From an uncultured Acidimicrobiaceae bacterium (GTDB lineage Bacteria > Actinomycetota > Acidimicrobiia > Acidimicrobiales > Ilumatobacteraceae): DNA of 64,000 bases. A model generated the notes under the pieces. The model saw only the letters and a list, made by a program, of their open reading frames with translations. It ran no database searches and had not been told where the DNA came from. Positions 1 through 64,000 of this stretch are shown here, in pieces. A program made the position numbers and the translations under genes. Position 1 is the stretch's first letter. Each line of letters starts with the position of its first letter. The DNA lies in assembly GCA_963732585.1 (NCBI GenBank), contig CAVSZY010000007.1, positions 98,807 through 162,806 of the forward strand. Reading direction: 5' to 3'.

Positions 1-60
1 ACCCTGGCCGCGCCCGGCACCCGCCGCAGCCTGCGCAAACCTCGCGCCTGATCGTTCGTT

Positions 61-846
61 GTGAACGGCTCGTTTACCTCGGGCGGGCTGATCTTGTCGC
101 GCTACCTTGCCCGCCCGGCTGGGCGCGACGGGCCGTTGCCCGCACTGATCATGTGCCACGGGTTTCCCATCGGGCCGATCGACGCCCGTCATTCGGCCGT
201 CACCTTTCCTCAGCTGATGGACCGGGTGGCCAACGAGTTGGGTTGGGCAGCGATGACGTTTACGTTTCGCGGGTGCGGCACGAGCGAGGGCGACTTCTCA
301 CTGCAGGGCTGGGTTGACGACCTGCGCAGCGCGATCGACCATCTCATCGCCGAGGCCAAGCCGTTGGGCATTTGGTTGGTCGGCACGAACACCGGTGGTT
401 CGATCGCCGTCTGCGTCGCCGCCGACGATCCACGGGTCCGCGGCGCCGCGTTGCTCGCCGCCCGCGCCGACTTCAACGACTGGGTGGGCAACCCGAAGCG
501 GTTCGCCGATCACGCCCGAGATGTCGGCGCCATTCGCACGCCGGGTTTCCCCAAAAACCTCGACGAGTGGAGCCGTGAGCTGCGCCGATTTCGTCCCCAC
601 GAAGCAGCACGACGGTTCGCGCCGCGCCCGCTGCTGGTGATGCATGGATCTGCGGACGACAGCCTGCCTGTGGCCGACGGTCGTCGCCTGGCCGAAGCCC
701 ATGGATCGGCCGAACAGCGGGTGCTCGAGGGAGCCGGGCATCGGCTCCGTCACGATCCGCGGGCGATCGCCATTCTGCTTGGCTGGCTCGATCGGCAGCG
801 CTCGACTTTCGCCGTCGAACAAGCTGCGCAGTCGCTCGAACCGTAG
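61..846 (+). CDS. alpha/beta-hydrolase fold protein
   Basis: 261-aa ORF with landmarks of the fold: HGFP, nucleophile-elbow-like LVGTNTGGS (Asn where Ser is expected), HGSADD, GAGHRL. Confidence 0.7.
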   Translation: MNGSFTSGGLILSRYLARPAGRDGPLPALIMCHGFPIGPIDARHSAVTFPQLMDRVANELGWAAMTFTFRGCGTSEGDFSLQGWVDDLRSAIDHLIAEAKPLGIWLVGTNTGGSIAVCVAADDPRVRGAALLAARADFNDWVGNPKRFADHARDVGAIRTPGFPKNLDEWSRELRRFRPHEAARRFAPRPLLVMHGSADDSLPVADGRRLAEAHGSAEQRVLEGAGHRLRHDPRAIAILLGWLDRQRSTFAVEQAAQSLEP

Positions 847-982
847 TGATCGTTGTCTGGCGTCGTTCCTGGCACGAAATATTTCAGGCGGGTGAAATCG
901 AACGTGTCAGGAACGCAGCGGGACACCGGGCGATGCGCTGCCTTCGCTTGCTGTAATCAATCGGCGCTTGGCACGCTGGACG

Positions 983-1969
983 TCAGTCGAGCGAGGTGTA
1001 GGTCTCGCTGCTGAAGTTGGGCGACAGGTCGTTGGCATACGTGAACCAGGCTGTGTCGATGCCACGCTCGGGCGCTCGACGAGCCCTGAGCGCCGAAGGC
1101 AGGCCGAGCAGCGCGCGCACGATGCTGCGCACCCGTTGCACCCGGTACGGACCGGTGATGGTGCCCTTGGCGTGCACCACCAGTCGGGACAGCCACACCC
1201 GCGCCGCAAGCCCAAGTGGCAGGTTCTTGGCGGCGAAGAGCAACAGGTTGCGCTGCACGAGTTCGTACCGCCGCGCCTCACCGAGGGTCCGCGTCGACGC
1301 CGCGTGTTGATGATGGACGACGGCCGACGTGGCGATCAGCGAACGTCTGCCCAGTTGCCGTGAACGTACGACCCAATCGACGTCTTCGTAGTACAGCCGG
1401 TAGCGCTCGTCGATCGGTCCAACGCCGTCGCTGGGATCGAAGGCATCGGCGCTGAACAGCGCAGCACCGAAGCACGGCCCGAGGATCTCGGCACCGTCGG
1501 CGACCTGATCACGCCACGGCTGGCCGATGTAGGCGTTGAAGGCCTCGCCATTGGGTCGAAGCGCCAGCCCGAGCGAGTCGATGCGATCGGTCTCGTTGGC
1601 CAGCATGACCCGCGGCGCGACAGCGATGGCGTCGGAGCTTTCGAGCAGACGAGCCAGGACGGCGACGGCATCGGGTTCGACGGTGGCGTCGTCGTTCAAT
1701 AGCAGGAGCGAATCACCGCGGCGCACCCGCCGCAAGCCCTGGTTGACGCCTGCGGCGAATCCGTCGTTGCGCGCGCTGTAGATCACCGTGACGCCGTCGA
1801 CACCCTCCCATGAACGACAGGCGGCCCCACCGTCGGGAGAGGCATTGTCGACGAGAACGACCCGGATGTCGACACCGACCGAGGCGAGAAGTGAGCGCAC
1901 ACAGGCGTCGACGGTCGCCGCGGGCGCGCCGTGAACGACGACAACCGCAGAGACCGCCGCGGCGGTCAC
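983..1969 (-). CDS. family-2 glycosyltransferase
   Basis: Track ORF 983..2296 trimmed to the GTG at 1969, which overlaps the galE stop (GTGA). GT2 motifs VVVVHG, VLVDNASPDGG, ARNDGFAAGVNQG, LLLNDDA. Confidence 0.8.
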   Translation of the reverse strand: MTAAAVSAVVVVHGAPAATVDACVRSLLASVGVDIRVVLVDNASPDGGAACRSWEGVDGVTVIYSARNDGFAAGVNQGLRRVRRGDSLLLLNDDATVEPDAVAVLARLLESSDAIAVAPRVMLANETDRIDSLGLALRPNGEAFNAYIGQPWRDQVADGAEILGPCFGAALFSADAFDPSDGVGPIDERYRLYYEDVDWVVRSRQLGRRSLIATSAVVHHQHAASTRTLGEARRYELVQRNLLLFAAKNLPLGLAARVWLSRLVVHAKGTITGPYRVQRVRSIVRALLGLPSALRARRAPERGIDTAWFTYANDLSPNFSSETYTSLD

Positions 1970-2946
1970 TTGCCGCTGGCCACCTGCGTTGAATGCCACC
2001 GCCAGGCGGAACCGATGATGCTCTCGAGGCCGTGTTGCGGCACCCAGCCGAGCACCGAACGAACCCGCGTGGGCTCGGCAAAGCTGGAGACCGGGTCGCC
2101 GTCGCGGCGCGGGGCAACCTCGTAGGGAACCTTGGTGCCGCTGATCGCCTCGGTGCTGCGAATCACATCGAGCACACTGCTGCCGATGCCGGTGCCGACG
2201 TTGAACGCCGTCGTTTCCCCGCCCTTGGCCAGGTAGTCGAGCGAACGAACGTGGGCGTCGGCGAGATCCTCGACATGGATGTAGTCGCGAATGCACGTAC
2301 CGTCCGGCGTCGGATAGTCATCTCCGAAGATCTTGATCGCCCCGCTGATGCCGAGCGCGGCCTTCATCACCACGGGCACCAGGTTGGCGCTGTAAGTCCA
2401 ATCCTCACCGAGCACGTTGTCGCTGCTGGCCCCGGCGGCGTTGAAATAGCGCAAACACACCGAGCGCATCGGGGAAGTGACGCTGTACCACTGCAAGATG
2501 CGCTCGACCATCGCCTTGGTTTCGGCGTAGACGCTTTCCGGGTGGATCGCTGCCGTCTCGCTGACCGGCACCACGTCGGGCGTGCCATAGACCGAGCACG
2601 ACGAGGAAAACACGATGTTGTGCACCCCGGCGGTGATCAGCGCATCGACCAGGCGCACCGAACCATCGACGTTGTTGCGCCAATATTTCGTCGGGTTGCT
2701 CATCGACTCGCCGACGGCCTTATGCGCGGCGAAGTGCACGACGGCGTCGACGCCGAATTGCTTGCAGACATCGATGACCAGGTCCTGGTCGGCGATGTCG
2801 CCGACCACCATTGGCGTGTCGAGCACCGCGTCAGCATTGCCGGTGTCCAACGAATCGAGCACGACGACCTCACGGCCGATTTGGCGCAACTGGCGAACGG
2901 TGTGCGAGCCGATATAGCCGGCACCACCGGTAACGAGCACTGTCAT
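1966..2946 (-). CDS. galE: UDP-glucose 4-epimerase
   Basis: 326 aa; MTVLVTGGAGYIGSH Rossmann start, SSSCSVYG, YAETK catalytic motif, full-length GalE-like sequence. Confidence 0.9.
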   Translation of the reverse strand: MTVLVTGGAGYIGSHTVRQLRQIGREVVVLDSLDTGNADAVLDTPMVVGDIADQDLVIDVCKQFGVDAVVHFAAHKAVGESMSNPTKYWRNNVDGSVRLVDALITAGVHNIVFSSSCSVYGTPDVVPVSETAAIHPESVYAETKAMVERILQWYSVTSPMRSVCLRYFNAAGASSDNVLGEDWTYSANLVPVVMKAALGISGAIKIFGDDYPTPDGTCIRDYIHVEDLADAHVRSLDYLAKGGETTAFNVGTGIGSSVLDVIRSTEAISGTKVPYEVAPRRDGDPVSSFAEPTRVRSVLGWVPQHGLESIIGSAWRWHSTQVASGK

Positions 2947-2974
2947 AAAGATTCCTCCGTGATCTGGGGGCGGG

Positions 2975-3919
2975 TCAGAGACCCATCTCGATGCGCTGCG
3001 AAGCGATCATCTGTGACAGACCGTCACGCAACGAAATCGATGGGACCCAACCGAGCTTGGTGCGGATCAAGGTGCTGTCGGGACGACGCTGCATCGGGTC
3101 GCCCTCGCGGCCTGCAGGCAGCGGAACGGCGATGATCTCGCTCGACGAGCCGATGATGTCGACGATGATCTCGGCGAGGTCGAGCATCGTGTGTTCGTCC
3201 TCGTTGCCGACGTTGATCGGGCCGATCTCATCGCCATCGATCACCGCCAGGAATCCCTCGACCTCGTCTGCGACGTAACAGAAACTGCGGGTTTGCAGCC
3301 CGTCGCCATACAGCGTGATCGGCTCGCCGCGCAGCGCCTGGCTGATGAAGTTGGTGACCACGCGGCCGTCGTCCGGTCGCATCCGTGGCCCATAGGTGTT
3401 GAAGATGCGAACGATGCGAATGTCGAGGTCATGCACACGGTGATAGGCCATGGTGATCGCTTCCGAGAAGCGCTTGGCTTCGTCGTAGCAACTCCGCGGG
3501 CCGGTGCAGCTGACGTTGCCGAGATAGGACTCGGGTTGCGGGTGCACGAGTGGGTCGCCGTAGACCTCGCTCGTCGATGCGAGAAAGAACTTGGCGCTCT
3601 TCAGCACGGCAAGGTCGAGCAGGTTGCGGGTGCCGATACTGCCGACAGCAAGGATCTCCAACGGGATGGTGTCGAAGTCGCTCGGCGAGGCCGGGCTGGC
3701 CAGATCCATGACGACGTCGAGATGACCTTCGATCAACAGCGGCTCGGTGACGTCGTGTTCGAGGAACAGGAACCGCTCATGATCCATGAGGTGCGCAATG
3801 TTCTCCGGCCGCGAGCTGATGAAGTTGTCGACGGCGATGACTTCATCGCCGCGAGCAAGAAATGAATCAGCGAGGTGTGAGCCGATGAACCCTGCCCCGC
3901 CGGCAATCAGGATTCTCAT
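2975..3919 (-). CDS. uxs: UDP-glucuronate decarboxylase (UDP-xylose synthase)
   Basis: 314 aa; GGAGFIGSHL, VDNF, ASTSEVYGDP..HPQPE, CYDEAKR, RIFNTYGPRM..DGRVV.NFI, YGDGLQTRSF. This is the UXS-type SDR signature, and the gene lies next to ugd. Confidence 0.85.
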   Translation of the reverse strand: MRILIAGGAGFIGSHLADSFLARGDEVIAVDNFISSRPENIAHLMDHERFLFLEHDVTEPLLIEGHLDVVMDLASPASPSDFDTIPLEILAVGSIGTRNLLDLAVLKSAKFFLASTSEVYGDPLVHPQPESYLGNVSCTGPRSCYDEAKRFSEAITMAYHRVHDLDIRIVRIFNTYGPRMRPDDGRVVTNFISQALRGEPITLYGDGLQTRSFCYVADEVEGFLAVIDGDEIGPINVGNEDEHTMLDLAEIIVDIIGSSSEIIAVPLPAGREGDPMQRRPDSTLIRTKLGWVPSISLRDGLSQMIASQRIEMGL

Positions 3920-3922
3920 GAC

Positions 3923-5191
3923 TTAGCGCCCGACGCCCTGGTAGGTGAAGCCGGCGCGCAATGCTGCGGGCCGATCGAGCAGGTTACGGGTGTCGACGAT
4001 GTTTGGCTTTGCCAAACGCGACTTGACCTGGTTGAGGTCGAGCCAGCGGAATTCGTCCCACTCGGTGAGCACGATCAAGGCATCGGCGCCCTCACAGGCG
4101 TCGTAGGGATCAGCGTACGTCGGGATTTCCGGGTGCTTGCTGATCTGCGGGTCGTAGGCCTGCACGGTGACGCCACGCTTGTTCAACTCGCTGATGATCG
4201 CAATCGCCGGAGAGTCGCGCATGTCGTCCGTGTTGGCCTTGAAGGTGAGGCCCCAGGCAGCGATGGTCGAGCCCTCGAGCGTGCCGCCGACAGCGATGCG
4301 CACCTTCTCGATCATGCGCTCGCGCTGCTCGTCGTTGACGATGACGACGCCCTTGAGCAGGTTGAAGTCGTAGCCGGCGTCTTCGGCGATGCGCACCATG
4401 GCCTTGGTGTCCTTGGGGAAGCAGGATCCGCCCCATCCCGGGCCGGGCCGCAGAAACTCGTGGCCGATGCGCTTGTCGTAGCCGAGGCCGAGGACGACGT
4501 CGTTGACGTCGGCGCCGACGGCCTCACACACTGCTGCGACAGCGTTGATGAAGGAGATCTTGGTCGCCAAGAAGGCGTTGGCTGCATACTTGATGGTCTC
4601 TGCGGAAGCGGGGTCGGTGACGATGAGGTGCCCCGACGTGGCCGTGTAGAGGTTGGCGACGCGCGTTGCCGCGCTGGCGTCGTCGCTACCGATGACGACG
4701 CGGTCAGGGTTGAGGAAGTCGGCGACTGCCTGGCCCTCGCGCAGGAACTCTGGGTTGGAAACGACGCTGACGTCGTGGCGACCCATCACGCGCTCGACGA
4801 CCTTGGTTGAGCCAACTGGCACGGTCGACTTGTTGACGACGATCGCCCGGGCGGGCAGCACAGGCCCAATTTCCGCGGCTGCGGCCTGCAGGTAAGTCAG
4901 GTCGGCGGCGCCGTCTTCACCCTGCGGCGTCTGCACGCACAGGTAGGCGAACTCGCAGTCTTTGGCGGCCTCGGCGGCGCCGACGACGAACCGTAGACGG
5001 CCACTGGCGATACCGGCTTCGACGACCTCTTGCAGACCAGGTTCGTAGATCGGCAGGATGCCTTGCGACAATCGCTCGATCCGTTCTGGGTTGATGTCGG
5101 CACAGACAACTTGGTGTCCGATATGGGCAAAACAGGCACCGGTCGTGAGTCCCACGTAGCCCGTGCCGATAATGGCAATGCGTGAATTCAT
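3923..5191 (-). CDS. ugd: UDP-glucose 6-dehydrogenase
   Basis: Track ORF 3923..5377 trimmed to the ATG at 5191 (MNSRIAIIGTGYVGL). GGSCFPKD catalytic-Cys motif. Confidence 0.9.
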   Translation of the reverse strand: MNSRIAIIGTGYVGLTTGACFAHIGHQVVCADINPERIERLSQGILPIYEPGLQEVVEAGIASGRLRFVVGAAEAAKDCEFAYLCVQTPQGEDGAADLTYLQAAAAEIGPVLPARAIVVNKSTVPVGSTKVVERVMGRHDVSVVSNPEFLREGQAVADFLNPDRVVIGSDDASAATRVANLYTATSGHLIVTDPASAETIKYAANAFLATKISFINAVAAVCEAVGADVNDVVLGLGYDKRIGHEFLRPGPGWGGSCFPKDTKAMVRIAEDAGYDFNLLKGVVIVNDEQRERMIEKVRIAVGGTLEGSTIAAWGLTFKANTDDMRDSPAIAIISELNKRGVTVQAYDPQISKHPEIPTYADPYDACEGADALIVLTEWDEFRWLDLNQVKSRLAKPNIVDTRNLLDRPAALRAGFTYQGVGR

Positions 5192-5299
5192 TTCAGCCTC
5201 TCGATCAAAAACCGCCGACGAGAAGTCTATGGGCTGAAATCTCCAAGATTGTCCCACCGGCAGCGCAGATGCCTCCAGAGATCGACAAGATGTGAGGCG

Positions 5300-6520
5300 A
5301 TGAATGAGTCGTTTGACGTGGTGGTTGTCGGTGCTGGCATCGTCGGATTGGCCACGGCGCGGGCGTTGTTGCAGCACCGCAATGACTTACGTATTGCGGT
5401 GCTCGATAAGGAGATGTCGATCGCTGGGCATCAAACCGGACGCAACTCGGGGGTGATCCATGCGGGCGTGTATTACCCGCCCGGTTCGGACAAGGCGATG
5501 CTGTGCACGACCGGGCGTCGGCAGTTGATCAACTTTTGTCGTGAGTTCGATGTGCCATATGCCCTGTGCGGAAAATTGGTGCTGGCTACAGACGACACCG
5601 AGCGAACACGGCTGATGGAGTTGCATCGCCGTTGCCAGGCCAACGGGATTGACGTCGACGTGGTCGGGCCACAACGGATCGCCGAGCTAGAGCCGCACGC
5701 CGTCGGCGTGGCCGCGCTGCATGTTCGCGACACGGGAATCGTCGATTTCCCGGCGATGTGCGCAGTGCTGGCCTCGCAGATCACAGGCTTTCGCGGTCAA
5801 CTGTTGCTCGGAACCGCGGTGCTCGCTGGGCGAGAGATCGACGGCAGGCTGCTCATCGAGACCACCTCGGGGGAGATTCGAAGTCGGGCACTGGTCAACT
5901 GTGCGGGGCTGCAGGCCGATCGAGTTGCCCGCGCGATCGGTGGGCCCTCGGCGGCAAACGGCTTGATGATCGTGCCGTTTCGAGGCGAATATTTCGAAGT
6001 GCAGCCGACCAAGCGCCACCTGGTCAAGGCGCTGATCTATCCCGTCCCCGACCCGCAATTCCCGTTTCTCGGGGTGCATCTCACAAGATCGATCCACGGT
6101 GGTATCCATGTCGGCCCCAACGCCGTGTTGGCGCTGGCTCGCGAAGGATATTCGTGGCGGCGGATCGTGCCCAGCGATGTTCGCGAGACACTCGGGTTTC
6201 CCGGCATGCGGCGGCTTGCCAAGCAGCATTGGCGATACGGGGCAAGCGAGGTTGCTCGTTCGCTGAGCCGACGTCGATTCGCTGCCTCTCTGGCCAGACT
6301 TGTGCCCGAAGTGACCGCCGCCGATTTGATTCCGGCGGCATCTGGGGTGCGCGCCCAGGCGATCGACGCGCAAGGCAAGCTGGTGCAGGATTTCGCCTTT
6401 GGCTCGTCGAACGGCGGAAGGGCATTGCACGTACTCAACGCGCCGTCGCCGGCCGCGACCGCCTCGCTGGCGATCGGCGAACGAATTGCCGCGGAGATGT
6501 TGCTGCGTATCCAGAACTGA
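5300..6520 (+). CDS. lhgO: FAD-dependent oxidoreductase, L-2-hydroxyglutarate oxidase-like
   Basis: Trimmed to the ATG at 5300 (MNESFDVVVVGAGIVGL). HQTGRNSGVIHAGVYY motif. Confidence 0.7.
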   Translation: MNESFDVVVVGAGIVGLATARALLQHRNDLRIAVLDKEMSIAGHQTGRNSGVIHAGVYYPPGSDKAMLCTTGRRQLINFCREFDVPYALCGKLVLATDDTERTRLMELHRRCQANGIDVDVVGPQRIAELEPHAVGVAALHVRDTGIVDFPAMCAVLASQITGFRGQLLLGTAVLAGREIDGRLLIETTSGEIRSRALVNCAGLQADRVARAIGGPSAANGLMIVPFRGEYFEVQPTKRHLVKALIYPVPDPQFPFLGVHLTRSIHGGIHVGPNAVLALAREGYSWRRIVPSDVRETLGFPGMRRLAKQHWRYGASEVARSLSRRRFAASLARLVPEVTAADLIPAASGVRAQAIDAQGKLVQDFAFGSSNGGRALHVLNAPSPAATASLAIGERIAAEMLLRIQN

Positions 6521-6550
6521 TCGCAGACAGGCCGGTAGGGTTGCGACCTG

Positions 6551-7303
6551 ATGAATGCAAGAACTAAACGCGCATCGTTTGACGAAGCGGATGCAGCGTT
6601 GGAGCTGACGCTCGAAGAACTTGATCAGGGTGTACCCAACTACAACGAGTGGTTGCGGTCGCTCGTCGCCCCCGCGGCGGTTGGAACCGTTCTCGAAGTC
6701 GGTGCCGGGATGGGAACCTTTTCGCTCGCCCTGCTGCGAACGGCCGACAAGGTGGTCGCCGTCGAACCATCGACCCGCTGCGCGACGGCGCTCCTCGAGC
6801 TGAGCGAGACCGAAGAACGTCTGCAGACGGTTCACGGCTACGCGATCGACGCTGCGGCCTTCGGACCGTTCGATGGCGCCGTGATGTCCAACGTGCTCGA
6901 GCACATCGATGATGACGTCGCCACGCTGAAAGAACTCGCCGGGATGATCCGAATCGGCGGGCAGATTGCGGTTCTGAGCCCGGCGTTTCAGGTGTTGATG
7001 AGCGACTTCGATCGTGCCATCGGGCACGTTCGCCGCTACCGCAAGAAAGATCTCTGCGCTCGCTTTCGCGCCGCTGGTTTGGAGATCGTCGACGCCCGCT
7101 ACGTGAACATGCCCGGCTTCTTTGCCTGGTTACTGATCGCTCGGATGCTGCGCAAACGGCCAACTCACCATCATTTGAGCACGTTGTATGACCGGGTTGT
7201 GGTGCCTCCCGTTCGGCGAATCGAGAATCTCATTCGTCCTCCGTTCGGGCAGTCTGTGCTCGTTATCGGCCGGGTACCGGAAACGCGAGTCGCTGATGCA
7301 TAA
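6551..7303 (+). CDS. class I SAM-dependent methyltransferase
   Basis: 250 aa; VLEVGAGMGTF motif I, SNVLEHIDDD, IRIGGQIAV. Its stop overlaps the next start (ATGCATAA). Confidence 0.75.
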   Translation: MNARTKRASFDEADAALELTLEELDQGVPNYNEWLRSLVAPAAVGTVLEVGAGMGTFSLALLRTADKVVAVEPSTRCATALLELSETEERLQTVHGYAIDAAAFGPFDGAVMSNVLEHIDDDVATLKELAGMIRIGGQIAVLSPAFQVLMSDFDRAIGHVRRYRKKDLCARFRAAGLEIVDARYVNMPGFFAWLLIARMLRKRPTHHHLSTLYDRVVVPPVRRIENLIRPPFGQSVLVIGRVPETRVADA

Positions 7304-8072
7304 AGCCGAGCGGCGCGGCGCCGAGGTTCGAGTGCTCAGCGTCGTCATGCCCGCCTACAACGAGCAGAACACCATCGCTGAGATGGTCACAGCGGTGCTC
7401 GAATCTCCGTACACGGCGGAGCTGCTGATCATCGATGATGCTTCCAGTGACAAGACGGTGGAAATCGTCGAGACGATCGATGACCCGCGGGTGCGGTTGC
7501 TACGACAAGATCTGAACCAGGGCAAGGGCGCAGCGATTCGCCGCGGATTTGCCGAGGCGACGATGCCGTTCGTCATTGTCCAAGATGCTGATCTCGAGTA
7601 CGACCCCGCCGACTACGGCCAGATCATGGCGCCGCTGCTCGATGGGCGTGCCGACGTCGTCTTCGGGTCGCGATTTCTCACCGATCGTCCCCACCGCGTG
7701 CTCTACTACTGGCACTCCGTTGGCAATCGGTTCCTGACAATGCTGTCGAACATGTTCACCAACCTCAATATCAGCGACATGGAAACCTGTTACAAGGCCT
7801 TTCGGCGGGAGGTGTTGGCCTCGTTCGAGCTCGAAGAAGATCGATTCGGGATCGAGCCCGAGATGACCGCCAAGATTGCTCGTGGCAAATGGCGGGTCTA
7901 CGAGGTTGGGATTTCGTACTCGGCGCGCACCTACGACGAAGGCAAGAAGATCGGCTGGCGAGACGGCATTCGTGCAGTCTTCTGCATCGTGGCCTACTCT
8001 GGCTTTGGGTCGCGATGGCGGGTAAAACGGTTTGAGCCTGCAGTGCGATGGCTGACGAAGTCGAGGGCCTGA
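7296..8072 (+). CDS. GT2 polyprenyl-phosphate sugar synthase-like glycosyltransferase (DPM1/GtrB type)
   Basis: Trimmed to the ATG at 7296. LSVVMPAYNE, LIIDDASSD, IVQDADLEYDP, GSRF motifs; short soluble GT2 of about 258 aa. Confidence 0.8.
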   Translation: MHKAERRGAEVRVLSVVMPAYNEQNTIAEMVTAVLESPYTAELLIIDDASSDKTVEIVETIDDPRVRLLRQDLNQGKGAAIRRGFAEATMPFVIVQDADLEYDPADYGQIMAPLLDGRADVVFGSRFLTDRPHRVLYYWHSVGNRFLTMLSNMFTNLNISDMETCYKAFRREVLASFELEEDRFGIEPEMTAKIARGKWRVYEVGISYSARTYDEGKKIGWRDGIRAVFCIVAYSGFGSRWRVKRFEPAVRWLTKSRA

Positions 8073-9736
8073 CAGGCCAGCGGCACCCATTCGGTCGGCG
8101 AACGGGCTGGCGAACAGGTCGTCGGACGCCCGTGCCGTGGCCGTTGGCTGCCTGGATGCTCGGTGCGGTGGCCTTTTTCCACCGCTCGTTCTTCTCCGCG
8201 TTCGACCTACTCGGCGGCGACGCCGGCGACACCCGCCTGTACGTGTACCTCCAGGAGCACTGGCTGAACGTGCTGCGCGGCGACGTCTCGTGGACCTCGC
8301 CAGCGATGTTTTACCCGGCCAAGGGCACCCTCGGGTTCAGCGACACCTCGCTGTTGAATAGCGTCTTCTACATACCGCTGCGAGCGGTCGGCGCAGACCC
8401 GTTCCTCGCCTTTCAATGGACGTTGGTCGCACTGAGCGCAGTCGGATTCGCCAGCGCTTACCGGGTGCTTCGTAGCCATTTCGGCCTCGCGCTGTTACCG
8501 GCATGCCTGATGGCCGCCTCCTTTGCTTTCGCCAACGGATTGGCTGTCAAGGTCGGCCACCCGCAACTGCTGGCGATCCATTGGGTTGCGCTAGCGGCGA
8601 TGGTCACGACGGAGGGTGTCGGACGCCGTGGACGGCGTCGTGCGGTGCTGCTCGCTTGCGGCGGGGCCTTGTTCGGATTGGCGATGTACTCCGCGTACTA
8701 CATCGCATGGTTCGCCTTGTTCGCCACCGTGGTGACGTCTCTGTGGTGGACGTCGATGTGGCTCTGGTCGCAGCGGCGCCTCGGCGCCGAGCAGGTGTGG
8801 GCCGTTGTCGTCTCGCAGCGGGGGGCGTTCGGTTCGTGGTTGGGTGGTTTCGCGGTGGCGATGGCCCCGTTCGCCATCACCTACCTGCCCGTGCTCGGCC
8901 GCAACGGTGGCCGGGAATACGCCGAGGTCGTTTCGTTGGCGCCACGGCCGGGTGACGTAGTCAACCTCGGCAACGACAACCTGTTGTGGAGCGGCCTGTT
9001 GCGCCAAGGCTTGTCGACATCGAGACTCGCCAATGTCGAGGTGTCGGTGGCGGCCACGCCGTTGCTGATGATCGCCGCCGTCGTCATCGCCGTGCTCGCT
9101 GTGCGATCGCGACCTCCTGGCCGCGGTCGTGCGCTGGCGGCTTGCGCGCTCGCGGCGTCGGCCGTCACGGTCACCCTGCTTCCGGTGCAGTTCGGATGGG
9201 GGAGCATGTGGCAGCTCATTCGCCTGGTGCCAGGCGCAGTGGCGATCCGCGCCAGCGGCAGGATCCTGCTCATTGCTACACCGTTGGCCTTGTTGGCGAT
9301 CGCCGCCGCGTGGCCGGCAGTGGCAACAAGTCGGCGCCGCAGCGCCGCGCTGTCGCTCACTCTTGCGCTTGTCGCATTCGAGCAGCTCAACCGATCCAAC
9401 AACTACTTCGTCGACCGCTCGGAGGAGATTCGGGCGTTGATCATCGCGCCCCCGCCGCCCGCTGAGTGCTCGGCGATGTACATCGTGCTGCCGGCGGGAT
9501 CGACGACGCCTTACTACGAGGCCGACATTGATGCCATGTTGCTCGCGCAGCACTTTGGGATTGCCACAGTCAACGGCTACTCCGGCCAGCTCCCGCAGGG
9601 CTATGCGCCGTACGACCCCGCCGCCAACGGATACGCGGAAGCGATCGACAGCTGGTTAGCAGGGCGTGGGGTCACCGCCGGGGTGTGCAGCTACGACGCG
9701 TCGACTGCCACGTGGTCGATGCGGGCCGCAGGCTGA
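8048..9736 (+). CDS. polytopic membrane protein, GT-C-like candidate
   Basis: 562 aa, many hydrophobic spans. Acidic motif GGDAGDTRLYVYLQEH directly after the first TM; C-terminal soluble domain. Confidence 0.6.
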   Translation: MADEVEGLTGQRHPFGRRTGWRTGRRTPVPWPLAAWMLGAVAFFHRSFFSAFDLLGGDAGDTRLYVYLQEHWLNVLRGDVSWTSPAMFYPAKGTLGFSDTSLLNSVFYIPLRAVGADPFLAFQWTLVALSAVGFASAYRVLRSHFGLALLPACLMAASFAFANGLAVKVGHPQLLAIHWVALAAMVTTEGVGRRGRRRAVLLACGGALFGLAMYSAYYIAWFALFATVVTSLWWTSMWLWSQRRLGAEQVWAVVVSQRGAFGSWLGGFAVAMAPFAITYLPVLGRNGGREYAEVVSLAPRPGDVVNLGNDNLLWSGLLRQGLSTSRLANVEVSVAATPLLMIAAVVIAVLAVRSRPPGRGRALAACALAASAVTVTLLPVQFGWGSMWQLIRLVPGAVAIRASGRILLIATPLALLAIAAAWPAVATSRRRSAALSLTLALVAFEQLNRSNNYFVDRSEEIRALIIAPPPPAECSAMYIVLPAGSTTPYYEADIDAMLLAQHFGIATVNGYSGQLPQGYAPYDPAANGYAEAIDSWLAGRGVTAGVCSYDASTATWSMRAAG

Positions 9737-11214
9737 GCGGCCCGCCAGACCAGCAATCCGACGGCGATCGCCGCGCAGAGGCAAGCCAAGCCGGCAGGGG
9801 AGAACTGGCGCACCACGGTGTCGTCGAGCAATTGCGGTCGCAGCCGCCACATCTGGGCGTCGAGACACCGGAAATAGGTGTCCGGATCGCCGTAGATGTC
9901 GAGGCTGAGCCCGTCCGGGCAGCGCGCCGGTGCGGTGATCAGGCTGCGGATCGCCGGGTACCAGCGCCACGGCGCGCCGACCAGGGGCAAGGCCGCTCCC
10001 GCCGCGATCGCGCCCAACAGCCCTGAGACCGTACGCCGTGAACGCAACGCCTCCGCCCACGCGTCGCCGTACGCCGCGATGATGACGTACGTCGCTGCCG
10101 GCAAAATCGGCACGGCCAATCGGGGGCCGAAGGCGATCCATCCGAACGGCGCGAACCACATCGTCAGTCCGGCGAGAAAGCCGCCGACCGTGATCGCCGC
10201 AGTTGCCGCAGTGACGGCGCCCGCTCGGTCGCCCCGGGCGAGCCGTCGCCCACCGGCGACAACGCCCGCGAGGATCACCACAGTGGCCAGTGGCCAGAAC
10301 CAGGCGACACCTCCTGCAGGCGAGACCACGAGGGCGCCGAAGAACCGCAGCTGCTGGCGGATGTTCGGAGTCCGCAGCGCAGGGTTGAGGTAGAAGTCAT
10401 TGCGCAGTGTCCCGAAGCGGAACACGTTGAACAACGCTGATGCGGCGACGCCTGCGAAGGCGCCACCGATGACAACAGCTGTGGTCCGCGCTGTCGGCAG
10501 CCAGCCGCGCACCGGTCGCGGCGCGGCGGCGAGGCAGAGCAGGACAGCGAACGGCGCCAACGTCTCCTTCCCGAGGCAGGCGATGGCGATCGCCGCTGCG
10601 GACACCAAATCCTGCCGTCGAGCGCTGACGCCGACCGCCACGAGCAGGGCCAGCGCGGCGAGTGGTTCTCCGAATCCAGCCGTGGCGTGGTAGGGCAGGG
10701 TAGACGCCACGACCGAGGCAGCCAGCAACGCGCCGAGGTGGCGGCGGTCGGCGAACAGCCTCCAGGCGACGACGATGATGCCCACCACGGCGCCGAAGTT
10801 GACTACCGCCAACGCTTTCAACACCGCGGCGTTGCCGAGACCGATGGCTAGAAACACCGAAGCCGGGATGTATTGCAGCAGCGGGTAGGGGTACACCGGG
10901 GCACCGTTGGCATCGCAGTTGACGAAGCGGCCGTCGGCGACGCAACGCAGCGCGTGCCGGGCGCCGAGAATGAGATTGTCAGTGTCACCGGTGGAGATGT
11001 TGCCCTTCGCTCTGGCGTCGATCAGCACGACGAGGGCGTAGAACGCGAGGAGCGCGAAGGCGATGGTCGTCACGGGGTAGCGTCTCGACAGGGCGAGCCT
11101 CACCGGCATTCCCCGGTCGCTGGCATCGTCACTATTAATATCATCGAGAGTGAGAATACCGACGGCCGTCTGGCGTACCTGGGCATTGCTGCTCGCCGCC
11201 GGGTCGGCGGCCAT
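9691..11214 (-). CDS. polytopic membrane protein, GT-C-like candidate (distant DUF2142-like)
   Basis: 507 aa (alternative ATG at 11109). TGDTDNLILGARHAL after TM1 and C..C..YPYPLLQY loop, which parallel the two DUF2142-like genes. Confidence 0.6.
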   Translation of the reverse strand: MAADPAASSNAQVRQTAVGILTLDDINSDDASDRGMPVRLALSRRYPVTTIAFALLAFYALVVLIDARAKGNISTGDTDNLILGARHALRCVADGRFVNCDANGAPVYPYPLLQYIPASVFLAIGLGNAAVLKALAVVNFGAVVGIIVVAWRLFADRRHLGALLAASVVASTLPYHATAGFGEPLAALALLVAVGVSARRQDLVSAAAIAIACLGKETLAPFAVLLCLAAAPRPVRGWLPTARTTAVVIGGAFAGVAASALFNVFRFGTLRNDFYLNPALRTPNIRQQLRFFGALVVSPAGGVAWFWPLATVVILAGVVAGGRRLARGDRAGAVTAATAAITVGGFLAGLTMWFAPFGWIAFGPRLAVPILPAATYVIIAAYGDAWAEALRSRRTVSGLLGAIAAGAALPLVGAPWRWYPAIRSLITAPARCPDGLSLDIYGDPDTYFRCLDAQMWRLRPQLLDDTVVRQFSPAGLACLCAAIAVGLLVWRAAQPAARIDHVAVDAS

Positions 11215-12757
11215 GGTGTCGAAGGTCGTCCTCGACTTCGGTCGGGTGTACGTCTCCGAGGATCAGGCTCTGCTGTGGGCCGCCGGTCGCGACTGGGGAC
11301 GGGCGATTTTCCGCCAACCGAACTTCTGGGGCCAGGCGTATGGAACGACGTTCGAGTCGATCCCGGCGGAGGTGCTGCGATGGTTTGGCGTCAGCTTTCG
11401 TACCGGGTTCCCGCTGGTGGTCGGAGCGATGAGCCTCGCCTGTTGGTGGCTGCCGGCCGGCGCCTGTTGGCGTCGGGGTCGCCGAGGGGCGGCCAGCGCG
11501 GCGCTCGCTTACCCGCTGTTGGCCTCCGCAGAGTTCGTCACCCTCCAGATGTCGTATGCCGCGGTCGCCGGGAGGCTGCTGATGGCAGGTGCGGTCACCT
11601 CGTTCATCCTGCTGGTCAACCGCAGGCGCGGCGTGGTCGTCGCTGCTGCTCTCGCCGGATTGGCGATCCTGTGGGACTCATCGGCGATGCTGCTCGGGGC
11701 GCCGCTGGCGGTCGCCCTCGTCGCGGCCGTCGCCGCCGATTGGCGGTTCTGGCGCGGCGCTCACTGGCGCAGGCTGGCGGCTGCGCTGTGTATCGCCGCC
11801 GGACCGGCCGTCATGTGGCTCGCGCTGGTCAAGCTCTGGTACTGGCGGCATCCCGACGAAGTTCTGCACCCGGCGCCCGATCTCAACCCGGGGTGGGGCA
11901 CGTTGTCGTTGAACCTCTCGCATCCGACACGCCATTTCAGCGATCTCGCGCCGGAGCTGTTGCGGCACCCGGCGACGATCCTCACCGCGGCGGTGGCGAT
12001 GGTCGTCATCGCCGCCTCGCTTCGCGCCTGGGTTGGGCTGGCCGCGGTGCTGGTGACGGCGGCGACGGTGATCGTTGCGCTGTCGCTGCCGCGATCAGCC
12101 GACGGGCTGGAGTCGATCTATTTGCCGCCGTCCAGGGTGCTGCTGGCGTTGCCGCTGGCGATGTGGTTGTGCGCATTTCTGATCGCCGAAGCGTCACCGC
12201 GTCGCTCCGTCGGTGAACACTCGGCGCCCGCTCGCCGGTCGGAGCTGCTGGTCTGCCTCGCCGCGGTGGGCCTCGTCGCTGGCACGATGTCCGTTCGGGT
12301 GGTGACGTGGGAGGACCGCTTCGGAGGGATCGAGCAGCGCGCGCTGGACGAGCAGCGCTACCCGCTGACATCGACGGACGCGCTTGCCGCGCAGTGCCGC
12401 CGCACTGCCGACGTCGCCCGATACACCGGTGCCGAGTTCGCGCTCTTCGAGTTCCGGACCTCCGCCTATGGGTGTGCAGGACTGTTCGTCGAACCGATCA
12501 CGGTGTTCACATCCTACGAGCGGCGGGCGTGGGTGCTGCACGGCGCCGACGACGCCGATCGCTCGACGGCAATGCTGGTCGTCGGTACGCCAGCCGACTG
12601 TTCGGTCGCCGACCTACGATGCGACGTTCCGTACCCCGACATCCAAGTCGTGTGGCTGCCTGCCGGGGTCAGTCCGCTGGATGCCGCGGTGGCCCTTGGC
12701 GCCAGCGTTCGGCCGTATTGCCGCGGGGACGATTCGGTGATCGACAAGCGCTGCTAG
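11150..12757 (+). CDS. polytopic membrane protein with Cys-containing C-terminal domain
   Basis: 535 aa from the GTG at 11150 (alternative ATG at 11213). SEDQALLWAAGRDW after TM1; about 10 hydrophobic spans. Confidence 0.55.
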   Translation: MRIPTAVWRTWALLLAAGSAAMVSKVVLDFGRVYVSEDQALLWAAGRDWGRAIFRQPNFWGQAYGTTFESIPAEVLRWFGVSFRTGFPLVVGAMSLACWWLPAGACWRRGRRGAASAALAYPLLASAEFVTLQMSYAAVAGRLLMAGAVTSFILLVNRRRGVVVAAALAGLAILWDSSAMLLGAPLAVALVAAVAADWRFWRGAHWRRLAAALCIAAGPAVMWLALVKLWYWRHPDEVLHPAPDLNPGWGTLSLNLSHPTRHFSDLAPELLRHPATILTAAVAMVVIAASLRAWVGLAAVLVTAATVIVALSLPRSADGLESIYLPPSRVLLALPLAMWLCAFLIAEASPRRSVGEHSAPARRSELLVCLAAVGLVAGTMSVRVVTWEDRFGGIEQRALDEQRYPLTSTDALAAQCRRTADVARYTGAEFALFEFRTSAYGCAGLFVEPITVFTSYERRAWVLHGADDADRSTAMLVVGTPADCSVADLRCDVPYPDIQVVWLPAGVSPLDAAVALGASVRPYCRGDDSVIDKRC

Positions 12758-12766
12758 ATTGCTGGC

Positions 12767-13939
12767 GTGCGCACCTCAGGCGTGGTCGGCAAGACCGTGG
12801 TCATGGCCCGATCGCTACCGAGCTTGTTCCGGCGGATGACCCACGGCGAGCAGCGAATCGACCAGCAAGCCGAGGCGATCGAAGCGCTTCAACGGCGCCT
12901 CGAGCAGCTTTCGCAGGAGAATCGGCAGCTGGCCCTGATGGCCGAGAATACGCTCGTGCGCCGCCTTGATGCGGCCATCGAGACCTCCGCCGAGTCGGTG
13001 CGTTCACAGGCCCAGAGCCATGCCGACGCAGCGTCGGCGGCGGCTGCGGAACAGGTCAGGCGCGCCGCGCACGCGCACGCCGAGGCCGCAGCCGATGCCG
13101 TTCTAGCCACGGTCCGTGCGCACGCCGACTCTGGCGACGGCGACGTCCGACGCGAGCTGAGCGATGCCGTTGCCGCGTTGCGCCGTGAGCTGCGCCGGTC
13201 GGTGTCGTTACCTCCTGCTGGTGCCCCGGCCACGTCAGCCACGCTGGCTGGCGCCACGGTGCACGACACGGCGGCGGTCCCAGACGACTTCTACATCGCG
13301 CTCGAGGACCGTTTCCGTGGATCCCCCGAACTCGTCGCCAGCCGTCAACGGCACTATCTGCCCTACGTCACGGAGGCGACCGCCGCGGGCGGGTCTGTTC
13401 TCGACATCGGTTGTGGACGCGGGGAATGGTTGGCGATCCTCGCTGGCGCGGGCATCGAAGCCTCGGGGATCGACACCAACCTGGCGACGGTCGTCGAGGC
13501 TGTTGAGGCCGGCCATCGGGTCGTCCAGGCCGATGCCATCGGCTACCTGCGTTCCTGCCCGGACGACTCGCTTGCGGTGGTGACGATGTTCCAGGTCGTC
13601 GAGCACCTCGAATTCGGTGACCTTCTGACGGTATTCGGCGAGGTGCTGCGAACGCTCGCGCCGGGTGGCGTGATGATCGCCGAGACCCCGAACGGCGCCA
13701 ACCTGCGGGTCGGCGCCACGACCTTCTGGCTCGACCCGACGCACCGCCGCCCGCTGCACCCGGAACTCCTCGGTTTCGTGGCCAGCTACTGCGGTTTTGG
13801 TCGGATCGAGGGGATCTATGCCAACCGCCTCGGGCCGCAGCGGAGCGGATTCCTCGGCGATGCCCCCGGTCAGGCATTGGCAGAGCTCTCCGAAGCCGTC
13901 GATGGACCCGGCGATTTCTGTCTCGTGGCCTACAAGTAG
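12767..13939 (+). CDS. methyltransferase with long N-terminal coiled-coil/Ala-rich region
   Basis: 390 aa (ATG alternative at 12803). N-terminal about 190 aa heptad-like and Ala/Arg/Glu-rich, then FYIALEDRFRGS, VLDIGCGRGEW, FQVVEHLEF class I MT motifs. Confidence 0.75.
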   Translation: MRTSGVVGKTVVMARSLPSLFRRMTHGEQRIDQQAEAIEALQRRLEQLSQENRQLALMAENTLVRRLDAAIETSAESVRSQAQSHADAASAAAAEQVRRAAHAHAEAAADAVLATVRAHADSGDGDVRRELSDAVAALRRELRRSVSLPPAGAPATSATLAGATVHDTAAVPDDFYIALEDRFRGSPELVASRQRHYLPYVTEATAAGGSVLDIGCGRGEWLAILAGAGIEASGIDTNLATVVEAVEAGHRVVQADAIGYLRSCPDDSLAVVTMFQVVEHLEFGDLLTVFGEVLRTLAPGGVMIAETPNGANLRVGATTFWLDPTHRRPLHPELLGFVASYCGFGRIEGIYANRLGPQRSGFLGDAPGQALAELSEAVDGPGDFCLVAYK

Positions 13940-13960
13940 CCGTCGTCCAACATCGCAGCT

Positions 13961-15169
13961 TCAGGCGTGTCGGCGCGAGGCGAAACGGGTGGCGGCGGTG
14001 GTCGCCGCCCGTTCAAACCCGTCGAGCACCGCGTCCCAGCGATAGTGCTGTTCGACATAGCGGCGGCCGTTGCTACCGAGGCGTGCCGCCAGATCGGCGT
14101 CCGCAACGAGCATCGTCAGCGCAGCTTCGAACTCGGCGAAGCCGGCGTACGGCAGGGCCCCCTGGGAACGCATCGCCTGGCCACGCAGAACCTCGGAGTC
14201 GGCGTGCACGAGCGCCGGACGGCGCTGCACCCACGACTCGCAGAGCACGATCGAAAAGCTCTCAAATCGCGATGGCTGCATCAATGCCACCGAACCGGCG
14301 AGCGCGGCGTGCTTGGTCGCCTCGTCGACGAAGCCGCTGTAGAGCACATCGGGATGCTCCGGAGTTTCGCCGATGCGTTCGCCGACGAAGACCAACTTCA
14401 GCGGGCCAGGGTTGCGCTGCTTATAGGCGAGGAAGAATTCGAACAGCTCGCGTGAACCTTTGATGGCATCGATCCGCCCGACGTAGAGCACGTAGGGCGC
14501 GTCGCCGATGCCGATGAGCTGTCGGAACTGGTCGATCGAGCCAGGGGCGGCGAGATCGATGCCGATCCCGATCGTCTCGCCGACCGGCTCGAATCCGAAC
14601 CGTCTGCGCACGACATTGCGTTCCTCAGGTGTGAAGAACAGAAAGCCATCGGGCAGGCGGAACAACGAGTCGTACAGCCGCACGCGCAGCGGGGGCTCGT
14701 CGTGGGCCGTCGGCTGCAGGATCGTTGCCACTCGACCGGCGGCCGCAGGCAACCCGACCGTGGTGGTGGCGTAGAGGTAGGTCATGAACACGGCGAGGTC
14801 GTATTGCCCGGCATTGGCGGAGATCCAAGCGCTGAGGTCGGTGATGTCGGGACCCATCTGTTTCGCCCACGCCGATTGCACAAATGCCGGCGCCGGCTTG
14901 GGGCCATCGATCATCCATTGTTGATAGGGCCCGAAGATCTCGGGCGCACGCGGCGCACTGACCGGCAAGCGGTGCACCGTGACCCCATTGAGTTGCGAGG
15001 TTCCCGGCTCGAAGGCGTTGGCCCAATCGACGTAGCTGAGCGCGCACGAGGTGACGACATCGACCTCGTGGCCGCGCTCGACCAGCCGCTCGGCGAACAT
15101 CCGCGCCGCCGCCTCCGAACCGCCGACGATGGTTTCGCCGTAGCGCTGCACCGCATAGAGGATCTTCAT
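13961..15169 (-). CDS. GT4 (GT-B) glycosyltransferase
   Basis: 402 aa; E-x7-E motif ESFSIVLCES, YVGRIDAIKG. Confidence 0.8.
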   Translation of the reverse strand: MKILYAVQRYGETIVGGSEAAARMFAERLVERGHEVDVVTSCALSYVDWANAFEPGTSQLNGVTVHRLPVSAPRAPEIFGPYQQWMIDGPKPAPAFVQSAWAKQMGPDITDLSAWISANAGQYDLAVFMTYLYATTTVGLPAAAGRVATILQPTAHDEPPLRVRLYDSLFRLPDGFLFFTPEERNVVRRRFGFEPVGETIGIGIDLAAPGSIDQFRQLIGIGDAPYVLYVGRIDAIKGSRELFEFFLAYKQRNPGPLKLVFVGERIGETPEHPDVLYSGFVDEATKHAALAGSVALMQPSRFESFSIVLCESWVQRRPALVHADSEVLRGQAMRSQGALPYAGFAEFEAALTMLVADADLAARLGSNGRRYVEQHYRWDAVLDGFERAATTAATRFASRRHA

Positions 15170-16248
15170 CGCAGCACCTGGGCGGCGATGACCCGCTCGA
15201 CGAAGGCCGCAGTATGGCCAGCCTCCTCGATCGCGCGCACTCGTTGGTAGCCGCGCGCTGTCAGGTGACGGCGCACCTGGTCGTCGCTATCGACCGTGGT
15301 AATCGCTTCGGCAAACAACGCTGGGCCGCTGTTGGTCGGCAAGACAATCGCCGCGTCGCCAACCGTGTCGGCGACTGCGCCAGCATCACGGGCGATGACT
15401 GGCACGCCAAAGGCCATGGCCTCCAGCGGAGGTATCGCCAGCCCCTCGTGCTGACTGGTGCTGACGAACATGGCCACGCGGCGGTACAACGTGGCCAGCG
15501 TCGCGTCGTCGACCGCGCCGCTAAACCAGATCCGTTGCACATTGAGCCGGCGGGCAAAGGCGTTGAGGGCAGCGTGGTAACCGGCGAGGCGAGGGTTGCC
15601 GACCAAGACCACCCCGAGTTGGCGGCGGTGCACCCATTGCACGAGATGCATTGCCGCGACCAGATCCTGCGTGCGTTTGTGCGGCAGGATCTGCGACACG
15701 GAGAGCACGAACCCGTGGGGGAACATGGTCTCGATTCGTGCGTCGAGCGTGAGGTTGGGGCTGCGCTCGGTCAGCGACGTCGGCCGTAGGCCAGCCGGGA
15801 TGACGGCGATGTCGTGATATCCCATCGACGCGAGGTCGGCGGCGTTGAAGGCCGAATCGGCGACGGCGGCAATGACCTGTTCACGAATGAGACCGAGTTC
15901 GTGGCGCCCCCACTGCAAGCCCTGGGCGAAGGTCGGGTCATAGGTGACGAACAGTTCAGCAGGGGTGATGTTGTGATAGACGAGCACGATCCGCTCGCGG
16001 CGCGAGGTGAGAAAGCGGGTGATCTCCGGTGCCCCGTAGCTGGCGTGATAGACGATGATGTCGCCGCTGCGACCATGGTCGCTGAAGCGATCGATGTGCA
16101 CGACATCGTCGCAGCTCGGGTCGATGAAGTAGGCGTAGATCTCGCTTTCGCCGTGTTGGCGAAGTTGCGCGCGAATGGCTCTCGCCATTGAACTGATCGC
16201 GTCGCCGCGCCCGGCGCCGACGAGCACCTGGTGGATGCCGCGGGCCAC
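15166..16248 (-). CDS. GT4 (GT-B) glycosyltransferase
   Basis: 360 aa; EGLAIPPLEAMAFGVPVIA E-x7-E motif. ATGA overlap with the downstream GT4. Confidence 0.8.
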   Translation of the reverse strand: MARGIHQVLVGAGRGDAISSMARAIRAQLRQHGESEIYAYFIDPSCDDVVHIDRFSDHGRSGDIIVYHASYGAPEITRFLTSRRERIVLVYHNITPAELFVTYDPTFAQGLQWGRHELGLIREQVIAAVADSAFNAADLASMGYHDIAVIPAGLRPTSLTERSPNLTLDARIETMFPHGFVLSVSQILPHKRTQDLVAAMHLVQWVHRRQLGVVLVGNPRLAGYHAALNAFARRLNVQRIWFSGAVDDATLATLYRRVAMFVSTSQHEGLAIPPLEAMAFGVPVIARDAGAVADTVGDAAIVLPTNSGPALFAEAITTVDSDDQVRRHLTARGYQRVRAIEEAGHTAAFVERVIAAQVLR

Positions 16249-16250
16249 GC

Positions 16251-16763
16251 CTATCGAGCCGCGCCGCGCTCGAGTTCAGCGACGCGTCGTTCCAGGTTGA
16301 CCATCGCATCGGCGACATGATCGAGGATGGCTACGCGATCAAAGAGGGCGGCGACGACGTCGTTGAGTTGGCGCTCGTCGGCGGCCTTTTGGACCTCGAT
16401 GAGGTGGTGCACCTCATGTAGGGCGCGGGCGATATCGGTGCCGAGATTGCGCACTTGGTCGGCGAGTGGCGAGGTGTGGCGGCCGACGACTCGTCCCGCG
16501 GCGCGGTGCACGCTTGCCCCGCCCGGCACTTTTGAGCTGAGCGAGATATCGCCACCGAGGGCGCCGAGCGAATGCTCGACCGATTTCACTCGCCGGCCGA
16601 GTTCTGATGTGTTGAGCTCGCCACGATGCACAGCGGCCATGATCGTTTCGAACTCAGCTTCGAGCTGCGCTTCCAGTCCCGGCGGATAGCTGCCATTGGC
16701 GCGTCGCTGAGCCACCTCGGCCTGCATCTGTTCGACGAGTTGCTCGATATCTACTGCATCCAC
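16251..16763 (-). CDS. coiled-coil protein of unknown function
   Basis: Track ORF 16251..16901 trimmed to the GTG at 16763 to avoid overlap with wzt. IEQLVEQMQAEVAQRRANGSYPPGLEAQLEAEF and C-terminal heptad-like helix. Stop lies 2 nt before the GT4 start. Confidence 0.5.
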   Translation of the reverse strand: MDAVDIEQLVEQMQAEVAQRRANGSYPPGLEAQLEAEFETIMAAVHRGELNTSELGRRVKSVEHSLGALGGDISLSSKVPGGASVHRAAGRVVGRHTSPLADQVRNLGTDIARALHEVHHLIEVQKAADERQLNDVVAALFDRVAILDHVADAMVNLERRVAELERGAAR

Positions 16764-16851
16764 TCGGGCCCCATCGTTCGTGCTTGGTGAGCTCTGACGA
16801 CGGTAGCAGGTCGCAGTCTCTGGGTCATTGGACCCAGAGACTGCGGGGAGA

Positions 16852-18054
16852 TCACAGCAGGTTCCACTGTGGCCGCATGGTGACCAATCCCTGAGTTTCA
16901 TACGGCTTGCCGGACATCACATCGAAACGCAAGGCGAGATGGACGACGTCGTATTCATGCTGGCGATTGAAGTCGGTGATGCTGGTGTGCAGGTCGTAGG
17001 TGCCCGGCAGCAATGAAACATCGTCAAAGCGCACATCGACGTAACCGCTGTCGCTGAGGGCCTCCGGGATCAGACCGACATCACGGGTACACGGTGAGGT
17101 GACGACGGCTCCGCCGAGATGTTCGATTGTCACGCCGACAACTGGGCGAGGCACCGGCTGGTGGGCGCGGTAGTGCAATCGCAGCGTCATCGAGGCTCCG
17201 GTGCGAAATCGCTTGACCGGCGTGGGGTCGTCATCGAGGAGCATCTCGACCCGCTCGATCTGCACCTCACCGCTGCCACGCCTGACGCTGCCGTCGATGC
17301 TGCGGTCTCGGCCGCCGAGCATCATCTCGGTGTACGCCTCAACCAACTCCGACGGGTCGCCCTCACCCGTAATCACGCCATGAGTCAGCCAAATCGCCCG
17401 GTCGCACATGTTTTTGACGCTGCCGAGGTCGTGGGTGACGAGCACGATCGTGCGTCCGTCATTGCGAAAGTCGACAAACTTCTCCATACAGCGTTGCTGG
17501 AAGGTGACGTCGCCGACAGCCAGGATTTCGTCGACAATCAGCAGCCGGGGATCGACGTTGATCGCCACAGCGAAGGCCAGCCGTACGTACATGCCGCTGG
17601 AATAGGTCTTGACCGGTGAATCGATGAAGTTCTCCAGACCGGAGAACTCGACGATCTCATCGAAGCGGGCGGCGATGTCCTTGCGGCCCATACCAAGGAT
17701 CGCGGCGTTGAGGAACACGTTCTCGCGGCCCGACAGCTCGGGATGAAATCCTGCGCCAAGCTCCAATAACGCCGACATGCGTTTGTGCACCGTGACCGAA
17801 CCGCTGTTGGGCTGCAGGATCCCGGCCATGCACTTCAACAGCGTCGACTTGCCGGATCCGTTCTGACCGATGACACCGAACACTTCACCTTCGGTGACTT
17901 CGAAGGAGACATCACGCAGCGCCGTGAACTCGTTGAAGGTGTTGCGCCCACGGTTGGTCAGCAGCTGTTTGAGCGAGTTGGTCTTTTCGCTGTGCACGCG
18001 GAACGACTTGGTGACGTTGCGGACCTCGAGAGCGAGCTGCGAATTGGTCGCCAT
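16852..18054 (-). CDS. wzt: polysaccharide ABC exporter ATP-binding protein with C-terminal extra domain
   Basis: Trimmed to the ATG at 18054. Walker A GQNGSGKST, signature YSSGMYVRLAFA, Walker B LIVDEILAVGD, plus about 150 aa beyond the NBD. Confidence 0.9.
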   Translation of the reverse strand: MATNSQLALEVRNVTKSFRVHSEKTNSLKQLLTNRGRNTFNEFTALRDVSFEVTEGEVFGVIGQNGSGKSTLLKCMAGILQPNSGSVTVHKRMSALLELGAGFHPELSGRENVFLNAAILGMGRKDIAARFDEIVEFSGLENFIDSPVKTYSSGMYVRLAFAVAINVDPRLLIVDEILAVGDVTFQQRCMEKFVDFRNDGRTIVLVTHDLGSVKNMCDRAIWLTHGVITGEGDPSELVEAYTEMMLGGRDRSIDGSVRRGSGEVQIERVEMLLDDDPTPVKRFRTGASMTLRLHYRAHQPVPRPVVGVTIEHLGGAVVTSPCTRDVGLIPEALSDSGYVDVRFDDVSLLPGTYDLHTSITDFNRQHEYDVVHLALRFDVMSGKPYETQGLVTMRPQWNLL

Positions 18055-18056
18055 GG

Positions 18057-18854
18057 CTACATCTCCTCCGCGAAGCGTGGCGACAAACGCCCGAAAATCC
18101 ATGCTCCCAGAAAGAACATGCCAAAGGACAGCAACACCAGCTCCACGAGGCGTCCTGTGCCAGGCATACGCCCGTCGTACATGAGCTCGTGCGACGCGGT
18201 GATGAAACTTCCGGTCGGGCCATAATTGGCGATGTTCTTGAGCACATCGAGCTCCAATGTGGCCGGGAAGTAGATCACCGGGGTGGCGTAGAACAGGATC
18301 TGCGAGCCGATACTCCACAGGTAATTGACGTCGTGGTAAAAGACGTTGGCTGCCGACAATGCCAGTGCGACGCCAGCGGTGAACACCGCCAACAGCACCA
18401 TCAGCAAGAACATCACGGGTAGCCAGGGCAAGACCATCTGGCCGGCGACGAGCAGGGCGACACACAGCAGGGCGAGCTCGATCATCAGCGTGACGAACTG
18501 GGCGATGACCACCGAAAAGACGAGGTGCTCGTGTGGAAACTGGACCTTCTTGATCAGCCCCGCCCCTCCCTGAACATTGCCGATCGACACGCCGACGGTG
18601 ATCGAGAAAAAGTTGAACGGCAATAGGCCCGCCAAGAAGTACAGCGGAAAGCTCTTCAACCCGCTGGGGTCGCCGATCTGGGGCACCTGTTTGAAGATGT
18701 AGGTGAAGATGACCGAGAAGATCAACATCTGCGACAACGGGTTGAGCAAGCTCCACGCCCAACCGAGCACTGACTTCTTGTAGCGGGTGCGCAGCTCCTT
18801 CAACGACAGCAGATAGAGAAGGTTGCGGTGTGCAGCCGCCGTTCGCAAAGACAT
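18057..18854 (-). CDS. wzm: ABC-2 type polysaccharide exporter permease
   Basis: 265 aa; LKELRTRYKKSVLGWAWSLLNP ABC-2 N-terminal motif; six hydrophobic spans. Confidence 0.9.
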   Translation of the reverse strand: MSLRTAAAHRNLLYLLSLKELRTRYKKSVLGWAWSLLNPLSQMLIFSVIFTYIFKQVPQIGDPSGLKSFPLYFLAGLLPFNFFSITVGVSIGNVQGGAGLIKKVQFPHEHLVFSVVIAQFVTLMIELALLCVALLVAGQMVLPWLPVMFLLMVLLAVFTAGVALALSAANVFYHDVNYLWSIGSQILFYATPVIYFPATLELDVLKNIANYGPTGSFITASHELMYDGRMPGTGRLVELVLLSFGMFFLGAWIFGRLSPRFAEEM

Positions 18855-18978
18855 TGAGTCTGGATTCTACTGGCGCACGGGATGCGAAGACCGCGACGCT
18901 CGACGGCGACGTCAGATGACCGGCTCTGCCCGCCAGGCGTCACCAGTTCCCACTATCAGTGCAGATAGCATCGCTGGA

Positions 18979-19968
18979 ATGCCAAGCGCACTCATTACCG
19001 GTATCACTGGGCAGGACGGTCGATTCCTCGCCGAATTGCTCCACGAGAAGGGGTATAAGGTCTACGGCTTGCTCAAGGGGCAGAATAACCCGAAGAGCAC
19101 GCTGATTCGCGATGAGCTGCCCTTCGTCGAACTGGTGCAGGGCGACCTGTGCGACCTGCCGAGCCTGATTCACGCCGTCGAGTCGACGCAGCCGAACGAG
19201 GTCTACAACCTCGGGGCGATCTCGTTCGTGGCGATGAGCTTCAACCAGGCCGAGTTGACCGCCAACGTCACCGGGCTCGGCGTGATGCGCATGCTGGAGG
19301 CGATCCGTAACGTCGGCGGCAGCCAGAACAACCCGATCAAGTTTTACCAAGCCAGCTCCTCGGAGATGTTCGGCAAGGTCCGCGAGACACCGCAGACCGA
19401 AATGACGCCGTTCCATCCGCGCAGCCCATATGGCTGCGCCAAGGTCTTCGGCCACGACATCACCGTCAACTACCGCGAGAGCTACAACCTGTTCGCCTGC
19501 TCGGGCATCTTGTTCAACCACGAAAGCGAGCGTCGCGGCCTGGAATTCGTGACCCGCAAGATCACCAACGCCGTGGCCCGCATCAAGCTGGGTCTGCAGA
19601 GCGAACTGGTGTTGGGCGATCTCGAACCACGCCGCGACTGGGGTTACGCCGGCGACTACGTCAAGGCGATGTGGCTGATGCTGCAACAGCCCGAACCAGA
19701 GGACTACGTCGTGGCCACTGGCGAGACGTATCAGGTCAAGGAATTCGTTCGCCTGGCCTTCGAAGCGGCGGGTATCGACAACTGGCAGGACTACGTCCGT
19801 CAGGATCCGAAGTTCTTGCGTCCAGCGGAAGTCGATCTTCTGGTCGGCGACTCCACCAAGGCGCACACCAAGTTGGGCTGGAAGCGAGAGGTCTCGTTCC
19901 CCGAACTGGTCAACCGCATGGTGGCTAACGACCTGAAGGTCGAAGCCGCGGCGATGGACAGGGCGTAA
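18979..19968 (+). CDS. gmd: GDP-mannose 4,6-dehydratase
   Basis: Trimmed to the ATG at 18979 (MPSALITGITGQDGRFLAELL). SSSEMFG, SPYGCAKV, ILFNHESERRG motifs. Confidence 0.9.
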   Translation: MPSALITGITGQDGRFLAELLHEKGYKVYGLLKGQNNPKSTLIRDELPFVELVQGDLCDLPSLIHAVESTQPNEVYNLGAISFVAMSFNQAELTANVTGLGVMRMLEAIRNVGGSQNNPIKFYQASSSEMFGKVRETPQTEMTPFHPRSPYGCAKVFGHDITVNYRESYNLFACSGILFNHESERRGLEFVTRKITNAVARIKLGLQSELVLGDLEPRRDWGYAGDYVKAMWLMLQQPEPEDYVVATGETYQVKEFVRLAFEAAGIDNWQDYVRQDPKFLRPAEVDLLVGDSTKAHTKLGWKREVSFPELVNRMVANDLKVEAAAMDRA

Positions 19969-19973
19969 TTCCG

Positions 19974-20297
19974 ATGGCTGTCGACCAGACATCTGGTTCG
20001 CTCGACGCGGAACTGGAATCGCTGCGAGCTGAGGTGCGCCACCTCCGCGAGCTGGTCGGTCCAAGCGAGGAGTCGTACGCCAAGTTGCGCCTCGACGTCC
20101 TCGGCGCTCGCGACGCAGCGATCGGTGCCGAGTTGGAGGCTGGGCGGATCAAGGGCCGTGTGCTCGCCCTGGAAGCGGAAGTGACGCGTTTGCAGCGCGA
20201 TCAGACTTGGTTCCGTGAGCGAGTTGTGATGCAGATCAAGGGAGTGCGTCACAAGTCGCCGACCCTTGGCAAGGTCATCACCCGCCTCAGCCGGTGA
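19974..20297 (+). CDS. small coiled-coil protein with basic C-terminal tail
   Basis: 107 aa; LDAELESLRAEVRHLRELV...LEAEVTRLQRDQ heptads, tail KGVRHKSPTLGKVITRLSR. 5 nt after gmd and 7 nt before the GT2. Confidence 0.5.
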   Translation: MAVDQTSGSLDAELESLRAEVRHLRELVGPSEESYAKLRLDVLGARDAAIGAELEAGRIKGRVLALEAEVTRLQRDQTWFRERVVMQIKGVRHKSPTLGKVITRLSR

Positions 20298-20304
20298 GTT
20301 GTCG

Positions 20305-21900
20305 ATGAGCCCCCGATTCTCGATCGTCACTCCCGTCTATGATCCGCCTGCCGATGTCCTGCAGGAGATGATCGACAGCATTCGTCAGCAATCGTTCGCC
20401 GATTGGGAACTGCTGTTGATCGATGATTGTTCGCCGGGCGCTCACGTGTTGCCGATTCTGCGCCAGGCTGCGGCGTCGGACGCCCGAATCAAGGTCATCG
20501 TCCGCGAGCGCAACGGCGGCATCGTCGCTGCATCGAACGACGGCCTGGCGACAGCTACTGGCGAATTTGTCGGCCTGGTCGACCATGACGACACGATCGA
20601 GTGGCGGGCGCTCGAGGTGATCGACGAGTTCGCCAAGCAGTTCCCAGACATGGACTACAGCTACAGCGACGAAGATCAGATCACCCCTGATGGTCGCTAT
20701 GTCCACCCGTTTTACAAGCCGGATTGGTCGCCAGAACGACTACGAAGCCAGAACTACTGCAGCCACTTCTCGGTGTTTCGCAAGACGCTGCTCGACGAGA
20801 TCGGCGGCTTCCGCCAAGGATTCGACGGATCGCAAGATCACGACCTCACGTTGCGGGCCACCGAGAAAGCGCGCCGTGTCGTGCACATCCCTTGGGTGTT
20901 GTATCACTGGCGACAGCTGGCAACGTCGGTGGCCGGCGACCCCAACGCCAAACCATACGCCTATGAGGCTGGTCGCAAGGCGGTGCAAGAGCACTGTGAT
21001 CGAGTGGGCATCAAGGCCACCGTCGAGCTCAGCACACCGCTCGGCACCTACCGTGTTCGTCGAGCAATCGAGGGCGACCCGCTGATCAGTGTGATCATCC
21101 CGACGTGCGGCTCGATCGGGCGTCCGTGGGGCGTGGAACGCTGCTATGCCGTCGGAGCAATCGAATCGGTACGGGCACACACCAGTCGTCGGGTCGAATT
21201 CGTGCTGGTCGTTGATGATTGGACCGACCCTGCGCGGGTCGCAGCGATGAAACGGGCGGCGGGCGATTGCCCGGTCAAGGTCGTGTGGTTCACCGAGGAG
21301 TTCAACTTCAGTGCCAAGGTCAACCTCGGTGCCGTGCACGCCAGCGGCGACCTGTTGCTGTTCCTCAACGATGACATCGAAGTGATCACCGATGAGTTCC
21401 TCGATCCGCTGATTCCGCTGGCGCTCGAACCAGGTGTGGGTGCGGTCGGCTGCAAACTGTTCTTCGCCGATGGGCGACTGCAACACGCCGGTCACGTCTA
21501 CAACGGAAACCCATTCCACATCTTCTTCCGCTGGTCTGGCGACGAGTTGGGGATCGCCGCGCTGCTCTGCGTCGAGCGTGAGGCCATCGGCGTCACGGCG
21601 GCGTGCATGATGATCACCCCCGAGCACTTCGAGCAGGTCGGCGGGTTTTCGACGTTGTTCCCGGCCAACTTCAACGATGTCGATTTCAATCTCAAGTTGA
21701 ACCACATCGGCCTGCGTCAGATCTGGACGCCGTGGAGCGAGTTGTATCACTTCGAGTCGGCGTCACGGAACCCAACGGTGACCGACGAAGAGCATGAGAT
21801 GCTGCGCATCCGCTGGAACGAGCGCCTGATCGGCGACCCGTACTACAACCACAACCTTGCACCGCACCGCGACGATTGGGTCGAGAAGGGTCTGCGCTAG
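20305..21900 (+). CDS. two-domain family-2 glycosyltransferase
   Basis: Trimmed to the ATG at 20305. Domain 1 FSIVTPVYDPP..LLLIDDCS..VDHDD; domain 2 ISVIIPTCG..LVVDDW..FLNDDIE. Confidence 0.8.
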   Translation: MSPRFSIVTPVYDPPADVLQEMIDSIRQQSFADWELLLIDDCSPGAHVLPILRQAAASDARIKVIVRERNGGIVAASNDGLATATGEFVGLVDHDDTIEWRALEVIDEFAKQFPDMDYSYSDEDQITPDGRYVHPFYKPDWSPERLRSQNYCSHFSVFRKTLLDEIGGFRQGFDGSQDHDLTLRATEKARRVVHIPWVLYHWRQLATSVAGDPNAKPYAYEAGRKAVQEHCDRVGIKATVELSTPLGTYRVRRAIEGDPLISVIIPTCGSIGRPWGVERCYAVGAIESVRAHTSRRVEFVLVVDDWTDPARVAAMKRAAGDCPVKVVWFTEEFNFSAKVNLGAVHASGDLLLFLNDDIEVITDEFLDPLIPLALEPGVGAVGCKLFFADGRLQHAGHVYNGNPFHIFFRWSGDELGIAALLCVEREAIGVTAACMMITPEHFEQVGGFSTLFPANFNDVDFNLKLNHIGLRQIWTPWSELYHFESASRNPTVTDEEHEMLRIRWNERLIGDPYYNHNLAPHRDDWVEKGLR

Positions 21901-21903
21901 GCC

Positions 21904-24165
21904 GTGGAGGTGCCCGCAGCGCCGCGCCCCCGTGTGTGCGTGGTCGTGCCGCACGGCACATGGCTGCTGGAACCGCTCGCCGATGCGCTCCGAGACACTG
22001 GCGCGGCGTCAGACATCGTCGCAATCTGGGCAGGTGACCCGCACTCGCGCCCGGTGCTGAGCGAGCTTGGGATCGATTGGTGCCAGCCCGACGAACCCAC
22101 GGGGATCGGTTGGAATCGATTGCTGGCCGCCCTGCCCAGCGCCCATTACGAATGGGCAGTGGCCTGCGCCGCGGTGACCGAGATGTTGCGAACCGATCCG
22201 ACGCCGGTCGTCGTGCTGCGAGCCGGCTCCGTCGGTGTTCTCGGCGCGTTGAACGTGCTCGTCAGTGATCACCCTTTGACCCTCATCGAGCGGGTGAGCG
22301 ATCCCGCCGAGTTGGGCAACGATGGGCTTGCTCCCAACGAGGCAGATCTCATCCGACGGGGCCGCTTCATCGAGTCCCTTGCCTGTTTCGGTCCCGGTGC
22401 TGGCGCGGCGTTGTCCTGGCTCGGCGAGCAGTTGACGATTCATGCCGATGTTGCCGTCGGGGCCTTTTTGGAACGGTGCGCGGCGCGTTTTGGCTGGGCC
22501 TCACCACCGGGCGGATCGGTCTTGGTCGCTGGCTGGATGGCAACCCTCGAACGCCCGCCCGCGGCGGTCGATATCGACAACCTCGATCGTCAGCATCCGT
22601 GGTGTTTCCGCTTCGAAGGCGGCCCGGCGCGAATTCGGCTGTCGCAGCACCCAGCAATGGCGGCGGCGGTGGCCGATGCCGTCGAGCAATGCCAAGGAAT
22701 GCGCACGCAGCTACGGCTTCCTGGAGGGTCGGACGTCGATCCGGCGATCCGCTCGCTGGTCGGCGAGGCGATCGTTCTCTGGCGACGTGGCGAGGGCGAC
22801 CTGCCGCCGCAACCTTGGTCTGACAAGCATTCCGAGTTCGTTGCCTGGCTGGAGTCACCGCCGCCAGCAACCGTCGACATTGGCCGTTATTGGCTCGCGC
22901 TACGCGAGACACGACCTGACCTGCTCTCGGCGTTTTCCCACGCCCATGGACGCGACGGCGCCGCCTTTCGCCGATGGATCGAGGATTCGTGGCGCATAGA
23001 GAATCGCCCGCCGCTGATTCGCTCGACAAACGCGACCTTGGAACCGATTCGCTCGACGACGTTCGATCCCCACGGTCTGAACGTGCTCGGTTACCTCGAC
23101 TACGACCAGAGCCAAGGTCACATCGCCCGCCAGATCGTGGCCGCCCTGCAACAGGCGACGTGTCCGGTTCGCCAACTCAACCATCACCGCAGCCTCGGCG
23201 CGCCGCGTGCCTCCAGAGTCACCGATCCACGCCAGGCGATCTACAAGACCAACGTCGTCGTCGTCAACGCCGACCAGTTCGAATTCGTCGTCGCCGATCA
23301 CGCCAAGGGACTCCTCGCCGACCGGCATACGATCGGCTACTGGTTCTGGGAGTTGGAGCATGTGCTTCCACGCATGATCGCGGCCACGGGTTTCGTGGAC
23401 GAAATCTGGGCGGGCTCACAGTTCATCACTGACGCCTTCGCCGCGGTGACCAGCACGCCCGTTCGTCGGGTCAGCCTGCCGATCGAGGAACCGCAGCCAT
23501 CGCTGTTGGGTCGGGCCGACTTCAACCTGCCCGAGGACCGCTTCGTCTTCCTCTGTACCTTCGACCAATACAGCGTGCCGGAGCGCAAGAATCCATTCTC
23601 CGTGATCCGCGCATTTCGCCAGGCGTTTGCCGATGGCCAAGGCCCAATCCTGTGGATCAAGACGCTCAACGGCGATCGTGCGTGGCGTCAGCATGAGCGT
23701 TTGCTGCTGGCCGCCGCGGGGCGAAGCGACATCATCGTGTGGGACAAGCATCTCAGCCGCAGCGATCAGATGGCGGTGCTCAACACCGCCGACTGTTTGG
23801 TGTCGCTGCACCGTTCCGAGGGCCTCGGGCTGCACTGCGGCGAGGCGATGTGGCTGGCCAAGCCGGTGATCGCCACTCGCTATTCCGGAAACCTCGACTT
23901 CATGACCGACGACAATTCGGCGTTGATCGACTTCACGATGATCCCTGTCTCGCACGGCGATGGCATCTATCCGCCCGCGGCCTCGTGGGCTGACCCGTCG
24001 ATTGACCACGCCGCCGAGTGGATGCGCCGCCTGGCGCAGGACGCAGGGTTGGCGAGGAGACTTGGTCTCGCCGGGCAGGCGACGATGCGCGCCCAGCCCT
24101 CGCTCGCCGAGGCCGGGCGAATGATGGCTACGCTCGCTGGCGTGCACGGCACCTGGACAGACTGA
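21904..24165 (+). CDS. large glycosyltransferase: unknown N-terminal about 400 aa plus C-terminal GT4 domain
   Basis: 753 aa from a GTG. C-terminal LVSLHRSEGLGLHCGEAMWLAKPVIATRYSGNLDF GT-B motif; N-terminal half unrecognised. Confidence 0.75.
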   Translation: MEVPAAPRPRVCVVVPHGTWLLEPLADALRDTGAASDIVAIWAGDPHSRPVLSELGIDWCQPDEPTGIGWNRLLAALPSAHYEWAVACAAVTEMLRTDPTPVVVLRAGSVGVLGALNVLVSDHPLTLIERVSDPAELGNDGLAPNEADLIRRGRFIESLACFGPGAGAALSWLGEQLTIHADVAVGAFLERCAARFGWASPPGGSVLVAGWMATLERPPAAVDIDNLDRQHPWCFRFEGGPARIRLSQHPAMAAAVADAVEQCQGMRTQLRLPGGSDVDPAIRSLVGEAIVLWRRGEGDLPPQPWSDKHSEFVAWLESPPPATVDIGRYWLALRETRPDLLSAFSHAHGRDGAAFRRWIEDSWRIENRPPLIRSTNATLEPIRSTTFDPHGLNVLGYLDYDQSQGHIARQIVAALQQATCPVRQLNHHRSLGAPRASRVTDPRQAIYKTNVVVVNADQFEFVVADHAKGLLADRHTIGYWFWELEHVLPRMIAATGFVDEIWAGSQFITDAFAAVTSTPVRRVSLPIEEPQPSLLGRADFNLPEDRFVFLCTFDQYSVPERKNPFSVIRAFRQAFADGQGPILWIKTLNGDRAWRQHERLLLAAAGRSDIIVWDKHLSRSDQMAVLNTADCLVSLHRSEGLGLHCGEAMWLAKPVIATRYSGNLDFMTDDNSALIDFTMIPVSHGDGIYPPAASWADPSIDHAAEWMRRLAQDAGLARRLGLAGQATMRAQPSLAEAGRMMATLAGVHGTWTD

Positions 24166-24176
24166 CAGGGGACCTC

Positions 24177-24458
24177 ATGGGACGGCTTCGACAACGCGTT
24201 GCGTGGATTATCAAGGGAGAAAATTTCACTAAGAGTGCATTAACCTCCTATGCTGAAGACCTGCGGGCCTTGCAGCAGAAGGTGGCGCGCCTTGAAGCGA
24301 GCGTCGAGAGTTTGTCCGACACCCGAGATCAGCGAGCGGAACAGGCCCAGCAATCGCTCATCGCTGTACGCAGCGAAGTCGGCGATCTGGCGACGCAGAT
24401 GCAAACGGTGGCCCGCGATCTCGGGGATCGCATCGGCTCATTGTCGCAACGACTCTAG
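24177..24458 (+). CDS. small coiled-coil protein
   Basis: 93 aa from the ATG at 24177; LRALQQKVARLEASVESL...DLATQMQTVARDLGDRIGSL. Confidence 0.5.
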   Translation: MGRLRQRVAWIIKGENFTKSALTSYAEDLRALQQKVARLEASVESLSDTRDQRAEQAQQSLIAVRSEVGDLATQMQTVARDLGDRIGSLSQRL

Positions 24459-24489
24459 ATCGGGTCTTGATCTGCCGATATCGGCAGTG

Positions 24490-27156
24490 ATGTTGAAATC
24501 GTTCTTCTCTCGCACGCTCGCCGTTGCACTGATCGTTGCCTCGCTGACTATCGCCGATCCCGCAGGACTACCCCCCGAGGCCGATGCCTGGGTATCGGGT
24601 ACGCCGACAGCGATGGGGATGGTGCTCTCGCCCGACGGGTCGCTGTCGAGCTCAGGAGATTTTGCTACCGACACCTTCTCCGATCCCTGGGATTTCTCCA
24701 ATGCGGACGACGTCATCCCGGTGAACCACGTCGGCGTGGGTTTCGCCGACGGCGTGTCGCTGAACAACGGCGTGCTCTCCGTTGCCTCGCGCAACGGCAC
24801 CGAGATCCGACTGCTGATGCGCTGGCCAGAGGTACTGCCTTGGGGACACGACGGCTGGGCCCATCCGATCGATGCTGGCCGATACACCCAGGCGACCTTT
24901 CGGATCTATAGCGACACCACGTTGTACATGGGTGTTCGATTTCAGATGGCCAATGGTAAATGGGGAATGATCCCCTTCACGCTCAATCCCGGCTGGTCGA
25001 CGCAACAGTTCAACCTGCTCGATCGCAGTCTCTATCCGGCCTCGCACAACCCCGACGGGGCGACCTGGAGCGGCCCGATCGTTCGTTTCGAACTGTTGCG
25101 TGGCGGCGCTGCGGGGGGCAACCCGGCGGCCAACATCCAGCTCGACTGGGCGCGAGTGCATCGTGCTGACGTGCCCCGCAGCCCCGTCGCTGGTGTTCCT
25201 GTGCCTGTGGTTCTGACCCCGAACATCGAGGGTGGCGCCGACTACGCCAGTGAGGTCCGCGGCAATCCGTGGGACTTCAACAGCCTCAACGACGTCGGCG
25301 AAACCCACGACGTCAGCGGGCTGGCGATCAACAACGGCGAACTGAACGGCGTCAGCACGGCGAATGACCCGTTCGTCGAGTTGCCGACCAGCGCGGCGAT
25401 CAACGGCGACCGCTATCACCGCTTGACCCTCGACGCCTGCTACGGCGGCGGCTTCAGCCTCGATGACGTGCCGGGCGCCGGGATGGTCGGGCGCATGGCC
25501 TGGATGTCGAAGGTCTGGGGTAACTGGACCGAGACCCAGGACTTCGTGGTCTTCCCCGGTTGTCGGCGGATGACCTTGGACATGGCGACGACACCGGCGT
25601 CGGCGATCCACGACGAAAAGACGCTGGTACCGACCGGTTGGCGCGGCGTGATGCCCACGCGATTGCGCTTCGATCTCAACGAAGACCGTGGCTCCCGGGC
25701 CTTCACGATTCGTGAGGTTCGGTTGGCCGACGACGCTGCGTTCGCCAGTACCTACGACATCACCTATCTCGACGCCGCTGGTACGCCAGGTGCTGTGGCT
25801 GACATTTACGCCACCACCACTCCGGGTGCCTATAACGGGCAGACGATCGCTCGCGATCGCCCGGTCAGCGGCGGTGTCAACAGCTTTTCCTGGAATGGGC
25901 GTGACGTCAGCGGCGCGCTGATGCCCAATGCCACCTATTGGGTGTACGTGGTGATGCGTACTCCGAGCGCCGGAAACGGCGTCGGCTATGCCACTGGCCC
26001 GCTGCGCAAGGAGGCTGCCGTTCCCCCGACACCGAGCACCTATGTCCCGGTGAGCCCGATGCGTTTGCTCGATACCCGCACGGGCGAGGGCGGCAATATC
26101 TCGCCGCTCGGCCAAGGCGGGATCACCGAACTCGACGTCACCGGTGTCGGCGGAGTGCCTGAAACCAATGTGACCGCCGTGGTGCTCAACGTCACGGTCA
26201 CGGGCCCGAGCCAGGGTGGTTGGATCACCGCCTGGCCATCCGGTGAGGCCCAACCAAACGTCTCCAATCTCAACTTCTCCGCCGGGCAAACGGTGCCCAA
26301 CCTGGTCACCGTCAAGACCGGGGCCAACGGCAAGATCAATCTGTTCAATTCGACCGGGGCGAGCCACGTGATTGCCGATATCGCTGGTTACTACACCTCG
26401 AAAGCGGCGGTTTCCGGGCAATTCAAGGCACTGGCGCCAGCGCGGGTGCTCGACACCCGTAACGGCACGGGAACCGGCGGTAACCGGGCTCCGATCGGGT
26501 CGGGGGCGACGCTCAATCTCAACGTGCTCGGCGTTGGTGGTGTGCCGACATCGGGGGTCAGTGGCGTTGCGCTCAACGTCACGGTCGATGGGCCCTCAGG
26601 TGCCGGGTTTCTGACCGTCTGGCCGAGCGGCGAGCCGAGACCCAATGCCTCGACGCATAACTTCTCCCCGGGTGGCACCGTTGCCAACATGGTGCTGGCC
26701 AAGGTCGGAGCAAACGGCCAGGTGAGCATCTTCAACTCAACCGGTTCGACGCCGGTCATCGCCGACGTCATCGGCTATTTCGGTTCGAGCGGCGGCACCT
26801 TCATCCCGGTGGCGCCCACTCGCCTGGTCGATACCCGATCGGGGATTGGGGCACCGCTGGCTCCGATCGGCCCCGGCGCCACATTGCGCGCCCTGATCGG
26901 CAACGGGGCACCGATTCCGCCTTCGGCCAAGGCTGTGATCGTCAACATCACCACGGTCAATTCGACCGCCGGCGGCTTCATCACCGCCTGGCCGAGCGGG
27001 GCGACGATGCCGCTGGCCTCGACCCTCAACCCGCAGCCCGGCTCAGCGGTGCCCAACCAGGCGTACCTGCTGCTCGGCACCGGCGCCTCGATCGACATTT
27101 TCAACGCCGCCGGGTCAAGCGATGTGATCGTCGACGTCTTCGGCTACGTGAGCTGA
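24490..27156 (+). CDS. secreted multidomain protein: 2x DPWDF module, FlgD-Ig-like segment, 3x DTR-WP repeat
   Basis: Trimmed to the ATG at 24490 (MLKSFFSRTLAVALIVASLTIA signal-like). Duplicated DPWDFSN/NPWDFNS modules, FSWNGRDVSG..ATYWVYVV, then three repeats of about 120 aa. Confidence 0.7.
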   Translation: MLKSFFSRTLAVALIVASLTIADPAGLPPEADAWVSGTPTAMGMVLSPDGSLSSSGDFATDTFSDPWDFSNADDVIPVNHVGVGFADGVSLNNGVLSVASRNGTEIRLLMRWPEVLPWGHDGWAHPIDAGRYTQATFRIYSDTTLYMGVRFQMANGKWGMIPFTLNPGWSTQQFNLLDRSLYPASHNPDGATWSGPIVRFELLRGGAAGGNPAANIQLDWARVHRADVPRSPVAGVPVPVVLTPNIEGGADYASEVRGNPWDFNSLNDVGETHDVSGLAINNGELNGVSTANDPFVELPTSAAINGDRYHRLTLDACYGGGFSLDDVPGAGMVGRMAWMSKVWGNWTETQDFVVFPGCRRMTLDMATTPASAIHDEKTLVPTGWRGVMPTRLRFDLNEDRGSRAFTIREVRLADDAAFASTYDITYLDAAGTPGAVADIYATTTPGAYNGQTIARDRPVSGGVNSFSWNGRDVSGALMPNATYWVYVVMRTPSAGNGVGYATGPLRKEAAVPPTPSTYVPVSPMRLLDTRTGEGGNISPLGQGGITELDVTGVGGVPETNVTAVVLNVTVTGPSQGGWITAWPSGEAQPNVSNLNFSAGQTVPNLVTVKTGANGKINLFNSTGASHVIADIAGYYTSKAAVSGQFKALAPARVLDTRNGTGTGGNRAPIGSGATLNLNVLGVGGVPTSGVSGVALNVTVDGPSGAGFLTVWPSGEPRPNASTHNFSPGGTVANMVLAKVGANGQVSIFNSTGSTPVIADVIGYFGSSGGTFIPVAPTRLVDTRSGIGAPLAPIGPGATLRALIGNGAPIPPSAKAVIVNITTVNSTAGGFITAWPSGATMPLASTLNPQPGSAVPNQAYLLLGTGASIDIFNAAGSSDVIVDVFGYVS
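26041..27153 (+). repeat. three tandem protein-coding repeats of about 118-127 aa (26041-26421, 26422-26799, 26800-27153)
   Basis: Each unit reads P.R.(L/V)DTR ... GVGGVP ... A(V)(V/A)LNVT ... G(W/F)(I/L)T(A/V)WPSG ... N ... NS(T/A)G ... DV.GY(Y/F/V). Confidence 0.8.
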
Positions 27157-28636
27157 TCCGAGCCAAAAGCCGAGGTTGACGGCGATCACCACCGCGCTCA
27201 GGGCTCCGAACGCGACCATCAGCCAGACCTGCACCGGGGGTTGCCAGGCCACGAGCCCAGCGTCGATCGGCTGTGCCGGATTGGCGAGGCCGTAGAGGTA
27301 GCGGCGGGCGGTATGCGCCAGACAAAGGGCATGCGCGCTCGCCCAGCCGACGATGACCCAGCGCCGGGCACGTCGACCGAGGGGGAGTGGTCGGGCAACC
27401 GCCAGCAGCACCACCAGTCCGTAGGCAAAGGGCAGATAATGGCGCGTCTGCAAAGCTGGAAAATGGAACAGTCGGTAGCTCTGCGTCAGCGCGCCGAGGA
27501 TCACGGCACAGGCCGCGGCGAGCGAAGCCCCGGCGGCGAGCTTGACCCGACGGGGAGCCTTGGTGAGGGCGACAGCAACGAATATCGCCAAGGCGCAGAG
27601 CCACGGAAACCAGGCGGCGAAGGGGGCCGGGGCATCGAGCCAGCCGAAGTTGCCGACGATGTCACGCAGCAGCCCGGGCACAAAGCCGATCCCTTCACGT
27701 AGCTGGCCAAGGGTGTCGAGAGGGATCTCGCCGGCCAGGTCGCGTTCGCGTTGGCGGGGCGAACTTGGCGAGATACCACAGAAGGCTGAACCCGCTGGCC
27801 ACGGCGACGGCCAGCGATGCACCTAAGTGATTGCGTAGCAGTTTTACCGCATCACGAAGGCTCTGCCCAGACGCCAGCCAACAGCAGCCGAGGATGACCG
27901 CCACCAGCGCTGGGCCAAGTGGCCGGGCCAAGGCACAGGCGCACAAGGCCACGGCGAGTTGCCCAACGGTCGATCGTCTGGCCGTCGATCCTGCGAAGAA
28001 TTCAGCCGTCAAGAACCACGCGGCCACCGCCGCCGACATTTCGAGACCGCTGGGGTTGACCGTCGAAGCGACGAAGACCAGTGCTGGCGTCGTCACCGCC
28101 ATCAACGCCAACACGCCCGATGGTCCTCGTCGGCGGGCGGCGGCGAAGGCCATCGCCAGCAGGGCGACGCAGGCCGTGGCGTTGAGCAGTCGCGAGGCGT
28201 AGAGCGAGATCAAGCGCGGGCCGAAGACGGTGCCGGCGGCGGGGATCAAATACGGCGTCGGCGGGTAGAGACCGACGTCGAGCGGCACGGCCGTGTCGGC
28301 GTCGGGGTCGATGCCGACAGGCATGAAGCTGTGTTGGCAGGCAGGTGCCTGCGAGCGGAACCGATAGCAGGTGGGGAAGGTGTTGGCCTCGTCCCATGGG
28401 CGGTCGAGGGTCACCCTGGTGCGCCAATAGAGGATGCCGTCCGGCGGATTGACCTCTGGCTCGCCGGTCAACTGGCCACGCAACATCGCTGCAGAACGTA
28501 GGAAATGGCCGGGTTCGTCGGCGCCGCCGAACGGGGCAACGACGAGCACCCACGACAGACACAGGCTGGCAACAGCGAGACCCAACGTGGCACGCCGGCG
28601 CAACAAGGCGATGACTCGAGGCTCGACAGAGGGCAC
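27115..28636 (-). pseudogene. DUF2142-like polytopic membrane protein, interrupted by one frameshift
   Basis: Track ORFs 27695..28636 and 27115..27822 are the N- and C-halves of one protein (GGADEPGHFLRSAAM ... ERDLAGEIPL..GNFGWLDAP). The frames switch at the G4 run 27756-27759. Confidence 0.7.
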
Positions 28637-28745
28637 ACGATGACCTTAGTAAGCAACGATGGAAGTGCCGAGTGATCGCCAAGAAACCACGACATGAAAT
28701 CTGCGCTGCGTATGCTCAAAGGCGCATGAAGGAAACACGGCGAGG

Positions 28746-29468
28746 ATGATCACCAACGACCGCGGCGAACAGCGTTCCGTCAGCGTCATCTTGCCGACCT
28801 ACAACGAGGCCGACAGCATCCGTTCCTGCATCCGCGGCTTTGAGCGGCTCGGCATCGTCGACGAGATCATCGTCGTCAATAACAACGCGCACCCGGACAC
28901 CTCCGGCAACGTCGCTGGCACATCGGCGATCGAAATCTTTGAACCGACGCAGGGATACGGCGCTGCGATTCAGCGTGGGCTGCGGGAGGCAACGAGCGAC
29001 CTGTTGGCCATCTGCGAACCCGACGGCACCTTCGAACCAGCTGACCTGCTCAAGTTGTTGCCGTTCCTCAGCGACTGCGACTTTGTCGTCGGCTCGCGCA
29101 CCGTCAACGACTTCATCTACGCCGGTGCCAACATGGGCCGTTTCCTGCGCTGGGGAAATTGGGCAGTGGCCAAGCTGACCGAGGTGGTCTACGGCTCCGC
29201 CTACCTCAGCGACGTCGGCTGCACCTTCCGCGTCATCACCCGCCCGACCTACCACCAGCTGGAGCCCGGGTTTCGTATCGCCGGGTCAAGCTTCGGGTTC
29301 GAGATGTTGCTACTGGCGATTCGTCAGCGGGTCAGCGTCGTGCAACTCCCTGTGCGTTATTACCCACGCGTCGGCGAGTCGTCGGTCACCGGTAGCCGCG
29401 TCAAGGCCGTGCGCCTCGGTTTGGAAATGATCGTGCTGATGATGCGAATGCGTTTCAGACGGCGATGA
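28746..29468 (+). CDS. GT2 polyprenyl-phosphate sugar synthase-like glycosyltransferase (DPM1/GtrB type)
   Basis: 240 aa; VSVILPTYNE, IIVVNNN, ICEPDGTFEP, GSRT motifs. Confidence 0.8.
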   Translation: MITNDRGEQRSVSVILPTYNEADSIRSCIRGFERLGIVDEIIVVNNNAHPDTSGNVAGTSAIEIFEPTQGYGAAIQRGLREATSDLLAICEPDGTFEPADLLKLLPFLSDCDFVVGSRTVNDFIYAGANMGRFLRWGNWAVAKLTEVVYGSAYLSDVGCTFRVITRPTYHQLEPGFRIAGSSFGFEMLLLAIRQRVSVVQLPVRYYPRVGESSVTGSRVKAVRLGLEMIVLMMRMRFRRR

Positions 29469-30124
29469 GCGCAACGGCCGACTCCCACGGGGAGTACTTC
29501 CAGTCACGCTTCACTCACGACGACAATCGCCTCGTCGTTTGGCGTCATGTCGTTGCCTATCTCGGGGCGTTGATCGACAGGCAGCATCGTTTCGTCGAAC
29601 TCGGCGCAGGCTATTGCGAGGTCAGCCACTGCCTCGGTGTCGACGGCCCCCCGATCACGGTCGTCGACCTGCGTAGCGACTTGGCCGAGTGGGCCCCCAT
29701 CGGTGCCGATGTGCTGATCGGTAGTTGCACCGACCTGTCGATGATCGCCGACGGGTCGGTCGGCTCCGTGTTCGCCAGCAACCTGCTGGAACACCTCAGC
29801 AAGCCCGACGCCCGCGAGACCTTGCGCGAGGCCCATAGGGTGCTGCGCCCGGGCGGCCACTTCATTGCCATGCAACCCAACTTTCGGCTCGCACCGCGAC
29901 GCTATTTCGACGACTTCACGCACGAGACGATCTTCACCGACGAGAGCCTCAACGATCTGATGATCTCCTGCGGGTTTGAGATCGCCCGTCGAGAAAACCG
30001 TTTTCTGCCGCTGTCGATGAAGTCGCGAGGCTCGTCATTGACGTTCCTCGTGCCCTGGTATCTGCGTTCACCGATTCGCCCCTTCGCCGGGCAAATGTTG
30101 ATCGCCGGTCGTCGCCCCAGCTGA
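29465..30124 (+). CDS. class I SAM-dependent methyltransferase
   Basis: 219 aa; FVELGAGYC, SNLLEHLSKPD, LRPGGHFIA. ATGA overlap with the preceding GT2. Confidence 0.75.
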   Translation: MSATADSHGEYFQSRFTHDDNRLVVWRHVVAYLGALIDRQHRFVELGAGYCEVSHCLGVDGPPITVVDLRSDLAEWAPIGADVLIGSCTDLSMIADGSVGSVFASNLLEHLSKPDARETLREAHRVLRPGGHFIAMQPNFRLAPRRYFDDFTHETIFTDESLNDLMISCGFEIARRENRFLPLSMKSRGSSLTFLVPWYLRSPIRPFAGQMLIAGRRPS

Positions 30125-31048
30125 TTCGTGGGGTGACGCGGCGGGTGAGGTTGCCAGGCGCCATAACCGTCGGCTGCGACCAAGCTGTGCTGATCCGAGC
30201 GCGCCGACAAGTTGCACGCCGATGTGGGCACTGACCATGCGATGTCGACGGGCGACGCGAGCCGAGCGCGGCCAGGCGGCGATCGCCGCTGCGTCCGCTA
30301 GCTGGTGGTACAACGCCAGCTCCTCCTCGAAGCGCCGCGTCCCACGCGTCGACGTCGCGCTGGCGCTCGAACCGTGGCGTCGATAGTCGTAGAGCTCTTG
30401 GCGCACGACACCGATTTCACCGCCGCACAGCAGCGTGCGGGCGATCAGGTCGAGGTCGACAACCATCGACCAACGAGGATCGAACGGGCGGGCGACGCCC
30501 GGCACGTCGGGCAACAGCGAGCGGCGATAGGTCAACGTCGGGCTGTAGATCGTGTTGTTGGCTAACAGCGCAGCGAGACCGTCGTCGCCGCGCAGCAGGT
30601 AATCGCCCGCTGGGCGCCGGGCGCAGCGCTTGACCACATCGGCGATCGTGTGCCGTGGGCGATCGTTCGCGCCGATGACGTTGACCCCGGTGGCGACCAT
30701 CGCCGCCCTCGGCCAACGTTGCAACGCCGCGGTGATCACCCGCAGATAGTCGGGGCGCAGCCGGTCGTCGGCGTGCAGCAGCGTCACCACATCGCTGTCC
30801 GCTGCATCCAGAGCTCGATTCCAGTTGCCCCCGATACCCACACGGTGATCGTTGCGCAGCACCTTCAGGCGCCCGTCGACGTGGTCGGCGAGCACGACCG
30901 CCGCTGGCTCAGCGGCAGCGTCGTCGATGACGATCAACCGCCACCGTGGGTCGGATTGGGCGAAGACGCTGTCGACCGCCTGGCGCAGAAAGCCGGGCTG
31001 TCGGCAGTAAGGCACGGCGATCGTCGGGATGTCAGCATCGCCAGGCAC
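30068..31048 (-). CDS. family-2 glycosyltransferase
   Basis: 326 aa from a GTG; IAVPYCRQPGFLRQAVDSVFAQSD, LIVIDDAA, LLHADD motifs. The 3-prime end overlaps the convergent MT by 57 nt. Confidence 0.75.
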   Translation of the reverse strand: MPGDADIPTIAVPYCRQPGFLRQAVDSVFAQSDPRWRLIVIDDAAAEPAAVVLADHVDGRLKVLRNDHRVGIGGNWNRALDAADSDVVTLLHADDRLRPDYLRVITAALQRWPRAAMVATGVNVIGANDRPRHTIADVVKRCARRPAGDYLLRGDDGLAALLANNTIYSPTLTYRRSLLPDVPGVARPFDPRWSMVVDLDLIARTLLCGGEIGVVRQELYDYRRHGSSASATSTRGTRRFEEELALYHQLADAAAIAAWPRSARVARRHRMVSAHIGVQLVGALGSAQLGRSRRLWRLATSPAASPHESAGATTGDQHLPGEGANR

Positions 31049-31071
31049 CCCTTAAAGCTACGCTGACGGTC

Positions 31072-31689
31072 GTGAACGTGGCGACCGACGGTGGCCCGGC
31101 GCGCCGGGCCACTGCGCAACAGCAAGCCTATGCCGAACGGTTGCGACGGCTCTCACGCCGGGGCGGAGTGCTCCGTCGGCTGTTCGAACCGCAGCGCCTC
31201 TATCGCCGCAGAATGCGCACCATGCGGCCGGGGTTCATGCTCGACGTCGGCTGTGGGATCGGTCGAACCCTGTCGTTCGTCGACGGCCACGGTGTCGGGA
31301 TCGACACCAACCCGGCCTGCGTCGCGGCTGCCCGTCGGCGAGGATTCGTGGCGCTGTCGCCGGATGACTTCGGCGATGATCGTCGCTCGTTCGACTCGGT
31401 GGTCTTCGCTCATGTGCTCGAGCACCTCGGGTTCGACGATGCCGTCGAAATTGTGCGTCGCTACGCGCCGCGGGCCCTCCCCGCAGGTCAGGTGATCATC
31501 ATCAGCCCGCAGCAGCGCGGGCAGCGCAGCGATCCGACGCACCTCACGCTGATCGGCAGCGACGAACTCGTGGAACTCGCCCGACGTTGCGATCTGCGCC
31601 TTGAGTCGGTGCGCTCGTTTCCCGTGCCCCGTCGCTGGGGTGCCTGGTTTACGCACAACGAGACGATCGCCGTGCTGCGCCGCTCCTGA
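31072..31689 (+). CDS. class I SAM-dependent methyltransferase
   Basis: Track ORF 30946..31689 trimmed to the GTG at 31072; MLDVGCGIGRT, FAHVLEHLGFDD. Confidence 0.65.
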   Translation: MNVATDGGPARRATAQQQAYAERLRRLSRRGGVLRRLFEPQRLYRRRMRTMRPGFMLDVGCGIGRTLSFVDGHGVGIDTNPACVAAARRRGFVALSPDDFGDDRRSFDSVVFAHVLEHLGFDDAVEIVRRYAPRALPAGQVIIISPQQRGQRSDPTHLTLIGSDELVELARRCDLRLESVRSFPVPRRWGAWFTHNETIAVLRRS

Positions 31690-31700
31690 GGTTGCTGAAT

Positions 31701-33626
31701 TTAGGGTTGGGTCGGCCAGGGCAACGTCGGATAGTGGGCCCTGATCGCCGCGATCGCCTCATCCGTGGCCAGATTTGTCAGCGCCAGCATCGAGCTCGCT
31801 TGCACTCGATAGCGCCCGAGAATTTGCGCCACGAAGACGGCGTGGCGATCCTCGGCGACGAGTCGCAGCCACAGATCCCAGTCTTCCCAGCCGAAGATTG
31901 AGTCGTCGTCGGTGCGGTATCCGCCGAGGTCGCGCCACGTGTCGCGTCGGAACATCGCCTGAGCATCGATGTAGTTCGCCGCGCAGAGCCGCAGCGGATC
32001 CCAGGCCAAAGCGCTGCGCAGATTGCGGGCGGCGCCGAAATCCTCAAGGATGCTGTAGGCCGCGGCCGCCGCCAGGTCGCCATCGAGTGCATCGGCGAGC
32101 CTGCGCAAACACGTCGGATAGACGAGGTTGTCGGCATCGATGACCATCACCTTGTCGGCTCGGGCCACAGCAAATCCGCTGTTGCGCGCCGCCGCCAGGC
32201 CCTCGTTGGCGTTCTTGGCCAACAGCCGAATCGCCGCCGTCGGGTGTCGGTTGATGTAGCGACGCACGACGTCGCGGCTTGAATCGGTGGCGTGGTCCTC
32301 GACGACGACCACCTCGATCTCGATACCTTCGCTGGCCAGCACGCTGTCCAAGGTCTCGGTGACCAGATCGGCGTAGTTATACAGCGTGACGACGACGCTG
32401 ACCTCGGGTCGCCGGGCTTCGTAGCCATCGGAGTCGATGATCTCGATGAACTGAAAATCTCCATGGCGCAACATGCAGCGCGCTGCATCGAGCCGACGCA
32501 GGGCGGCATTCTCGGCCAGAGCGAGGCGCTTGGCCTTTGTCTGGATGTCGAGGTATGGGCGAAACACCGGCATTCGTTGCGGCGGTGGCACCAGCGTCGC
32601 TCCGAGGCGCCACAGGCCGCGTAGGTGTCCCGGCTCGGCGACGTGTTGTGCGAGCCGGGGGAGCATCGTGGCCTCGATGCGATCGAGGATTGCGGGCAAT
32701 GTCGTCGCCAATGCCAGATCGATCATCACGGCTTGGCGGGCGGCATCGGCGAGGCGCTGGCGACGCTGCGGATCGGCGAGTAAGCCCTCGACTGCGCTCG
32801 CCATGGCGTCGATCGTCGCTTCCACAAAATGAATACCGGGGACAAGCGGGGCGTGACCATGGGATGGTTCGGTGACGACGACGCAGCCGTTGGCCATCGC
32901 CTCGATCATCCGCGCCCATTCGAAATAGGGAGGCGGGTTGGCTCCAGGTGGCAGATGAAGCGAACGGTCGCGGTGGATGTTGAGCAGGATCGACGACTGT
33001 GCCAGAAAGCGGAACTTGTCGTCGCCGAACAGCAAACCAGGCGTCTGCGGCCCGACCGGGCGATCAAATGTGAACAGCCGCAGCTCACTGTTGTGGCGAG
33101 ACAACGCCGGGGCCAACTCGGCGAGGGCGGCGGCGCGCCGCGGGTCGAGGCCGCCCATGAAGACGACATCGAGATGCCGATCGATCGGCTGTTGCCAAGG
33201 GGCATTGGCCACGAGCGACGGGACGCCACCGAGCGTCAGACGCTCGGCAGCGACCTTGACGTCTCGCAGTGCGTCGACCCCGTGAGGGCTGATATCGAGC
33301 GTGTGCAACGCCCGGCGGCAAACGTCGACGGAGAGGTGAAACCACGGGGTGTCCGGCTGCTCTGTACACACCGGAATCGAGGCCGCCGCGGCGCGTTGCA
33401 AATCGGCCTTTGGCGCTCGATACAACTCGAAAAACTCGTGCGGGGCAACGACGAGGTTGATGGCACCGTCGACGGCGGGGAGACGGTCATCGACCACGGT
33501 TGCTGTGCGCCCGGCCAGGGTCGCGGCCTCGGCTATCCACCCAGCGATGTCGCGCATGAACCCGTTGCCCGTGGCTGCAACAAAGACCTTGACTGGGGCG
33601 GGGTGACCGCCGCCGGGGGCCGCCAT
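31701..33626 (-). CDS. bifunctional-looking glycosyltransferase: N-terminal GT-B-like half plus C-terminal GT2 domain
   Basis: 641 aa. FEWARMIEAMANGCVVVTE (GT-B-like) in the first half; VSVVVTLYNY..VVVVEDHATD..VIDADN GT2 motifs in the second. Confidence 0.75.
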   Translation of the reverse strand: MAAPGGGHPAPVKVFVAATGNGFMRDIAGWIAEAATLAGRTATVVDDRLPAVDGAINLVVAPHEFFELYRAPKADLQRAAAASIPVCTEQPDTPWFHLSVDVCRRALHTLDISPHGVDALRDVKVAAERLTLGGVPSLVANAPWQQPIDRHLDVVFMGGLDPRRAAALAELAPALSRHNSELRLFTFDRPVGPQTPGLLFGDDKFRFLAQSSILLNIHRDRSLHLPPGANPPPYFEWARMIEAMANGCVVVTEPSHGHAPLVPGIHFVEATIDAMASAVEGLLADPQRRQRLADAARQAVMIDLALATTLPAILDRIEATMLPRLAQHVAEPGHLRGLWRLGATLVPPPQRMPVFRPYLDIQTKAKRLALAENAALRRLDAARCMLRHGDFQFIEIIDSDGYEARRPEVSVVVTLYNYADLVTETLDSVLASEGIEIEVVVVEDHATDSSRDVVRRYINRHPTAAIRLLAKNANEGLAAARNSGFAVARADKVMVIDADNLVYPTCLRRLADALDGDLAAAAAYSILEDFGAARNLRSALAWDPLRLCAANYIDAQAMFRRDTWRDLGGYRTDDDSIFGWEDWDLWLRLVAEDRHAVFVAQILGRYRVQASSMLALTNLATDEAIAAIRAHYPTLPWPTQP

Positions 33627-33628
33627 CG

Positions 33629-33937
33629 TTAGAACCGCTTGAACATGACGCGCATCGCTTTCCGCGGTGCCCGACCGAGCTTGGCGACCCCACGTTTGGC
33701 GACAGCAGCTTTGGCCGGGTGGTTCTTGACATCGGCAGCCATCGAACGCAACAGCGCATGGCGGCTCATCGCCGTTGGCAAGGCCTCGGCCAGCTGGCGA
33801 ACCTCGGTGCGCCTGGCCAGGGCCTCGACACGGAGTTCATCGATCGTCGCCTCGGCGAGCTCCAGGCGGCGGCGCAACTCGGCGTTCTCGGAGGCGTGAC
33901 GGGCGAGTTGTTCAGCGAGCGGGTTGGCTGGGTTCAT
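33629..33937 (-). CDS. small coiled-coil protein with basic C-terminal tail
   Basis: 102 aa; AELRRRLELAEATIDELRVEALARRTEVRQLAEAL, tail KRGVAKLGRAPRKAMRVMFKRF. Stop lies 2 nt before the GT start. Confidence 0.5.
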   Translation of the reverse strand: MNPANPLAEQLARHASENAELRRRLELAEATIDELRVEALARRTEVRQLAEALPTAMSRHALLRSMAADVKNHPAKAAVAKRGVAKLGRAPRKAMRVMFKRF

Positions 33938-35435
33938 TCGCCCTCATCGTAACCAGGCCCGACGCCTGCCCCCGGAGATGGGCAGCTTGTTGGCAGCCGC
34001 GCCACAGGGAACCAGCGGCGGCGACGACGACGATGGTGTGTCCGACAAGCAGAATCGGGGGAGCCAGCGCTGGGTTCCAGCCGGGCGAGATCGAGGGCGG
34101 CAACCCGCCATCTAGCCCAGCGACATGGCGGCCGAGGGCCGTCCAGAACGTGGCTACTTCCGCCCCGGCGGCGATCACCAACACTGCCAGCCACCATCGT
34201 TGTCGACGGCCATCGTCCGCTGGGCTCAGCGCCACCAGGCCAGCCAACATCGGTAGCGAATAGCGGCCCTGCCAGATCGTGCCGATGCCCGGGCCGGTTG
34301 CCCAGGTGAACAGCAGCGGCGTGGCCAACAGCCCGGCGGTCCAGATGGCGACCACCCGCCGATCGGTCTGGCTGCGTCGCCACGCAGCGAGGAGAACCAG
34401 CGCAAAGATGGCAAGTAGCGCGGCGACGGCCACGGGTGGGGCTGCAAACTCATCCCAACCTAACGATCCAACGGCATCCCACAGCACCCCTGGCAGGCGA
34501 ACCAGCATCGACCACGTCGCTCGCCAGCGGCCGTCGGGCAATGCCGTGCGGTCGTCCTCGAATCGCAAACCGATCGCGGAATTCCAAACGAGGACGGAGG
34601 CGATCGCCAGCCCAATCGGAGTCACCGAGGTGAGCAACACGTGCCGGGTGGCTCGCACACCGCTGGCGATGAGCATCGCGGCGATGGCCACGGTCACCGC
34701 CAACGCCGTTGGACGGATGGCAATCGCCAGACCGAGGGGTACCGAGATCGAAACGAGCTCGCCGCACGACGGAAGGGGATTGGCGCGTACCCGGGCGACC
34801 CCGACCCACGCCGCCAGGCACAGCGCAAGTTCGATGGCGTTGGGGTTGACGACTCCAGCGAGGTACCAACCGGCAGGGCCGATCACGGCGACCAACATCG
34901 TCGCAGGTCTGCCGAGTGGACGGGCCCTGAGAAAGGCAAAGGTCAGCACCATTGCCTGCAACACGATCGCCGCAAGTCGGTAGAAAAGGCTGTGCTGCCC
35001 GTCGGAGATGAGTATCGTCGGCCCGCCGACAAGGGCGTAGTACAGCGGCGGATAGTTGGCCGCGGCGGTGGCCACCTCGAGCTGACCGGTGGTGATGGTC
35101 TCCACGGCGCATGATGCCGCAACCGTCCGGTCGCGGCGATAGCAGATGGGGTCGCCACTGGCCAGCGACGCTGGCACGCTGACGGCTCGAAAGCCCGGGG
35201 GCCAGCCGTCGATTCGATCGCCTCTGAATTGGCCCTGGGCGACGGCGGCGGCACGCAGCACATGCGCTGGTTCGTCGGGTCCGCCATAACGGCCGATAGC
35301 CAGCGCCCAGCTGAGCAGAATCAATACCACGGTGCAGTAGGTCGCCGCGAAAGAGATCAAACGCGCCAACGGCACGGAGTGGCGGCGGGGCATCGTCTCA
35401 GCATTGCACTCGATAATCTCCTGGGCGTGCTTCAT
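33912..35435 (-). CDS. DUF2142-like polytopic membrane protein
   Basis: 507 aa (alternative ATG at 35393). GGPDEPAHVLRAAAV after TM1, C..C..YPPLYY loop, GSLGWDEF motif; paralogue of 27115..28636. Confidence 0.7.
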   Translation of the reverse strand: MKHAQEIIECNAETMPRRHSVPLARLISFAATYCTVVLILLSWALAIGRYGGPDEPAHVLRAAAVAQGQFRGDRIDGWPPGFRAVSVPASLASGDPICYRRDRTVAASCAVETITTGQLEVATAAANYPPLYYALVGGPTILISDGQHSLFYRLAAIVLQAMVLTFAFLRARPLGRPATMLVAVIGPAGWYLAGVVNPNAIELALCLAAWVGVARVRANPLPSCGELVSISVPLGLAIAIRPTALAVTVAIAAMLIASGVRATRHVLLTSVTPIGLAIASVLVWNSAIGLRFEDDRTALPDGRWRATWSMLVRLPGVLWDAVGSLGWDEFAAPPVAVAALLAIFALVLLAAWRRSQTDRRVVAIWTAGLLATPLLFTWATGPGIGTIWQGRYSLPMLAGLVALSPADDGRRQRWWLAVLVIAAGAEVATFWTALGRHVAGLDGGLPPSISPGWNPALAPPILLVGHTIVVVAAAGSLWRGCQQAAHLRGQASGLVTMRANEPSQPAR

Positions 35436-36119
35436 CGAGATCGATTGCCTGTGTGCCGCTCCTTGCTCATCGCTCTCGCACTGCTGTTGGCCGGTTGTGC
35501 GGCGGGTCGTAGCGATGATGTCGACTCATCGTCCTCGGTTGCGACACCTGCCGGCGCTTCTGTGCCAACGGCGAGCCCAACGCGCAGCAGCGCACCAACG
35601 GTGACGACTTTTCCGGTCGCTGCCAACACTCCCACTCGCACCCTGGCCCAGGCTGGCGTGTACACCTGCGAACAGCCGGGGTTGTGGCAACCGTTTGCCG
35701 ACAACCCGGCAACGATCGTTGTCGCCGAACCTGCGCCGGGAGCGGCCTGCGGCGACGGTGTGCTCGCCTTGCCGAGCGGACACTGCCTTCCCGATGGTTG
35801 CGACGCGGTGCCCGATACCTGGCGGATCGAGACGCTTCAAGGGGTGTCGCCGCTCAACCTCTTTGCGATTGTCATCCCCGGCGACAAAGCGACCGCCAAC
35901 TTTGTCTGCGTGTTCGACGGTGTCCAACAACCGAGCAAGGAGCTGTTGGCCACCACTGCGCTGTTCGAAGCATGCCCGATCGAATCGCCGGTCGCCCCGC
36001 AGCCGCAACCGGACGACACCACGGATATCCCCGTCGTGCCACCGGATAGTCGCGACATCGTCGTCGTTCCGCCAGCCTCGTCGGATATCCCGTTGCCACC
36101 GACACCGCCAACTCCTTAA
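35427..36119 (+). CDS. putative lipoprotein with Pro-rich C-terminus
   Basis: Track ORF 35229..36119 trimmed to the GTG at 35427; lipobox LLLAGC; no recognised domain. Confidence 0.55.
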   Translation: MLHRDRLPVCRSLLIALALLLAGCAAGRSDDVDSSSSVATPAGASVPTASPTRSSAPTVTTFPVAANTPTRTLAQAGVYTCEQPGLWQPFADNPATIVVAEPAPGAACGDGVLALPSGHCLPDGCDAVPDTWRIETLQGVSPLNLFAIVIPGDKATANFVCVFDGVQQPSKELLATTALFEACPIESPVAPQPQPDDTTDIPVVPPDSRDIVVVPPASSDIPLPPTPPTP

Positions 36120-36360
36120 GCGCGCCGCCAGGTGATGGCCGAACTTGTTCGCTTCTTGACCGATTCACGGCTGGAAACTTCGCTGCGCGCGCAGCTTGAC
36201 AATCCCTCGCGGAGAGCCTGATTCAGGTCGCCTCAATTTCTCGTTAATTCGACGTGTGGCGTTCAAGGCGACACGCTTGGTAACCGATCGTTCCTCCATA
36301 CAGCGCCCGAATTGGGTCGCAACACGCGCTCAGAGCGGGTGACGAAGTGATGGAGAGCGG

Positions 36361-38390
36361 ATGCGAATGTTACGGAACATGCGGGCACGACGTACTGCTG
36401 CCATCGCCGCGGCCCTGTTGGCGCTGCCGCTTGGCGCTGCTTCCGCCTCGTCTCCAATCCCGGCATTCATCCCCCAGGATGCGCATTGGCTGACGACCGT
36501 CAACTACTACCGCGAGATGGCAGGCCTGTCGCCGGTGACGGAGAACGCGACGTACTCCGCTGGCGCCTACAACCACTCTTGCTACATGCTGCAGAACACG
36601 ATCAGCTCACGACGAAGACCCGTCGCTCCCCGGCTACACCGCCAGTGGCGACCAAGCCGGTAACAACGGCAACGTCGCCGTCTCCAGCGTGTACAACACC
36701 TCGGCGCGCAGCCACATCGAACTGTGGATGACCGGCCCTTTCCATGCCATTGGCGTCTTGCGCCCCAATCTGCGCCAAGTTGGTTTCGGCAAGTGCGACA
36801 ACACCTCGACGCCGCCGTGGCGCTCGGGAGCGACCCTCGACGTATTACGCGGCCTTGTTGCCCCAGCGGTGCAGACCGCACCGATCCTGTTTCCGGGTAA
36901 CGGGACGACAACCAATCTCGATCGCTTCATCGTCGAAACCCCCGACCCGTTGACCTTCTGCGGCTGGACCGGATCTGCCGGGTTGCCGATTGATCGCGCA
37001 TGATGCCCGAGGCGATCACAGCCAATCCCGTGGCCTCGTTGAGCGGCCCCAACGGCCCGGTGCAGGTCTGTGTGCTCAGCGAGTTGAACACCAACGGAAC
37101 GGCCTCGGCGATCCTTGAAGGCAATAACGCGGTTGTCGTTGATGCCCCGCCAGGTCCTTGCTCCCGGGAGGCTATAGCGTCGTCGGTTCAGACCAGCAGT
37201 CGCACGGTGAACTGGCAGTTCGCGGTCGACCCTGCAGCGGCCACCGGCATCCAACCGGTCGATGAGACAACCCCGATTTCGACCGGTGTCGGCTTTCGAG
37301 GATGTTGCTCCAAGCCGCCTGGTCGATACCCGGGTGAACAAGGGCGCCAACAAGCTCGTCGGCCTGTTGACCAAACGCATCCAGATCACCGGCAGCCTGA
37401 TCCCATCGGGGGCAACGGCCGTCAGCGCCAACTTCACCAGCGTGCTCCCACAGACCGGCGGGTACCTGACTGTGTGGAACTGCTCGACGACCCGCCCGGT
37501 GGTCTCCACGCTCAACTTCAGCGGCGGTGACATCGTTCCCAACGGTGCCAGTGTGCCGCTCGACGCGACCGGTGGGGTGTGCGTCTTTTCGACGGCCAGC
37601 ACCGACCTGATCATCGACGTCAACGGTTACTACGCCGCTGACGGCGATGGGTTCTTCACCCCGGTCACGCCATCTCGCGTCTTTGACTCACGTATCTTGA
37701 TCCGTTCCGTCGGTCGCCTGGCAAAGGACGAGACGCAGGGTTTCGTCATCGCTGGCGAGGCAGGGGTTCCCGAGACTGCAACCGCTGTGGCCCTCAATAT
37801 CACCAGTGTGTCCCCGTCAGCGGCGGGCTTTGTCACCGTCTACCCGTGTGACATGTGCGCGCCCGATTGTGTCCAGCCTGAACCAGGTACCAACACTGCT
37901 CGCCCGAATCTGGTGATCGTGCCGGTCGCCGCCGACGGCTCCGTCTGCCTGTACACATCCAGCGAAGTCGATCTCGTCGCCGACGTCATGGGATACATCT
38001 CGACCGAATCGACGGCCAAGTACACCCCGACGAGTCCGTTCCGTTTGACCGACACCCGCGACCGGTTCCGTCCCGAACTCAACAGCGGCACGAACGGCGA
38101 CCTGCTACCCGCAGGGCAGATGTTCGCCGTTCAAGTCGCCGGAACACGTGGCATCGCCGCCGATGCCACCGCCGTGTCGGCCAACCTGACGGTCGTCGGT
38201 GCCAGCGGCGCCGGATACCTGACGGTGTGGCCCTGCGGGCCGCAACCGTCGACGTCGAACGTCAACTTCCAGGCGCATGACAGCTGTTGCCAACGGCGCT
38301 CAACTGCCGCTGTCGCCAACAGGGCAGCTGTGCTTCTTCAGCTCCGCCAACGTGCATGTCATCGTCGACATCTCCGGCTGGTGGAGCTGA
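36361..38390 (+). pseudogene. secreted CAP/SCP-domain protein with 3x DTR-WP repeats, multiply frameshifted
   Basis: Track ORFs 36361.., 36689.., 37000.., 37262.. plus an unlisted frame ending at the TGA at 38388-38390 join into one protein. Signal peptide, YYREMAGLSP..HDEDPSLPGYT..WMTGPFHAIG (CAP-like), then repeats at about 37293, 37652, 38018. Confidence 0.65.
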
Positions 38391-38392
38391 CC

Positions 38393-41130
38393 TCAGACGA
38401 TGTAGGGGTCGACGCGAGTCGGGCGTCGATGTCGTAGCGCTTGACGGCATCGCTCGACCCGGTCCGCGCCGATCTTGCCCTGGGCCAACAGCGCTGACAA
38501 GGTGGCAACAACGACGTGACCGGTGTCGACTCGAAGTGGCGGCGCAATGCCTCGCGGGTGTCCGAGCGGCCCATGCCGTCGGTGCCCAATGGCACGAAGT
38601 GATGGTTCGGCAGGAATCGCGCGATCTGCTCTGGCACGATCTTCATGAAGTCGGAGACGGCGATGATCGGCCCCTGCGCCTGGCCGAGCAGCTCGAGTCA
38701 CCCGCGGCACCTGTGGATTGGCCGAGGGGTGCATGCGATTCCACCGCTCGCTGGCTAGCGCGTCTTCGCGCAAGCACCTTGTACGAGGTCGCCGACCACA
38801 GTTCGGCGCCGACGCCGTAATGCTCGAGCAGCTCTGACGCGGCGCTGACGGGCCGCGGTGTGCGCCGATCCGGAGAACAGACATGGTGGCTTGACAGCTG
38901 CGCCTCTGGTGCGCTCCTGCCAGCGGTATAGGCCGCCGAGGATTTCCGCCTCGATCGTCGCCCGCTCTGGCATTGCCGGCATCGGGTAGTTCTCGTTGTA
39001 CAAGGTGATGTAGTAGAAGACGTCATCGTTGGCGGCGCCGTACATCCGCTGCAACCCGGCCTTGACGATCGAGGCGACTTCATAGGCAAACGCTGGATCG
39101 TACGATCTGGCACGGCGGGAACCGTGCTGGCCAAGACCAGCGAATGGCCGTCTTGGTGCTGCAGGCCTTCGCCCATCAGCGTCGTGCGCCCGGCGGTAGC
39201 GCCGAGCAGGAAACCCTTGGCACGGGCGTCGGCGGCCTGCCAGATCAGGTCGCCGACCCGCTGGAATCCGAACATCGAATAGAAGGTGTAGAACGGCACC
39301 ATCGGCACGCCACGAGTGGCGTAGGCCGTGCCAGCGGCGATGAAGCTGGACAACGACCCGGCTTCGGTGATGCCCTCTTCCAAGATCTGGCCATCGGTGG
39401 CTTCGGCGTAGGAGAGCAACATGTCGTGGTCGACGGGCTCGTACTTCTGGCCTTGCGAGGCGTAGATCTTCAACTCGCGAAACAGTGAGTCCATGCCGAA
39501 GGTGCGGGCCTCGTCGGGAATGATCGGTACGATCGCGTTCGCCGATCTGGCTATCACGGGCCGAGGTTGCGCAGCAGGCGGGTGAAGCCCATGGTGGTCG
39601 ATGACTTCTTGGGCGCCGGAGCCGCCGGTCAACTCGCTGAAGCAGCTGTCCGGGGGCATCAAGATCGGGCGGCGATTGCGTGGTCACCCGCTGCGGAATG
39701 CTGCCACCAAGGCCGCGTCGACGTTGCATCATGTACTGGTACTCGGCGCTGTCGGGCTGGAGGGCGGAAGTACGGCGTGTCGTTGCCGTCGAAGGCGCTG
39801 TCGGGGATTTCGTCGCTCGAGGAACAGCCGGTCGCGCAGCACCATCAGTTGCTCGCTTGGTCGAGCTTCTTGATCTGGTGTGTGGCGTTGCGGCCCTCCA
39901 CCGAAGGTCCGAGCGTCCAGCCCTTGATGGTCTTGCACAGGATCGCCGTCGGCGCGCCCGACCCGAGGTTGTCGGTGGCGGCCTTGTAGGCGGCATACAA
40001 CTTGCGGTAATCGTGGCCGCCGCGGGGCAGGTTGCGCAGGTCGTCGTCGCTCAGATCGGCGACCAGTTGGCGCAGGCGCGGGTCGGGCCCAAAGAAGTCT
40101 TCACGGATGTAGTTGCCGTCCTCGACGGAGTAGCGCTGGAACTGTCCGTCGACGGTGTTGTTCATCTGGTTGAGCAACACGCCGTCTTTGTCGTTGGCCA
40201 AAAGGCCGTCCCACTTCGAACCCCAGATGACCTTGATCACGTTCCAGCCAGCCCCGCGGAACACCGCTTCGAGCTCTTGGATGACCTTGCCGTTGCCACG
40301 CACCGGACCATCGAGGCGCTGCAGGTTGCAGTTGACGACGAAGATCAAGTTGTCGAGCTTCTCCCTGCTGGCCAGCGAGAGGGCACCAAGTGTTTCTGGC
40401 TCGTCGCACTCACCGTCGCCGAGAAAGCCCCATACCCGACTTTGGCTGGTGTCATCGAGGCGTCGATTGTGCATGTAACGGTTGAAGCGGGCGTGATACA
40501 GCGCGGTCAATGGCCCAAGGCCCATGCTGACCGTGGGAAACTCCCAAAAGTCGGGCATCAGGCGCGGGTGCGGATAACTGCTCAGCCCGCGCCCGGTGCG
40601 GCCGATCTCTTGGCGGAAGTGGTCGAGATCGTCCTCGCTCAAGCGGCCTTCCAGAAAGGCGCGAGCGTAGATACCCGGCGCCGCATGACCTTGGAAGTAG
40701 ACGTGGTCGCCGTTGTTGCCATCGTCCTTGCCACGGAAGAAGTGGTTGAAGCCAATCTCGTACAAGCTGGCACTGCTGGCGAATGTGCTCAGGTGGCCGC
40801 CGATTCCTTCTGCCTGCTTGTTGGCCTTGACGACCATCATCGCCGCGTTCCAGCGGATGTAGGCCCGCACCCGCTGCTCCAGATAGCTGTCGCCGGGGAA
40901 CCACGGCTCGCTCTCGCGCGGGATGGTGTTGACATAGGGGGTGCTCACCGTGGCCGGGAAGCTGACCTGGCTCTCGCGAGCCCGTTCGAGCAACTTGCTG
41001 AGCAGGAACCGGGCTCGGGTCTTGCCGTGCATATCGACCACGCATCGAGGCTGTCGAGCCACTCCTGGGTTTCCAGCGGGTCGGTATCGGGAAGTTGGTT
41101 GACGAAGCCGTCGAAGATCATGGCAGCCAT
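38393..41130 (-). pseudogene. aceE: pyruvate dehydrogenase E1 component (homodimeric AceE type), many frameshifts
   Basis: AceE sequence runs across all three minus-strand frames. Segments: [26 protein letters not shown] / [12 protein letters not shown]...GDGECDEPE...THQIKKL / IPDSAFDGNDTPYF / LQPDSAEYQYMMQRR / [15 protein letters not shown]...[11 protein letters not shown] / [11 protein letters not shown]... / VPLGTDGMGRSDTREALRRHFE. Confidence 0.8.
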
Positions 41131-41238
41131 TGTGTCAGCAATCCGTCGCACTGCACGCGGCTATCTGCAGGAGAAATATCGCGATGTGGCAACCGACCAT
41201 CAGAGAACCCGGCTATCGCCCCGAATCGAGTCGTGCCC

Positions 41239-41715
41239 ATGGCAAGATCGAAGGTGACAGAAGTCTATACCGATGGTGCCTGCGCCGGCAATCCAGGTCC
41301 CGGCGGATGGGCGTGGGCCGTTGCTCCGAATGGGTCGCCCGCGGGCAGCGGCGGTGCCGTGCACACCACCAATCAACGAATGGAAGTACAAGCGGTGCTC
41401 GAGGCGCTGCGGGCACTCGATGGCGAGATCACGATCTGTCCGATAGCACCTACGTCGTCAACTGTTTCAACCAGAACTGGTGGCGCAAGTGGGAGCGCAA
41501 CGGTTGGGTGAACTCGCAGCGTAAACCGGTGGCCAATACCGATCTGTGGATGCCGCTGATCGAATGTGGTCAAAGAGCGCCAACCGGCCTTTCGGTGGGT
41601 GAAAGGCCACAGCGGCAACCGATGAACGACCTCGTCGACCGCCTCGCCGTCGCGCCAGCAAGGTTCGCAACCCGCGCAGCAACCGCGGTACCCCGGAGAA
41701 CCGCACCTGTTCTAA
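41239..41715 (+). pseudogene. rnhA: ribonuclease HI, frameshifted (3-prime end uncertain)
   Basis: VYTDGACAGNPGPGGWAWAV..TTNQRMEVQAVLEAL in one frame, SDSTYVVNCFNQNWWRKWERNGW in a second, FRWVKGHSGN in a third, then MNDLVDRLAV. Confidence 0.7.
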
Positions 41716-41786
41716 CCCTCCACCCTGTCCGTCGCACTCGCCGACTCGCCGACTCCGCGCTCGGCGACGAAATGACTGCGCTGTTC

Positions 41787-42989
41787 TCAGTGAGAACTCG
41801 GACGCTCAGGTGTGTAGTCGGCGTTGATGCGGATGTAGCCGTCGGTCAGGTCGCAACCCCACACGGTCGCCGCGGCGGCGCCGGTTCCCAAGCTGACATG
41901 AATCCGCACGGAATCGCTGGCCAAGTAGTCGCTGAGCGCGGCCAGTCCATCGGCATCGACCGACGAGGGGAAGCACTCTTGCGTCGCCGAATCGGATGAT
42001 GACATTGTCGCTCGACGATGTCGGATATCATCGCTGCATTTGCCGATCGCCATCGCCACCCGGCCCCAGTTCGGGTCGGCACCGTGCACCGCGGTCTTGA
42101 CCAGCGGCGAGTTGACGATGGCCTTGGCCACGACCTTCGCTTGGCTTGCGTTGGCGGCACCGTCGACGCACACCTCGATCAGGGTTTCGGCGCCTTCGCC
42201 GTCACGGGCGACCTGATTGGTGAGGCTGACCAACACCGTTTCCAGCGCCACTTCGAATGACGCGACGGCGACGGCACCGGCGGCACCGCTGGCCAGAATG
42301 ATCGCCGTGTCACTCGTCGAGGTGTCGGTGTCGATCGAGACACAGTTCAGCTGCGATCGATCACCCGCCGAAAGATCTCATCGAGCGTCGGACCGTCGAT
42401 GTCGGCATCGGTGAACACCAAGCGAGATCAGCGTGGCCATGTTCGGCTCGATCATCCCGACGCCTTTGGCAACGCCGACGACGGACGCCGCCGATCCGGC
42501 GACGGTTGCCGAGGCGGCCTTGCGGACCGTGTCGGTGGTCATGATCCCCTCCGCCACGGCGTCGGCGTCGGCTTGCGCATCATCGGCGAACGGGTAGCGA
42601 ATCTGTTCGAGCCCACGGCGTACCCGGTCCATCGGGTAGTGGCGACCAATGACGCCTGTGGAGGCAATCAGTACCTCGTCGTCCCCGCAGCCGATTGCTG
42701 CGGCCACCCCGGCGACGACCTCGGCGGCATTGCGCAGGCCCTCATCGCCGGTGGCGACGTTGGCGTTCTTGGAGATCACCACCACGGCCCTGGCCTGATG
42801 GTTTGCGCTGTGCGACCTGCTGACAACCACGCTTGGCCCAGCGAATCGGCTTTGGGTGAACACTGCGGCGCAGGTGGCTGGCCGATCGGCGGCGACGAGC
42901 ACGAAGTCCTTGGTCTGGTCTTTGATCCCGATATTGGTGACCATGGCGTTGAAACCCGCAGGGAGCCGCAGGGTGGTGCTGTCCGACAT
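41787..42989 (-). pseudogene. argJ: bifunctional glutamate N-acetyltransferase/amino-acid acetyltransferase, frameshifted
   Basis: N-terminal half is ORF 42378..42989 (VGVAKGVGMIEPNMATL). The middle is in another frame, C-terminal part is ORF 41787..42251 (VARDGEGAETLIEV...NSPLVKTAVHGADPNWGR...GYIRINADYT). Confidence 0.8.
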
Positions 42990-43030
42990 GTGCTTCAGGC
43001 TAGACGTCGATGGAGCGTCACCGATATGCG

Positions 43031-43492
43031 TTAGTTCAGGCTGGCGATGCGTCCGAGTTTGGAGCCGATTGCCAAAAAGGCGTCTCCGAGAACGTCGAGT
43101 TGCTCGGCTGTCAAACAGTCGATGAAGTGTCGACGAACGCTGTCGACATGGGTGGGGACGGCACCTTCCAATTTCGTCATGCCTTCCGGCGTCAGATGGG
43201 CCAGCGTGACCCGCCGATCATGTGAACTCGGCATCCGTTCGACATGGCCGGAACGCACCAGGCCATCCAGGCGTCGGGTGAGGCCACTCGGCGACAGGCC
43301 AAGCAGGTCGGAGAGATCGCACATCCGCCGACATTGATCCGGTGACTCGGAGAGGATGACGAGCACCTCGTAATCGCCATAACTGAGGCCGAACTCGGCA
43401 AGGTCGTGCTCCATGGCACCGTTCAGCGGGCCGCGAGCCTCGGCAAAGGCCCGCCACGCCCGCCGTTCGCGCTCGTTTAGCCACTGTGTCAT
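43031..43492 (-). CDS. MarR-family transcriptional regulator
   Basis: Track ORF trimmed to the ATG at 43492. LSYGDYEVLVILSE..MCDLSDLLGLSPSGLTRRLDGLVRSGHVER..DRRV winged-helix pattern. Confidence 0.8.
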   Translation of the reverse strand: MTQWLNERERRAWRAFAEARGPLNGAMEHDLAEFGLSYGDYEVLVILSESPDQCRRMCDLSDLLGLSPSGLTRRLDGLVRSGHVERMPSSHDRRVTLAHLTPEGMTKLEGAVPTHVDSVRRHFIDCLTAEQLDVLGDAFLAIGSKLGRIASLN

Positions 43493-43794
43493 GTCGCCGA
43501 TTGTACTGACCGGCTCGCTCGACGCGTCGGCACAAAAGTCCGAACATTCGGAAAATACTCGTCTGAGCGCTGGGATGAGGCAGCATGAGTGACGAATGTC
43601 ACTCCCGAGTGTCACGCGGCGCTGCTCTCGATCACGACCATCGCGCTGTAGTCGCCTGGCCACGGATAGAAGCGCGACTGGGTGCTGTGACGACTGAATC
43701 CATCGTCGAGTTGCGTCTCGCTCGCGGATCGCGTCGGCGGACTTGCTAGTCAGCTGATCTGATTTGTCCGGCAGCGAGTTCGACTGTTGTCTCA

Positions 43795-45028
43795 GTGAGT
43801 AGTGAGGCGTCGAATGATCACTTAGGTTCGTCCACCGTGACTTTCCCGGCCTGCAGCTTCGACAAGCGATTCCAATCAACGGTGAGTGAACCGATCGAGC
43901 GTTTCTTGGCCTCGGGCCAAGCGGCGACGCCATTCGTCGTCGTCGATGTCGACCGGGTCGAGGAGCGTTACCACAGCCTGTCGGCGGCCTTGCCACAGGC
44001 GCGGATCTACTACGCGGTGAAGGCCAACCCGGGAGCGCCGATCCTGCAGCGTTTGCAGGCGGTCGGCTCGGCTTTCGACGTGGCTAGCCCGAACGAGATC
44101 GATCAGTGTTTGGCGGCGGGAGCCCGTGCCGAAGACATCTCCTACGGCAACACGATCAAGAAGCGCCGCGACATCGCCTATGCCGCGTTCCTCGGCGTGC
44201 GTCGTTTCACGGTCGATTGCGAAGTCGAGCTTCGCAAGGTCTTCGACTGCGTTCCCGACGCCTCGATCTGTGTGCGGCTACGGCATGAATGCGCGGGTGC
44301 CGACTGGCCGCTGTCGCGCAAATTCGGTTGTGACGCGGCCGAGGTCGAGAACCTGCTGGTATTGGCCAGTTCGCTCGGCTTGGAGTGCGGCGTGTCGTTC
44401 CATGTCGGCTCGCAGCAGCGCGATCTCGACGCCTGGAGCAGTTCCTTGGAGGTCGTTGCCGAGGTGTTCCAGCGCGCTGCTGCACGTGGCGCGACGCCGT
44501 CGTTCGTCAACCTCGGTGGCGGCTTTCCTGGCACCTATCGCGAGGGAGTGCCCGGAATTGAGTCCTACGGCCAGGCGGTGATGACGGCCCTGCAGACGTG
44601 GTTCCCCGAGGGCGTCGCTGGCCAGCCTTTGGAGGTGATGGTCGAACCCGGCCGTTACATGGTCGCTGATGCCGGGGTGCTCGCGCGCTGAGGTGATTCT
44701 CGTCTCCCGACGCTCGCCGTTGGACACCGAACGTTGGGTGTACCTCGACTGCGGCAAGTTCCATGGTCTCGCTGAGACGATGGACGAGGCGATTCGTTAT
44801 CGCCTGCGGACACGCCATGACGGCGGCCCGACCGGGCCGGTGGCCATCGCTGGACCGACCTGTGATTCGGCCGATGTGCTCTATGAGAAAAGCAGCTACG
44901 AGCTGCCACTCGCTCTTGACGAAGGCGACGTCGTCGATGTGCTCTCCGCTGGGGCGTACACGACGACCTATAGCAGCGTGGCCTTCAACGGTTTCGAGCC
45001 GCTCGCCGAGCACTTCGTTTCAGCCTGA
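43795..45028 (+). pseudogene. type III PLP-dependent decarboxylase (ornithine/DAP decarboxylase family), one frameshift
   Basis: ORF 43795..44691 (YYAVKANP, FDVASPNE, HVGSQ, GGGFP) continues in ORF 44669..45028 (GPTCDSADVL, AGAYT). Frame switch at about 44677-44690. Confidence 0.75.
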
Positions 45029-45105
45029 GTGCGGTCGCGCCGCCCGCTCGTGCGAGCGCCTTCGCCCCACGCAGTACAGTGCCGCGCGTCGAAGGAGGAC
45101 GAAAC

Positions 45106-45726
45106 ATGGACATGTGGACCCAAATCGAGGCTGGCCGCGAGGCATTCGCCGATTACCTTGACGGGCTCTCGCCCGATGATTGGAACAAACAATCGCTGTG
45201 CGCCGACTGGACGGTCAAAGAGGTGGCCGCGCATATGTTGGTGATCCCGACGATGAGCAAAGGACAGGTCTTCACATCGTTCTTGCGGTCGGGATTCAAC
45301 CTCAACAAGATGAACGCAGCCCTTGTTCGGTCGATCACATCGCGCCTTTCCGGCGCCGACATCGCCCAGGCGACGCGCAGTTCGGCGGGTTCGCGCTCGA
45401 TGCCCCCTGGGCTCAAGCTGCCAGGCCTGTTGACCGAGCTGGCGGTCCATAGCGCCGACGTCGCTGACGGTGTCGGCAGCGAGTTCGCCCTCGCCCCCAC
45501 GGATTACACGATGGTCCTCGACCATCTGAAGCTGACCCAGCCGGTCTTCGGCTCGAAGCAACGTATCGCCGGACTGACGCTGCGAGCCGTCGACAGCGAA
45601 TGGGAGACCGGATCTGGGCCGACGGTCGAAGGGACGGCGCGTAACCTGGTGATGGCAGTTGCCGGTCGGCCGTCGGCATATGAGCGCCTGTCGGGCGACG
45701 GCGTCAGCGCAATGCGTTCTCGCTAA
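45106..45726 (+). CDS. DinB/maleylpyruvate-isomerase-N-terminal-like (mycothiol-dependent family) protein
   Basis: Trimmed to the ATG at 45106; AFADYLDGLSPDDWNKQSLCADWTVKEVAAHM pattern. Confidence 0.6.
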   Translation: MDMWTQIEAGREAFADYLDGLSPDDWNKQSLCADWTVKEVAAHMLVIPTMSKGQVFTSFLRSGFNLNKMNAALVRSITSRLSGADIAQATRSSAGSRSMPPGLKLPGLLTELAVHSADVADGVGSEFALAPTDYTMVLDHLKLTQPVFGSKQRIAGLTLRAVDSEWETGSGPTVEGTARNLVMAVAGRPSAYERLSGDGVSAMRSR

Positions 45727-46628
45727 CGGCCCGTCGGCTTCTCGAGCAGGTGGCGAAGCGCACCTTCCAACACCGGGAAGCCAAATTGAAAACCGTCGTC
45801 GCTGAGCCGCGTCGGCAAGACCCGTTGGCCGGTGAACAGCAGCGCCTCGGCCAGTTCGCCGCCGAGCAGCAACTTGGGTCCAAACTTTGGCACCGGAAAG
45901 AAGGCGGGCCGGTGCAGCACCCGTGCCAACGTGGTTGTCATCTCGGCGTTTGTCACCGGGTTCGGCGCTGTCAGGTTGACCGGACCGTGTAGTGAGCTTT
46001 TGAGCAGGTGTTCCAGCGCTGCGACGTGGTCGTCGATGGCGATCCAGCTCTGCCACTGTTTGCCGTTGCCCATCTTGCCGCCGAGCCCGAAGCGAAACAG
46101 TGGCATCAGCTTGGACAACGCGCCACCCTTGGGCGACAAGACGATGCCGGTACGCAGGAATACTGTGCGCACACCAGCGTCGCTGGCGGGCTGAGCGGCG
46201 ACCTCCCATTGGCAACAGAGGTCGGCAAGAAAATCATTGCCGGCGGGCGAGGCCTCGCTCAGCTGCTCGTCACCGTGCGCGCCGTAATAGCCAATCGCCG
46301 ACCCGCTCAGAAATACCTTGGGAGCCTCGTCCATTTCGGCGATTGTGGTGGCCAGCAGCGAAGTGCTCTTTGTGCGACTTTCCACCAGAATCCGTTTGTA
46401 CTCGTCGCTCCAACGCTTGTCACCAATTCCCGCCCCGGCCAAGTGGACGACGGCGTCTGCGCCGCGCAGCGCGGCATGATCGATCGTGCCGGCGTCGGGA
46501 TCCCAACGCGCTTCGCCCGGTCGAGGAGTGCGCCGCACCAGTCGAACAACCTCGTGATGGTCGTGCTGCAGGCGGTGGGCGAGGGCTGTGCCGATCAGGC
46601 CGCTGGAGCCGGTGAGGATGATGCGCAT
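45723..46628 (-). CDS. TIGR01777/YfcH-like epimerase-family SDR
   Basis: 301 aa; MRIILTGSSGLIGTAL, VVHLAGAGIGDKRWS..YK, C-terminal DUF1731-like region. Confidence 0.75.
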   Translation of the reverse strand: MRIILTGSSGLIGTALAHRLQHDHHEVVRLVRRTPRPGEARWDPDAGTIDHAALRGADAVVHLAGAGIGDKRWSDEYKRILVESRTKSTSLLATTIAEMDEAPKVFLSGSAIGYYGAHGDEQLSEASPAGNDFLADLCCQWEVAAQPASDAGVRTVFLRTGIVLSPKGGALSKLMPLFRFGLGGKMGNGKQWQSWIAIDDHVAALEHLLKSSLHGPVNLTAPNPVTNAEMTTTLARVLHRPAFFPVPKFGPKLLLGGELAEALLFTGQRVLPTRLSDDGFQFGFPVLEGALRHLLEKPTGR

Positions 46629-46698
46629 ATGTGAACATTACGTTGCAGTACCCGTGCATGGACTCAGGAAATTTTGTGAATGGCCGATACTAGGTGAG

Positions 46699-48591
46699 AT
46701 GTCTGAGAACTACGGCGACCCTCGAGTACACCAACCAGGCGAGGCAAGTGCACCGCCGCCCCCGCCGCCGCCACCACCGCCACCGCCACCATCGAGTGGG
46801 CCTTGGCAGGCGCCCTCGACGAGTGCGGTGCAACCGGGCGGCCCGTTGTTCGAGACGCTCTCCGGCCCTCCGCCGATGGGCTCAGTCCCGCCGGTCGCCA
46901 CCGCTTCCCCCGTCGCCCTGCAACCGTCGCCGCAGGCTGCCCCACGTCGCGGGCGTATGATCGTCAGCGTCGTCGGGGTTGGAGCTCTGCTGGCCGCTGG
47001 TGCCTTCGCCTTCACCCAAATGCGCTCCAACGACGGTGGTGCGGCCAGCGCCCAAGAACTTGGCCAGCAGCTGGTCAACGCGATGAACAACGAGGACGCG
47101 CTCGGCGCAGTCGACCTGTTGTTGCCCGGCGAGCGTGAGACCTTCCGCCAGCCGATGATCGACTACGTCGCTGAACTCGCCCGCCTCGACCTGCTTGCCG
47201 AAAACGTCAATCTCAATGACTTCAGCGGCATCGATATCCAGATCGATGCGCCGCAAGTGACCGTTACCCCGACGAACGTCACCGACATCTCGAAGGTGCA
47301 CATCCAGGGTGACGCTCGCGTGATCACCAAGTCTGACGAGCTCCCGATTGGGGAGATCTTCATCGACCGCTATGAGATCGACGATGAAATGCCCGAGGAT
47401 GTCGACGCCGTCGAGCCGCTGGACATGACCTTTGCGGCGGTTGAGAAGGACGGTCGCTGGTACGCGAGCCTGATGTACACCGTGGCCGAAGAGGCGCGCG
47501 GCGACGAGGATGTTCCCCAGAACCCTGTGCAGCCGATCGGTGCCGACAGTCCCGAAGCTGCGATGGATGCGATGATCGCGGCGATCAGCGACCTGCGCGT
47601 CGCCGACATGATCGCCCGCCTCAATCCCAATGAGGCCGAAGCGCTGCAGCGTTACGCCCCGCTCTTCCTCGACGAAGCTCAGGCGACGATCAACGACGAG
47701 ACCGCGAACATGGGCTTTGAGATGTCGATTGACGACACCGAATACAAGGTGTTTGGCGACGGCGATCGGCGCCATGTGCAGATCACCAAGGCACATTTCT
47801 CGGCAAGTGGCGACGGCGAATCGGTCGAGCTCACTTTGGAGGGCAACTGCGTCAAGGGCACGATTGCTGGAGAACCGTTTGAGCAGTGCAGCAACGGCGA
47901 TGGAAGCGAAATCGACGGCCTCATCGAGCAGATGGGCTTCGACGACTCCGACGGCGAGATCCAGCAGTTCATCAACGATCTGACGGCCGCCTTCGCCGAC
48001 ATGGAACCGATCGGGATCACCGTTGCCAAGGTCGGCGACGGTTGGTATGTCAGCCCGATCGGCACCTATTCCGATCTCGGTCTCAGCGTGCTACGGGCGC
48101 TGACCCGCGAAGAACTCGACACCCTGCTCGACAGCGGCGAGGCTGCGGTGGCAGCGATCGGCGACGGCATGTTCGGTTCCTTCGATGAGGAATTTAGCGA
48201 CGATGGCTCGCTGGAGAACTACGACACGTGGACCGATTGCGTCTTTGATGCAGCCGATTCCGCCGCCGGGTCGGCGTGCATCGAGGACAAGATCGCCACT
48301 GGCAACGTCGAGGCCGACTTCGTGCCGGCGCCGTATCGCTACCCCGAATGCGGGCTCTACGAGTACTACGACAGCGATGAGTTGTACAGCGATAGCGGCG
48401 CAGAGTTCTATGCCGCCGTCAGCGGGGCTGCACCGTGCATTCAGCAAGCCGCCGAGGCCGATGGCATGGATCTCAGCTTCATGACCGTCGAACTGCTTAA
48501 GCCGGAGTGCTTCCAGACGATTAATCCGTACAACACCTTCGACGCCGTGCAAGCCGACGTCGATGCTGCGTGGGCCTGCGCCTACGAATGA
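46699..48591 (+). CDS. membrane-anchored acidic protein with N-terminal poly-proline run
   Basis: Trimmed to the ATG at 46699. A 13-residue proline run, single TM (MIVSVVGVGALLAAGAFAF), then a large acidic Cys-containing ectodomain; no family recognised. Confidence 0.55.
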   Translation: MSENYGDPRVHQPGEASAPPPPPPPPPPPPPSSGPWQAPSTSAVQPGGPLFETLSGPPPMGSVPPVATASPVALQPSPQAAPRRGRMIVSVVGVGALLAAGAFAFTQMRSNDGGAASAQELGQQLVNAMNNEDALGAVDLLLPGERETFRQPMIDYVAELARLDLLAENVNLNDFSGIDIQIDAPQVTVTPTNVTDISKVHIQGDARVITKSDELPIGEIFIDRYEIDDEMPEDVDAVEPLDMTFAAVEKDGRWYASLMYTVAEEARGDEDVPQNPVQPIGADSPEAAMDAMIAAISDLRVADMIARLNPNEAEALQRYAPLFLDEAQATINDETANMGFEMSIDDTEYKVFGDGDRRHVQITKAHFSASGDGESVELTLEGNCVKGTIAGEPFEQCSNGDGSEIDGLIEQMGFDDSDGEIQQFINDLTAAFADMEPIGITVAKVGDGWYVSPIGTYSDLGLSVLRALTREELDTLLDSGEAAVAAIGDGMFGSFDEEFSDDGSLENYDTWTDCVFDAADSAAGSACIEDKIATGNVEADFVPAPYRYPECGLYEYYDSDELYSDSGAEFYAAVSGAAPCIQQAAEADGMDLSFMTVELLKPECFQTINPYNTFDAVQADVDAAWACAYE

Positions 48592-48612
48592 GCATTTCAG
48601 GGTGCTCGGTGC

Positions 48613-49221
48613 CTAGGCGCCGAGCACCCGCTCAAAGGCGCTGGCCATGACCTCTGGCTCGAGTGCACCAAGGAAGCCGTCGACTTCGCCTGCGGCATTG
48701 ACGAACACCCAGGCAGGCTGTGAAGGCACGCCGAAGTGGGCGAACAGCTCGCCCGTTTGATCGTTGAGGTTCTGGAAGGTGATGGCGTACTTGTCGACGA
48801 ACCCTTGCATCTCGTCTTCGGTGCCGTTCCAGGCCACACCGACCAAGGCGACCTGATCGCCGTACTGCTTGTGGGCCGCCTCGACCGAGGCGGCTTCGCG
48901 GTTACACACCGTTCAAAACGGCGCCCAAAACCAGAAGGCCACCGGTTTGCCAGCGAAGCTGGCGACATCGAGTTCACCGCCGCCGAGTAGCGGTGCTTTG
49001 ACCATCAAAGCCTCGGGGATCGACACCGGGGTGCCGGTCAAGGAACCCGTGCCCGCTGGCGCGGCGCTGATCGAAGGATCGATCGCCGCTGGTGGAGCGG
49101 CGGGGGCCTGCGTGGGCGATGCGGCAGCCGAGTCGGGGGGCGACACCGTCTTGCTAGCTCCGCAGGCGGCGACGAGCGCGGCAATCGCCCCGGCACCGAG
49201 AAACGTTCGACGAGTAGTCAC
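48613..49221 (-). CDS. Tat-signal lipoprotein TlpA/ResA-like redoxin with in-frame TGA at the first redox Cys (candidate selenocysteine)
   Basis: GTG at 49221; TRRTFLGAGAIAALVAAC (twin-Arg plus lipobox). GKPVAFWFWAPF-TGA-TVCNREA aligns with FWA.WC..C..E, and the downstream thioredoxin fold continues in the same frame (track ORFs 48913..49611 and 48613..48909). Confidence 0.6.
48875..48894 (-). promoter_or_regulatory. SECIS-like hairpin downstream of the in-frame UGA
   Basis: mRNA GCCGCCUC-GGUC-GAGGCGGC: perfect 8-bp stem, 4-nt GGUC loop, stem starts 18 nt after the UGA at 48915-48913. Confidence 0.4.
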
Positions 49222-49324
49222 GACCCGGGATACTAACCGTCGCACTGCACCTACGGGGGTGCAGGCGGGCCACCATTCTCGGACGTTGGCGCCCGTGGCG
49301 TCGTCGGCCGTAGCATTGCACAAC

Positions 49325-49765
49325 GTGAAGACAAGAACCTTGCTGATTCTTGCCGTGGCCTGTGGTCTCGTCATCCTCGTTGCCGGCAGCATCAAGCTGT
49401 TCCTGGTCGCCGACGCCGACGCCCCGGTGCACCATGCCGTCGGGCAATCGGCCAAGGTCGCAGACATGGTGGTCACCGTCGAGGCGATGGAGATCGTCGA
49501 TGGCAAGGCTGTTGCCACGGTGTCGCTGGTCGGCGTCGACGACGACGACGGGGCCCAAAGCTGGACTTTTGGTGATGGCCAACAGCTGCTCTCGCGGAAC
49601 TCGCCAGCCAATACGCCCAGTCACAACGGATTGTCGGCGTGCCGAGCGACGAAACGCGACGAGGTGACCCGATGCCTGGTGTCATTTACCTCGACGCGGA
49701 CCCGTGGCGTGTTGCGTTACGACCGTGCGGACGAGGCGCTGTATTGGGACGTCATCGACTCCTGA
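49325..49765 (+). CDS. small membrane-anchored protein of unknown function
   Basis: Track ORF 48869..49765 trimmed to the GTG at 49325 (KTRTLLILAVACGLVILVAGSI). Confidence 0.45.
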   Translation: MKTRTLLILAVACGLVILVAGSIKLFLVADADAPVHHAVGQSAKVADMVVTVEAMEIVDGKAVATVSLVGVDDDDGAQSWTFGDGQQLLSRNSPANTPSHNGLSACRATKRDEVTRCLVSFTSTRTRGVLRYDRADEALYWDVIDS

Positions 49766-49775
49766 GGGCGCTACC

Positions 49776-51227
49776 GTGTGGCCCGTACGTTCCTCGCCGC
49801 GGCGAGCGACTTTGGAGGTGGTTCCTACGGCCGAGCAATTCGATCTTGTGATCATCGGGGGTGGCCCCGGCGGTTATGGAGCGGCGCTTTACGCGGCATC
49901 GGCCGGGTTGAGTGTGGCGCTCGTTGAGAAGGATTCACTCGGCGGTACGTGCCTCAATCGTGGCTGCATCCCGGCGAAGGCGTTCTTAGAGACCGCAGCC
50001 GTGTACCGCCATGTGGCCCATGCCGCCGATTTTGGGATCAACGCCTCGGCCCCGACCGTCGATTTCGCGGTCACCCAGAAGCGCAAGCAGAAAATCGTCG
50101 ACGGCCTGGTCAAAGGAATCGGCGGCATGATCAAGAGCCGCAAGGTCAAGCTGTTTACCGGCACCGGGTCGCTGGCCGCCGATCGCACCGTGAACATCAC
50201 CCTCGCTGACGGCACCACTGCGCAGGCCCAGGGCCGCGCCGTCGTGCTCGCCGCCGGGTCCGTGCCGCGGACCATTCCCGGTTTCGACCGCGGCGGGCCG
50301 ATCATGACCAGCGACGAAGTGTTGATGCTCGATCATGTGCCGGCCCGCGTTGCCGTCATCGGTGGCGGTGCCATCGGATGCGAGTTCGCCTCCACCTTTT
50401 CCGATCTCGGCGCCAAAGTGACGATCTTGGAAGGTCTGCCGAAAATCCTTCCCGGCCTCGATGCCGACGTCGCCAATGTCGTCGTCAAGAGCTTCACCAA
50501 GAAGAAGATCGACATTCGCACCGGCGTCAAGGTCAACGGCCACACGCCAACCGGCAGTGGCAGCACGGTGGTGCAATTTGGCGACGGCGAGCAACTCGAA
50601 GTCGATGCCGTGGTGGTCTCTGTCGGGCGTCGTCCCTTCGCTGACGAGTTGGGCCTCGTCGGCACCGGCGTCGTTGTCGACCAGCGTGGCTTCGTCGAGG
50701 TCGACGAGTTCTGTCGCACCGCAGCGCCCGATGTCTACGCCATTGGCGATTTGATCAACACCCCGCAATTGGCTCACGTCGGCTACGCCGAGGCGATCCT
50801 GGTGGTCAAGCAAGTGCTCGGCGAGAGCCCGATGCCAGTCAACTACGACCGGGTGCCGTGGGCCATCTATTGCCATCCGGAAGTTGCCTGGGCTGGCCCC
50901 GGCGAGGAGGCGGCCAAGGCCGCCGGATTCGATGTCGTCGTCGCCAAGCATCAGTTCCGGGCAAACAGCCGGGCGCACATCATCGGCGAGATCGACGGAC
51001 TGGTGAAGGTCATCGCCAAGAAGAACGCCGACGGTACCGCGGGGCAAGTGCTGGGAGTGCACATGGTCGGCCCGTGGGTCACCGAACAGCTGAGCGGCGG
51101 ATACCTCGCCGTCAACTGGGAGGCAACCGTCGCCGAGGTCGCCGAGTTCATTCAGCCGCACCCAAGTCTCAGCGAGTTGTTCGGCGAGACCGTCCTGTCG
51201 CTCACCGGCCGCAGCTTGAACAGCTGA
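49776..51227 (+). CDS. lpd: dihydrolipoyl dehydrogenase (E3)
   Basis: FDLVIIGGGPGGYGAALYAA, GGTCLNRGCIPAK redox disulfide, HPSLSE C-terminal motif. Start set at the GTG at 49776, 7 nt after a GAGGG; other starts are possible. Confidence 0.9.
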   Translation: MWPVRSSPRRATLEVVPTAEQFDLVIIGGGPGGYGAALYAASAGLSVALVEKDSLGGTCLNRGCIPAKAFLETAAVYRHVAHAADFGINASAPTVDFAVTQKRKQKIVDGLVKGIGGMIKSRKVKLFTGTGSLAADRTVNITLADGTTAQAQGRAVVLAAGSVPRTIPGFDRGGPIMTSDEVLMLDHVPARVAVIGGGAIGCEFASTFSDLGAKVTILEGLPKILPGLDADVANVVVKSFTKKKIDIRTGVKVNGHTPTGSGSTVVQFGDGEQLEVDAVVVSVGRRPFADELGLVGTGVVVDQRGFVEVDEFCRTAAPDVYAIGDLINTPQLAHVGYAEAILVVKQVLGESPMPVNYDRVPWAIYCHPEVAWAGPGEEAAKAAGFDVVVAKHQFRANSRAHIIGEIDGLVKVIAKKNADGTAGQVLGVHMVGPWVTEQLSGGYLAVNWEATVAEVAEFIQPHPSLSELFGETVLSLTGRSLNS

Positions 51228-51295
51228 ACCACCCGGTCACAAGAAACACCGATCACAAGAATTCGCTATTTCGTACGTCGTGCCGAGAGGAACAC

Positions 51296-52714
51296 ATGGC
51301 AGATATCACCCTTCCGCAGCTTGGTGAAACCGTCACCGAGGGAACCATTACCAAATGGTTCAAGAAAGTCGGCGACACGGTCAGCGCCGACGACCCGTTG
51401 TTCGAGGTGTCGACCGACAAGGTCGATACCGAGGTGCCCTCACCGAGCGCCGGCACGTTGATCGAGATCCGTGTCGCCGAGGGCGACACGGTGCCTGTCG
51501 GCACGATCGTCGCCGTCGTCGGTGCCGCCGATGCCGCTGCGGCGCCCGCTGCCCCGGCACCGGCCCCCGAGCCGGTCCCCGCCCCAGCGCCTGCCCCGGT
51601 CGTCGAGCCAGTGGTCGCCGCATCGGCGGCTCCCGCTCCCGCACCCGCGCCAGCCCCGGCACCCGCGCCGACTCCCGCTCCCGTTGCTGCGGAGCCGGGC
51701 GCGGCCAAGGCGAACGACAATCGGTTGTTGTCGCCGGTAGTGCGCCGCCTCGTCGCCGAGCACAATCTGTCGCCGGACGTGATCAAGGGAACGGGTGCAG
51801 GTGGGCGAATCACCCGCGAGGACGTGCTCGATCACATCGATGCCCTGGCCACGGCGGCACCGCCTGCGGCACCGGTGGCGATGCCGGCCCCATCGGCGCC
51901 TGCGGTTGTCGTCCCCGCCGCTCCGGCCGCCGCAGCGCCCGTCGCCGCAGCGCCTATCGCTGTTGCGCCCATCGCTGCTGCGCCTGTCGCCCAGCCAGGC
52001 GCCCGCGACACGGTGGTGGCCTTGTCGAAGATGCGCAAGCTGACCGGTGCACACATGATCGCCAGCAAGGCCGCCAGCCCGCACGCCTTCAGCGTCGTCG
52101 AGATTGACTTCGCCAACGTCGACGCCACCCGCAACAAGGTGAAGAACGAGTGGAAGGCGGCCGAGGGTTTCAGTCTCACCTATCTCGGGTTCATCGCCCG
52201 CGCCGTGGTCGATGCCATCGCCGAGTTCCCGCAGATGAACGCCAGCGTCAGCGGCGACAACCTCGTGGTCCACAATTACGTCGATCTCGGCATCGCCGTC
52301 GACCTCGACTACACCGGCCTGCTGGTGCCGTTGGTGCGCAACGCCGAGGCCAAGCGCCTGCGGGCTATCGCCCGTGAGATCAACGACCTCGCTGGTCGCG
52401 CTCGCAGCCGCAAGCTGAGCCCGGACGAGATCTCCGGTGGCACGTTCACGATCAGCAACAACGGCTCGGCCGGCAGCGTGCTGACGATGCCGATCATCAA
52501 CCAGCCACAGGTCGCCATCCTCTCGACCGACGCCATCGTGCGCAAGCCGGTCGTCGTTCGTGGTGTCGATGGCGGCGAAGCGATCGCCATCCACCCCGTC
52601 GGCAACCTGGCGATGAGCTGGGATCATCGGGCGTTCGATGGCGCCTACGCCGCTGGCTTCTTGGTCAAGATCAAAGACGTGCTGGAAACCCGCGACTGGA
52701 GCGCCGAACTCTAA
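51296..52714 (+). CDS. sucB: 2-oxoacid dehydrogenase E2 dihydrolipoamide acyltransferase
   Basis: Trimmed to the ATG at 51296. Lipoyl domain (FEVSTDKVDTEVPSP), Ala/Pro linkers, PSBD (SPVVRRLVAEHNL), catalytic domain with DHRAFDG. Confidence 0.9.
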   Translation: MADITLPQLGETVTEGTITKWFKKVGDTVSADDPLFEVSTDKVDTEVPSPSAGTLIEIRVAEGDTVPVGTIVAVVGAADAAAAPAAPAPAPEPVPAPAPAPVVEPVVAASAAPAPAPAPAPAPAPTPAPVAAEPGAAKANDNRLLSPVVRRLVAEHNLSPDVIKGTGAGGRITREDVLDHIDALATAAPPAAPVAMPAPSAPAVVVPAAPAAAAPVAAAPIAVAPIAAAPVAQPGARDTVVALSKMRKLTGAHMIASKAASPHAFSVVEIDFANVDATRNKVKNEWKAAEGFSLTYLGFIARAVVDAIAEFPQMNASVSGDNLVVHNYVDLGIAVDLDYTGLLVPLVRNAEAKRLRAIAREINDLAGRARSRKLSPDEISGGTFTISNNGSAGSVLTMPIINQPQVAILSTDAIVRKPVVVRGVDGGEAIAIHPVGNLAMSWDHRAFDGAYAAGFLVKIKDVLETRDWSAEL

Positions 52715-54448
52715 TGGACACCGGGTCCGAGCCGCTGCACCTGCGTTGGCTTGGGCGAGTCGACCTACGCGGAGGCGTTCGACCTCCAGAGCGCCCTGTT
52801 TCGCCATGGCCGTGGCAATCATCTGCTGCTGCTGGAACACCCGCATGTCTTCACCCACGGGGCTCGGGCCGACGTGGCCAACAACGTCCTCGTCGACCCG
52901 GCGAGCGTCGATGCTCGCCTGATTGCCGTCAACCGCGGCGGCGATGTCACCTATCACGGCCCCGGTCAGGTCGTCGGCTACCCGATCGTCAATCTCCCGC
53001 CGAAGCGGGCCTTTGGCGGCCGGGCGGGTGGCGGGCCATCGGACTCCGTTGCTCATGTCCGCAATGTCGAGCAGTTGGTCATCGACGCGTTGGCTGAACT
53101 TGGCTTAGCCAACGCCGGCCGTCTCGATGGCTATCCGGGCGTGTGGATCGAGGCTGATGGGGCGCAGCCACGCAAGATCTGCGCCATCGGTGTGCGCATC
53201 TCGCGGCGGCGAACGATGCACGGCTTTGCGCTGAACGTCGATCCCGACATGCGCTACATGCGCGACTACATCGTCCCCTGTGGCATTGCCGACCGTCCGG
53301 TGACCTCGCTCGCCGAGGAGGGTATCGAGGCGTCGATGGCCGACGTGGTCAACGTCATCTCGACGCTCGCCGCCGCCCGTTGGGGCGGCGGGCAGTTGGA
53401 GCGCCAAGATGTCGCCTGGCGACACACCCCAGCCGACCTCTCGCCGTTCTCCCGCGGTGAAGGCCCGGGAGCCGTAGTGCGCAGTGCCGGCGACCACGGG
53501 ATCGGCGACGAACCGTCGCTGGGGGCACCGCCGCCGAACTCGTCGGTGCGCCTGCTCGGGCGTCTGGCCCAGGCGGGGGTCAGCGGCGGTGTCACCTTGC
53601 ACGAGCGCAAGCCGGAATGGTTGCGGCCGAAGGTCAGCCTTGGGCAACAGGTGCTGGACACCAAACGAATCGTTCGTGAGCATGGCATGGTCACCGTCTG
53701 CGAAGAGGCGGGGTGCCCGAATCTCAGCGAATGCTGGTCGGATGGAACGGCGACGTTCATGGTGCTCGGCGAACGGTGCACCAGAGCCTGCGGTTTTTGC
53801 TTGGTCGATACGCACAAGCCGCTGCCACCCGCGCCAGACGAGCCAGTTCGCTTGGCGGAGGCGATCGAGGCGATGGGCCTCGATTACGCGGTGCTGACAA
53901 TGGTGGCCCGCGACGATCTCAGCGACGGCGGCATGGCCCACGTCGCCGCCTGCGTCCAAGCCGTGCGCCAGCGTCGGTCGGGCACCCGGCTGGAGGCGCT
54001 GATCTCCGACGTCAAGGGCGATCGCGCAGCGCTCGCCGTGCTGTTCGCCGTGCGGCCCGATGTCGTCAACCACAATGTGGAGACGGTGCCTCGGCTGCAG
54101 CGGGCGGTGCGACCCTCGGCCGGTTATGCCCGCAGCCTGTCGTTGCTGGCGCGGGCCAAAGCAGCCGACCTGGTCGTCAAGTCAGGGCTGATCGTCGGCA
54201 TGGGAGAGACCCCCGAGGAAGTCGATGGCGTGCTCTTCGATCTCGCCTCGATCGGCGTCGACATCGTCACCATCGGGCAGTATCTGCGTCCGACCTCGCA
54301 TCATCTTCCGGTGGCCCGCTGGGTGCAGCCCAACGAGTTCGAGCGTTGGAAGTCGCTCGGCGAGTCGCTGGGCATTGGGCATGTCGAGTCGAGCCCGTTG
54401 ACCCGCAGCAGCTATCACGCCAACCAAGCCTCTGCTGCGATTCGGTGA
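52714..54448 (+). CDS. lipB/lipA: octanoyltransferase LipB fused in one frame to lipoyl synthase LipA; LipB N-terminus frameshifted
   Basis: ATG at 52714 overlaps the E2 stop (TAATG) and encodes EPLHLRWLGRVD. The frame slips at about 52764-52765 into track ORF 52751..54448, which holds LipB motifs (NRGGDVTYHGPGQ, KICAIGVR) then LipA motifs (CEEAGCPN, CTRACGFC) with no stop between. Confidence 0.8.
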
Positions 54449-54502
54449 CAATCGGCGCCGGCGCGTGCTCGGCGCGCTGCTATCGGTGTCAGTATTCCCC
54501 GA

Positions 54503-55747
54503 ATGCGATTCGACGACATCGATCCCGACGAGCGTGAAGATGCCCTGGCCCGTCGCCGTCGGCGGGCTCGGGTGCTGCTCAGCCTCGGCGCGCTCGCCGC
54601 GCTGTGCCTCGGTGGGCTGGTGGCCTGGAACCTTCGTGACGACGGATCGGCGCTCCCGTCGGCCACCGATCCGACGCTGCCCGTGGAGGAAACCGATCCA
54701 CCGATTGTCGACGATGTGCCATTTCAGCCGGGTCCTCAGGACTATCCGCTGACCTGGACCGACTACCAGGGTGAGAAGGCTGAACTCTTGGCGCAACGGA
54801 GTACGGCGCAGGACATCTCCGTCTGGCTGCATGCCACGCAACAGTTCATGATTATGGATGGCGGGCCGCGGTTGGTTCATCAGTCAGTGACACAGACAAC
54901 GCAGGCCCCGCTGCAGTCGGGATGGGTGCCCGAACCGTGGTGCAACGCCATCGGCCAGTTCCGGGTGACGATGCGCCATCGCAACTCGGTGGGCTCGTCG
55001 ATGGGCGGGATCTACGACGAACCTCACGACGGGGTCGCGGCCTCGTTGTTCAGCAGCGGCTACGCCGAGGGCGAGCCATTCTGGGTGATGGTCTTGCAGG
55101 TCAGCCAGACGATCACATCGGCCAGCGTTCGTTTCAGCAACGGAGCGGGCGACGCCGCGCCCCCGAAGGATGGTTTCGTCATCCTTGCCGGCCTTGGACG
55201 ACCGGAACCACGATTCTCGGTGACTGTCGAGGACGCCGCCGGACCACGCGATCTTTCCAGCGCCGATCTCAACGCCGCGCTCCCTGGGAATCGGGCATGG
55301 ATGCTGGCCTGCAACCCGCCGGTGCCCACCTTGCCTGAACCCGGCGAACAGCCGGTCGACGCCGCTGCTGTCGAAGAACTCGTGCGCCAACGAGTCACGG
55401 TTCTCTATGACCGCGTGATCGATCCTGCCGACAAGCCAGCGGATTTGCTCGACTCCCGTGAAGGCATCGACGAAGCGCTCGCTGCCGTTGCGGCTGGCCC
55501 GTTCGCCGACGCTGCGATCGGCTCGCAGCTGCAGATCGACGGCATCGTCTTTACGTCGCCGACGCAGGCCTGGTTCGAGTACACATTGCTGACAACCAGC
55601 GGCAGCTTCTCGGGACGGTTTGGCTACGCCAACTTGATCGACGGGTCGTGGCGAATTGGGCGTGCCGTGCTGTGCCAGGATTTGATGCTCGCTGGTGCCG
55701 CCTGCAATCCGCCGGTCGACATGGTCGTGCCGCCGGAGGGTGGCTGA
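54503..55747 (+). CDS. membrane-anchored protein of unknown function (paralogue A)
   Basis: 414 aa; MRFDDIDPDE..RRRRRA, one TM, large ectodomain ending FTSPTQAWFEY...DGSWRIGRAVLC. Confidence 0.55.
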   Translation: MRFDDIDPDEREDALARRRRRARVLLSLGALAALCLGGLVAWNLRDDGSALPSATDPTLPVEETDPPIVDDVPFQPGPQDYPLTWTDYQGEKAELLAQRSTAQDISVWLHATQQFMIMDGGPRLVHQSVTQTTQAPLQSGWVPEPWCNAIGQFRVTMRHRNSVGSSMGGIYDEPHDGVAASLFSSGYAEGEPFWVMVLQVSQTITSASVRFSNGAGDAAPPKDGFVILAGLGRPEPRFSVTVEDAAGPRDLSSADLNAALPGNRAWMLACNPPVPTLPEPGEQPVDAAAVEELVRQRVTVLYDRVIDPADKPADLLDSREGIDEALAAVAAGPFADAAIGSQLQIDGIVFTSPTQAWFEYTLLTTSGSFSGRFGYANLIDGSWRIGRAVLCQDLMLAGAACNPPVDMVVPPEGG

Positions 55748-55748
55748 A

Positions 55749-56957
55749 ATGGCCCGGATCGACATCATCGATCCCGACGAGGCCGACCCCTGGCGGCGCC
55801 GACGCCGCATTCTGCGCAACACGGGTTTGCTGGTCGTCACGGCGATCGTCGGGTTCGCAGTGGTCGCCGTTATCAGCAAGCGCAACGACGACGAGGCGCA
55901 ACCTGTCGTCACCGATGCCGTGGTTGTCACTGATCCGACCGAACCGCCACCCGAGCCGCAACCGTTCGAGCCGCGCCCTGTGGACCCGTTGGCCTTTCCT
56001 GACATGGGCAGCGATTACATCGGCGAGCCGCTCGAACTGCTTTCCGAACGCAAAGTTGGTGAGGTCACCGTCCGGGCCCAGGTTGTGACCTGGGATGGGA
56101 TGGAAGAACAATTCGCCCCCGTCGGCGAGCCGCAGGGGTGGGTCGCTGCCGCCTGGTGTTGGCCAACAAACCGTTCATTACGGGTCACGATGCAGCGTGG
56201 CGACTCGGTGTCGACGGCACAAATGCCCTTTCTCGACGAGGCCAGACCGCCGTTGACTGCTGCGTTGATGGTGCCCGGCGAAGCCGACGGCACCCCCTAC
56301 CGGGTTGTGGCAGTGCTGACGGCACCCGGCGTCGCCAGCGTCGCGGTCCGCTTCCCCGAAGGTGGCAGCGACGAGGCCAAGGTGGACAACGGCGTGGCGT
56401 TACTGACCGTTCCAGGAGGACAGGTTGGGCGCTTCGTGCTCTCGGTCGTCGCCGCCGACGGCACCGTCAACGAGATGCCCAGCACGGAGATCCCCCGGGA
56501 AGGTGATGAGGCCTGGAATGACGCGTGTACGCCGCCGCCCCCGGAGTTACCGCCACCTGGCGTGCAACCGGGCAATGTCGCCGCCAACACCGCCGAGATC
56601 GAAACGCTCGTCGCCGAGATGCAGGCCGTGTTGCGCCAAGAGATCCCGCTCGACGAAGGTCTCTTCTTCGACACGGAGGTCGCCGCCAGTTCGTTGCAGA
56701 TGCTGATCGACAGTGGGCTGGCTGAATTGGGTCGCCAGGTGTTGGTGACCGTCGAGGAACTGGTCTTCACCAGCCCGCAACAGGCCTGGTTCCGATACCG
56801 GATGGCGCTACCAGGAATTGGCGAACCGATGGGTCAGGCATTGTTCGGTATCGCCGAGCTGCGCGATGGCCGCTGGTTGTTGGACGAGCGGATCTGGTGC
56901 TCGATCAGTCCGATGGGTTGTGCTCAGGATGGCCCTATTCAACCCCCGGCGGGCTAG
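55749..56957 (+). CDS. membrane-anchored protein of unknown function (paralogue B)
   Basis: Trimmed to the ATG at 55749. MARIDIIDPDE..RRRRR, one TM, ectodomain ending FTSPQQAWFRY...DGRWLLDERIWC; same layout as paralogue A. Confidence 0.55.
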   Translation: MARIDIIDPDEADPWRRRRRILRNTGLLVVTAIVGFAVVAVISKRNDDEAQPVVTDAVVVTDPTEPPPEPQPFEPRPVDPLAFPDMGSDYIGEPLELLSERKVGEVTVRAQVVTWDGMEEQFAPVGEPQGWVAAAWCWPTNRSLRVTMQRGDSVSTAQMPFLDEARPPLTAALMVPGEADGTPYRVVAVLTAPGVASVAVRFPEGGSDEAKVDNGVALLTVPGGQVGRFVLSVVAADGTVNEMPSTEIPREGDEAWNDACTPPPPELPPPGVQPGNVAANTAEIETLVAEMQAVLRQEIPLDEGLFFDTEVAASSLQMLIDSGLAELGRQVLVTVEELVFTSPQQAWFRYRMALPGIGEPMGQALFGIAELRDGRWLLDERIWCSISPMGCAQDGPIQPPAG

Positions 56958-57121
56958 CGAACGATGCGATGACAATCTCGACCGGATAGCAGGCATAGAC
57001 GGTTTTGCAAGCTGTGTCGAGCGAGCAGGAATACCACCAAGATCGCTGATGCACTTGCTATACGTGGTTGTTGTGTGGTAGAAATCGTAGTTAGAGGGTT
57101 TCTTGACGGATTGGTGGGTCT

Positions 57122-57693
57122 GTGATGGTTCGGCGGAGTATGCGTTTTGTGGTTGTGTTTGCGCTGTGGGGGGGGTCCCTGTGTGGTGAGTGGTTGCCGG
57201 TGAGCGCGCGGGAGCGTGTTGCTGGTCCGGGGGTGGTGTTGCCTCCGGATATTCGTCCGCCGGTGGTGCCGTTTGTGCCGGGTAAGGGTGTGGCGATGTC
57301 GCCGTTGGTGCAGGCGCGCTCGCAGGGTTTGGGGACTGATCTGGCGCCGGGGTTGGCGCAGGTGTTGGCGCAGAATCCGGGGTTGGCGAAGCGTCCGTCG
57401 GTTGCTGATGGTGCGAGTGAGGTTGCTGTTGGGCGGGGTGGTCGTGATGTGGTTGCGGCTGGTGGGGCGCCGATGGTTGTTGGTGCGGTGTTGGCCGAGT
57501 CGAAGTCGGCGGTGGCGAAGCGGAGCCCGCGGGTGCCCGAGACGGTGCGGGTGGCTGTGGTTGGTGATGTTCGGGCGCAGGCTGCGGGGCTTGGGGTGTT
57601 CGGGTTCTCGGTGAAGGAAACCGGTGTTGGTGGGAGCGGGCGGGCTGCGGTGCGGGTGGCGATGGATTATTCGCAGTTCCGTTACGCGTATGG
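57122..57693 (+). pseudogene. Rhs/YD-repeat protein, 5-prime fragment cut by transposon insertion
   Basis: Signal-like N-terminus. Ends ...VAMDYSQFRYAYG exactly at the insertion point, and the sequence resumes at 60747. Confidence 0.7.
57689..57693. repeat. target-site duplication TATGG (left copy)
   Basis: Identical pentamer flanks both transposon ends. Removing the element plus one copy restores the Rhs reading frame. Confidence 0.75.
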
Positions 57694-57850
57694 TGTAGAG
57701 CGCCAGGTTCGTTGAGGATGGTGGGGCTGGTTGGTGACAGGTGTGGTGAGGATGGTTGGGGTGGTGGCGGTGAGACTGGTCGCGCAAGGACCCTCCCGTT
57801 GATTCACCTGGCAGTGAACGGGAGGGCCCTTTGGGCGCCCGGAGGCACTG

Positions 57851-58438
57851 ATGATCATCGTAGGTATCGATCCGCTCGAAGTCGAGCGTGGGCTGGTTGC
57901 TGGCGAGTTCGACTGCCCGGATTGTTCGGGCAGCGTGCGGCCGTGGGGGTCTGCTCGACGGCGGGTGTTGCGTTGCGCTGAGTCTGTGGAGGTGTGGCGG
58001 CAGCCTCGTCGTGGCCGATGTTCGGTGTGCCGACGTACGCATGTGCTGGTTGCGCAGGATTCGCTGGTCAGACGGCGCGACGAGGTGGGGGTGATCGGCG
58101 CGGCGTTGGTGGCCAAGGCTGGTGGTGACGGTCATCGGCGTGCCGCCGAGCGGTTGGGGGTGCCCGCGGCGACGGTGCGCGGCTGGTTGCGGCGGTTCTC
58201 GTCGTGGGCTGAGGCGATCCGGGTGTGGTTCACGGTGCTCGCTCATGATCTGGATCCGGTGCTCGTGCCGATCGACCCGACCGGCACGGCGGTGGGTGAC
58301 GCGGTCGAAGCGATCGCTGTCGCGGCTCGTGCGGGGGTGTTGCGGTTCGGGCCGTTGCCGCCGTGGCAGTTCACGGTTCGGGCGTCTCGGGGCCGGTTGT
58401 TGTGCAACACGGGTTGCCCCTGGGCGGCCGCTCGCTGA
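57851..58438 (+). CDS. transposon accessory protein, Zn-ribbon plus HTH-like (resembles DUF6431-type proteins)
   Basis: 195 aa; CPDCSG...CSVCRRTH four-Cys pattern, then GHRRAAERLGVPAATVRGWLRRF HTH-like segment. Confidence 0.55.
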   Translation: MIIVGIDPLEVERGLVAGEFDCPDCSGSVRPWGSARRRVLRCAESVEVWRQPRRGRCSVCRRTHVLVAQDSLVRRRDEVGVIGAALVAKAGGDGHRRAAERLGVPAATVRGWLRRFSSWAEAIRVWFTVLAHDLDPVLVPIDPTGTAVGDAVEAIAVAARAGVLRFGPLPPWQFTVRASRGRLLCNTGCPWAAAR

Positions 58439-58497
58439 TTTGAGATCGTCAACCCGTCGCCGAAACCCGGCGGCAGTCGACCCTGAAAGAGGCCCTG

Positions 58498-59868
58498 ATG
58501 AGCGATCGTCGTCGTGATGTCGCCCTGTTCCGCTATTCGTTGATCCGTGAGGCTGCCGACCCGGCGATCTCGCATGCCGAACGCGGTGTGCTCGTGCGGG
58601 AACTCGCTGGTCGCGAACATCACGGTCCAGGCGGTGAACGTGTCCGTGTTGGGCGTTCGTCAGTGGACCGGTGGATCAGGGCGTGGCAGACCGGAGGGTT
58701 CGACGCCTTGTTCCCCCAGACACGCACCGCAGCACCGTTCACCGCGGTTTCGGTGTTGGAACTCGCCGTGAAGTTGAAGTTGGAAGCACCGAAACGGACC
58801 GCGGCGCAGATCGGCGAGATCATCACCGTGTCCAACGGCTGGTCACCATCGGCGCGCACGATCCAGCGTGAGTTCGCTCGCCGCGGGTTGAACGTCCACC
58901 CCGATGGCACACCGCCGGCGGTGTTCGGCCGGTTCGAAGCCGCTGCTTCGAATGACCGGTGGACCGGTGACGCATTGCATGGCCCGATCATCGGTGCCCG
59001 CAAAGCGTTCCTGTTCGCCTTCTTGGATGACCACTCCCGGGCGTTACCCGGATTCCGGTGGGGTGTTTCGGAGGACACCGTCCGGCTCGAAGCAGCATTG
59101 CGTCATGGGCTCGGCGCCCGCGGGATCCCGAAATCGATCTACGTCGACAACGGCTCTGCGTATGTGTCGGCGCCGTTGCTGCGCACCTGCGCGGTGCTCG
59201 GCATCCGCCTCATTCACTCGAGACCCGGACGTCCCGAAGGCCGAGGGAAGATCGAACGGTTCTTCCGCACCGTCCGAGAACAGTTCCTCGTTGAGATCTC
59301 GGTCAACCCGCCCGCCGATTTCGATGAGTTGAACCGTCTGTTCGTCGCGTGGGTCGAGACCGTCTATCACCACCGCACCCATTCCGAGACCGGCCAGGCA
59401 CCGATCGACCGATACCTGGCTGGTGGTCCGTTCATGATCCCGCACCCGGACCGGTTACGTGAGGCGTTCCTATGGTCCGAGACCCGCACCGTCACCAAGA
59501 CCGCCACCGTCAGCCTGCACGGCAACACCTTCGAAGTCGACGGCGCGCTGGTCGGCCGCAAGGTCGAGGTCGTGTTCGATCCGTTCGATCTCACCCAGAT
59601 CGAGATCCGCTACCAGAACCGCCCGATGGGCCACGGTGTCCCCCAGATCATCGGGCGGCACACCCGCCACCCGATGGTCAAACCCGACCCCGACACCGTG
59701 CGCCCGGCGACGGGAATCAACTACCTCAACCTCGTCGCCGACCGCCACAACAGCGAACTCACCCGTCTCACCCCGACCATCGATTACCGCGCCCTGACCG
59801 TGACGACCGACCCGACCCAACTCGCCGACCAGATGCAGATCCCCGTCGATGGCGGTGAGGCACTGTGA
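58498..59868 (+). CDS. DDE (rve-type) transposase with Mu-transposase-like C-terminal domain
   Basis: 456 aa. N-terminal HTH; WTGDALHG / YVDNGSAY / GRGKIERFF DDE spacing. C-terminal SLHGNTFEVD..KVEVVFDPFDL segment. Confidence 0.85.
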   Translation: MSDRRRDVALFRYSLIREAADPAISHAERGVLVRELAGREHHGPGGERVRVGRSSVDRWIRAWQTGGFDALFPQTRTAAPFTAVSVLELAVKLKLEAPKRTAAQIGEIITVSNGWSPSARTIQREFARRGLNVHPDGTPPAVFGRFEAAASNDRWTGDALHGPIIGARKAFLFAFLDDHSRALPGFRWGVSEDTVRLEAALRHGLGARGIPKSIYVDNGSAYVSAPLLRTCAVLGIRLIHSRPGRPEGRGKIERFFRTVREQFLVEISVNPPADFDELNRLFVAWVETVYHHRTHSETGQAPIDRYLAGGPFMIPHPDRLREAFLWSETRTVTKTATVSLHGNTFEVDGALVGRKVEVVFDPFDLTQIEIRYQNRPMGHGVPQIIGRHTRHPMVKPDPDTVRPATGINYLNLVADRHNSELTRLTPTIDYRALTVTTDPTQLADQMQIPVDGGEAL

Positions 59869-60680
59869 GCATCGAACTCCTGCAAGCCCACTACGGGTTC
59901 GCCCGCATGCCATTCGGCAGAGACCTCGCCCCGCAAATGCTGCACCGCTCCACCGGCCACAACGAAGCCGTCGCCCGGATCGGCTGGTGCATCCAAGAAC
60001 GAGCCCTTGGCGTCATCACCGGTGAGGTCGGTTCCGGGAAAACGGTGGCGACACGTGCCGCCACCAGCGCACTCGACAACAGTCGAGCAACGCTGATCTA
60101 CCTCGGCAACCCCGCCATCGGAGCCCGCGGGATCTACCACGGCATCGTCACCGCCCTCGGTGGTGTCCCCCGATTCCACAAAGCATCACTCATCCCACAA
60201 ACCGTTGACCTGCTCGCCGCCGAAGAGAACGAACGAGGCAAACGCGTCGTCGTCGCGATCGACGAAGCCCACCTCCTCACCCCCGACCAACTCGAAGAGA
60301 TCCGTCTCCTGACCAACAGCGAGCTCGATTCGAAATCCCCGTTCGCGTGTCTGCTCGTCGGCCAACCGACACTACGCCGACGCATCAAGCTCGGCATGTT
60401 CGCCGCGCTCGATCAACGCATCGCGCTGCGCTACGCCATGCCACCCCTCACCCCCACCGAGACCGGCAGCTACATCGCTCACCACCTCAAACTCGCCGGC
60501 CGAGCCGACACCCTATTCTCCGACGACGCCATCGGGCTGATCCACCAAGTCTCCCGAGGACTACCCCGAGCGATCAACAACCTCGCCGTCCAAGCCCTCA
60601 TCGCCGCCTACGCCACCAAGAAAGCCATCGTCGACGAATCCTCAGCACGAGCCGCCATCACCGAAATCACCGCCGACTGA
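59865..60680 (+). CDS. AAA+ ATPase transposition helper (TniB/ExeA-like)
   Basis: 271 aa; GTGA overlap with the transposase. Walker A GEVGSGKT, Walker B VVVAIDEAHLL, LLVGQP. Confidence 0.85.
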   Translation: MSIELLQAHYGFARMPFGRDLAPQMLHRSTGHNEAVARIGWCIQERALGVITGEVGSGKTVATRAATSALDNSRATLIYLGNPAIGARGIYHGIVTALGGVPRFHKASLIPQTVDLLAAEENERGKRVVVAIDEAHLLTPDQLEEIRLLTNSELDSKSPFACLLVGQPTLRRRIKLGMFAALDQRIALRYAMPPLTPTETGSYIAHHLKLAGRADTLFSDDAIGLIHQVSRGLPRAINNLAVQALIAAYATKKAIVDESSARAAITEITAD

Positions 60681-60741
60681 ACCCGTCAGCAGTCCTCAGC
60701 CAAGATGACGCAGCCATCCTCACCCAAGATGTCCGGCAACA

Positions 60742-60746
60742 TATGG
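60742..60746. repeat. target-site duplication TATGG (right copy)
   Basis: See left copy at 57689..57693. Confidence 0.75.
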
Positions 60747-63700
60747 TGGTGATTGGGCGCAGCGGTTGCAGTTGATGGCGTTCCCGGAGTGTGTGTTGAC
60801 GACTCCGGAGTTGCCGGAGTGCTCTCAGGGTGTGGTGGTGGAGACGGTGAATGATGTCGCGACTGGGGTGATTAGTGCCGATATCGAGATCGATGATCGT
60901 GAACTCCCGGATCGTGGTGTTGGCGCAACGCCGGGGTCGGTGACGGTGCCAGCGACGCCAGGCAGCTCGGGTGGCGGGAATGCCGGCGGCGGGAATCCGA
61001 ACGAAACGTCGACGACGTCAACGTCGACGACGCTTGCCGAGATCTCGGAGTCATCGACGAGTACAACCACGACCAGTGTGGTTTCGTCGACTTCGTCGTC
61101 GGTGCAGCGTGGGTTGCGTGCGGGGGGTGTTGCTGGTCGGCGGGTGCAGGTCGGTGGTGGTGGTGGCACGGCGTATGGTTGGAAGGCGGGGTATGCGTCG
61201 CCGTTAGGGAATTTTGCGGCGACGCCGTTGACGTCGGCGTCGTCGTGGTCGGCGGGTTTGGGGATGGGGTCGTTTGATTGGTCGTATCCGGTGCCGATGC
61301 CACCGTCAGGGTTTGGTGCCGCGCCGAGTGTCGGGTTCACCTATTCGTCTTCGGCGGTTGATGGTGTCGTCTTGGATGAGAACAATCAGGGGTTGTTGGG
61401 TGCTGGCTGGTCGTTGGCGTCCGGCGGGTTTATTGAGCGCACCTATTTGCCGTGCACGCTCGATGGTGGCGGCTCGTCGAAGGATTTGTGTTGGGTGTCG
61501 GATAACGCGACGATCAGTTTGAACGGGCGGTCGTCAGAGTTGGTCAAGGTCGAAACGACGGGGTCGTTGACGAAGTGGCGGTTGAAGGATGATCCGGGTT
61601 GGTTCATTGAGCGTGAGCAGGGTGTGGCGGTGTCGGCGTCGGATAATCGTGGCGAGCGGTGGACGGTGTGGTCGCCGGATGGCACCAAGTATGTGTTCGG
61701 GCTACGGGCGCAGACGACGGGTGGCGAGGCGACGAACAGTGTGTGGACGGTGCCGGTGCGCGCTCAGGCGGGTGAGCCGTGCGCAGGTTCGTGGTGTCAG
61801 CAGGCGTGGCGGTGGAATTTGGATCGGGTGCAGGACCCGTCGGGGAACATCATCACCTACATGTATGAGGCCGAGAACAACTTTTACGGGGTTGGTGGTG
61901 AACCGAACTCGCAGACCTCATATCAGCGCGGCGGCTATCTGCGTGAGATCCGTTACGGGGCGCATCTGTCGGCACCGACGGTGTACCGGAATCGGGTGAT
62001 GTTCAACATGAAGGAGCGGTGTCAGCAGACGACGAGTCTGGGAACACCTTGTTTGTGGTCGGGGACGGCGACAGCGGTCTATCCGGACGTGCCGACCGAT
62101 TTGCAGTGCACCACGGCTGCGTCGTGCGACAAGTATTCGCCAAGCTTTTTCACGAAGATGGGTTTGGAGTCGATCGACACGCAGGTGTTGGAGACCGATG
62201 TCGCCGCCGGGAACGGTGATGTGGATACTGGTGCCGGGTGGGCCAAGATCGATCCGGTCGGCGGGTTCACGAACATTTTGCCGTACAGCGTTGCGTCGTT
62301 GGCGCAGTCGGGTGCCGGGTTTTTGGAGGCGAACTCGACGCCGGGTGGCGGGTCGGTGTATTCGGATTACACGGTTGGGTCGTTGCCGGCAGGGTCTGGG
62401 GCGACGTTGACGGCGTGGGTGCGTTCCCCGGGTGTGGCGGTGTCGGGAACGATGAAGTTGTGGGAGTTGTGGGGCGCGCAGTCCGGGGTTCAGCAAGACT
62501 TTGTTGCCGACGGCACGTGGCGGCAGATCTCGGTGACGGTGCCCTCGGTGGCAGCAGCGAACACGATCCTGCGCGCCGAGTTCTATATCAACACCCCTGG
62601 CCATAATCTCGATATCGATTCGGTGTCGGTGCGTGCTGCGGCGGCGTGGCGCACGGTGGACCGGGTGCAACCGGAGTTTGAGTGGCCGTTGCCTCAGGCC
62701 GGGAATCCGCCGCAGTTGTGGTTGCGGCGGATTGTGCGTACGGGCAGCCCGGGGACAGCGGCGGCGGTGGTGATGCCGGAGGTGGAGTTCCATTCGCGTC
62801 ACTCGGTGCTCGATAATCGTGCTGACTCGATGGAGATTCGGATGTATCGGGTCGATGAGATCACTGACGAGTTGGGCGGCCGTACGGTTATTACCTATGG
62901 GCAACGGTTCACTCCGACGGCAACCACGCCTGATCCGGTGACGTCGACGACTCCGTCGGCGCCGTGTGTGATGCCGACGGCGGGTTGGGTGTATAACACG
63001 CAGGATTGTTACCCGCGGTACGCGGTGATCGGCACGGACGCGAATGATAATCCGATTTCCGGGTTTGTGGCCTTCAACCGGTTCTTGGTGAAATCGGTGA
63101 CGGTGAAAGACACCGTTGCAGGCGGCCCCGATATCGTCCACACGTATTCGTATGAGGGCGGTCAGGCCTACCATCACAACGATTCGGTGTTCACCCCAGC
63201 GACCTTTCGGACGTGGTCTGAGCCGCGCGGGTTTGGTGAGGTGATCGAACAGGTCGGTTCCGGGGCGGTGATCACGCAGACCAAGCACCGGTTCTTCCGG
63301 GGGATGAACGGCGATAAAGGCCCGGCCAGTCAACCGGTGCGCTATTTCAACGTCGTTTATGGCGATGGCACGGTCGTACCTGATCATCCACCGTTGCGGG
63401 GCCGCGAGTTCGAGACGGTGCTCAACCCGGCAGCGCCGATCGATCGGACCGCCCACTATTACGCCACGGTGAGCCCATTCGCAGGAGTGCAGCGGGTGGA
63501 TGAGGTGATGACCCGCCACTGGCGTGAAGGCACCACCAGTATTTACACGGAAACGGCCACCGTGTTTGATGCCGAGGGTTTCCCAACCCAGGTCCATGAC
63601 AAGGGTGATGTGACGACGGCGGCGGATGATACGTGCACGGCGATCTGGTATGCGCGTGGCCCATCGGCACCGTATATGAAGGATCGCGTCGCCCGCGTCT

Positions 63701-64000
63701 ACACGGCCAAGGGTGCCCCGACGGGGACGTGGACGTGGGGTGGGTTGTGCAGTATCGCCGCTGGGGCGGAGATCAACATCGCCGATACCGGTTATGACAA
63801 TACGACGGGTTGGGCGCAGATCGGCACGAAAGGGTTGCCGACGAGGACGTGGACCCGGTCGAATGTTTCGGCGACACAATGGGACCCGTTCACCGCCTAC
63901 ACCTATGACAGTGCTGGCCGGTTGACGTCGGTTGATGGTGTGCTGCCCGGCACCGGGGACACGACCTTCACCACATATGACTGGTATGGGTTTGCTAAGT
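60747..64000 (+). pseudogene. Rhs/YD-repeat protein, continuation after the transposon (runs off the window end)
   Basis: This frame was translated by hand over most of 60709-64000 without meeting a stop, and no stop-terminated ORF in it appears in the track after the TGA at 60706-60708. GDWAQRLQLMAFPECVLTTPELPEC, FDWSYPVPMPP, WRWNLDRVQDPSGN, YD repeats (TYDSAGRLTSVDG, TTYDWYG). Confidence 0.8.

Follow-up and report, generated by a model that had tools for sequence, protein, structure and literature searches.

Models of ABC transporter-dependent glycan assembly currently come almost entirely from Gram-negative O antigens, where a single coiled-coil protein both carries the terminator and acts as the scaffold for the polymerase. 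A Wzm/Wzt cluster in the window, the 64,000-nucleotide stretch of actinobacterial DNA analyzed here, contains four small open reading frames (ORFs; cc1 to cc4) that encode helical products next to large glycosyltransferase genes. Are these real genes, and do their products measure glycan chains or serve the adjoining transferases in some other way? The transporter genes give the cluster its identity. Wzt (16852-18054, minus strand), in which an in-frame ATG at 18054 is preceded by a GGAGGAG motif, is an ATPase with ABC_tran and the C-terminal carbohydrate-binding module Wzt_C, and the permease Wzm (18057-18854, minus strand) has homologs in related loci at 42-79% identity, the syntenic genes there carrying ABC2_membrane. 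Wzt proteins with Wzt_C also occur in related loci, their positions being taken from the Pfam labels of called genes.

Direct reading of the sequence reproduces the coordinates and the 2-11 nt spacings given by the first-pass annotation. The cc1 gene (16251-16763, minus strand) encodes an acidic, all-helical protein of 170 aa from a GTG start, and its TAG stop lies 2 nt before the GTG of GT4b (15166-16248, minus strand; Pfam Glycos_transf_1), the partner transferase by synteny; GT4a (13961-15169, minus strand; Pfam GT4 domains) is the second transferase of this operon. The 107-aa cc2 (19974-20297, plus strand) starts 5 nt past the gmd stop and ends 7 nt short of the ATG, at 20305, of its syntenic partner, a dual-GT2 transferase with two Glycos_transf_2 stretches (20305-21900, plus strand). 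The 93-aa coiled-coil protein cc3 (24177-24458, plus strand) begins 11 nt past the stop of a 753-aa transferase (GT753; 21904-24165, plus strand) with a GT4-like C-terminal domain by Pfam, an N-terminal region of about 550 aa left without assignment by Pfam, no sequence relative in the PDB and 50 related loci. The 102-aa cc4 (33629-33937, minus strand) overlaps the end of a DUF2142 gene by 26 nt at its start, and its TAA stop is 2 nt before the ATG of a 641-aa dual transferase (GT641; 31701-33626, minus strand), again a partner by synteny, with GT1-like and GT2 modules by Pfam and PDB matches to GT2 enzymes. All four thus adjoin a glycosyltransferase gene, but on its downstream side cc3 faces a secreted 888-aa protein and no transferase.

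High-GC genomes generate many long shadow ORFs, and ORFs overlapping on opposite strands are present here, which gives some footing to the idea that cc1 to cc4 are chance ORFs or untranslated spacers. That idea now has next to no chance of being right. Missing codon usage or conservation had been named at the outset as the observations that would favor it; instead the codon-position GC of the four ORFs (GC2 0.42-0.49, GC3 0.64-0.78) matches the coding pattern of the genome, gene callers predict the same small genes in other assemblies, and each ORF belongs to a family conserved at the protein level across many diverged genomes, with invariant residues of its own. The conservation data refute the spacer reading, and the four ORFs are real, conserved genes. 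A search for expression found the sequence only in metagenomic runs, at a low share; the labeled runs were from freshwater sediment, and none was identified as RNA.

The homologs, at 41-83% identity, form stand-alone families: 12 clusters for cc1 (149-196 aa, all stand-alone), 66 for cc2 (101-168 aa, one of them from Pontimonas sp.), about 17 representative clusters for cc3 (82-100 aa) and 89 for cc4 (92-135 aa). They occur in Wzm/Wzt (ABC transporter-dependent) glycan clusters of Acidimicrobiia and some Microbacteriaceae. Pfam and NCBIfam models found no domain in any of the four; Pfam gave only sub-threshold matches to assorted coiled-coil families, and NCBIfam nothing except one far-sub-threshold SMC-like match for cc3. 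No fusion to a transferase was found among the homologs of cc1, cc2, cc3 or cc4. For cc1, cc2 and cc4 no match exceeded 196 aa, and two long cc3 matches (1482 and 1034 aa) were rejected as fusions, having no single aligned stretch or only six short ones and repetitive N-termini. Paralogy among the four was also rejected, as BLASTP and profile-profile comparison were unconvincing (hhalign probabilities of 3% and 25%). A small protein next to mycobacterial wzt (Rv3780) proved to be the unrelated proteasome activator Bpa. By these comparisons cc1 to cc4 appear to be four unrelated, uncharacterized families of small all-helical proteins that at present have neither name nor model.

Each family is tied to its transferase gene across diverged Acidimicrobiia while the flanking genes vary, so the proposed adjacency of small ORF and transferase holds in relatives. 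The order cc1-GT4b-GT4a recurs in five loci with a 4-nt overlap and different upstream genes (L051, L053, L054, L056 and L057). The cc2 gene precedes the dual-GT2 gene with a 4-nt overlap in L059-L064 and L066 and in the same order in L001, L003, L004 and L006, an order kept even in Pontimonas, and a divergent copy in L065 retains the motif LVGPSEESY. In 33 of 34 Acidimicrobiia loci a cc3 homolog starts between -38 and +38 nt from the stop of the GT753 gene, and cc4 is followed by GT641 in all 18 genome loci as well as in L062, L063, L065 and L066. Among called genes, the junctions between small gene and transferase gene are mostly 4-nt stop/start overlaps. In the same loci cc4 is 49-63% identical, against 56-64% for its partner GT641 and 36-44% for GT753; judged by identity, cc4 is conserved to the same degree as its partner and more than GT753. 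Families and synteny alike therefore bear out stand-alone helical proteins that each keep to a single transferase gene. The stronger claim of one such protein per transferase is not supported: five or more further transferase genes at the locus lack a partner, and cc1 heads an operon of two.

How far do these proteins share the coiled-coil character proposed for them? COILS-like scoring of every six-frame ORF in the window that reaches 60 aa (414 in all) placed cc1 to cc4 among the top five, together with a methyltransferase encoded at 12767-13939, and four of five top ranks among 414 ORFs point to a helical signal beyond chance. Of the results from this COILS-like matrix and its probability constants, such as 2.06 for the methyltransferase (z=7.8, the highest score in the window) and 1.69 for cc3 (z=4.8), only ranks and shuffle z-scores are trusted. 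In a 28-residue window the shuffle z-scores were 5.5 for cc4, 4.8 for cc3, 2.1 for cc2 and 0.4 for cc1, the last having signal only in short 21-residue stretches. Canonical heptad coils of about 45-60 residues are present in cc4 (residues about 11-56) and cc3 (about 16-76), cc2 has two heptad helices of about 30 residues around an invariant Gly-Pro (LVGPSEESY), and in cc1, with three short segments, the proposal holds least well. AlphaFold2 predicts a single 51-residue helix for cc4 (residues 6-56, mean pLDDT 84.6) and five helices for cc1 (mean pLDDT 67.8), and Foldseek against the PDB returned no match below E=0.4 for cc1 or E=6 for cc4.

Conserved residues are found in all four families. 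The cc1 proteins share the motifs GDYPxGLEEQLEAEF and ADERQL, and cc3 proteins conserve W10, G14 and a DDLGDR motif. The heptad core of cc4 keeps an unbroken 3-4 spacing, with Asn18 in 60 of 62 sequences and Arg42 invariant. Outside the core, Glu20, Arg23, Arg24, Arg43 and Arg47 are also invariant, and the C-terminal half is conserved too. A passive spacer would need none of this, which suggests that cc4 presents a binding surface.

Two of the proteins, cc2 and cc4, had been described as ending in similar basic, amphipathic tails. The similarity is one of charge: over the last 25 residues the median net charge is +7 in cc2 and +9 in cc4, the remainder of each protein being neutral or acidic. 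This charge is conserved within the families, ranging from +5 to +10 in cc2, while the cc2 tails vary in sequence and the tails of cc2 and cc4 have no sequence similarity to each other. A significant amphipathic signal is confined to the final 12 residues of cc2. The cc4 tail is Gly/Pro-rich and not significantly amphipathic, and its ligand may be something other than the membrane. No basic tail is present in cc1.

Could the small proteins be the chain-length rulers, one per transferase, as a distributed version of WbdD or WbbB? Their coiled coils and their setting, a Wzm/Wzt cluster whose Wzt carries a carbohydrate-binding module, are what a ruler locus would show, and the coil of cc3 varies in length mid-coil among family members, which was counted in favor of such a role. 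Rulers of this type also bind the membrane and recruit the polymerase, for which the conserved basic tails of cc2 and cc4 and the fixed transferase neighbors offer indirect evidence. However, a ruler calls for an extended coil, some 100 residues long or longer, between terminator and polymerase, and the coils here reach only about 45-60 residues. In cc2 and cc4 the alignment of the family members printed runs through the coil without gaps. In all characterized systems the terminator resides on the ruler protein (PMC11231755), and cc1 to cc4, at 93-170 aa with homologs of similar size, have no catalytic domain of their own for terminating chains. Given how short they are, how little their length varies and the lack of such a domain, the small proteins are very unlikely to be rulers, and the ruler role considered for them finds no support.

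A protein of the expected kind is present elsewhere in the cluster. The methyltransferase gene (12767-13939, plus strand), which probably starts at Met13 (12803), encodes a long helical N-terminal region, coiled-coil and Ala-rich, ahead of a Pfam methyltransferase domain (residues about 200-311). Homologs were seen in L053, L056 and L057, convergent to GT4a, and in these three the helical region preceding the domain is 144, 163 and about 214 residues long. A coiled coil joined to a putative terminating enzyme domain, with a coil length that varies among relatives, makes this fifth coiled-coil protein a candidate for the classical terminator and ruler of the cluster. The first-pass annotation, which implied that the cluster lacked a classical ruler, had missed it.

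If not rulers, what are the small proteins? The sequence evidence leans, by a modest degree, toward cc1 to cc4 being dedicated, non-catalytic adaptor or tethering subunits of polymerase-type transferases or their operons. Each would be made in step with its transferase through the tight or overlapping gene junction, would bind and oligomerize that transferase, and would tether it to a membrane-associated assembly complex. Oligomerization would come from a short parallel coiled coil in cc4 and cc3, and the conserved basic tails of cc2 and cc4 could attach electrostatically to an anionic membrane or to the lipid-linked acceptor. It would then fall to the methyltransferase to set chain length and termination, and the cap that it adds would be recognized by the carbohydrate-binding module of Wzt. 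In known systems the coiled-coil protein is associated with the membrane and serves as the scaffold to which polymerase modules are recruited; how these modules are divided among polypeptides varies (PMC11231755).

Tight synteny, overlapping junctions and small size without a catalytic domain would also suit folding or stability chaperones, or regulators that, for example, keep the adjoining transferase inactive or soluble until assembly, with no scaffolding or membrane role. This is unlikely, as conserved basic tails and a canonical oligomerizing coil fit localization and assembly better. The adaptor reading has difficulties of its own. Paralogous transferases do without partners, among them the GT641 and dual-GT2 copies, about 38-39% identical, in Ilumatobacteraceae loci, and the Pontimonas GT753 has no small partner either. 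Lacking a basic tail and having a weak heptad signal, cc1 also suggests that one mechanism may not fit all four.

The closest parallels to such adaptors come from O-antigen systems. In Escherichia coli O9a and Klebsiella pneumoniae O3, the coiled-coil protein WbdD serves as both terminator and ruler and recruits the polymerase WbdA (PMC11231755). Its pathway, like the present one, is ABC transporter-dependent with a Wzt carbohydrate-binding module, and the protein that brings in a soluble transferase of several modules is a coiled coil with a basic or amphipathic element close to the membrane (PMC11231755); cc2 and cc4 resemble the C-terminal, membrane-proximal part of WbdD minus the catalytic head. 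Unlike WbdD, cc1 to cc4 contain neither a kinase nor a methyltransferase domain, their coil is much shorter, no sequence relationship is detectable, and there are four of them, each on its own polypeptide and accompanying a transferase of its own. The methyltransferase is the more probable counterpart of WbdD in this cluster, although its coil is N-terminal and that of WbdD C-terminal. A single polypeptide, WbbB in K. pneumoniae O12 and ORF6 in serotype O7, unites a terminator with a coiled coil and two transferase modules (PMC11231755). The order coiled coil then GT2-GT2 in ORF6 mirrors cc2 followed by dual-GT2, a likeness of module order; here coil and transferase are separate polypeptides, and no fused homolog was found.

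Small non-catalytic partners of envelope and glycan enzymes exist elsewhere. In the split transferase Alg13/Alg14 a small membrane-anchoring subunit recruits the soluble catalytic subunit, much as the product of a small adjacent gene might bring a soluble transferase to the membrane here. Alg14 is, however, half of a GT-B fold and not a coiled coil, whereas cc1 and cc4 are predicted to be all-helical, and Pfam detected no Alg14 domain in cc1 to cc4. GpsB and DivIVA, small coiled-coil adaptors in the building of the Gram-positive envelope, attach to the membrane and dock the enzymes of this pathway, and in this general design cc1 to cc4 may resemble them. GpsB and DivIVA are not known to be encoded beside their clients, whereas each cc family is locked to one transferase gene, and no DivIVA domain was matched in cc1 to cc4 (Pfam E<=0.1, NCBIfam E<=0.01). 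GpsB itself has been termed a "small coiled-coil protein" (PMC10936418).

If cc1 to cc4 are adaptors, this actinobacterial system would add to current models four dedicated helical partners without a catalytic domain, one transferase each. They would define four new protein families and show how soluble transferases without anchors of their own join the assembly complex in these bacteria, and cassettes of transferase plus adaptor could become relevant to rebuilding such pathways in other hosts. A more elaborate version, in which cc1 to cc4 join the N-terminal methyltransferase coil in one hetero-oligomeric coiled-coil hub that keeps every polymerase-type transferase of the pathway at a defined place, is distinctly unlikely. 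Such a hub would correspond, in non-covalent and modular form, to the single-polypeptide WbbB and ORF6 of O7, and swapping a transferase and adaptor cassette would rewire the glycan made.

Two further features lie around wzt. The methyltransferase gene shares a cluster with this gene, whose product carries the carbohydrate-binding module, and is sited beside it. The spacer between wzt and cc1 contains a hairpin with a perfect 15-bp stem (16812-16845, minus strand), which was rejected as a terminator: it has no T-run, and a scan gave no terminator or promoter there. The 97-nt stretch around it is predicted to fold at -46.8 kcal/mol (z=-5.1).

One glycan-synthesis locus spans ~1 kb to 36 kb of the window, which has a G+C content of ~64% and is most closely related to metagenome-assembled genomes of Acidimicrobiia, chiefly Ilumatobacteraceae and unclassified Actinomycetota. 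The locus carries sugar-nucleotide enzymes, a GDP-mannose dehydratase, at least nine cytoplasmic transferases, two methyltransferases, two DUF2142 membrane proteins and a secreted 888-aa protein, together with Wzm (18057-18854, minus strand) and Wzt (16852-18054, minus strand), the latter with an ABC_tran domain and a C-terminal Wzt_C module. Judged from sequence, this gene content is that of an ABC-transporter-dependent pathway, and the Wzt_C module fits a chain bearing a terminal cap. Four large ORFs of 446-562 aa in the left part of the locus (5687-7027 and 9691-11214, minus strand; 8048-9736 and 11150-12757, plus strand), among transferase and sugar-nucleotide genes, match no Pfam family.

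Four small genes are packed against transferase genes of this locus, and re-reading the sequence returned the positions and spacings reported in the first-pass annotation. cc1 (16251-16763, minus strand, 170 aa) stops 2 nt before the transferase gene GT4b (15166-16248, minus strand), itself followed by GT4a (13961-15169, minus strand); cc2 (19974-20297, plus strand, 107 aa) starts 5 nt after gmd and ends 7 nt before the two-domain dual-GT2 (20305-21900, plus strand); cc3 (24177-24458, plus strand, 93 aa) starts 11 nt after the gene of a 753-aa transferase, GT753 (21904-24165, plus strand); and cc4 (33629-33937, minus strand, 102 aa) stops 2 nt before that of a 641-aa dual transferase, GT641 (31701-33626, minus strand). 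At least two window genes, argJ and the pyruvate dehydrogenase E1 gene, look broken, so small assembly indel errors are possible and the exact 2-7 nt junction spacers should not be over-read. Between wzt and cc1, directly after the wzt stop, lies a hairpin with a perfect 15-bp stem and a loop of 4 nt (16812-16845, minus strand); the surrounding 97 nt fold at -46.8 kcal/mol (z=-5.1), and no T-run follows. The hairpin may act as a factor-independent terminator of a type used by actinobacteria, or affect RNA stability.

All four are real genes, as homologous clusters with family-specific invariant residues were found for each. The cc4 family comprises 89 clusters (92-135 aa) and the cc2 family 66 (101-168 aa), one of them from a Pontimonas (Microbacteriaceae) genome; an exhaustive HMMER search gave ~17 representative clusters for cc3 (82-100 aa), and cc1 has 12 (149-196 aa). 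Invariant in cc4 are Glu20, Arg23, Arg24, Arg42, Arg43 and Arg47, and its C-terminal half conserves PTAMSRHAL, HHPDK and KLGRAPRK. Conserved elements of the others are LVGPSEESYxKLRLDVLGARD in cc2, GDYPxGLEEQLEAEF and ADERQL in cc1, and Trp10, Gly14 and DDLGDR in cc3. No Pfam or NCBIfam model covers any of the four, no relationship among the families is detectable, and no fusion to a transferase was found among the homologue matches of any of them.

The adjacency noticed in the window is likewise kept in relatives for all four families. Among 50 loci fetched via GT753, which is at most 57% identical to its counterparts in the closest relatives, 33 of 34 from Acidimicrobiia have a cc3 homologue that starts -38 to +38 nt from the GT753 stop, and in the remaining one it lies 3.5 kb downstream; cc3 is absent from other phyla, which have only the C-terminal domain of GT753 in common. 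cc4 is directly upstream of the GT641 orthologue in every locus that has one (18/18). cc2 precedes dual-GT2 in the four closest loci and on independent contigs, Pontimonas included, and even a dual-GT2 of only 45% identity has upstream a 122-aa ORF bearing the LVGPSE..Y motif. The cc1-GT4b-GT4a operon, cc1 first, recurs on five contigs, each with a different set of genes upstream. One 1.1-Mb contig holds cc2-dualGT2-GT753-cc3 and, divergently, cc4-GT641. In called genes of relative contigs the junction is usually a 4-nt overlap, typical of translational coupling, from which we infer subunits made in fixed proportion. No small partner is found beside paralogues of GT641 and dual-GT2, or beside GT753 in Pontimonas; some transferases thus lack one, so the role of the small proteins is specific to certain enzymes.

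Further pairs were seen in the related loci. Proteins of 226 aa (L051, 5545-6225, minus strand) and 221 aa (L053, 7198-7863, minus strand; coil-scoring at C-terminal residues 179-218) have no Pfam family, overlap a GT4 start by 4 nt and may form a fifth family of transferase partners. In Rhodanobacter sp. (L044, ~1300-1800, plus strand) an ORF of 168 aa that scores 1.63 for coiled coil begins 37 nt past the stop of a transferase that has only its C-terminal domain in common with GT753; the arrangement in this gammaproteobacterium may be analogous.

A COILS-like function, relied on for ranks and shuffles only, was applied to all 414 six-frame ORFs of the window that reach 60 aa or more. The methyltransferase 12767-13939 ranked first, followed by cc4, cc3, cc2 and the long form of cc1; all five lie in the glycan locus, and the coiled-coil signal of the 64-kb window is therefore concentrated there. 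Against shuffles, the coiled-coil propensity proposed for all four is highest in cc4 (z=5.5) and cc3 (4.8), lower in cc2 (2.1) and lowest in cc1 (0.4). Pfam matches of the small ORFs are sub-threshold and solely to assorted coiled-coil families, and some homologues are annotated at source as "chromosome segregation ATPase", "FtsB" or "DUF342 coiled-coil"; both are read as signs of coiled-coil-like sequence.

AlphaFold2 predicts for cc4 (mean pLDDT 84.6) a single helix over residues 6-56, then three short helices. Core positions in the family columns run from 11 to 56 in unbroken 3-4 spacing and include Asn18 (60/62 sequences) and the invariant Arg42; leucine zippers are known to use a conserved Asn in the core to set their register and oligomeric state. 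Several non-core positions of cc4 are invariant as well, a constraint for which a passive spacer would have no need. cc3 has a heptad stretch of ~60 residues with indels mid-stretch, cc2 two heptad helices joined by an invariant Gly-Pro turn, and the acidic cc1 five helices, predicted with a moderate pLDDT of 67.8. Family medians of the charge over the last 25 residues are +9 for cc4 and +7 for cc2, the remainder of each protein being neutral or acidic; cc1 has no basic tail. Of the basic amphipathic tails suggested for cc2 and cc4, that of cc2 stands (hydrophobic moment of the last 12 residues above shuffles, p=0.005), while the Gly/Pro-rich cc4 tail is not significantly amphipathic. Between its two transferase modules GT641 itself has a short heptad-scoring linker, TKAKRLALAENAALRRLDAARCMLRH (residues ~360-385; coil score 1.29, z=3.7).

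Could the small proteins be rulers, coiled coils that set glycan chain length as in WbdD and WbbB? They are short and lack a terminator domain, and the cc2 and cc4 family members printed have no coil-length variation, so they fail the defining ruler features. Each is constantly paired with a transferase of polymerase type, in many cases one of two modules; this argues for another role, as do an oligomerising coil, invariant non-core residues and conserved basic tails, and the best fit is that cc1-cc4 are dedicated adaptor subunits of their transferases, although they may be chaperones or regulators. Such adaptors would bring the transferases together as oligomers and anchor them in a membrane-associated complex, which the coil of the methyltransferase would organise. 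This protein has a basic N-terminal segment, MARSLPSLFRRM, counted from the probable start at 12803, then a helical region of ~150 residues whose coil score exceeds all others in the window, and a C-terminal class I methyltransferase domain. Homologues convergent to GT4a on three contigs have pre-domain regions of 144, 163 and ~214 residues, the longest containing tandem REHAEAA-type repeats. In the literature, chain termination and length control are linked to a terminator carried by a long coiled coil, which doubles as scaffold for the polymerase (PMC11231755), and the methyltransferase resembles those systems in joining a coiled coil and a putative terminator domain in one protein. Compared with WbdD, the orientation of coil and enzyme domain is reversed.

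The gene after cc3 encodes the secreted protein (24490-27156, plus strand), which carries a signal peptide and matches no Pfam family; its real start is the ATG at 24490, and a 968-aa ORF overlapping cc3 is merely an upstream extension of it. By eye, its C-terminal third contains three repeats opening P(V/A)xPxRL(L/V)DTR. Most related loci conserve it (33-63% identity), often directly after cc3. The argJ gene (41787-42989, minus strand) has an in-frame TGA at 42378-42380, with garbled sequence just upstream, after PNMAT; the cause is an assembly error or, if this is a pseudogene, a local double frameshift. For pyruvate dehydrogenase E1 (38755-41062, minus strand) the gene appears to be divided between two ORFs that overlap in different frames, with Transketolase_N on 39845-41062 and PDH_E1_M on 38755-39996, which suggests a frameshift. 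A 430-aa ORF without a Pfam family (56954-58246, minus strand) lies at a stretch at 56-58 kb of strong GC skew (+0.23) and AT skew (-0.19). Just downstream, a mobile element is indicated by a transposase that combines an rve integrase core with a Mu-transposase C-terminal domain, and by the AAA_22 ATPase after it (58498-60680, plus strand).

What the first reader, a model, noticed from the sequence alone, without database searches (positions are those of the whole stretch)
48613..49221. Candidate selenocysteine redoxin: in-frame TGA replaces the first Cys of CxxC, with a hairpin 18 nt downstream
Two track ORFs (48913..49611 and 48613..48909, minus strand) are in the same frame and are separated only by TGA (48915-48913). 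Joined, they give a complete TlpA/ResA-like thioredoxin-fold protein. The stop codon sits exactly where the family has its first redox Cys: GKPVAFWFWAPF-[TGA]-TVC-NREA versus the family pattern FWA(S/P)WC..C..E. Eighteen nt after the UGA the mRNA forms a perfect 8-bp stem, GCCGCCUC-GGUC-GAGGCGGC (48894-48875). Its G/U-containing apical loop starts 29 nt from the UGA, within the spacing used by bacterial SECIS models. The protein also has a twin-arginine motif (TRRTFL) and a lipobox (LVAAC), so it would be an exported selenoprotein. It lies divergent from lpd and the E2 gene.
Basis: partly seen in the sequence, partly recalled or inferred. Interest (0 to 1): 0.7.

Follow-up and report, generated by a model that had tools for sequence, protein, structure and literature searches.

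The report
Selenocysteine lipoprotein redoxin, split by annotation

Summary
On the minus strand, 49221..48613 is one reading frame interrupted only by TGA at 48915-48913. That TGA falls on the first Cys of the CxxC motif of a TlpA/ResA/DsbE-type thioredoxin fold. An 8-bp hairpin with loop GGUC lies at 48894-48875.

Taken alone the hairpin is weak evidence: such stems are common in this 64% GC window, and the folding z-score is -1.06. The comparative evidence decides the case.
- TGA sits at this codon in 87 of 89 family loci I could read: the window, 83 from genome records, 3 from metagenome assemblies. One has TGC (Cys) and one has TTA.
- The frame downstream of the TGA stays open and conserved.
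- The GGUC loop and its closing pairs are invariant, even at synonymous sites (Ser TCG 84/84, Val GTC 84/84).
- One stem pair covaries: C-G 61, U-A 18, none broken.

UGA is otherwise the main terminator in this genome. One family member is Ilumatobacter coccineus, which is published as SelA/SelB/SelD-positive with 15 selenoproteins.

This is a new, mis-annotated member of a known kind, the UxxC thioredoxin-fold selenoproteins. Sec machinery could not be checked in the window's own genome.

The parts
48613..49221 (-). Complete selenoprotein CDS: 202 codons plus TAG stop at 48615-48613. GTG start at 49221; an alternative in-frame GTG lies at 49245.
   Evidence: Pfam AhpC-TSA/Redoxin spans residues 74-180 across the TGA. 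Invariant residues lie on both sides of the TGA in a 27-member alignment.
49162..49221 (-). Lipoprotein signal peptide VTTRRTFLGAGAIAALVAAC. Lipobox Cys20 codon at 49164-49162. The Tat-like TRRTFL is window-specific.
   Evidence: a lipobox is found in 79 family N-termini. RRxF[LIVM] occurs in 1 of 79. TIGR01409 scores 16.6 against a cut-off of 16.7.
49018..49161 (-). Ala/Pro/Ser-rich, poorly conserved linker between the lipid anchor and the catalytic domain.
   Evidence: variable length and sequence. In the model of homologue P0016 the equivalent residues 1-60 have pLDDT 52-61.
48616..49014 (-). Thioredoxin-fold (TlpA/ResA/DsbE-type) catalytic domain, residues 70-202.
   Evidence: Sequence match to PDB 1LU4 (7e-23) and 3IOS (4e-21). 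The model of Cys-form homologue P0016 superposes on 1LU4 and 3IOS with TM 0.90-0.91, rmsd 1.6 A.
48913..48915 (-). In-frame UGA, proposed Sec103, the attacking residue of the U-T-V-C motif.
   Evidence: TGA at this column in 87 of 89 family loci. It aligns with the first Cys of CxxC in DsbE/DsbF.
48904..48906 (-). Cys106 (TGT), resolving cysteine of UxxC.
   Evidence: Invariant column C106.
48875..48894 (-). SECIS-type hairpin: 5' arm 48894-48887, loop GGUC 48886-48883, 3' arm 48882-48875.
   Evidence: Fold. Covariation: pair 27-36 is CG 61 / UA 18 with none broken. Codons TCG and GTC are invariant in 84/84. The covariance model built without the window hits here at 58.6 bits. The loop is identical to the E. 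coli fdhF SECIS loop.
48712..48720 (-). Q168-P169-A170, aligned with the QPA stretch of DsbE. This is where thioredoxin folds carry the cis-proline opposite the active site.
   Evidence: Q168 nearly invariant, P169 and A170 invariant. Aligned with QPA of 1LU4.
49325..54448 (+). Conserved divergent neighbours (context only): small membrane ORF 49325-49765, lpd about 49839-51227, E2 (sucB-type) 51296-52714, lipB-lipA fusion 52715-54448.
   Evidence: lpd lies beside the redoxin in 56-61 loci and E2 in 47. Pfam for the lipB/lipA fusion. Same order in I. coccineus and in L091.

Best explanation
Window 49221..48613 (-) is a single gene for a lipid-anchored, extracytoplasmic thiol-disulfide oxidoreductase of the TlpA/ResA/DsbE type. 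Its active site is Sec103-Thr-Val-Cys106.

**Decoding (inferred).** When the ribosome reaches the UGA at 48915-48913, the mRNA hairpin 18 nt downstream acts as a bacterial SECIS. Its GGUC loop occupies nt 30-33 counted from the U of UGA. The hairpin would recruit SelB carrying GTP and Sec-tRNA(Sec), so that selenocysteine is inserted instead of RF2 terminating.

**Export and anchoring (inferred).** The full-length protein is exported through its lipoprotein signal peptide, acylated on Cys20, and held at the outer face of the membrane by an Ala/Pro-rich tether.

**Chemistry (inferred).** The selenolate of Sec103 attacks a disulfide or sulfenic acid in a substrate protein. Cys106 resolves the mixed Se-S intermediate, giving an internal selenylsulfide. 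A membrane redox partner then recycles it.

**What is shown here:** the gene structure; family-wide conservation of the UGA; nucleotide-level conservation and covariation of the hairpin; the fold and the active-site register.

**What is not determined here:** actual Se incorporation, SelB binding, export, the direction of the redox reaction (oxidase or reductase), and the substrates.
For: **The UGA sits on the catalytic Cys column.** See the alignment with DsbE WCPFC and with WCxxC homologues.

**The codon is conserved.**
- It is TGA in the window, in 83 loci from genome records (80 GTDB species genomes, the I. coccineus genome and 2 further assemblies) and in 3 metagenome-assembly contigs.
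- The exceptions are one TGC and one TTA.
- The downstream frame stays open and holds invariant residues: C106, N107, S112, V113, E114, W131, P169.

**UGA is not reassigned.**
- The same genes terminate with TGA in 62 of 76 cases.
- 18 of 29 long ORFs in the window end in TGA.

**The hairpin is under RNA-level selection.**
- Loop GGUC and its two closing pairs are invariant in 79 distinct sequences.
- Pair 27-36 is CG 61 / UA 18 with none broken; pair 26-37 is CG 78 / GC 1; pair 24-39 is CG 66 / UA 5 / UG 4.
- None of 500 column shuffles reaches the observed covariation score, and all slid registers score lower.
- Ser+9 is TCG in 84/84 and Val+10 is GTC in 84/84. Other invariant four-fold codons carry 1.15-1.66 bits of codon entropy.
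- The one Cys-form relative has G.A at pair 27-36.
- The loop sequence equals that of the E. coli fdhF SECIS.

**The lineage decodes Sec.**
- I. coccineus (AP012057.1) carries the gene with TGA, the hairpin and the same synteny.
- Ilumatobacter spp. are listed as SelD+/SelA+/SelB+ with 15 and 10 selenoproteins (PMC5029168).
- The window's Lpd is 77-84% identical to those encoded beside the family genes.

**Fold.** Pfam, PDB sequence matches, and the AlphaFold model of the Cys-form homologue against 1LU4/3IOS.
Against: - No selA, selB, selD or tRNA-Sec was found in the 64-kb window or in 1.16 Mb of family flanks. The rest of the window's genome could not be read.
- There is no direct evidence of Se incorporation.
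- The conserved core of the hairpin is short: 4 bp, then a mismatch, then 3 bp. The RNAalifold consensus energy is only -4.7 kcal/mol.
- The hairpin overlaps the conserved peptide EAPSVE, so part of its conservation is protein-level.
- Rfam has no match; by my recollection it holds no bacterial SECIS model.
- No redox partner (CcdA, DsbD or VKOR) is seen next to the gene.
Confidence: 0.9

Rival explanations
1. Pseudogene or error: the TGA is a nonsense mutation or a base-calling or assembly error in an ordinary CxxC redoxin gene.
For: - The window does contain a probable assembly or indel defect elsewhere, the ArgJ frame excursion at 42250-42480.
- TGA is one substitution away from TGC or TGT.
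Against: - The same codon is TGA in 86 other independent assemblies that are only 39-50% identical to the window's protein.
- The downstream half is under purifying selection.
- Synonymous sites in the hairpin are frozen.
Confidence: 0.02
2. Two genuine separate genes: an N-terminal lipoprotein of unknown function ending at TGA, followed by a small 98-aa redoxin fragment starting at GTG 48909. This is how public annotation treats it.
For: Gene callers and NCBI annotate it this way. Examples are P0048, a 96-aa 'TlpA family protein disulfide reductase' of I. coccineus with a 122-aa hypothetical upstream, and 'redoxin domain-containing protein' of 96-99 aa.
Against: - The Pfam domain and the DsbE alignment run continuously across the TGA.
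- The C-terminal piece would lack strand beta-1 and the attacking residue.
- The two pieces are always in the same frame with zero spacing.
- The codon used as 'start' of the second piece is a variable xx position of UxxC, not a conserved start.
Confidence: 0.02
3. UGA is recoded here, but not as selenocysteine. Either it is read through as Trp, Cys or Gly by a suppressor or near-cognate tRNA stimulated by the hairpin, or a SelB-type pathway delivers Cys.
For: - Sequence alone cannot tell which residue is inserted.
- Sec machinery is unverified in this genome.
- One relative has Leu (TTA) at the site with an intact hairpin.
Against: - The position is the catalytic Cys of a redox motif, the classic Sec/Cys pair.
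- The hairpin has the SelB-type GGUC loop of fdhF.
- The lineage has SelA, SelB and SelD and 10-15 selenoproteins.
- UGA is the main terminator in the window.
- Trp or Gly at this site would destroy the active site.
Confidence: 0.05

Closest known systems
Mycobacterium tuberculosis DsbE (MPT53, Rv2878c; PDB 1LU4) and DsbF (Rv1677; PDB 3IOS)
   Same: - Closest solved relatives by sequence: E = 7e-23 and 4e-21, aligned over residues 67-190.
- Closest by fold, tested on the family's Cys-form member: TM 0.90-0.91, rmsd 1.6 A.
- Both are actinobacterial and exported, with the motif at the same place and a QPA stretch aligned to the window's Q168-P169-A170.
   Different: - They use Cys-x-x-Cys; the window uses Sec-x-x-Cys and needs a SECIS.
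- From my own knowledge, not tested here: the mycobacterial proteins are reported to behave as oxidants. Which direction the Sec form works in is unknown.
[quoted passage not shown]
   Same: - Same kind: a TlpA/Prx-like thioredoxin fold, Sec in the first position of UxxC, and a bacterial SECIS directly after the UGA.
- The window's best Pfam hit is PF00578, the model given for the Prx-like family.
   Different: - I could not obtain those families' reference sequences, so identity with any of them is untested.
- This family is defined by FWFWAP[T/G]-U-xxC-N[R/A/H]EAPSVE and a lipobox.
- It has conserved synteny next to lpd-sucB-lipBA, and most of the named genome records are Ilumatobacteraceae or other Acidimicrobiales.
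E. coli fdhF SECIS
   Same: - Stem-loop directly downstream of the Sec UGA inside the coding sequence.
- Identical apical loop GGUC.
   Different: - The loop is at nt 30-33 from the U of UGA here, against 22-25 in fdhF.
- The stem has a different sequence, with a 1x1 internal mismatch in most family members instead of the fdhF bulge.
NCBIfam NF041054 'ResA-like WAxxUGC motif-containing protein'
   Same: A ResA-like selenoprotein with a WAxxU... motif. The match is weak: 24.5 bits.
   Different: - The score is far below the cut-off of 300.
- That model is 354 positions long with motif U-G-C; here the protein is 202 aa with U-x-x-C.
- The window's protein is not a member.
Surface-exposed thioredoxin-family lipoproteins Etrx1/Etrx2 of Streptococcus pneumoniae (PDB 4HQS, 2YP6/4HQZ)
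   Same: Lipid-anchored extracytoplasmic TlpA-like thioredoxin fold. Fold matches have E = 1e-8 to 1e-9.
   Different: - Cys-based and more distant (21-26% identity).
- From my own knowledge: their partners are CcdA and MsrAB2. No such genes were seen beside the window's gene.

Membership tests
Bacterial selenoprotein gene (Sec-UGA plus SECIS) | In-frame UGA aligned with a Cys (usually catalytic) in homologues | tested here: met
   - The UGA column equals the first Cys of WCxxC in P0002-P0007 and in DsbE/DsbF.
- The Cys-form family member L088 has TGC at this codon.
Bacterial selenoprotein gene (Sec-UGA plus SECIS) | UGA conserved among orthologues, with a conserved open frame downstream | tested here: met
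   - TGA in 87 of 89 loci.
- Invariant residues lie after the UGA.
- All 76 genes that could be read to their end continue to a normal stop.
Bacterial selenoprotein gene (Sec-UGA plus SECIS) | Stem-loop just downstream of the UGA with a small apical loop containing G. By my recollection of the bSECISearch model, the loop lies within about 16-37 nt of the UGA. | tested here: met
   - Hairpin at 48894-48875 with loop GGUC.
- The loop is invariant in the family.
- The loop is identical to that of fdhF.
- The bSECISearch program itself was not available.
Bacterial selenoprotein gene (Sec-UGA plus SECIS) | RNA-level selection on the hairpin: covariation and suppressed synonymous change | tested here: met
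   - Pair 27-36 is CG 61 / UA 18 with none broken, and 0 of 500 shuffles reach the covariation score.
- TCG and GTC codons are invariant in 84/84.
- Caveat: only 3 of 8 pairs show double changes, and the sequences are related.
Bacterial selenoprotein gene (Sec-UGA plus SECIS) | selA, selB, selC (tRNA-Sec) and selD in the same genome | not testable with these tools
   - None is in the window (ARAGORN; tblastn with E. coli SelA/B/D) or in family flanks.
- Lineage-level support comes from the literature only (PMC5029168).
Bacterial selenoprotein gene (Sec-UGA plus SECIS) | Selenium actually incorporated at the UGA | not testable with these tools
   Needs 75Se labelling or mass spectrometry.
TlpA/ResA/DsbE-like thioredoxin-fold oxidoreductases (Pfam AhpC-TSA/Redoxin; cd02966) | Domain match above the curated threshold | tested here: met
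   PF00578 scores 53.8 bits (cut-off 26) and PF08534 scores 39.2 bits (cut-off 26.6), over residues 74-180.
TlpA/ResA/DsbE-like thioredoxin-fold oxidoreductases (Pfam AhpC-TSA/Redoxin; cd02966) | CxxC-type motif at the N-terminus of helix alpha-1, plus the proline loop opposite it (cis in solved thioredoxin folds) | tested here: met
   - U103-T-V-C106 is in register with WCPFC of 1LU4.
- Q168-P169-A170 aligns with QPA of 1LU4.
- In the model of homologue P0016 the motif (residues 100-103) opens helix 101-117.
- Neither the cis state nor the position of the proline relative to the active site was examined.
TlpA/ResA/DsbE-like thioredoxin-fold oxidoreductases (Pfam AhpC-TSA/Redoxin; cd02966) | Three-dimensional fold | tested here: met
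- Catalytic-domain residues (from about 61) have pLDDT 85-98.
- Best PDB matches are 1LU4 and 3IOS (TM 0.90-0.91), then ResA.
TlpA/ResA/DsbE-like thioredoxin-fold oxidoreductases (Pfam AhpC-TSA/Redoxin; cd02966) | Extracytoplasmic location | tested here: inconclusive
   - A basic n-region, hydrophobic core and lipobox L-[AVS]-[AGS]-C are present in the window and in 79 family N-termini, by pattern only.
- No dedicated signal-peptide predictor was available.
NCBIfam NF041054 ResA-like WAxxUGC selenoprotein | Score at or above the curated cut-off, and a U-G-C motif | tested here: not met
   24.5 bits against a cut-off of 300. The motif here is U-T-V-C.
Peroxiredoxin (Prx/AhpC proper) | Peroxidatic Cys or Sec in a PxxxT/SxxC(U) motif | tested here: not met
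   The active site is WAPF-U-TVC with no T/S-x-x-C(U) context. The nearest structures are DsbE, DsbF and ResA, not Prx.
Twin-arginine (Tat) signal peptide | S/T-R-R-x-F-L-K consensus; TIGR01409 at or above its cut-off | tested here: inconclusive
   - The window has T-R-R-T-F-L.
- TIGR01409 scores 16.6 against 16.7.
- Only 1 of 79 family members, the window itself, has RRxF[LIVM], so this is not a family property.

The most novel reading that the evidence does not exclude
This could be a not-yet-described orthologous family: the Sec-containing counterpart of mycobacterial DsbE/DsbF.

- It is a lipid-anchored, extracytoplasmic selenoprotein fixed as Sec (87 of 89 loci) in genome records that are mostly Ilumatobacteraceae or other Acidimicrobiales.
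- It has its own highly stereotyped SECIS, ...GAAGCC-C-CCUC-GGUC-GAGG-A-GGC, with an fdhF-type loop.
- It keeps a conserved divergent position next to lpd-sucB-lipBA, which might reflect co-regulation of envelope redox defence with the lipoamide system.
- It is systematically split in public annotation, including in the cultured I. coccineus.

The evidence does not exclude that earlier selenoproteome surveys already counted it under 'thiol-disulfide isomerase-like' or 'Prx-like' proteins.
Probability: 0.4. Interest if true: 0.45.

Novelty: new member of a known kind. Interest (0 to 1): 0.35.

Why it matters
- **Annotation fix.** The gene is cut into a 'hypothetical protein' and a 96-99-aa 'redoxin/TlpA' fragment in public records, including the complete genome of the cultured Ilumatobacter coccineus. 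One family-specific model with the U position and its SECIS would repair all of them.
- **Biology.** It shows that a group of actinobacteria found in freshwater, marine and soil metagenomes keeps a selenoprotein at the cell surface, where the low pKa of a selenol and its resistance to over-oxidation would help. This adds a selenium dependence to their envelope redox biology.
- **Experimental handle.** The 79 distinct sequences form a clean natural dataset for what an actinobacterial SelB recognises: an invariant GGUC loop, two invariant closing pairs and tolerated stem variants. I. coccineus is culturable, so the prediction can be tested directly.
- **Limit.** It does not change concepts. UxxC thioredoxin-fold selenoproteins and Sec use in Ilumatobacter are already published.

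Tried and rejected
1. **Sec machinery in the window.** ARAGORN found no tRNA at all. tblastn with E. coli SelA/SelB/SelD found nothing below E = 0.27. The same searches on 1.16 Mb of family flanks found nothing.
2. **Extending beyond the window** by exact-protein look-ups. The GalE-like gene was not on record. The transposon ATPase led only to short multi-copy contigs.
3. **Rfam.** No hit at gathering thresholds. Only chance-level hits came from a permissive scan of the site.
4. **A longer SECIS lower stem enclosing the UGA.** RNAalifold on four wider windows kept only the 4-bp upper stem.
5. **Other selenoprotein genes in the window.** An in-frame TGA scan using GC3 coding signal gave only gene ends and the ArgJ frame defect. 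A scan for TGA followed by a GGUC hairpin gave only off-frame or antisense artefacts outside the family.
6. **Operon partners (CcdA, ResB/C, DsbD).** None is conserved next to the gene.
A Cys-form homologue was modelled instead.
8. **Peroxiredoxin reading of the top Pfam hit.** Rejected on motif and on the nearest structures.
9. **Membership of the NF041054 WAxxUGC family.** Rejected on score and motif.
10. **Whether the family equals the published 'thiol-disulfide isomerase-like' selenoprotein.** Their reference sequences were not retrievable, and the GOS paper text had no relevant passage.
Full report
**1. Observation**

Reading the minus strand of 48500-49800 and listing ORFs confirms two same-frame ORFs, 48913..49611 and 48613..48909. 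They are separated only by TGA at 48915-48913.

Translating 49221..48613 gives 202 codons with one internal stop: VTTRRTFLGAGAIAALVAAC...GKPVAFWFWAPF*TVCNREAASVEAAH.... With Cys placed at the stop, Pfam AhpC-TSA (53.8 bits, cut-off 26) and Redoxin match residues 74-180, across the stop. NCBIfam gives ResA-type matches, all below their cut-offs.

The hairpin GCCGCCUC-GGUC-GAGGCGGC lies at 48894-48875 and forms in both the MFE and centroid structures.

On its own the hairpin is not remarkable:
- The fold z-score is -1.06.
- The 64% GC window holds 32 perfect 8-bp hairpins, against about 14 in Markov-1 simulations.
- 25 TGA trinucleotides are followed by such a hairpin.

**2. Relatives**

A protein search with the joined sequence gave two kinds of hit. 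Full-length homologues carry WCxxC. Three proteins end exactly at FWFWAPT, and one has 'W' at the stop column. Their DNA (L001-L004) has TGA at that codon, and the frame continues as U-x-x-C-NREAPSVE.

A scan of one genome per GTDB species with the family alignment found at least 365 relatives, of which the best 80 were kept. Most of the named records are Ilumatobacteraceae or other Acidimicrobiales MAGs. Every one of the 80 carries TGA at the column.

A profile search showed how the family appears in databases: mostly as 96-99-aa C-terminal fragments named 'redoxin domain-containing protein' or 'TlpA family protein disulfide reductase'. One of these, P0048, comes from the complete genome of Ilumatobacter coccineus. 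Its locus (L087, AP012057.1) has the TGA, the hairpin and a separately called 122-aa N-terminal 'gene'.

The overall tally for the loci I could read is TGA in 87 of 89. That is the window, 83 loci from genome records and 3 metagenome-assembly contigs. L091, a 4.69-Mb contig with the same gene order, is counted among the genome records: its 99-aa fragment begins at the second x of UxxC and a 100-aa ORF ends directly before it, but I did not read its codon itself. The two exceptions are a Cys form (L088: TGC, WCGIC) and a short contig with TTA (L089).

**3. UGA is not reassigned**

The family genes themselves end in TGA in 62 of the 76 cases that could be read to their stop. In the window, 18 of 29 long ORFs with a coding GC3 signal end in TGA. 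The internal TGA therefore needs a local recoding signal.

**4. The hairpin as a SECIS**

In 84 sequences (79 distinct) aligned without gaps from the TGA:
- The loop GGUC (nt 30-33) and the closing pairs U-A and C-G are invariant.
- Pair 27-36 is C-G in 61 and U-A in 18, never broken.
- Pair 26-37 is C-G in 78 and G-C in 1.
- Pair 24-39 is C-G 66, U-A 5, U-G 4.
- Pair 25-38 is mismatched in 70 of 79.

The window's perfect 8-bp stem is therefore atypical. The family form is a 4-bp upper stem, a 1x1 mismatch, then 3 lower pairs.

Controls support a real structure. No column shuffle (0 of 500) reaches the observed covariation score or the percentage of paired cells, and all slid registers score lower.

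Codon analysis separates RNA constraint from protein constraint. Ser+9 is TCG in 84/84 and Val+10 is GTC in 84/84. Other invariant four-fold codons vary freely:

| Codon | Entropy (bits) |
|---|---|
| Ala-3 | 1.51 |
| Pro-2 | 1.15 |
| Gly+25 | 1.26 |
| Val+26 | 1.48 |
| Ala+27 | 1.66 |
| Gly+30 | 1.43 |

The single Cys form has G.A at pair 27-36. That fits relaxed constraint, but it is one case only.

The E. coli fdhF SECIS, read from MG1655, has the same GGUC loop at nt 22-25.

A covariance model built from 84 relatives without the window scores the window's element at 58.6 bits (E = 1e-17). It finds nothing else in the window apart from the palindromic opposite strand of the same hairpin. 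That score partly reflects homologous coding sequence, so it tests membership, not RNA function.

RNAalifold keeps only the 4-bp core, at -4.7 kcal/mol. Wider windows add nothing.

**5. Sec machinery**

None is in the window or in 1.16 Mb of family flanks. Attempts to read beyond the window failed.

At lineage level the evidence is from the literature:
- Peng et al. 2016 (PMC5029168, Tables S1 and S2) list I. coccineus and I. nonamiensis as SelD+, SelA+, SelB+, with 15 and 10 selenoproteins.
- A 2026 preprint reports universal selA, selC and selD, and a divergent selB, in Actinomarina, another member of the Acidimicrobiia.

The window belongs to this lineage:
- Its Lpd is 84% identical to those of L009, L023 and L007, and 77-79% identical to those of I. 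coccineus and L091.
- The gene order matches. Upstream and divergent are the small ORF, lpd, E2 and a lipB-lipA fusion. Downstream are epimerase/DUF1731 and, further on, ArgJ.

**6. What the protein is**

The nearest solved relatives are M. tuberculosis DsbE/MPT53 (1LU4, 7e-23) and DsbF (3IOS, 4e-21). An AlphaFold model of the Cys-form family member P0016 has pLDDT 85-98 over its catalytic domain. It superposes on 1LU4 and 3IOS with TM 0.90-0.91 and rmsd 1.6 A, followed by ResA, StoA and the pneumococcal lipoproteins Etrx1/2.

The motif opens helix alpha-1, and the invariant P169 lies in the stretch aligned with QPA of DsbE.

All 79 family N-termini for which a start codon could be placed show a basic n-region, a hydrophobic core and a lipobox Cys, followed by an Ala/Pro-rich linker of variable length. 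The strict Tat motif is found in the window only, and TIGR01409 is marginal.

The most likely mechanism is that of an extracytoplasmic thiol-disulfide exchanger with a selenolate as the attacking group and Cys106 as the resolving residue. Direction, substrates and electron partner remain unknown. No CcdA, DsbD or ResBC gene is linked.

**7. Comparison with what is known, and novelty**

UxxC thioredoxin-fold selenoproteins are an established predicted class. [quoted passage not shown] Extracellular and lipoprotein selenoproteins have also been described.

The window's protein is not a member of NCBIfam NF041054 (WAxxUGC): 24.5 bits against a cut-off of 300. No NCBIfam model reaches its cut-off, which explains why annotation still truncates the gene.

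I could not test whether earlier surveys already counted this family. I therefore rate it as a new, mis-annotated member of a known kind. It is solidly supported but not surprising to a specialist.

**8. Verdict**

The confidence breaks down as follows:

| Claim | Confidence |
|---|---|
| Genuine Sec-encoding gene | about 0.9 |
| Non-Sec recoding | about 0.05 |
| Pseudogene or error | about 0.02 |
| Two separate genes | about 0.02 |

The remaining doubt rests on the unverified Sec machinery of this particular genome and the lack of any protein-level data.

Noticed in passing
window 42250-42480 (-): The ArgJ gene leaves its reading frame and returns about 70 nt later...GMIEPNMATLISL | VFTDADIDGPTLDEIFRRVIDRS | LNCVSIDTDTSTSD. 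This looks like one extra T and one missing T. It creates an apparent in-frame TGA at 42380-42378 that is not a Sec candidate. It is either an assembly indel pair or a disrupted gene.
   Followed up: partly
window 46588-48591 (+): A 667-aa ORF with a run of 13 prolines, a predicted membrane segment and a Cys-rich acidic C-terminal part has no Pfam match. It sits convergent to the redoxin, between it and the epimerase/DUF1731 gene. No such gene is present at that position in I. coccineus (L087) or L091.
   Followed up: partly
window 58498-60680 (+): A Mu-type transposase (rve, Mu-transpos_C) is followed by an AAA_22 ATPase. The identical ATPase is encoded on several other contigs, including sample ERZ25039524, which also yielded the 4.69-Mb contig L091. 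This is probably an active multi-copy element.
   Followed up: partly
L087 9629-10291 (Ilumatobacter coccineus AP012057.1, about 3,305,118-3,305,780): In the complete genome of a cultured species the selenoprotein gene is called as two genes: a 122-aa hypothetical and a 96-aa 'TlpA family protein disulfide reductase'. NCBI, JGI and ENA records hold dozens of such 96-99-aa fragments.
   Followed up: yes
L089 410-412; L088 606-608: One family member has TTA (Leu) instead of TGA with a fully intact hairpin. It is a 760-nt contig, so this may be an error or an inactive allele. One member is a true Cys form (TGC, WCGIC) whose hairpin has a G.A mismatch at the covarying pair.
   Followed up: partly
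L001 561-563 and the C-terminal TGA of the same gene; P0001, P0014: JGI products show Trp at the Sec codon. For P0001 the DNA shows translation running through the true TGA stop as well. The gene caller evidently applied a UGA=Trp table to that contig, which hides the selenoprotein in a different way. DNA for P0014 could not be read.
   Followed up: partly
A3 columns 1-21 (window 48915-48895) and the codon before the UGA: There is a family-wide codon bias between the UGA and the hairpin that protein constraint does not explain: Thr-1 ACT 67/69, Arg+5 CGT 49/60, Glu+6 GAA 79/83. These appear unusual choices for such GC3-rich genes, though I did not measure overall codon usage. The window itself differs (TTT before the UGA, CGC at +5). 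No consensus pairing was found for this stretch.
   Followed up: partly
window 52715-54448 (+): A single ORF fuses a lipoyl(octanoyl) transferase LipB-type domain to a radical-SAM lipoyl synthase (LipA) directly after lpd and E2. The same fusion is present in I. coccineus and L091.
   Followed up: no
L035, L046, L033 (record titles): Some genome records that carry this family with Ilumatobacter-type synteny are labelled 'Candidatus Azotimanducaceae', 'uncultured Bifidobacterium sp.' or 'Ferrithrix thermotolerans DSM 19514 isolate ...'. These are probably mis-binned or mis-labelled MAG contigs.
   Followed up: no
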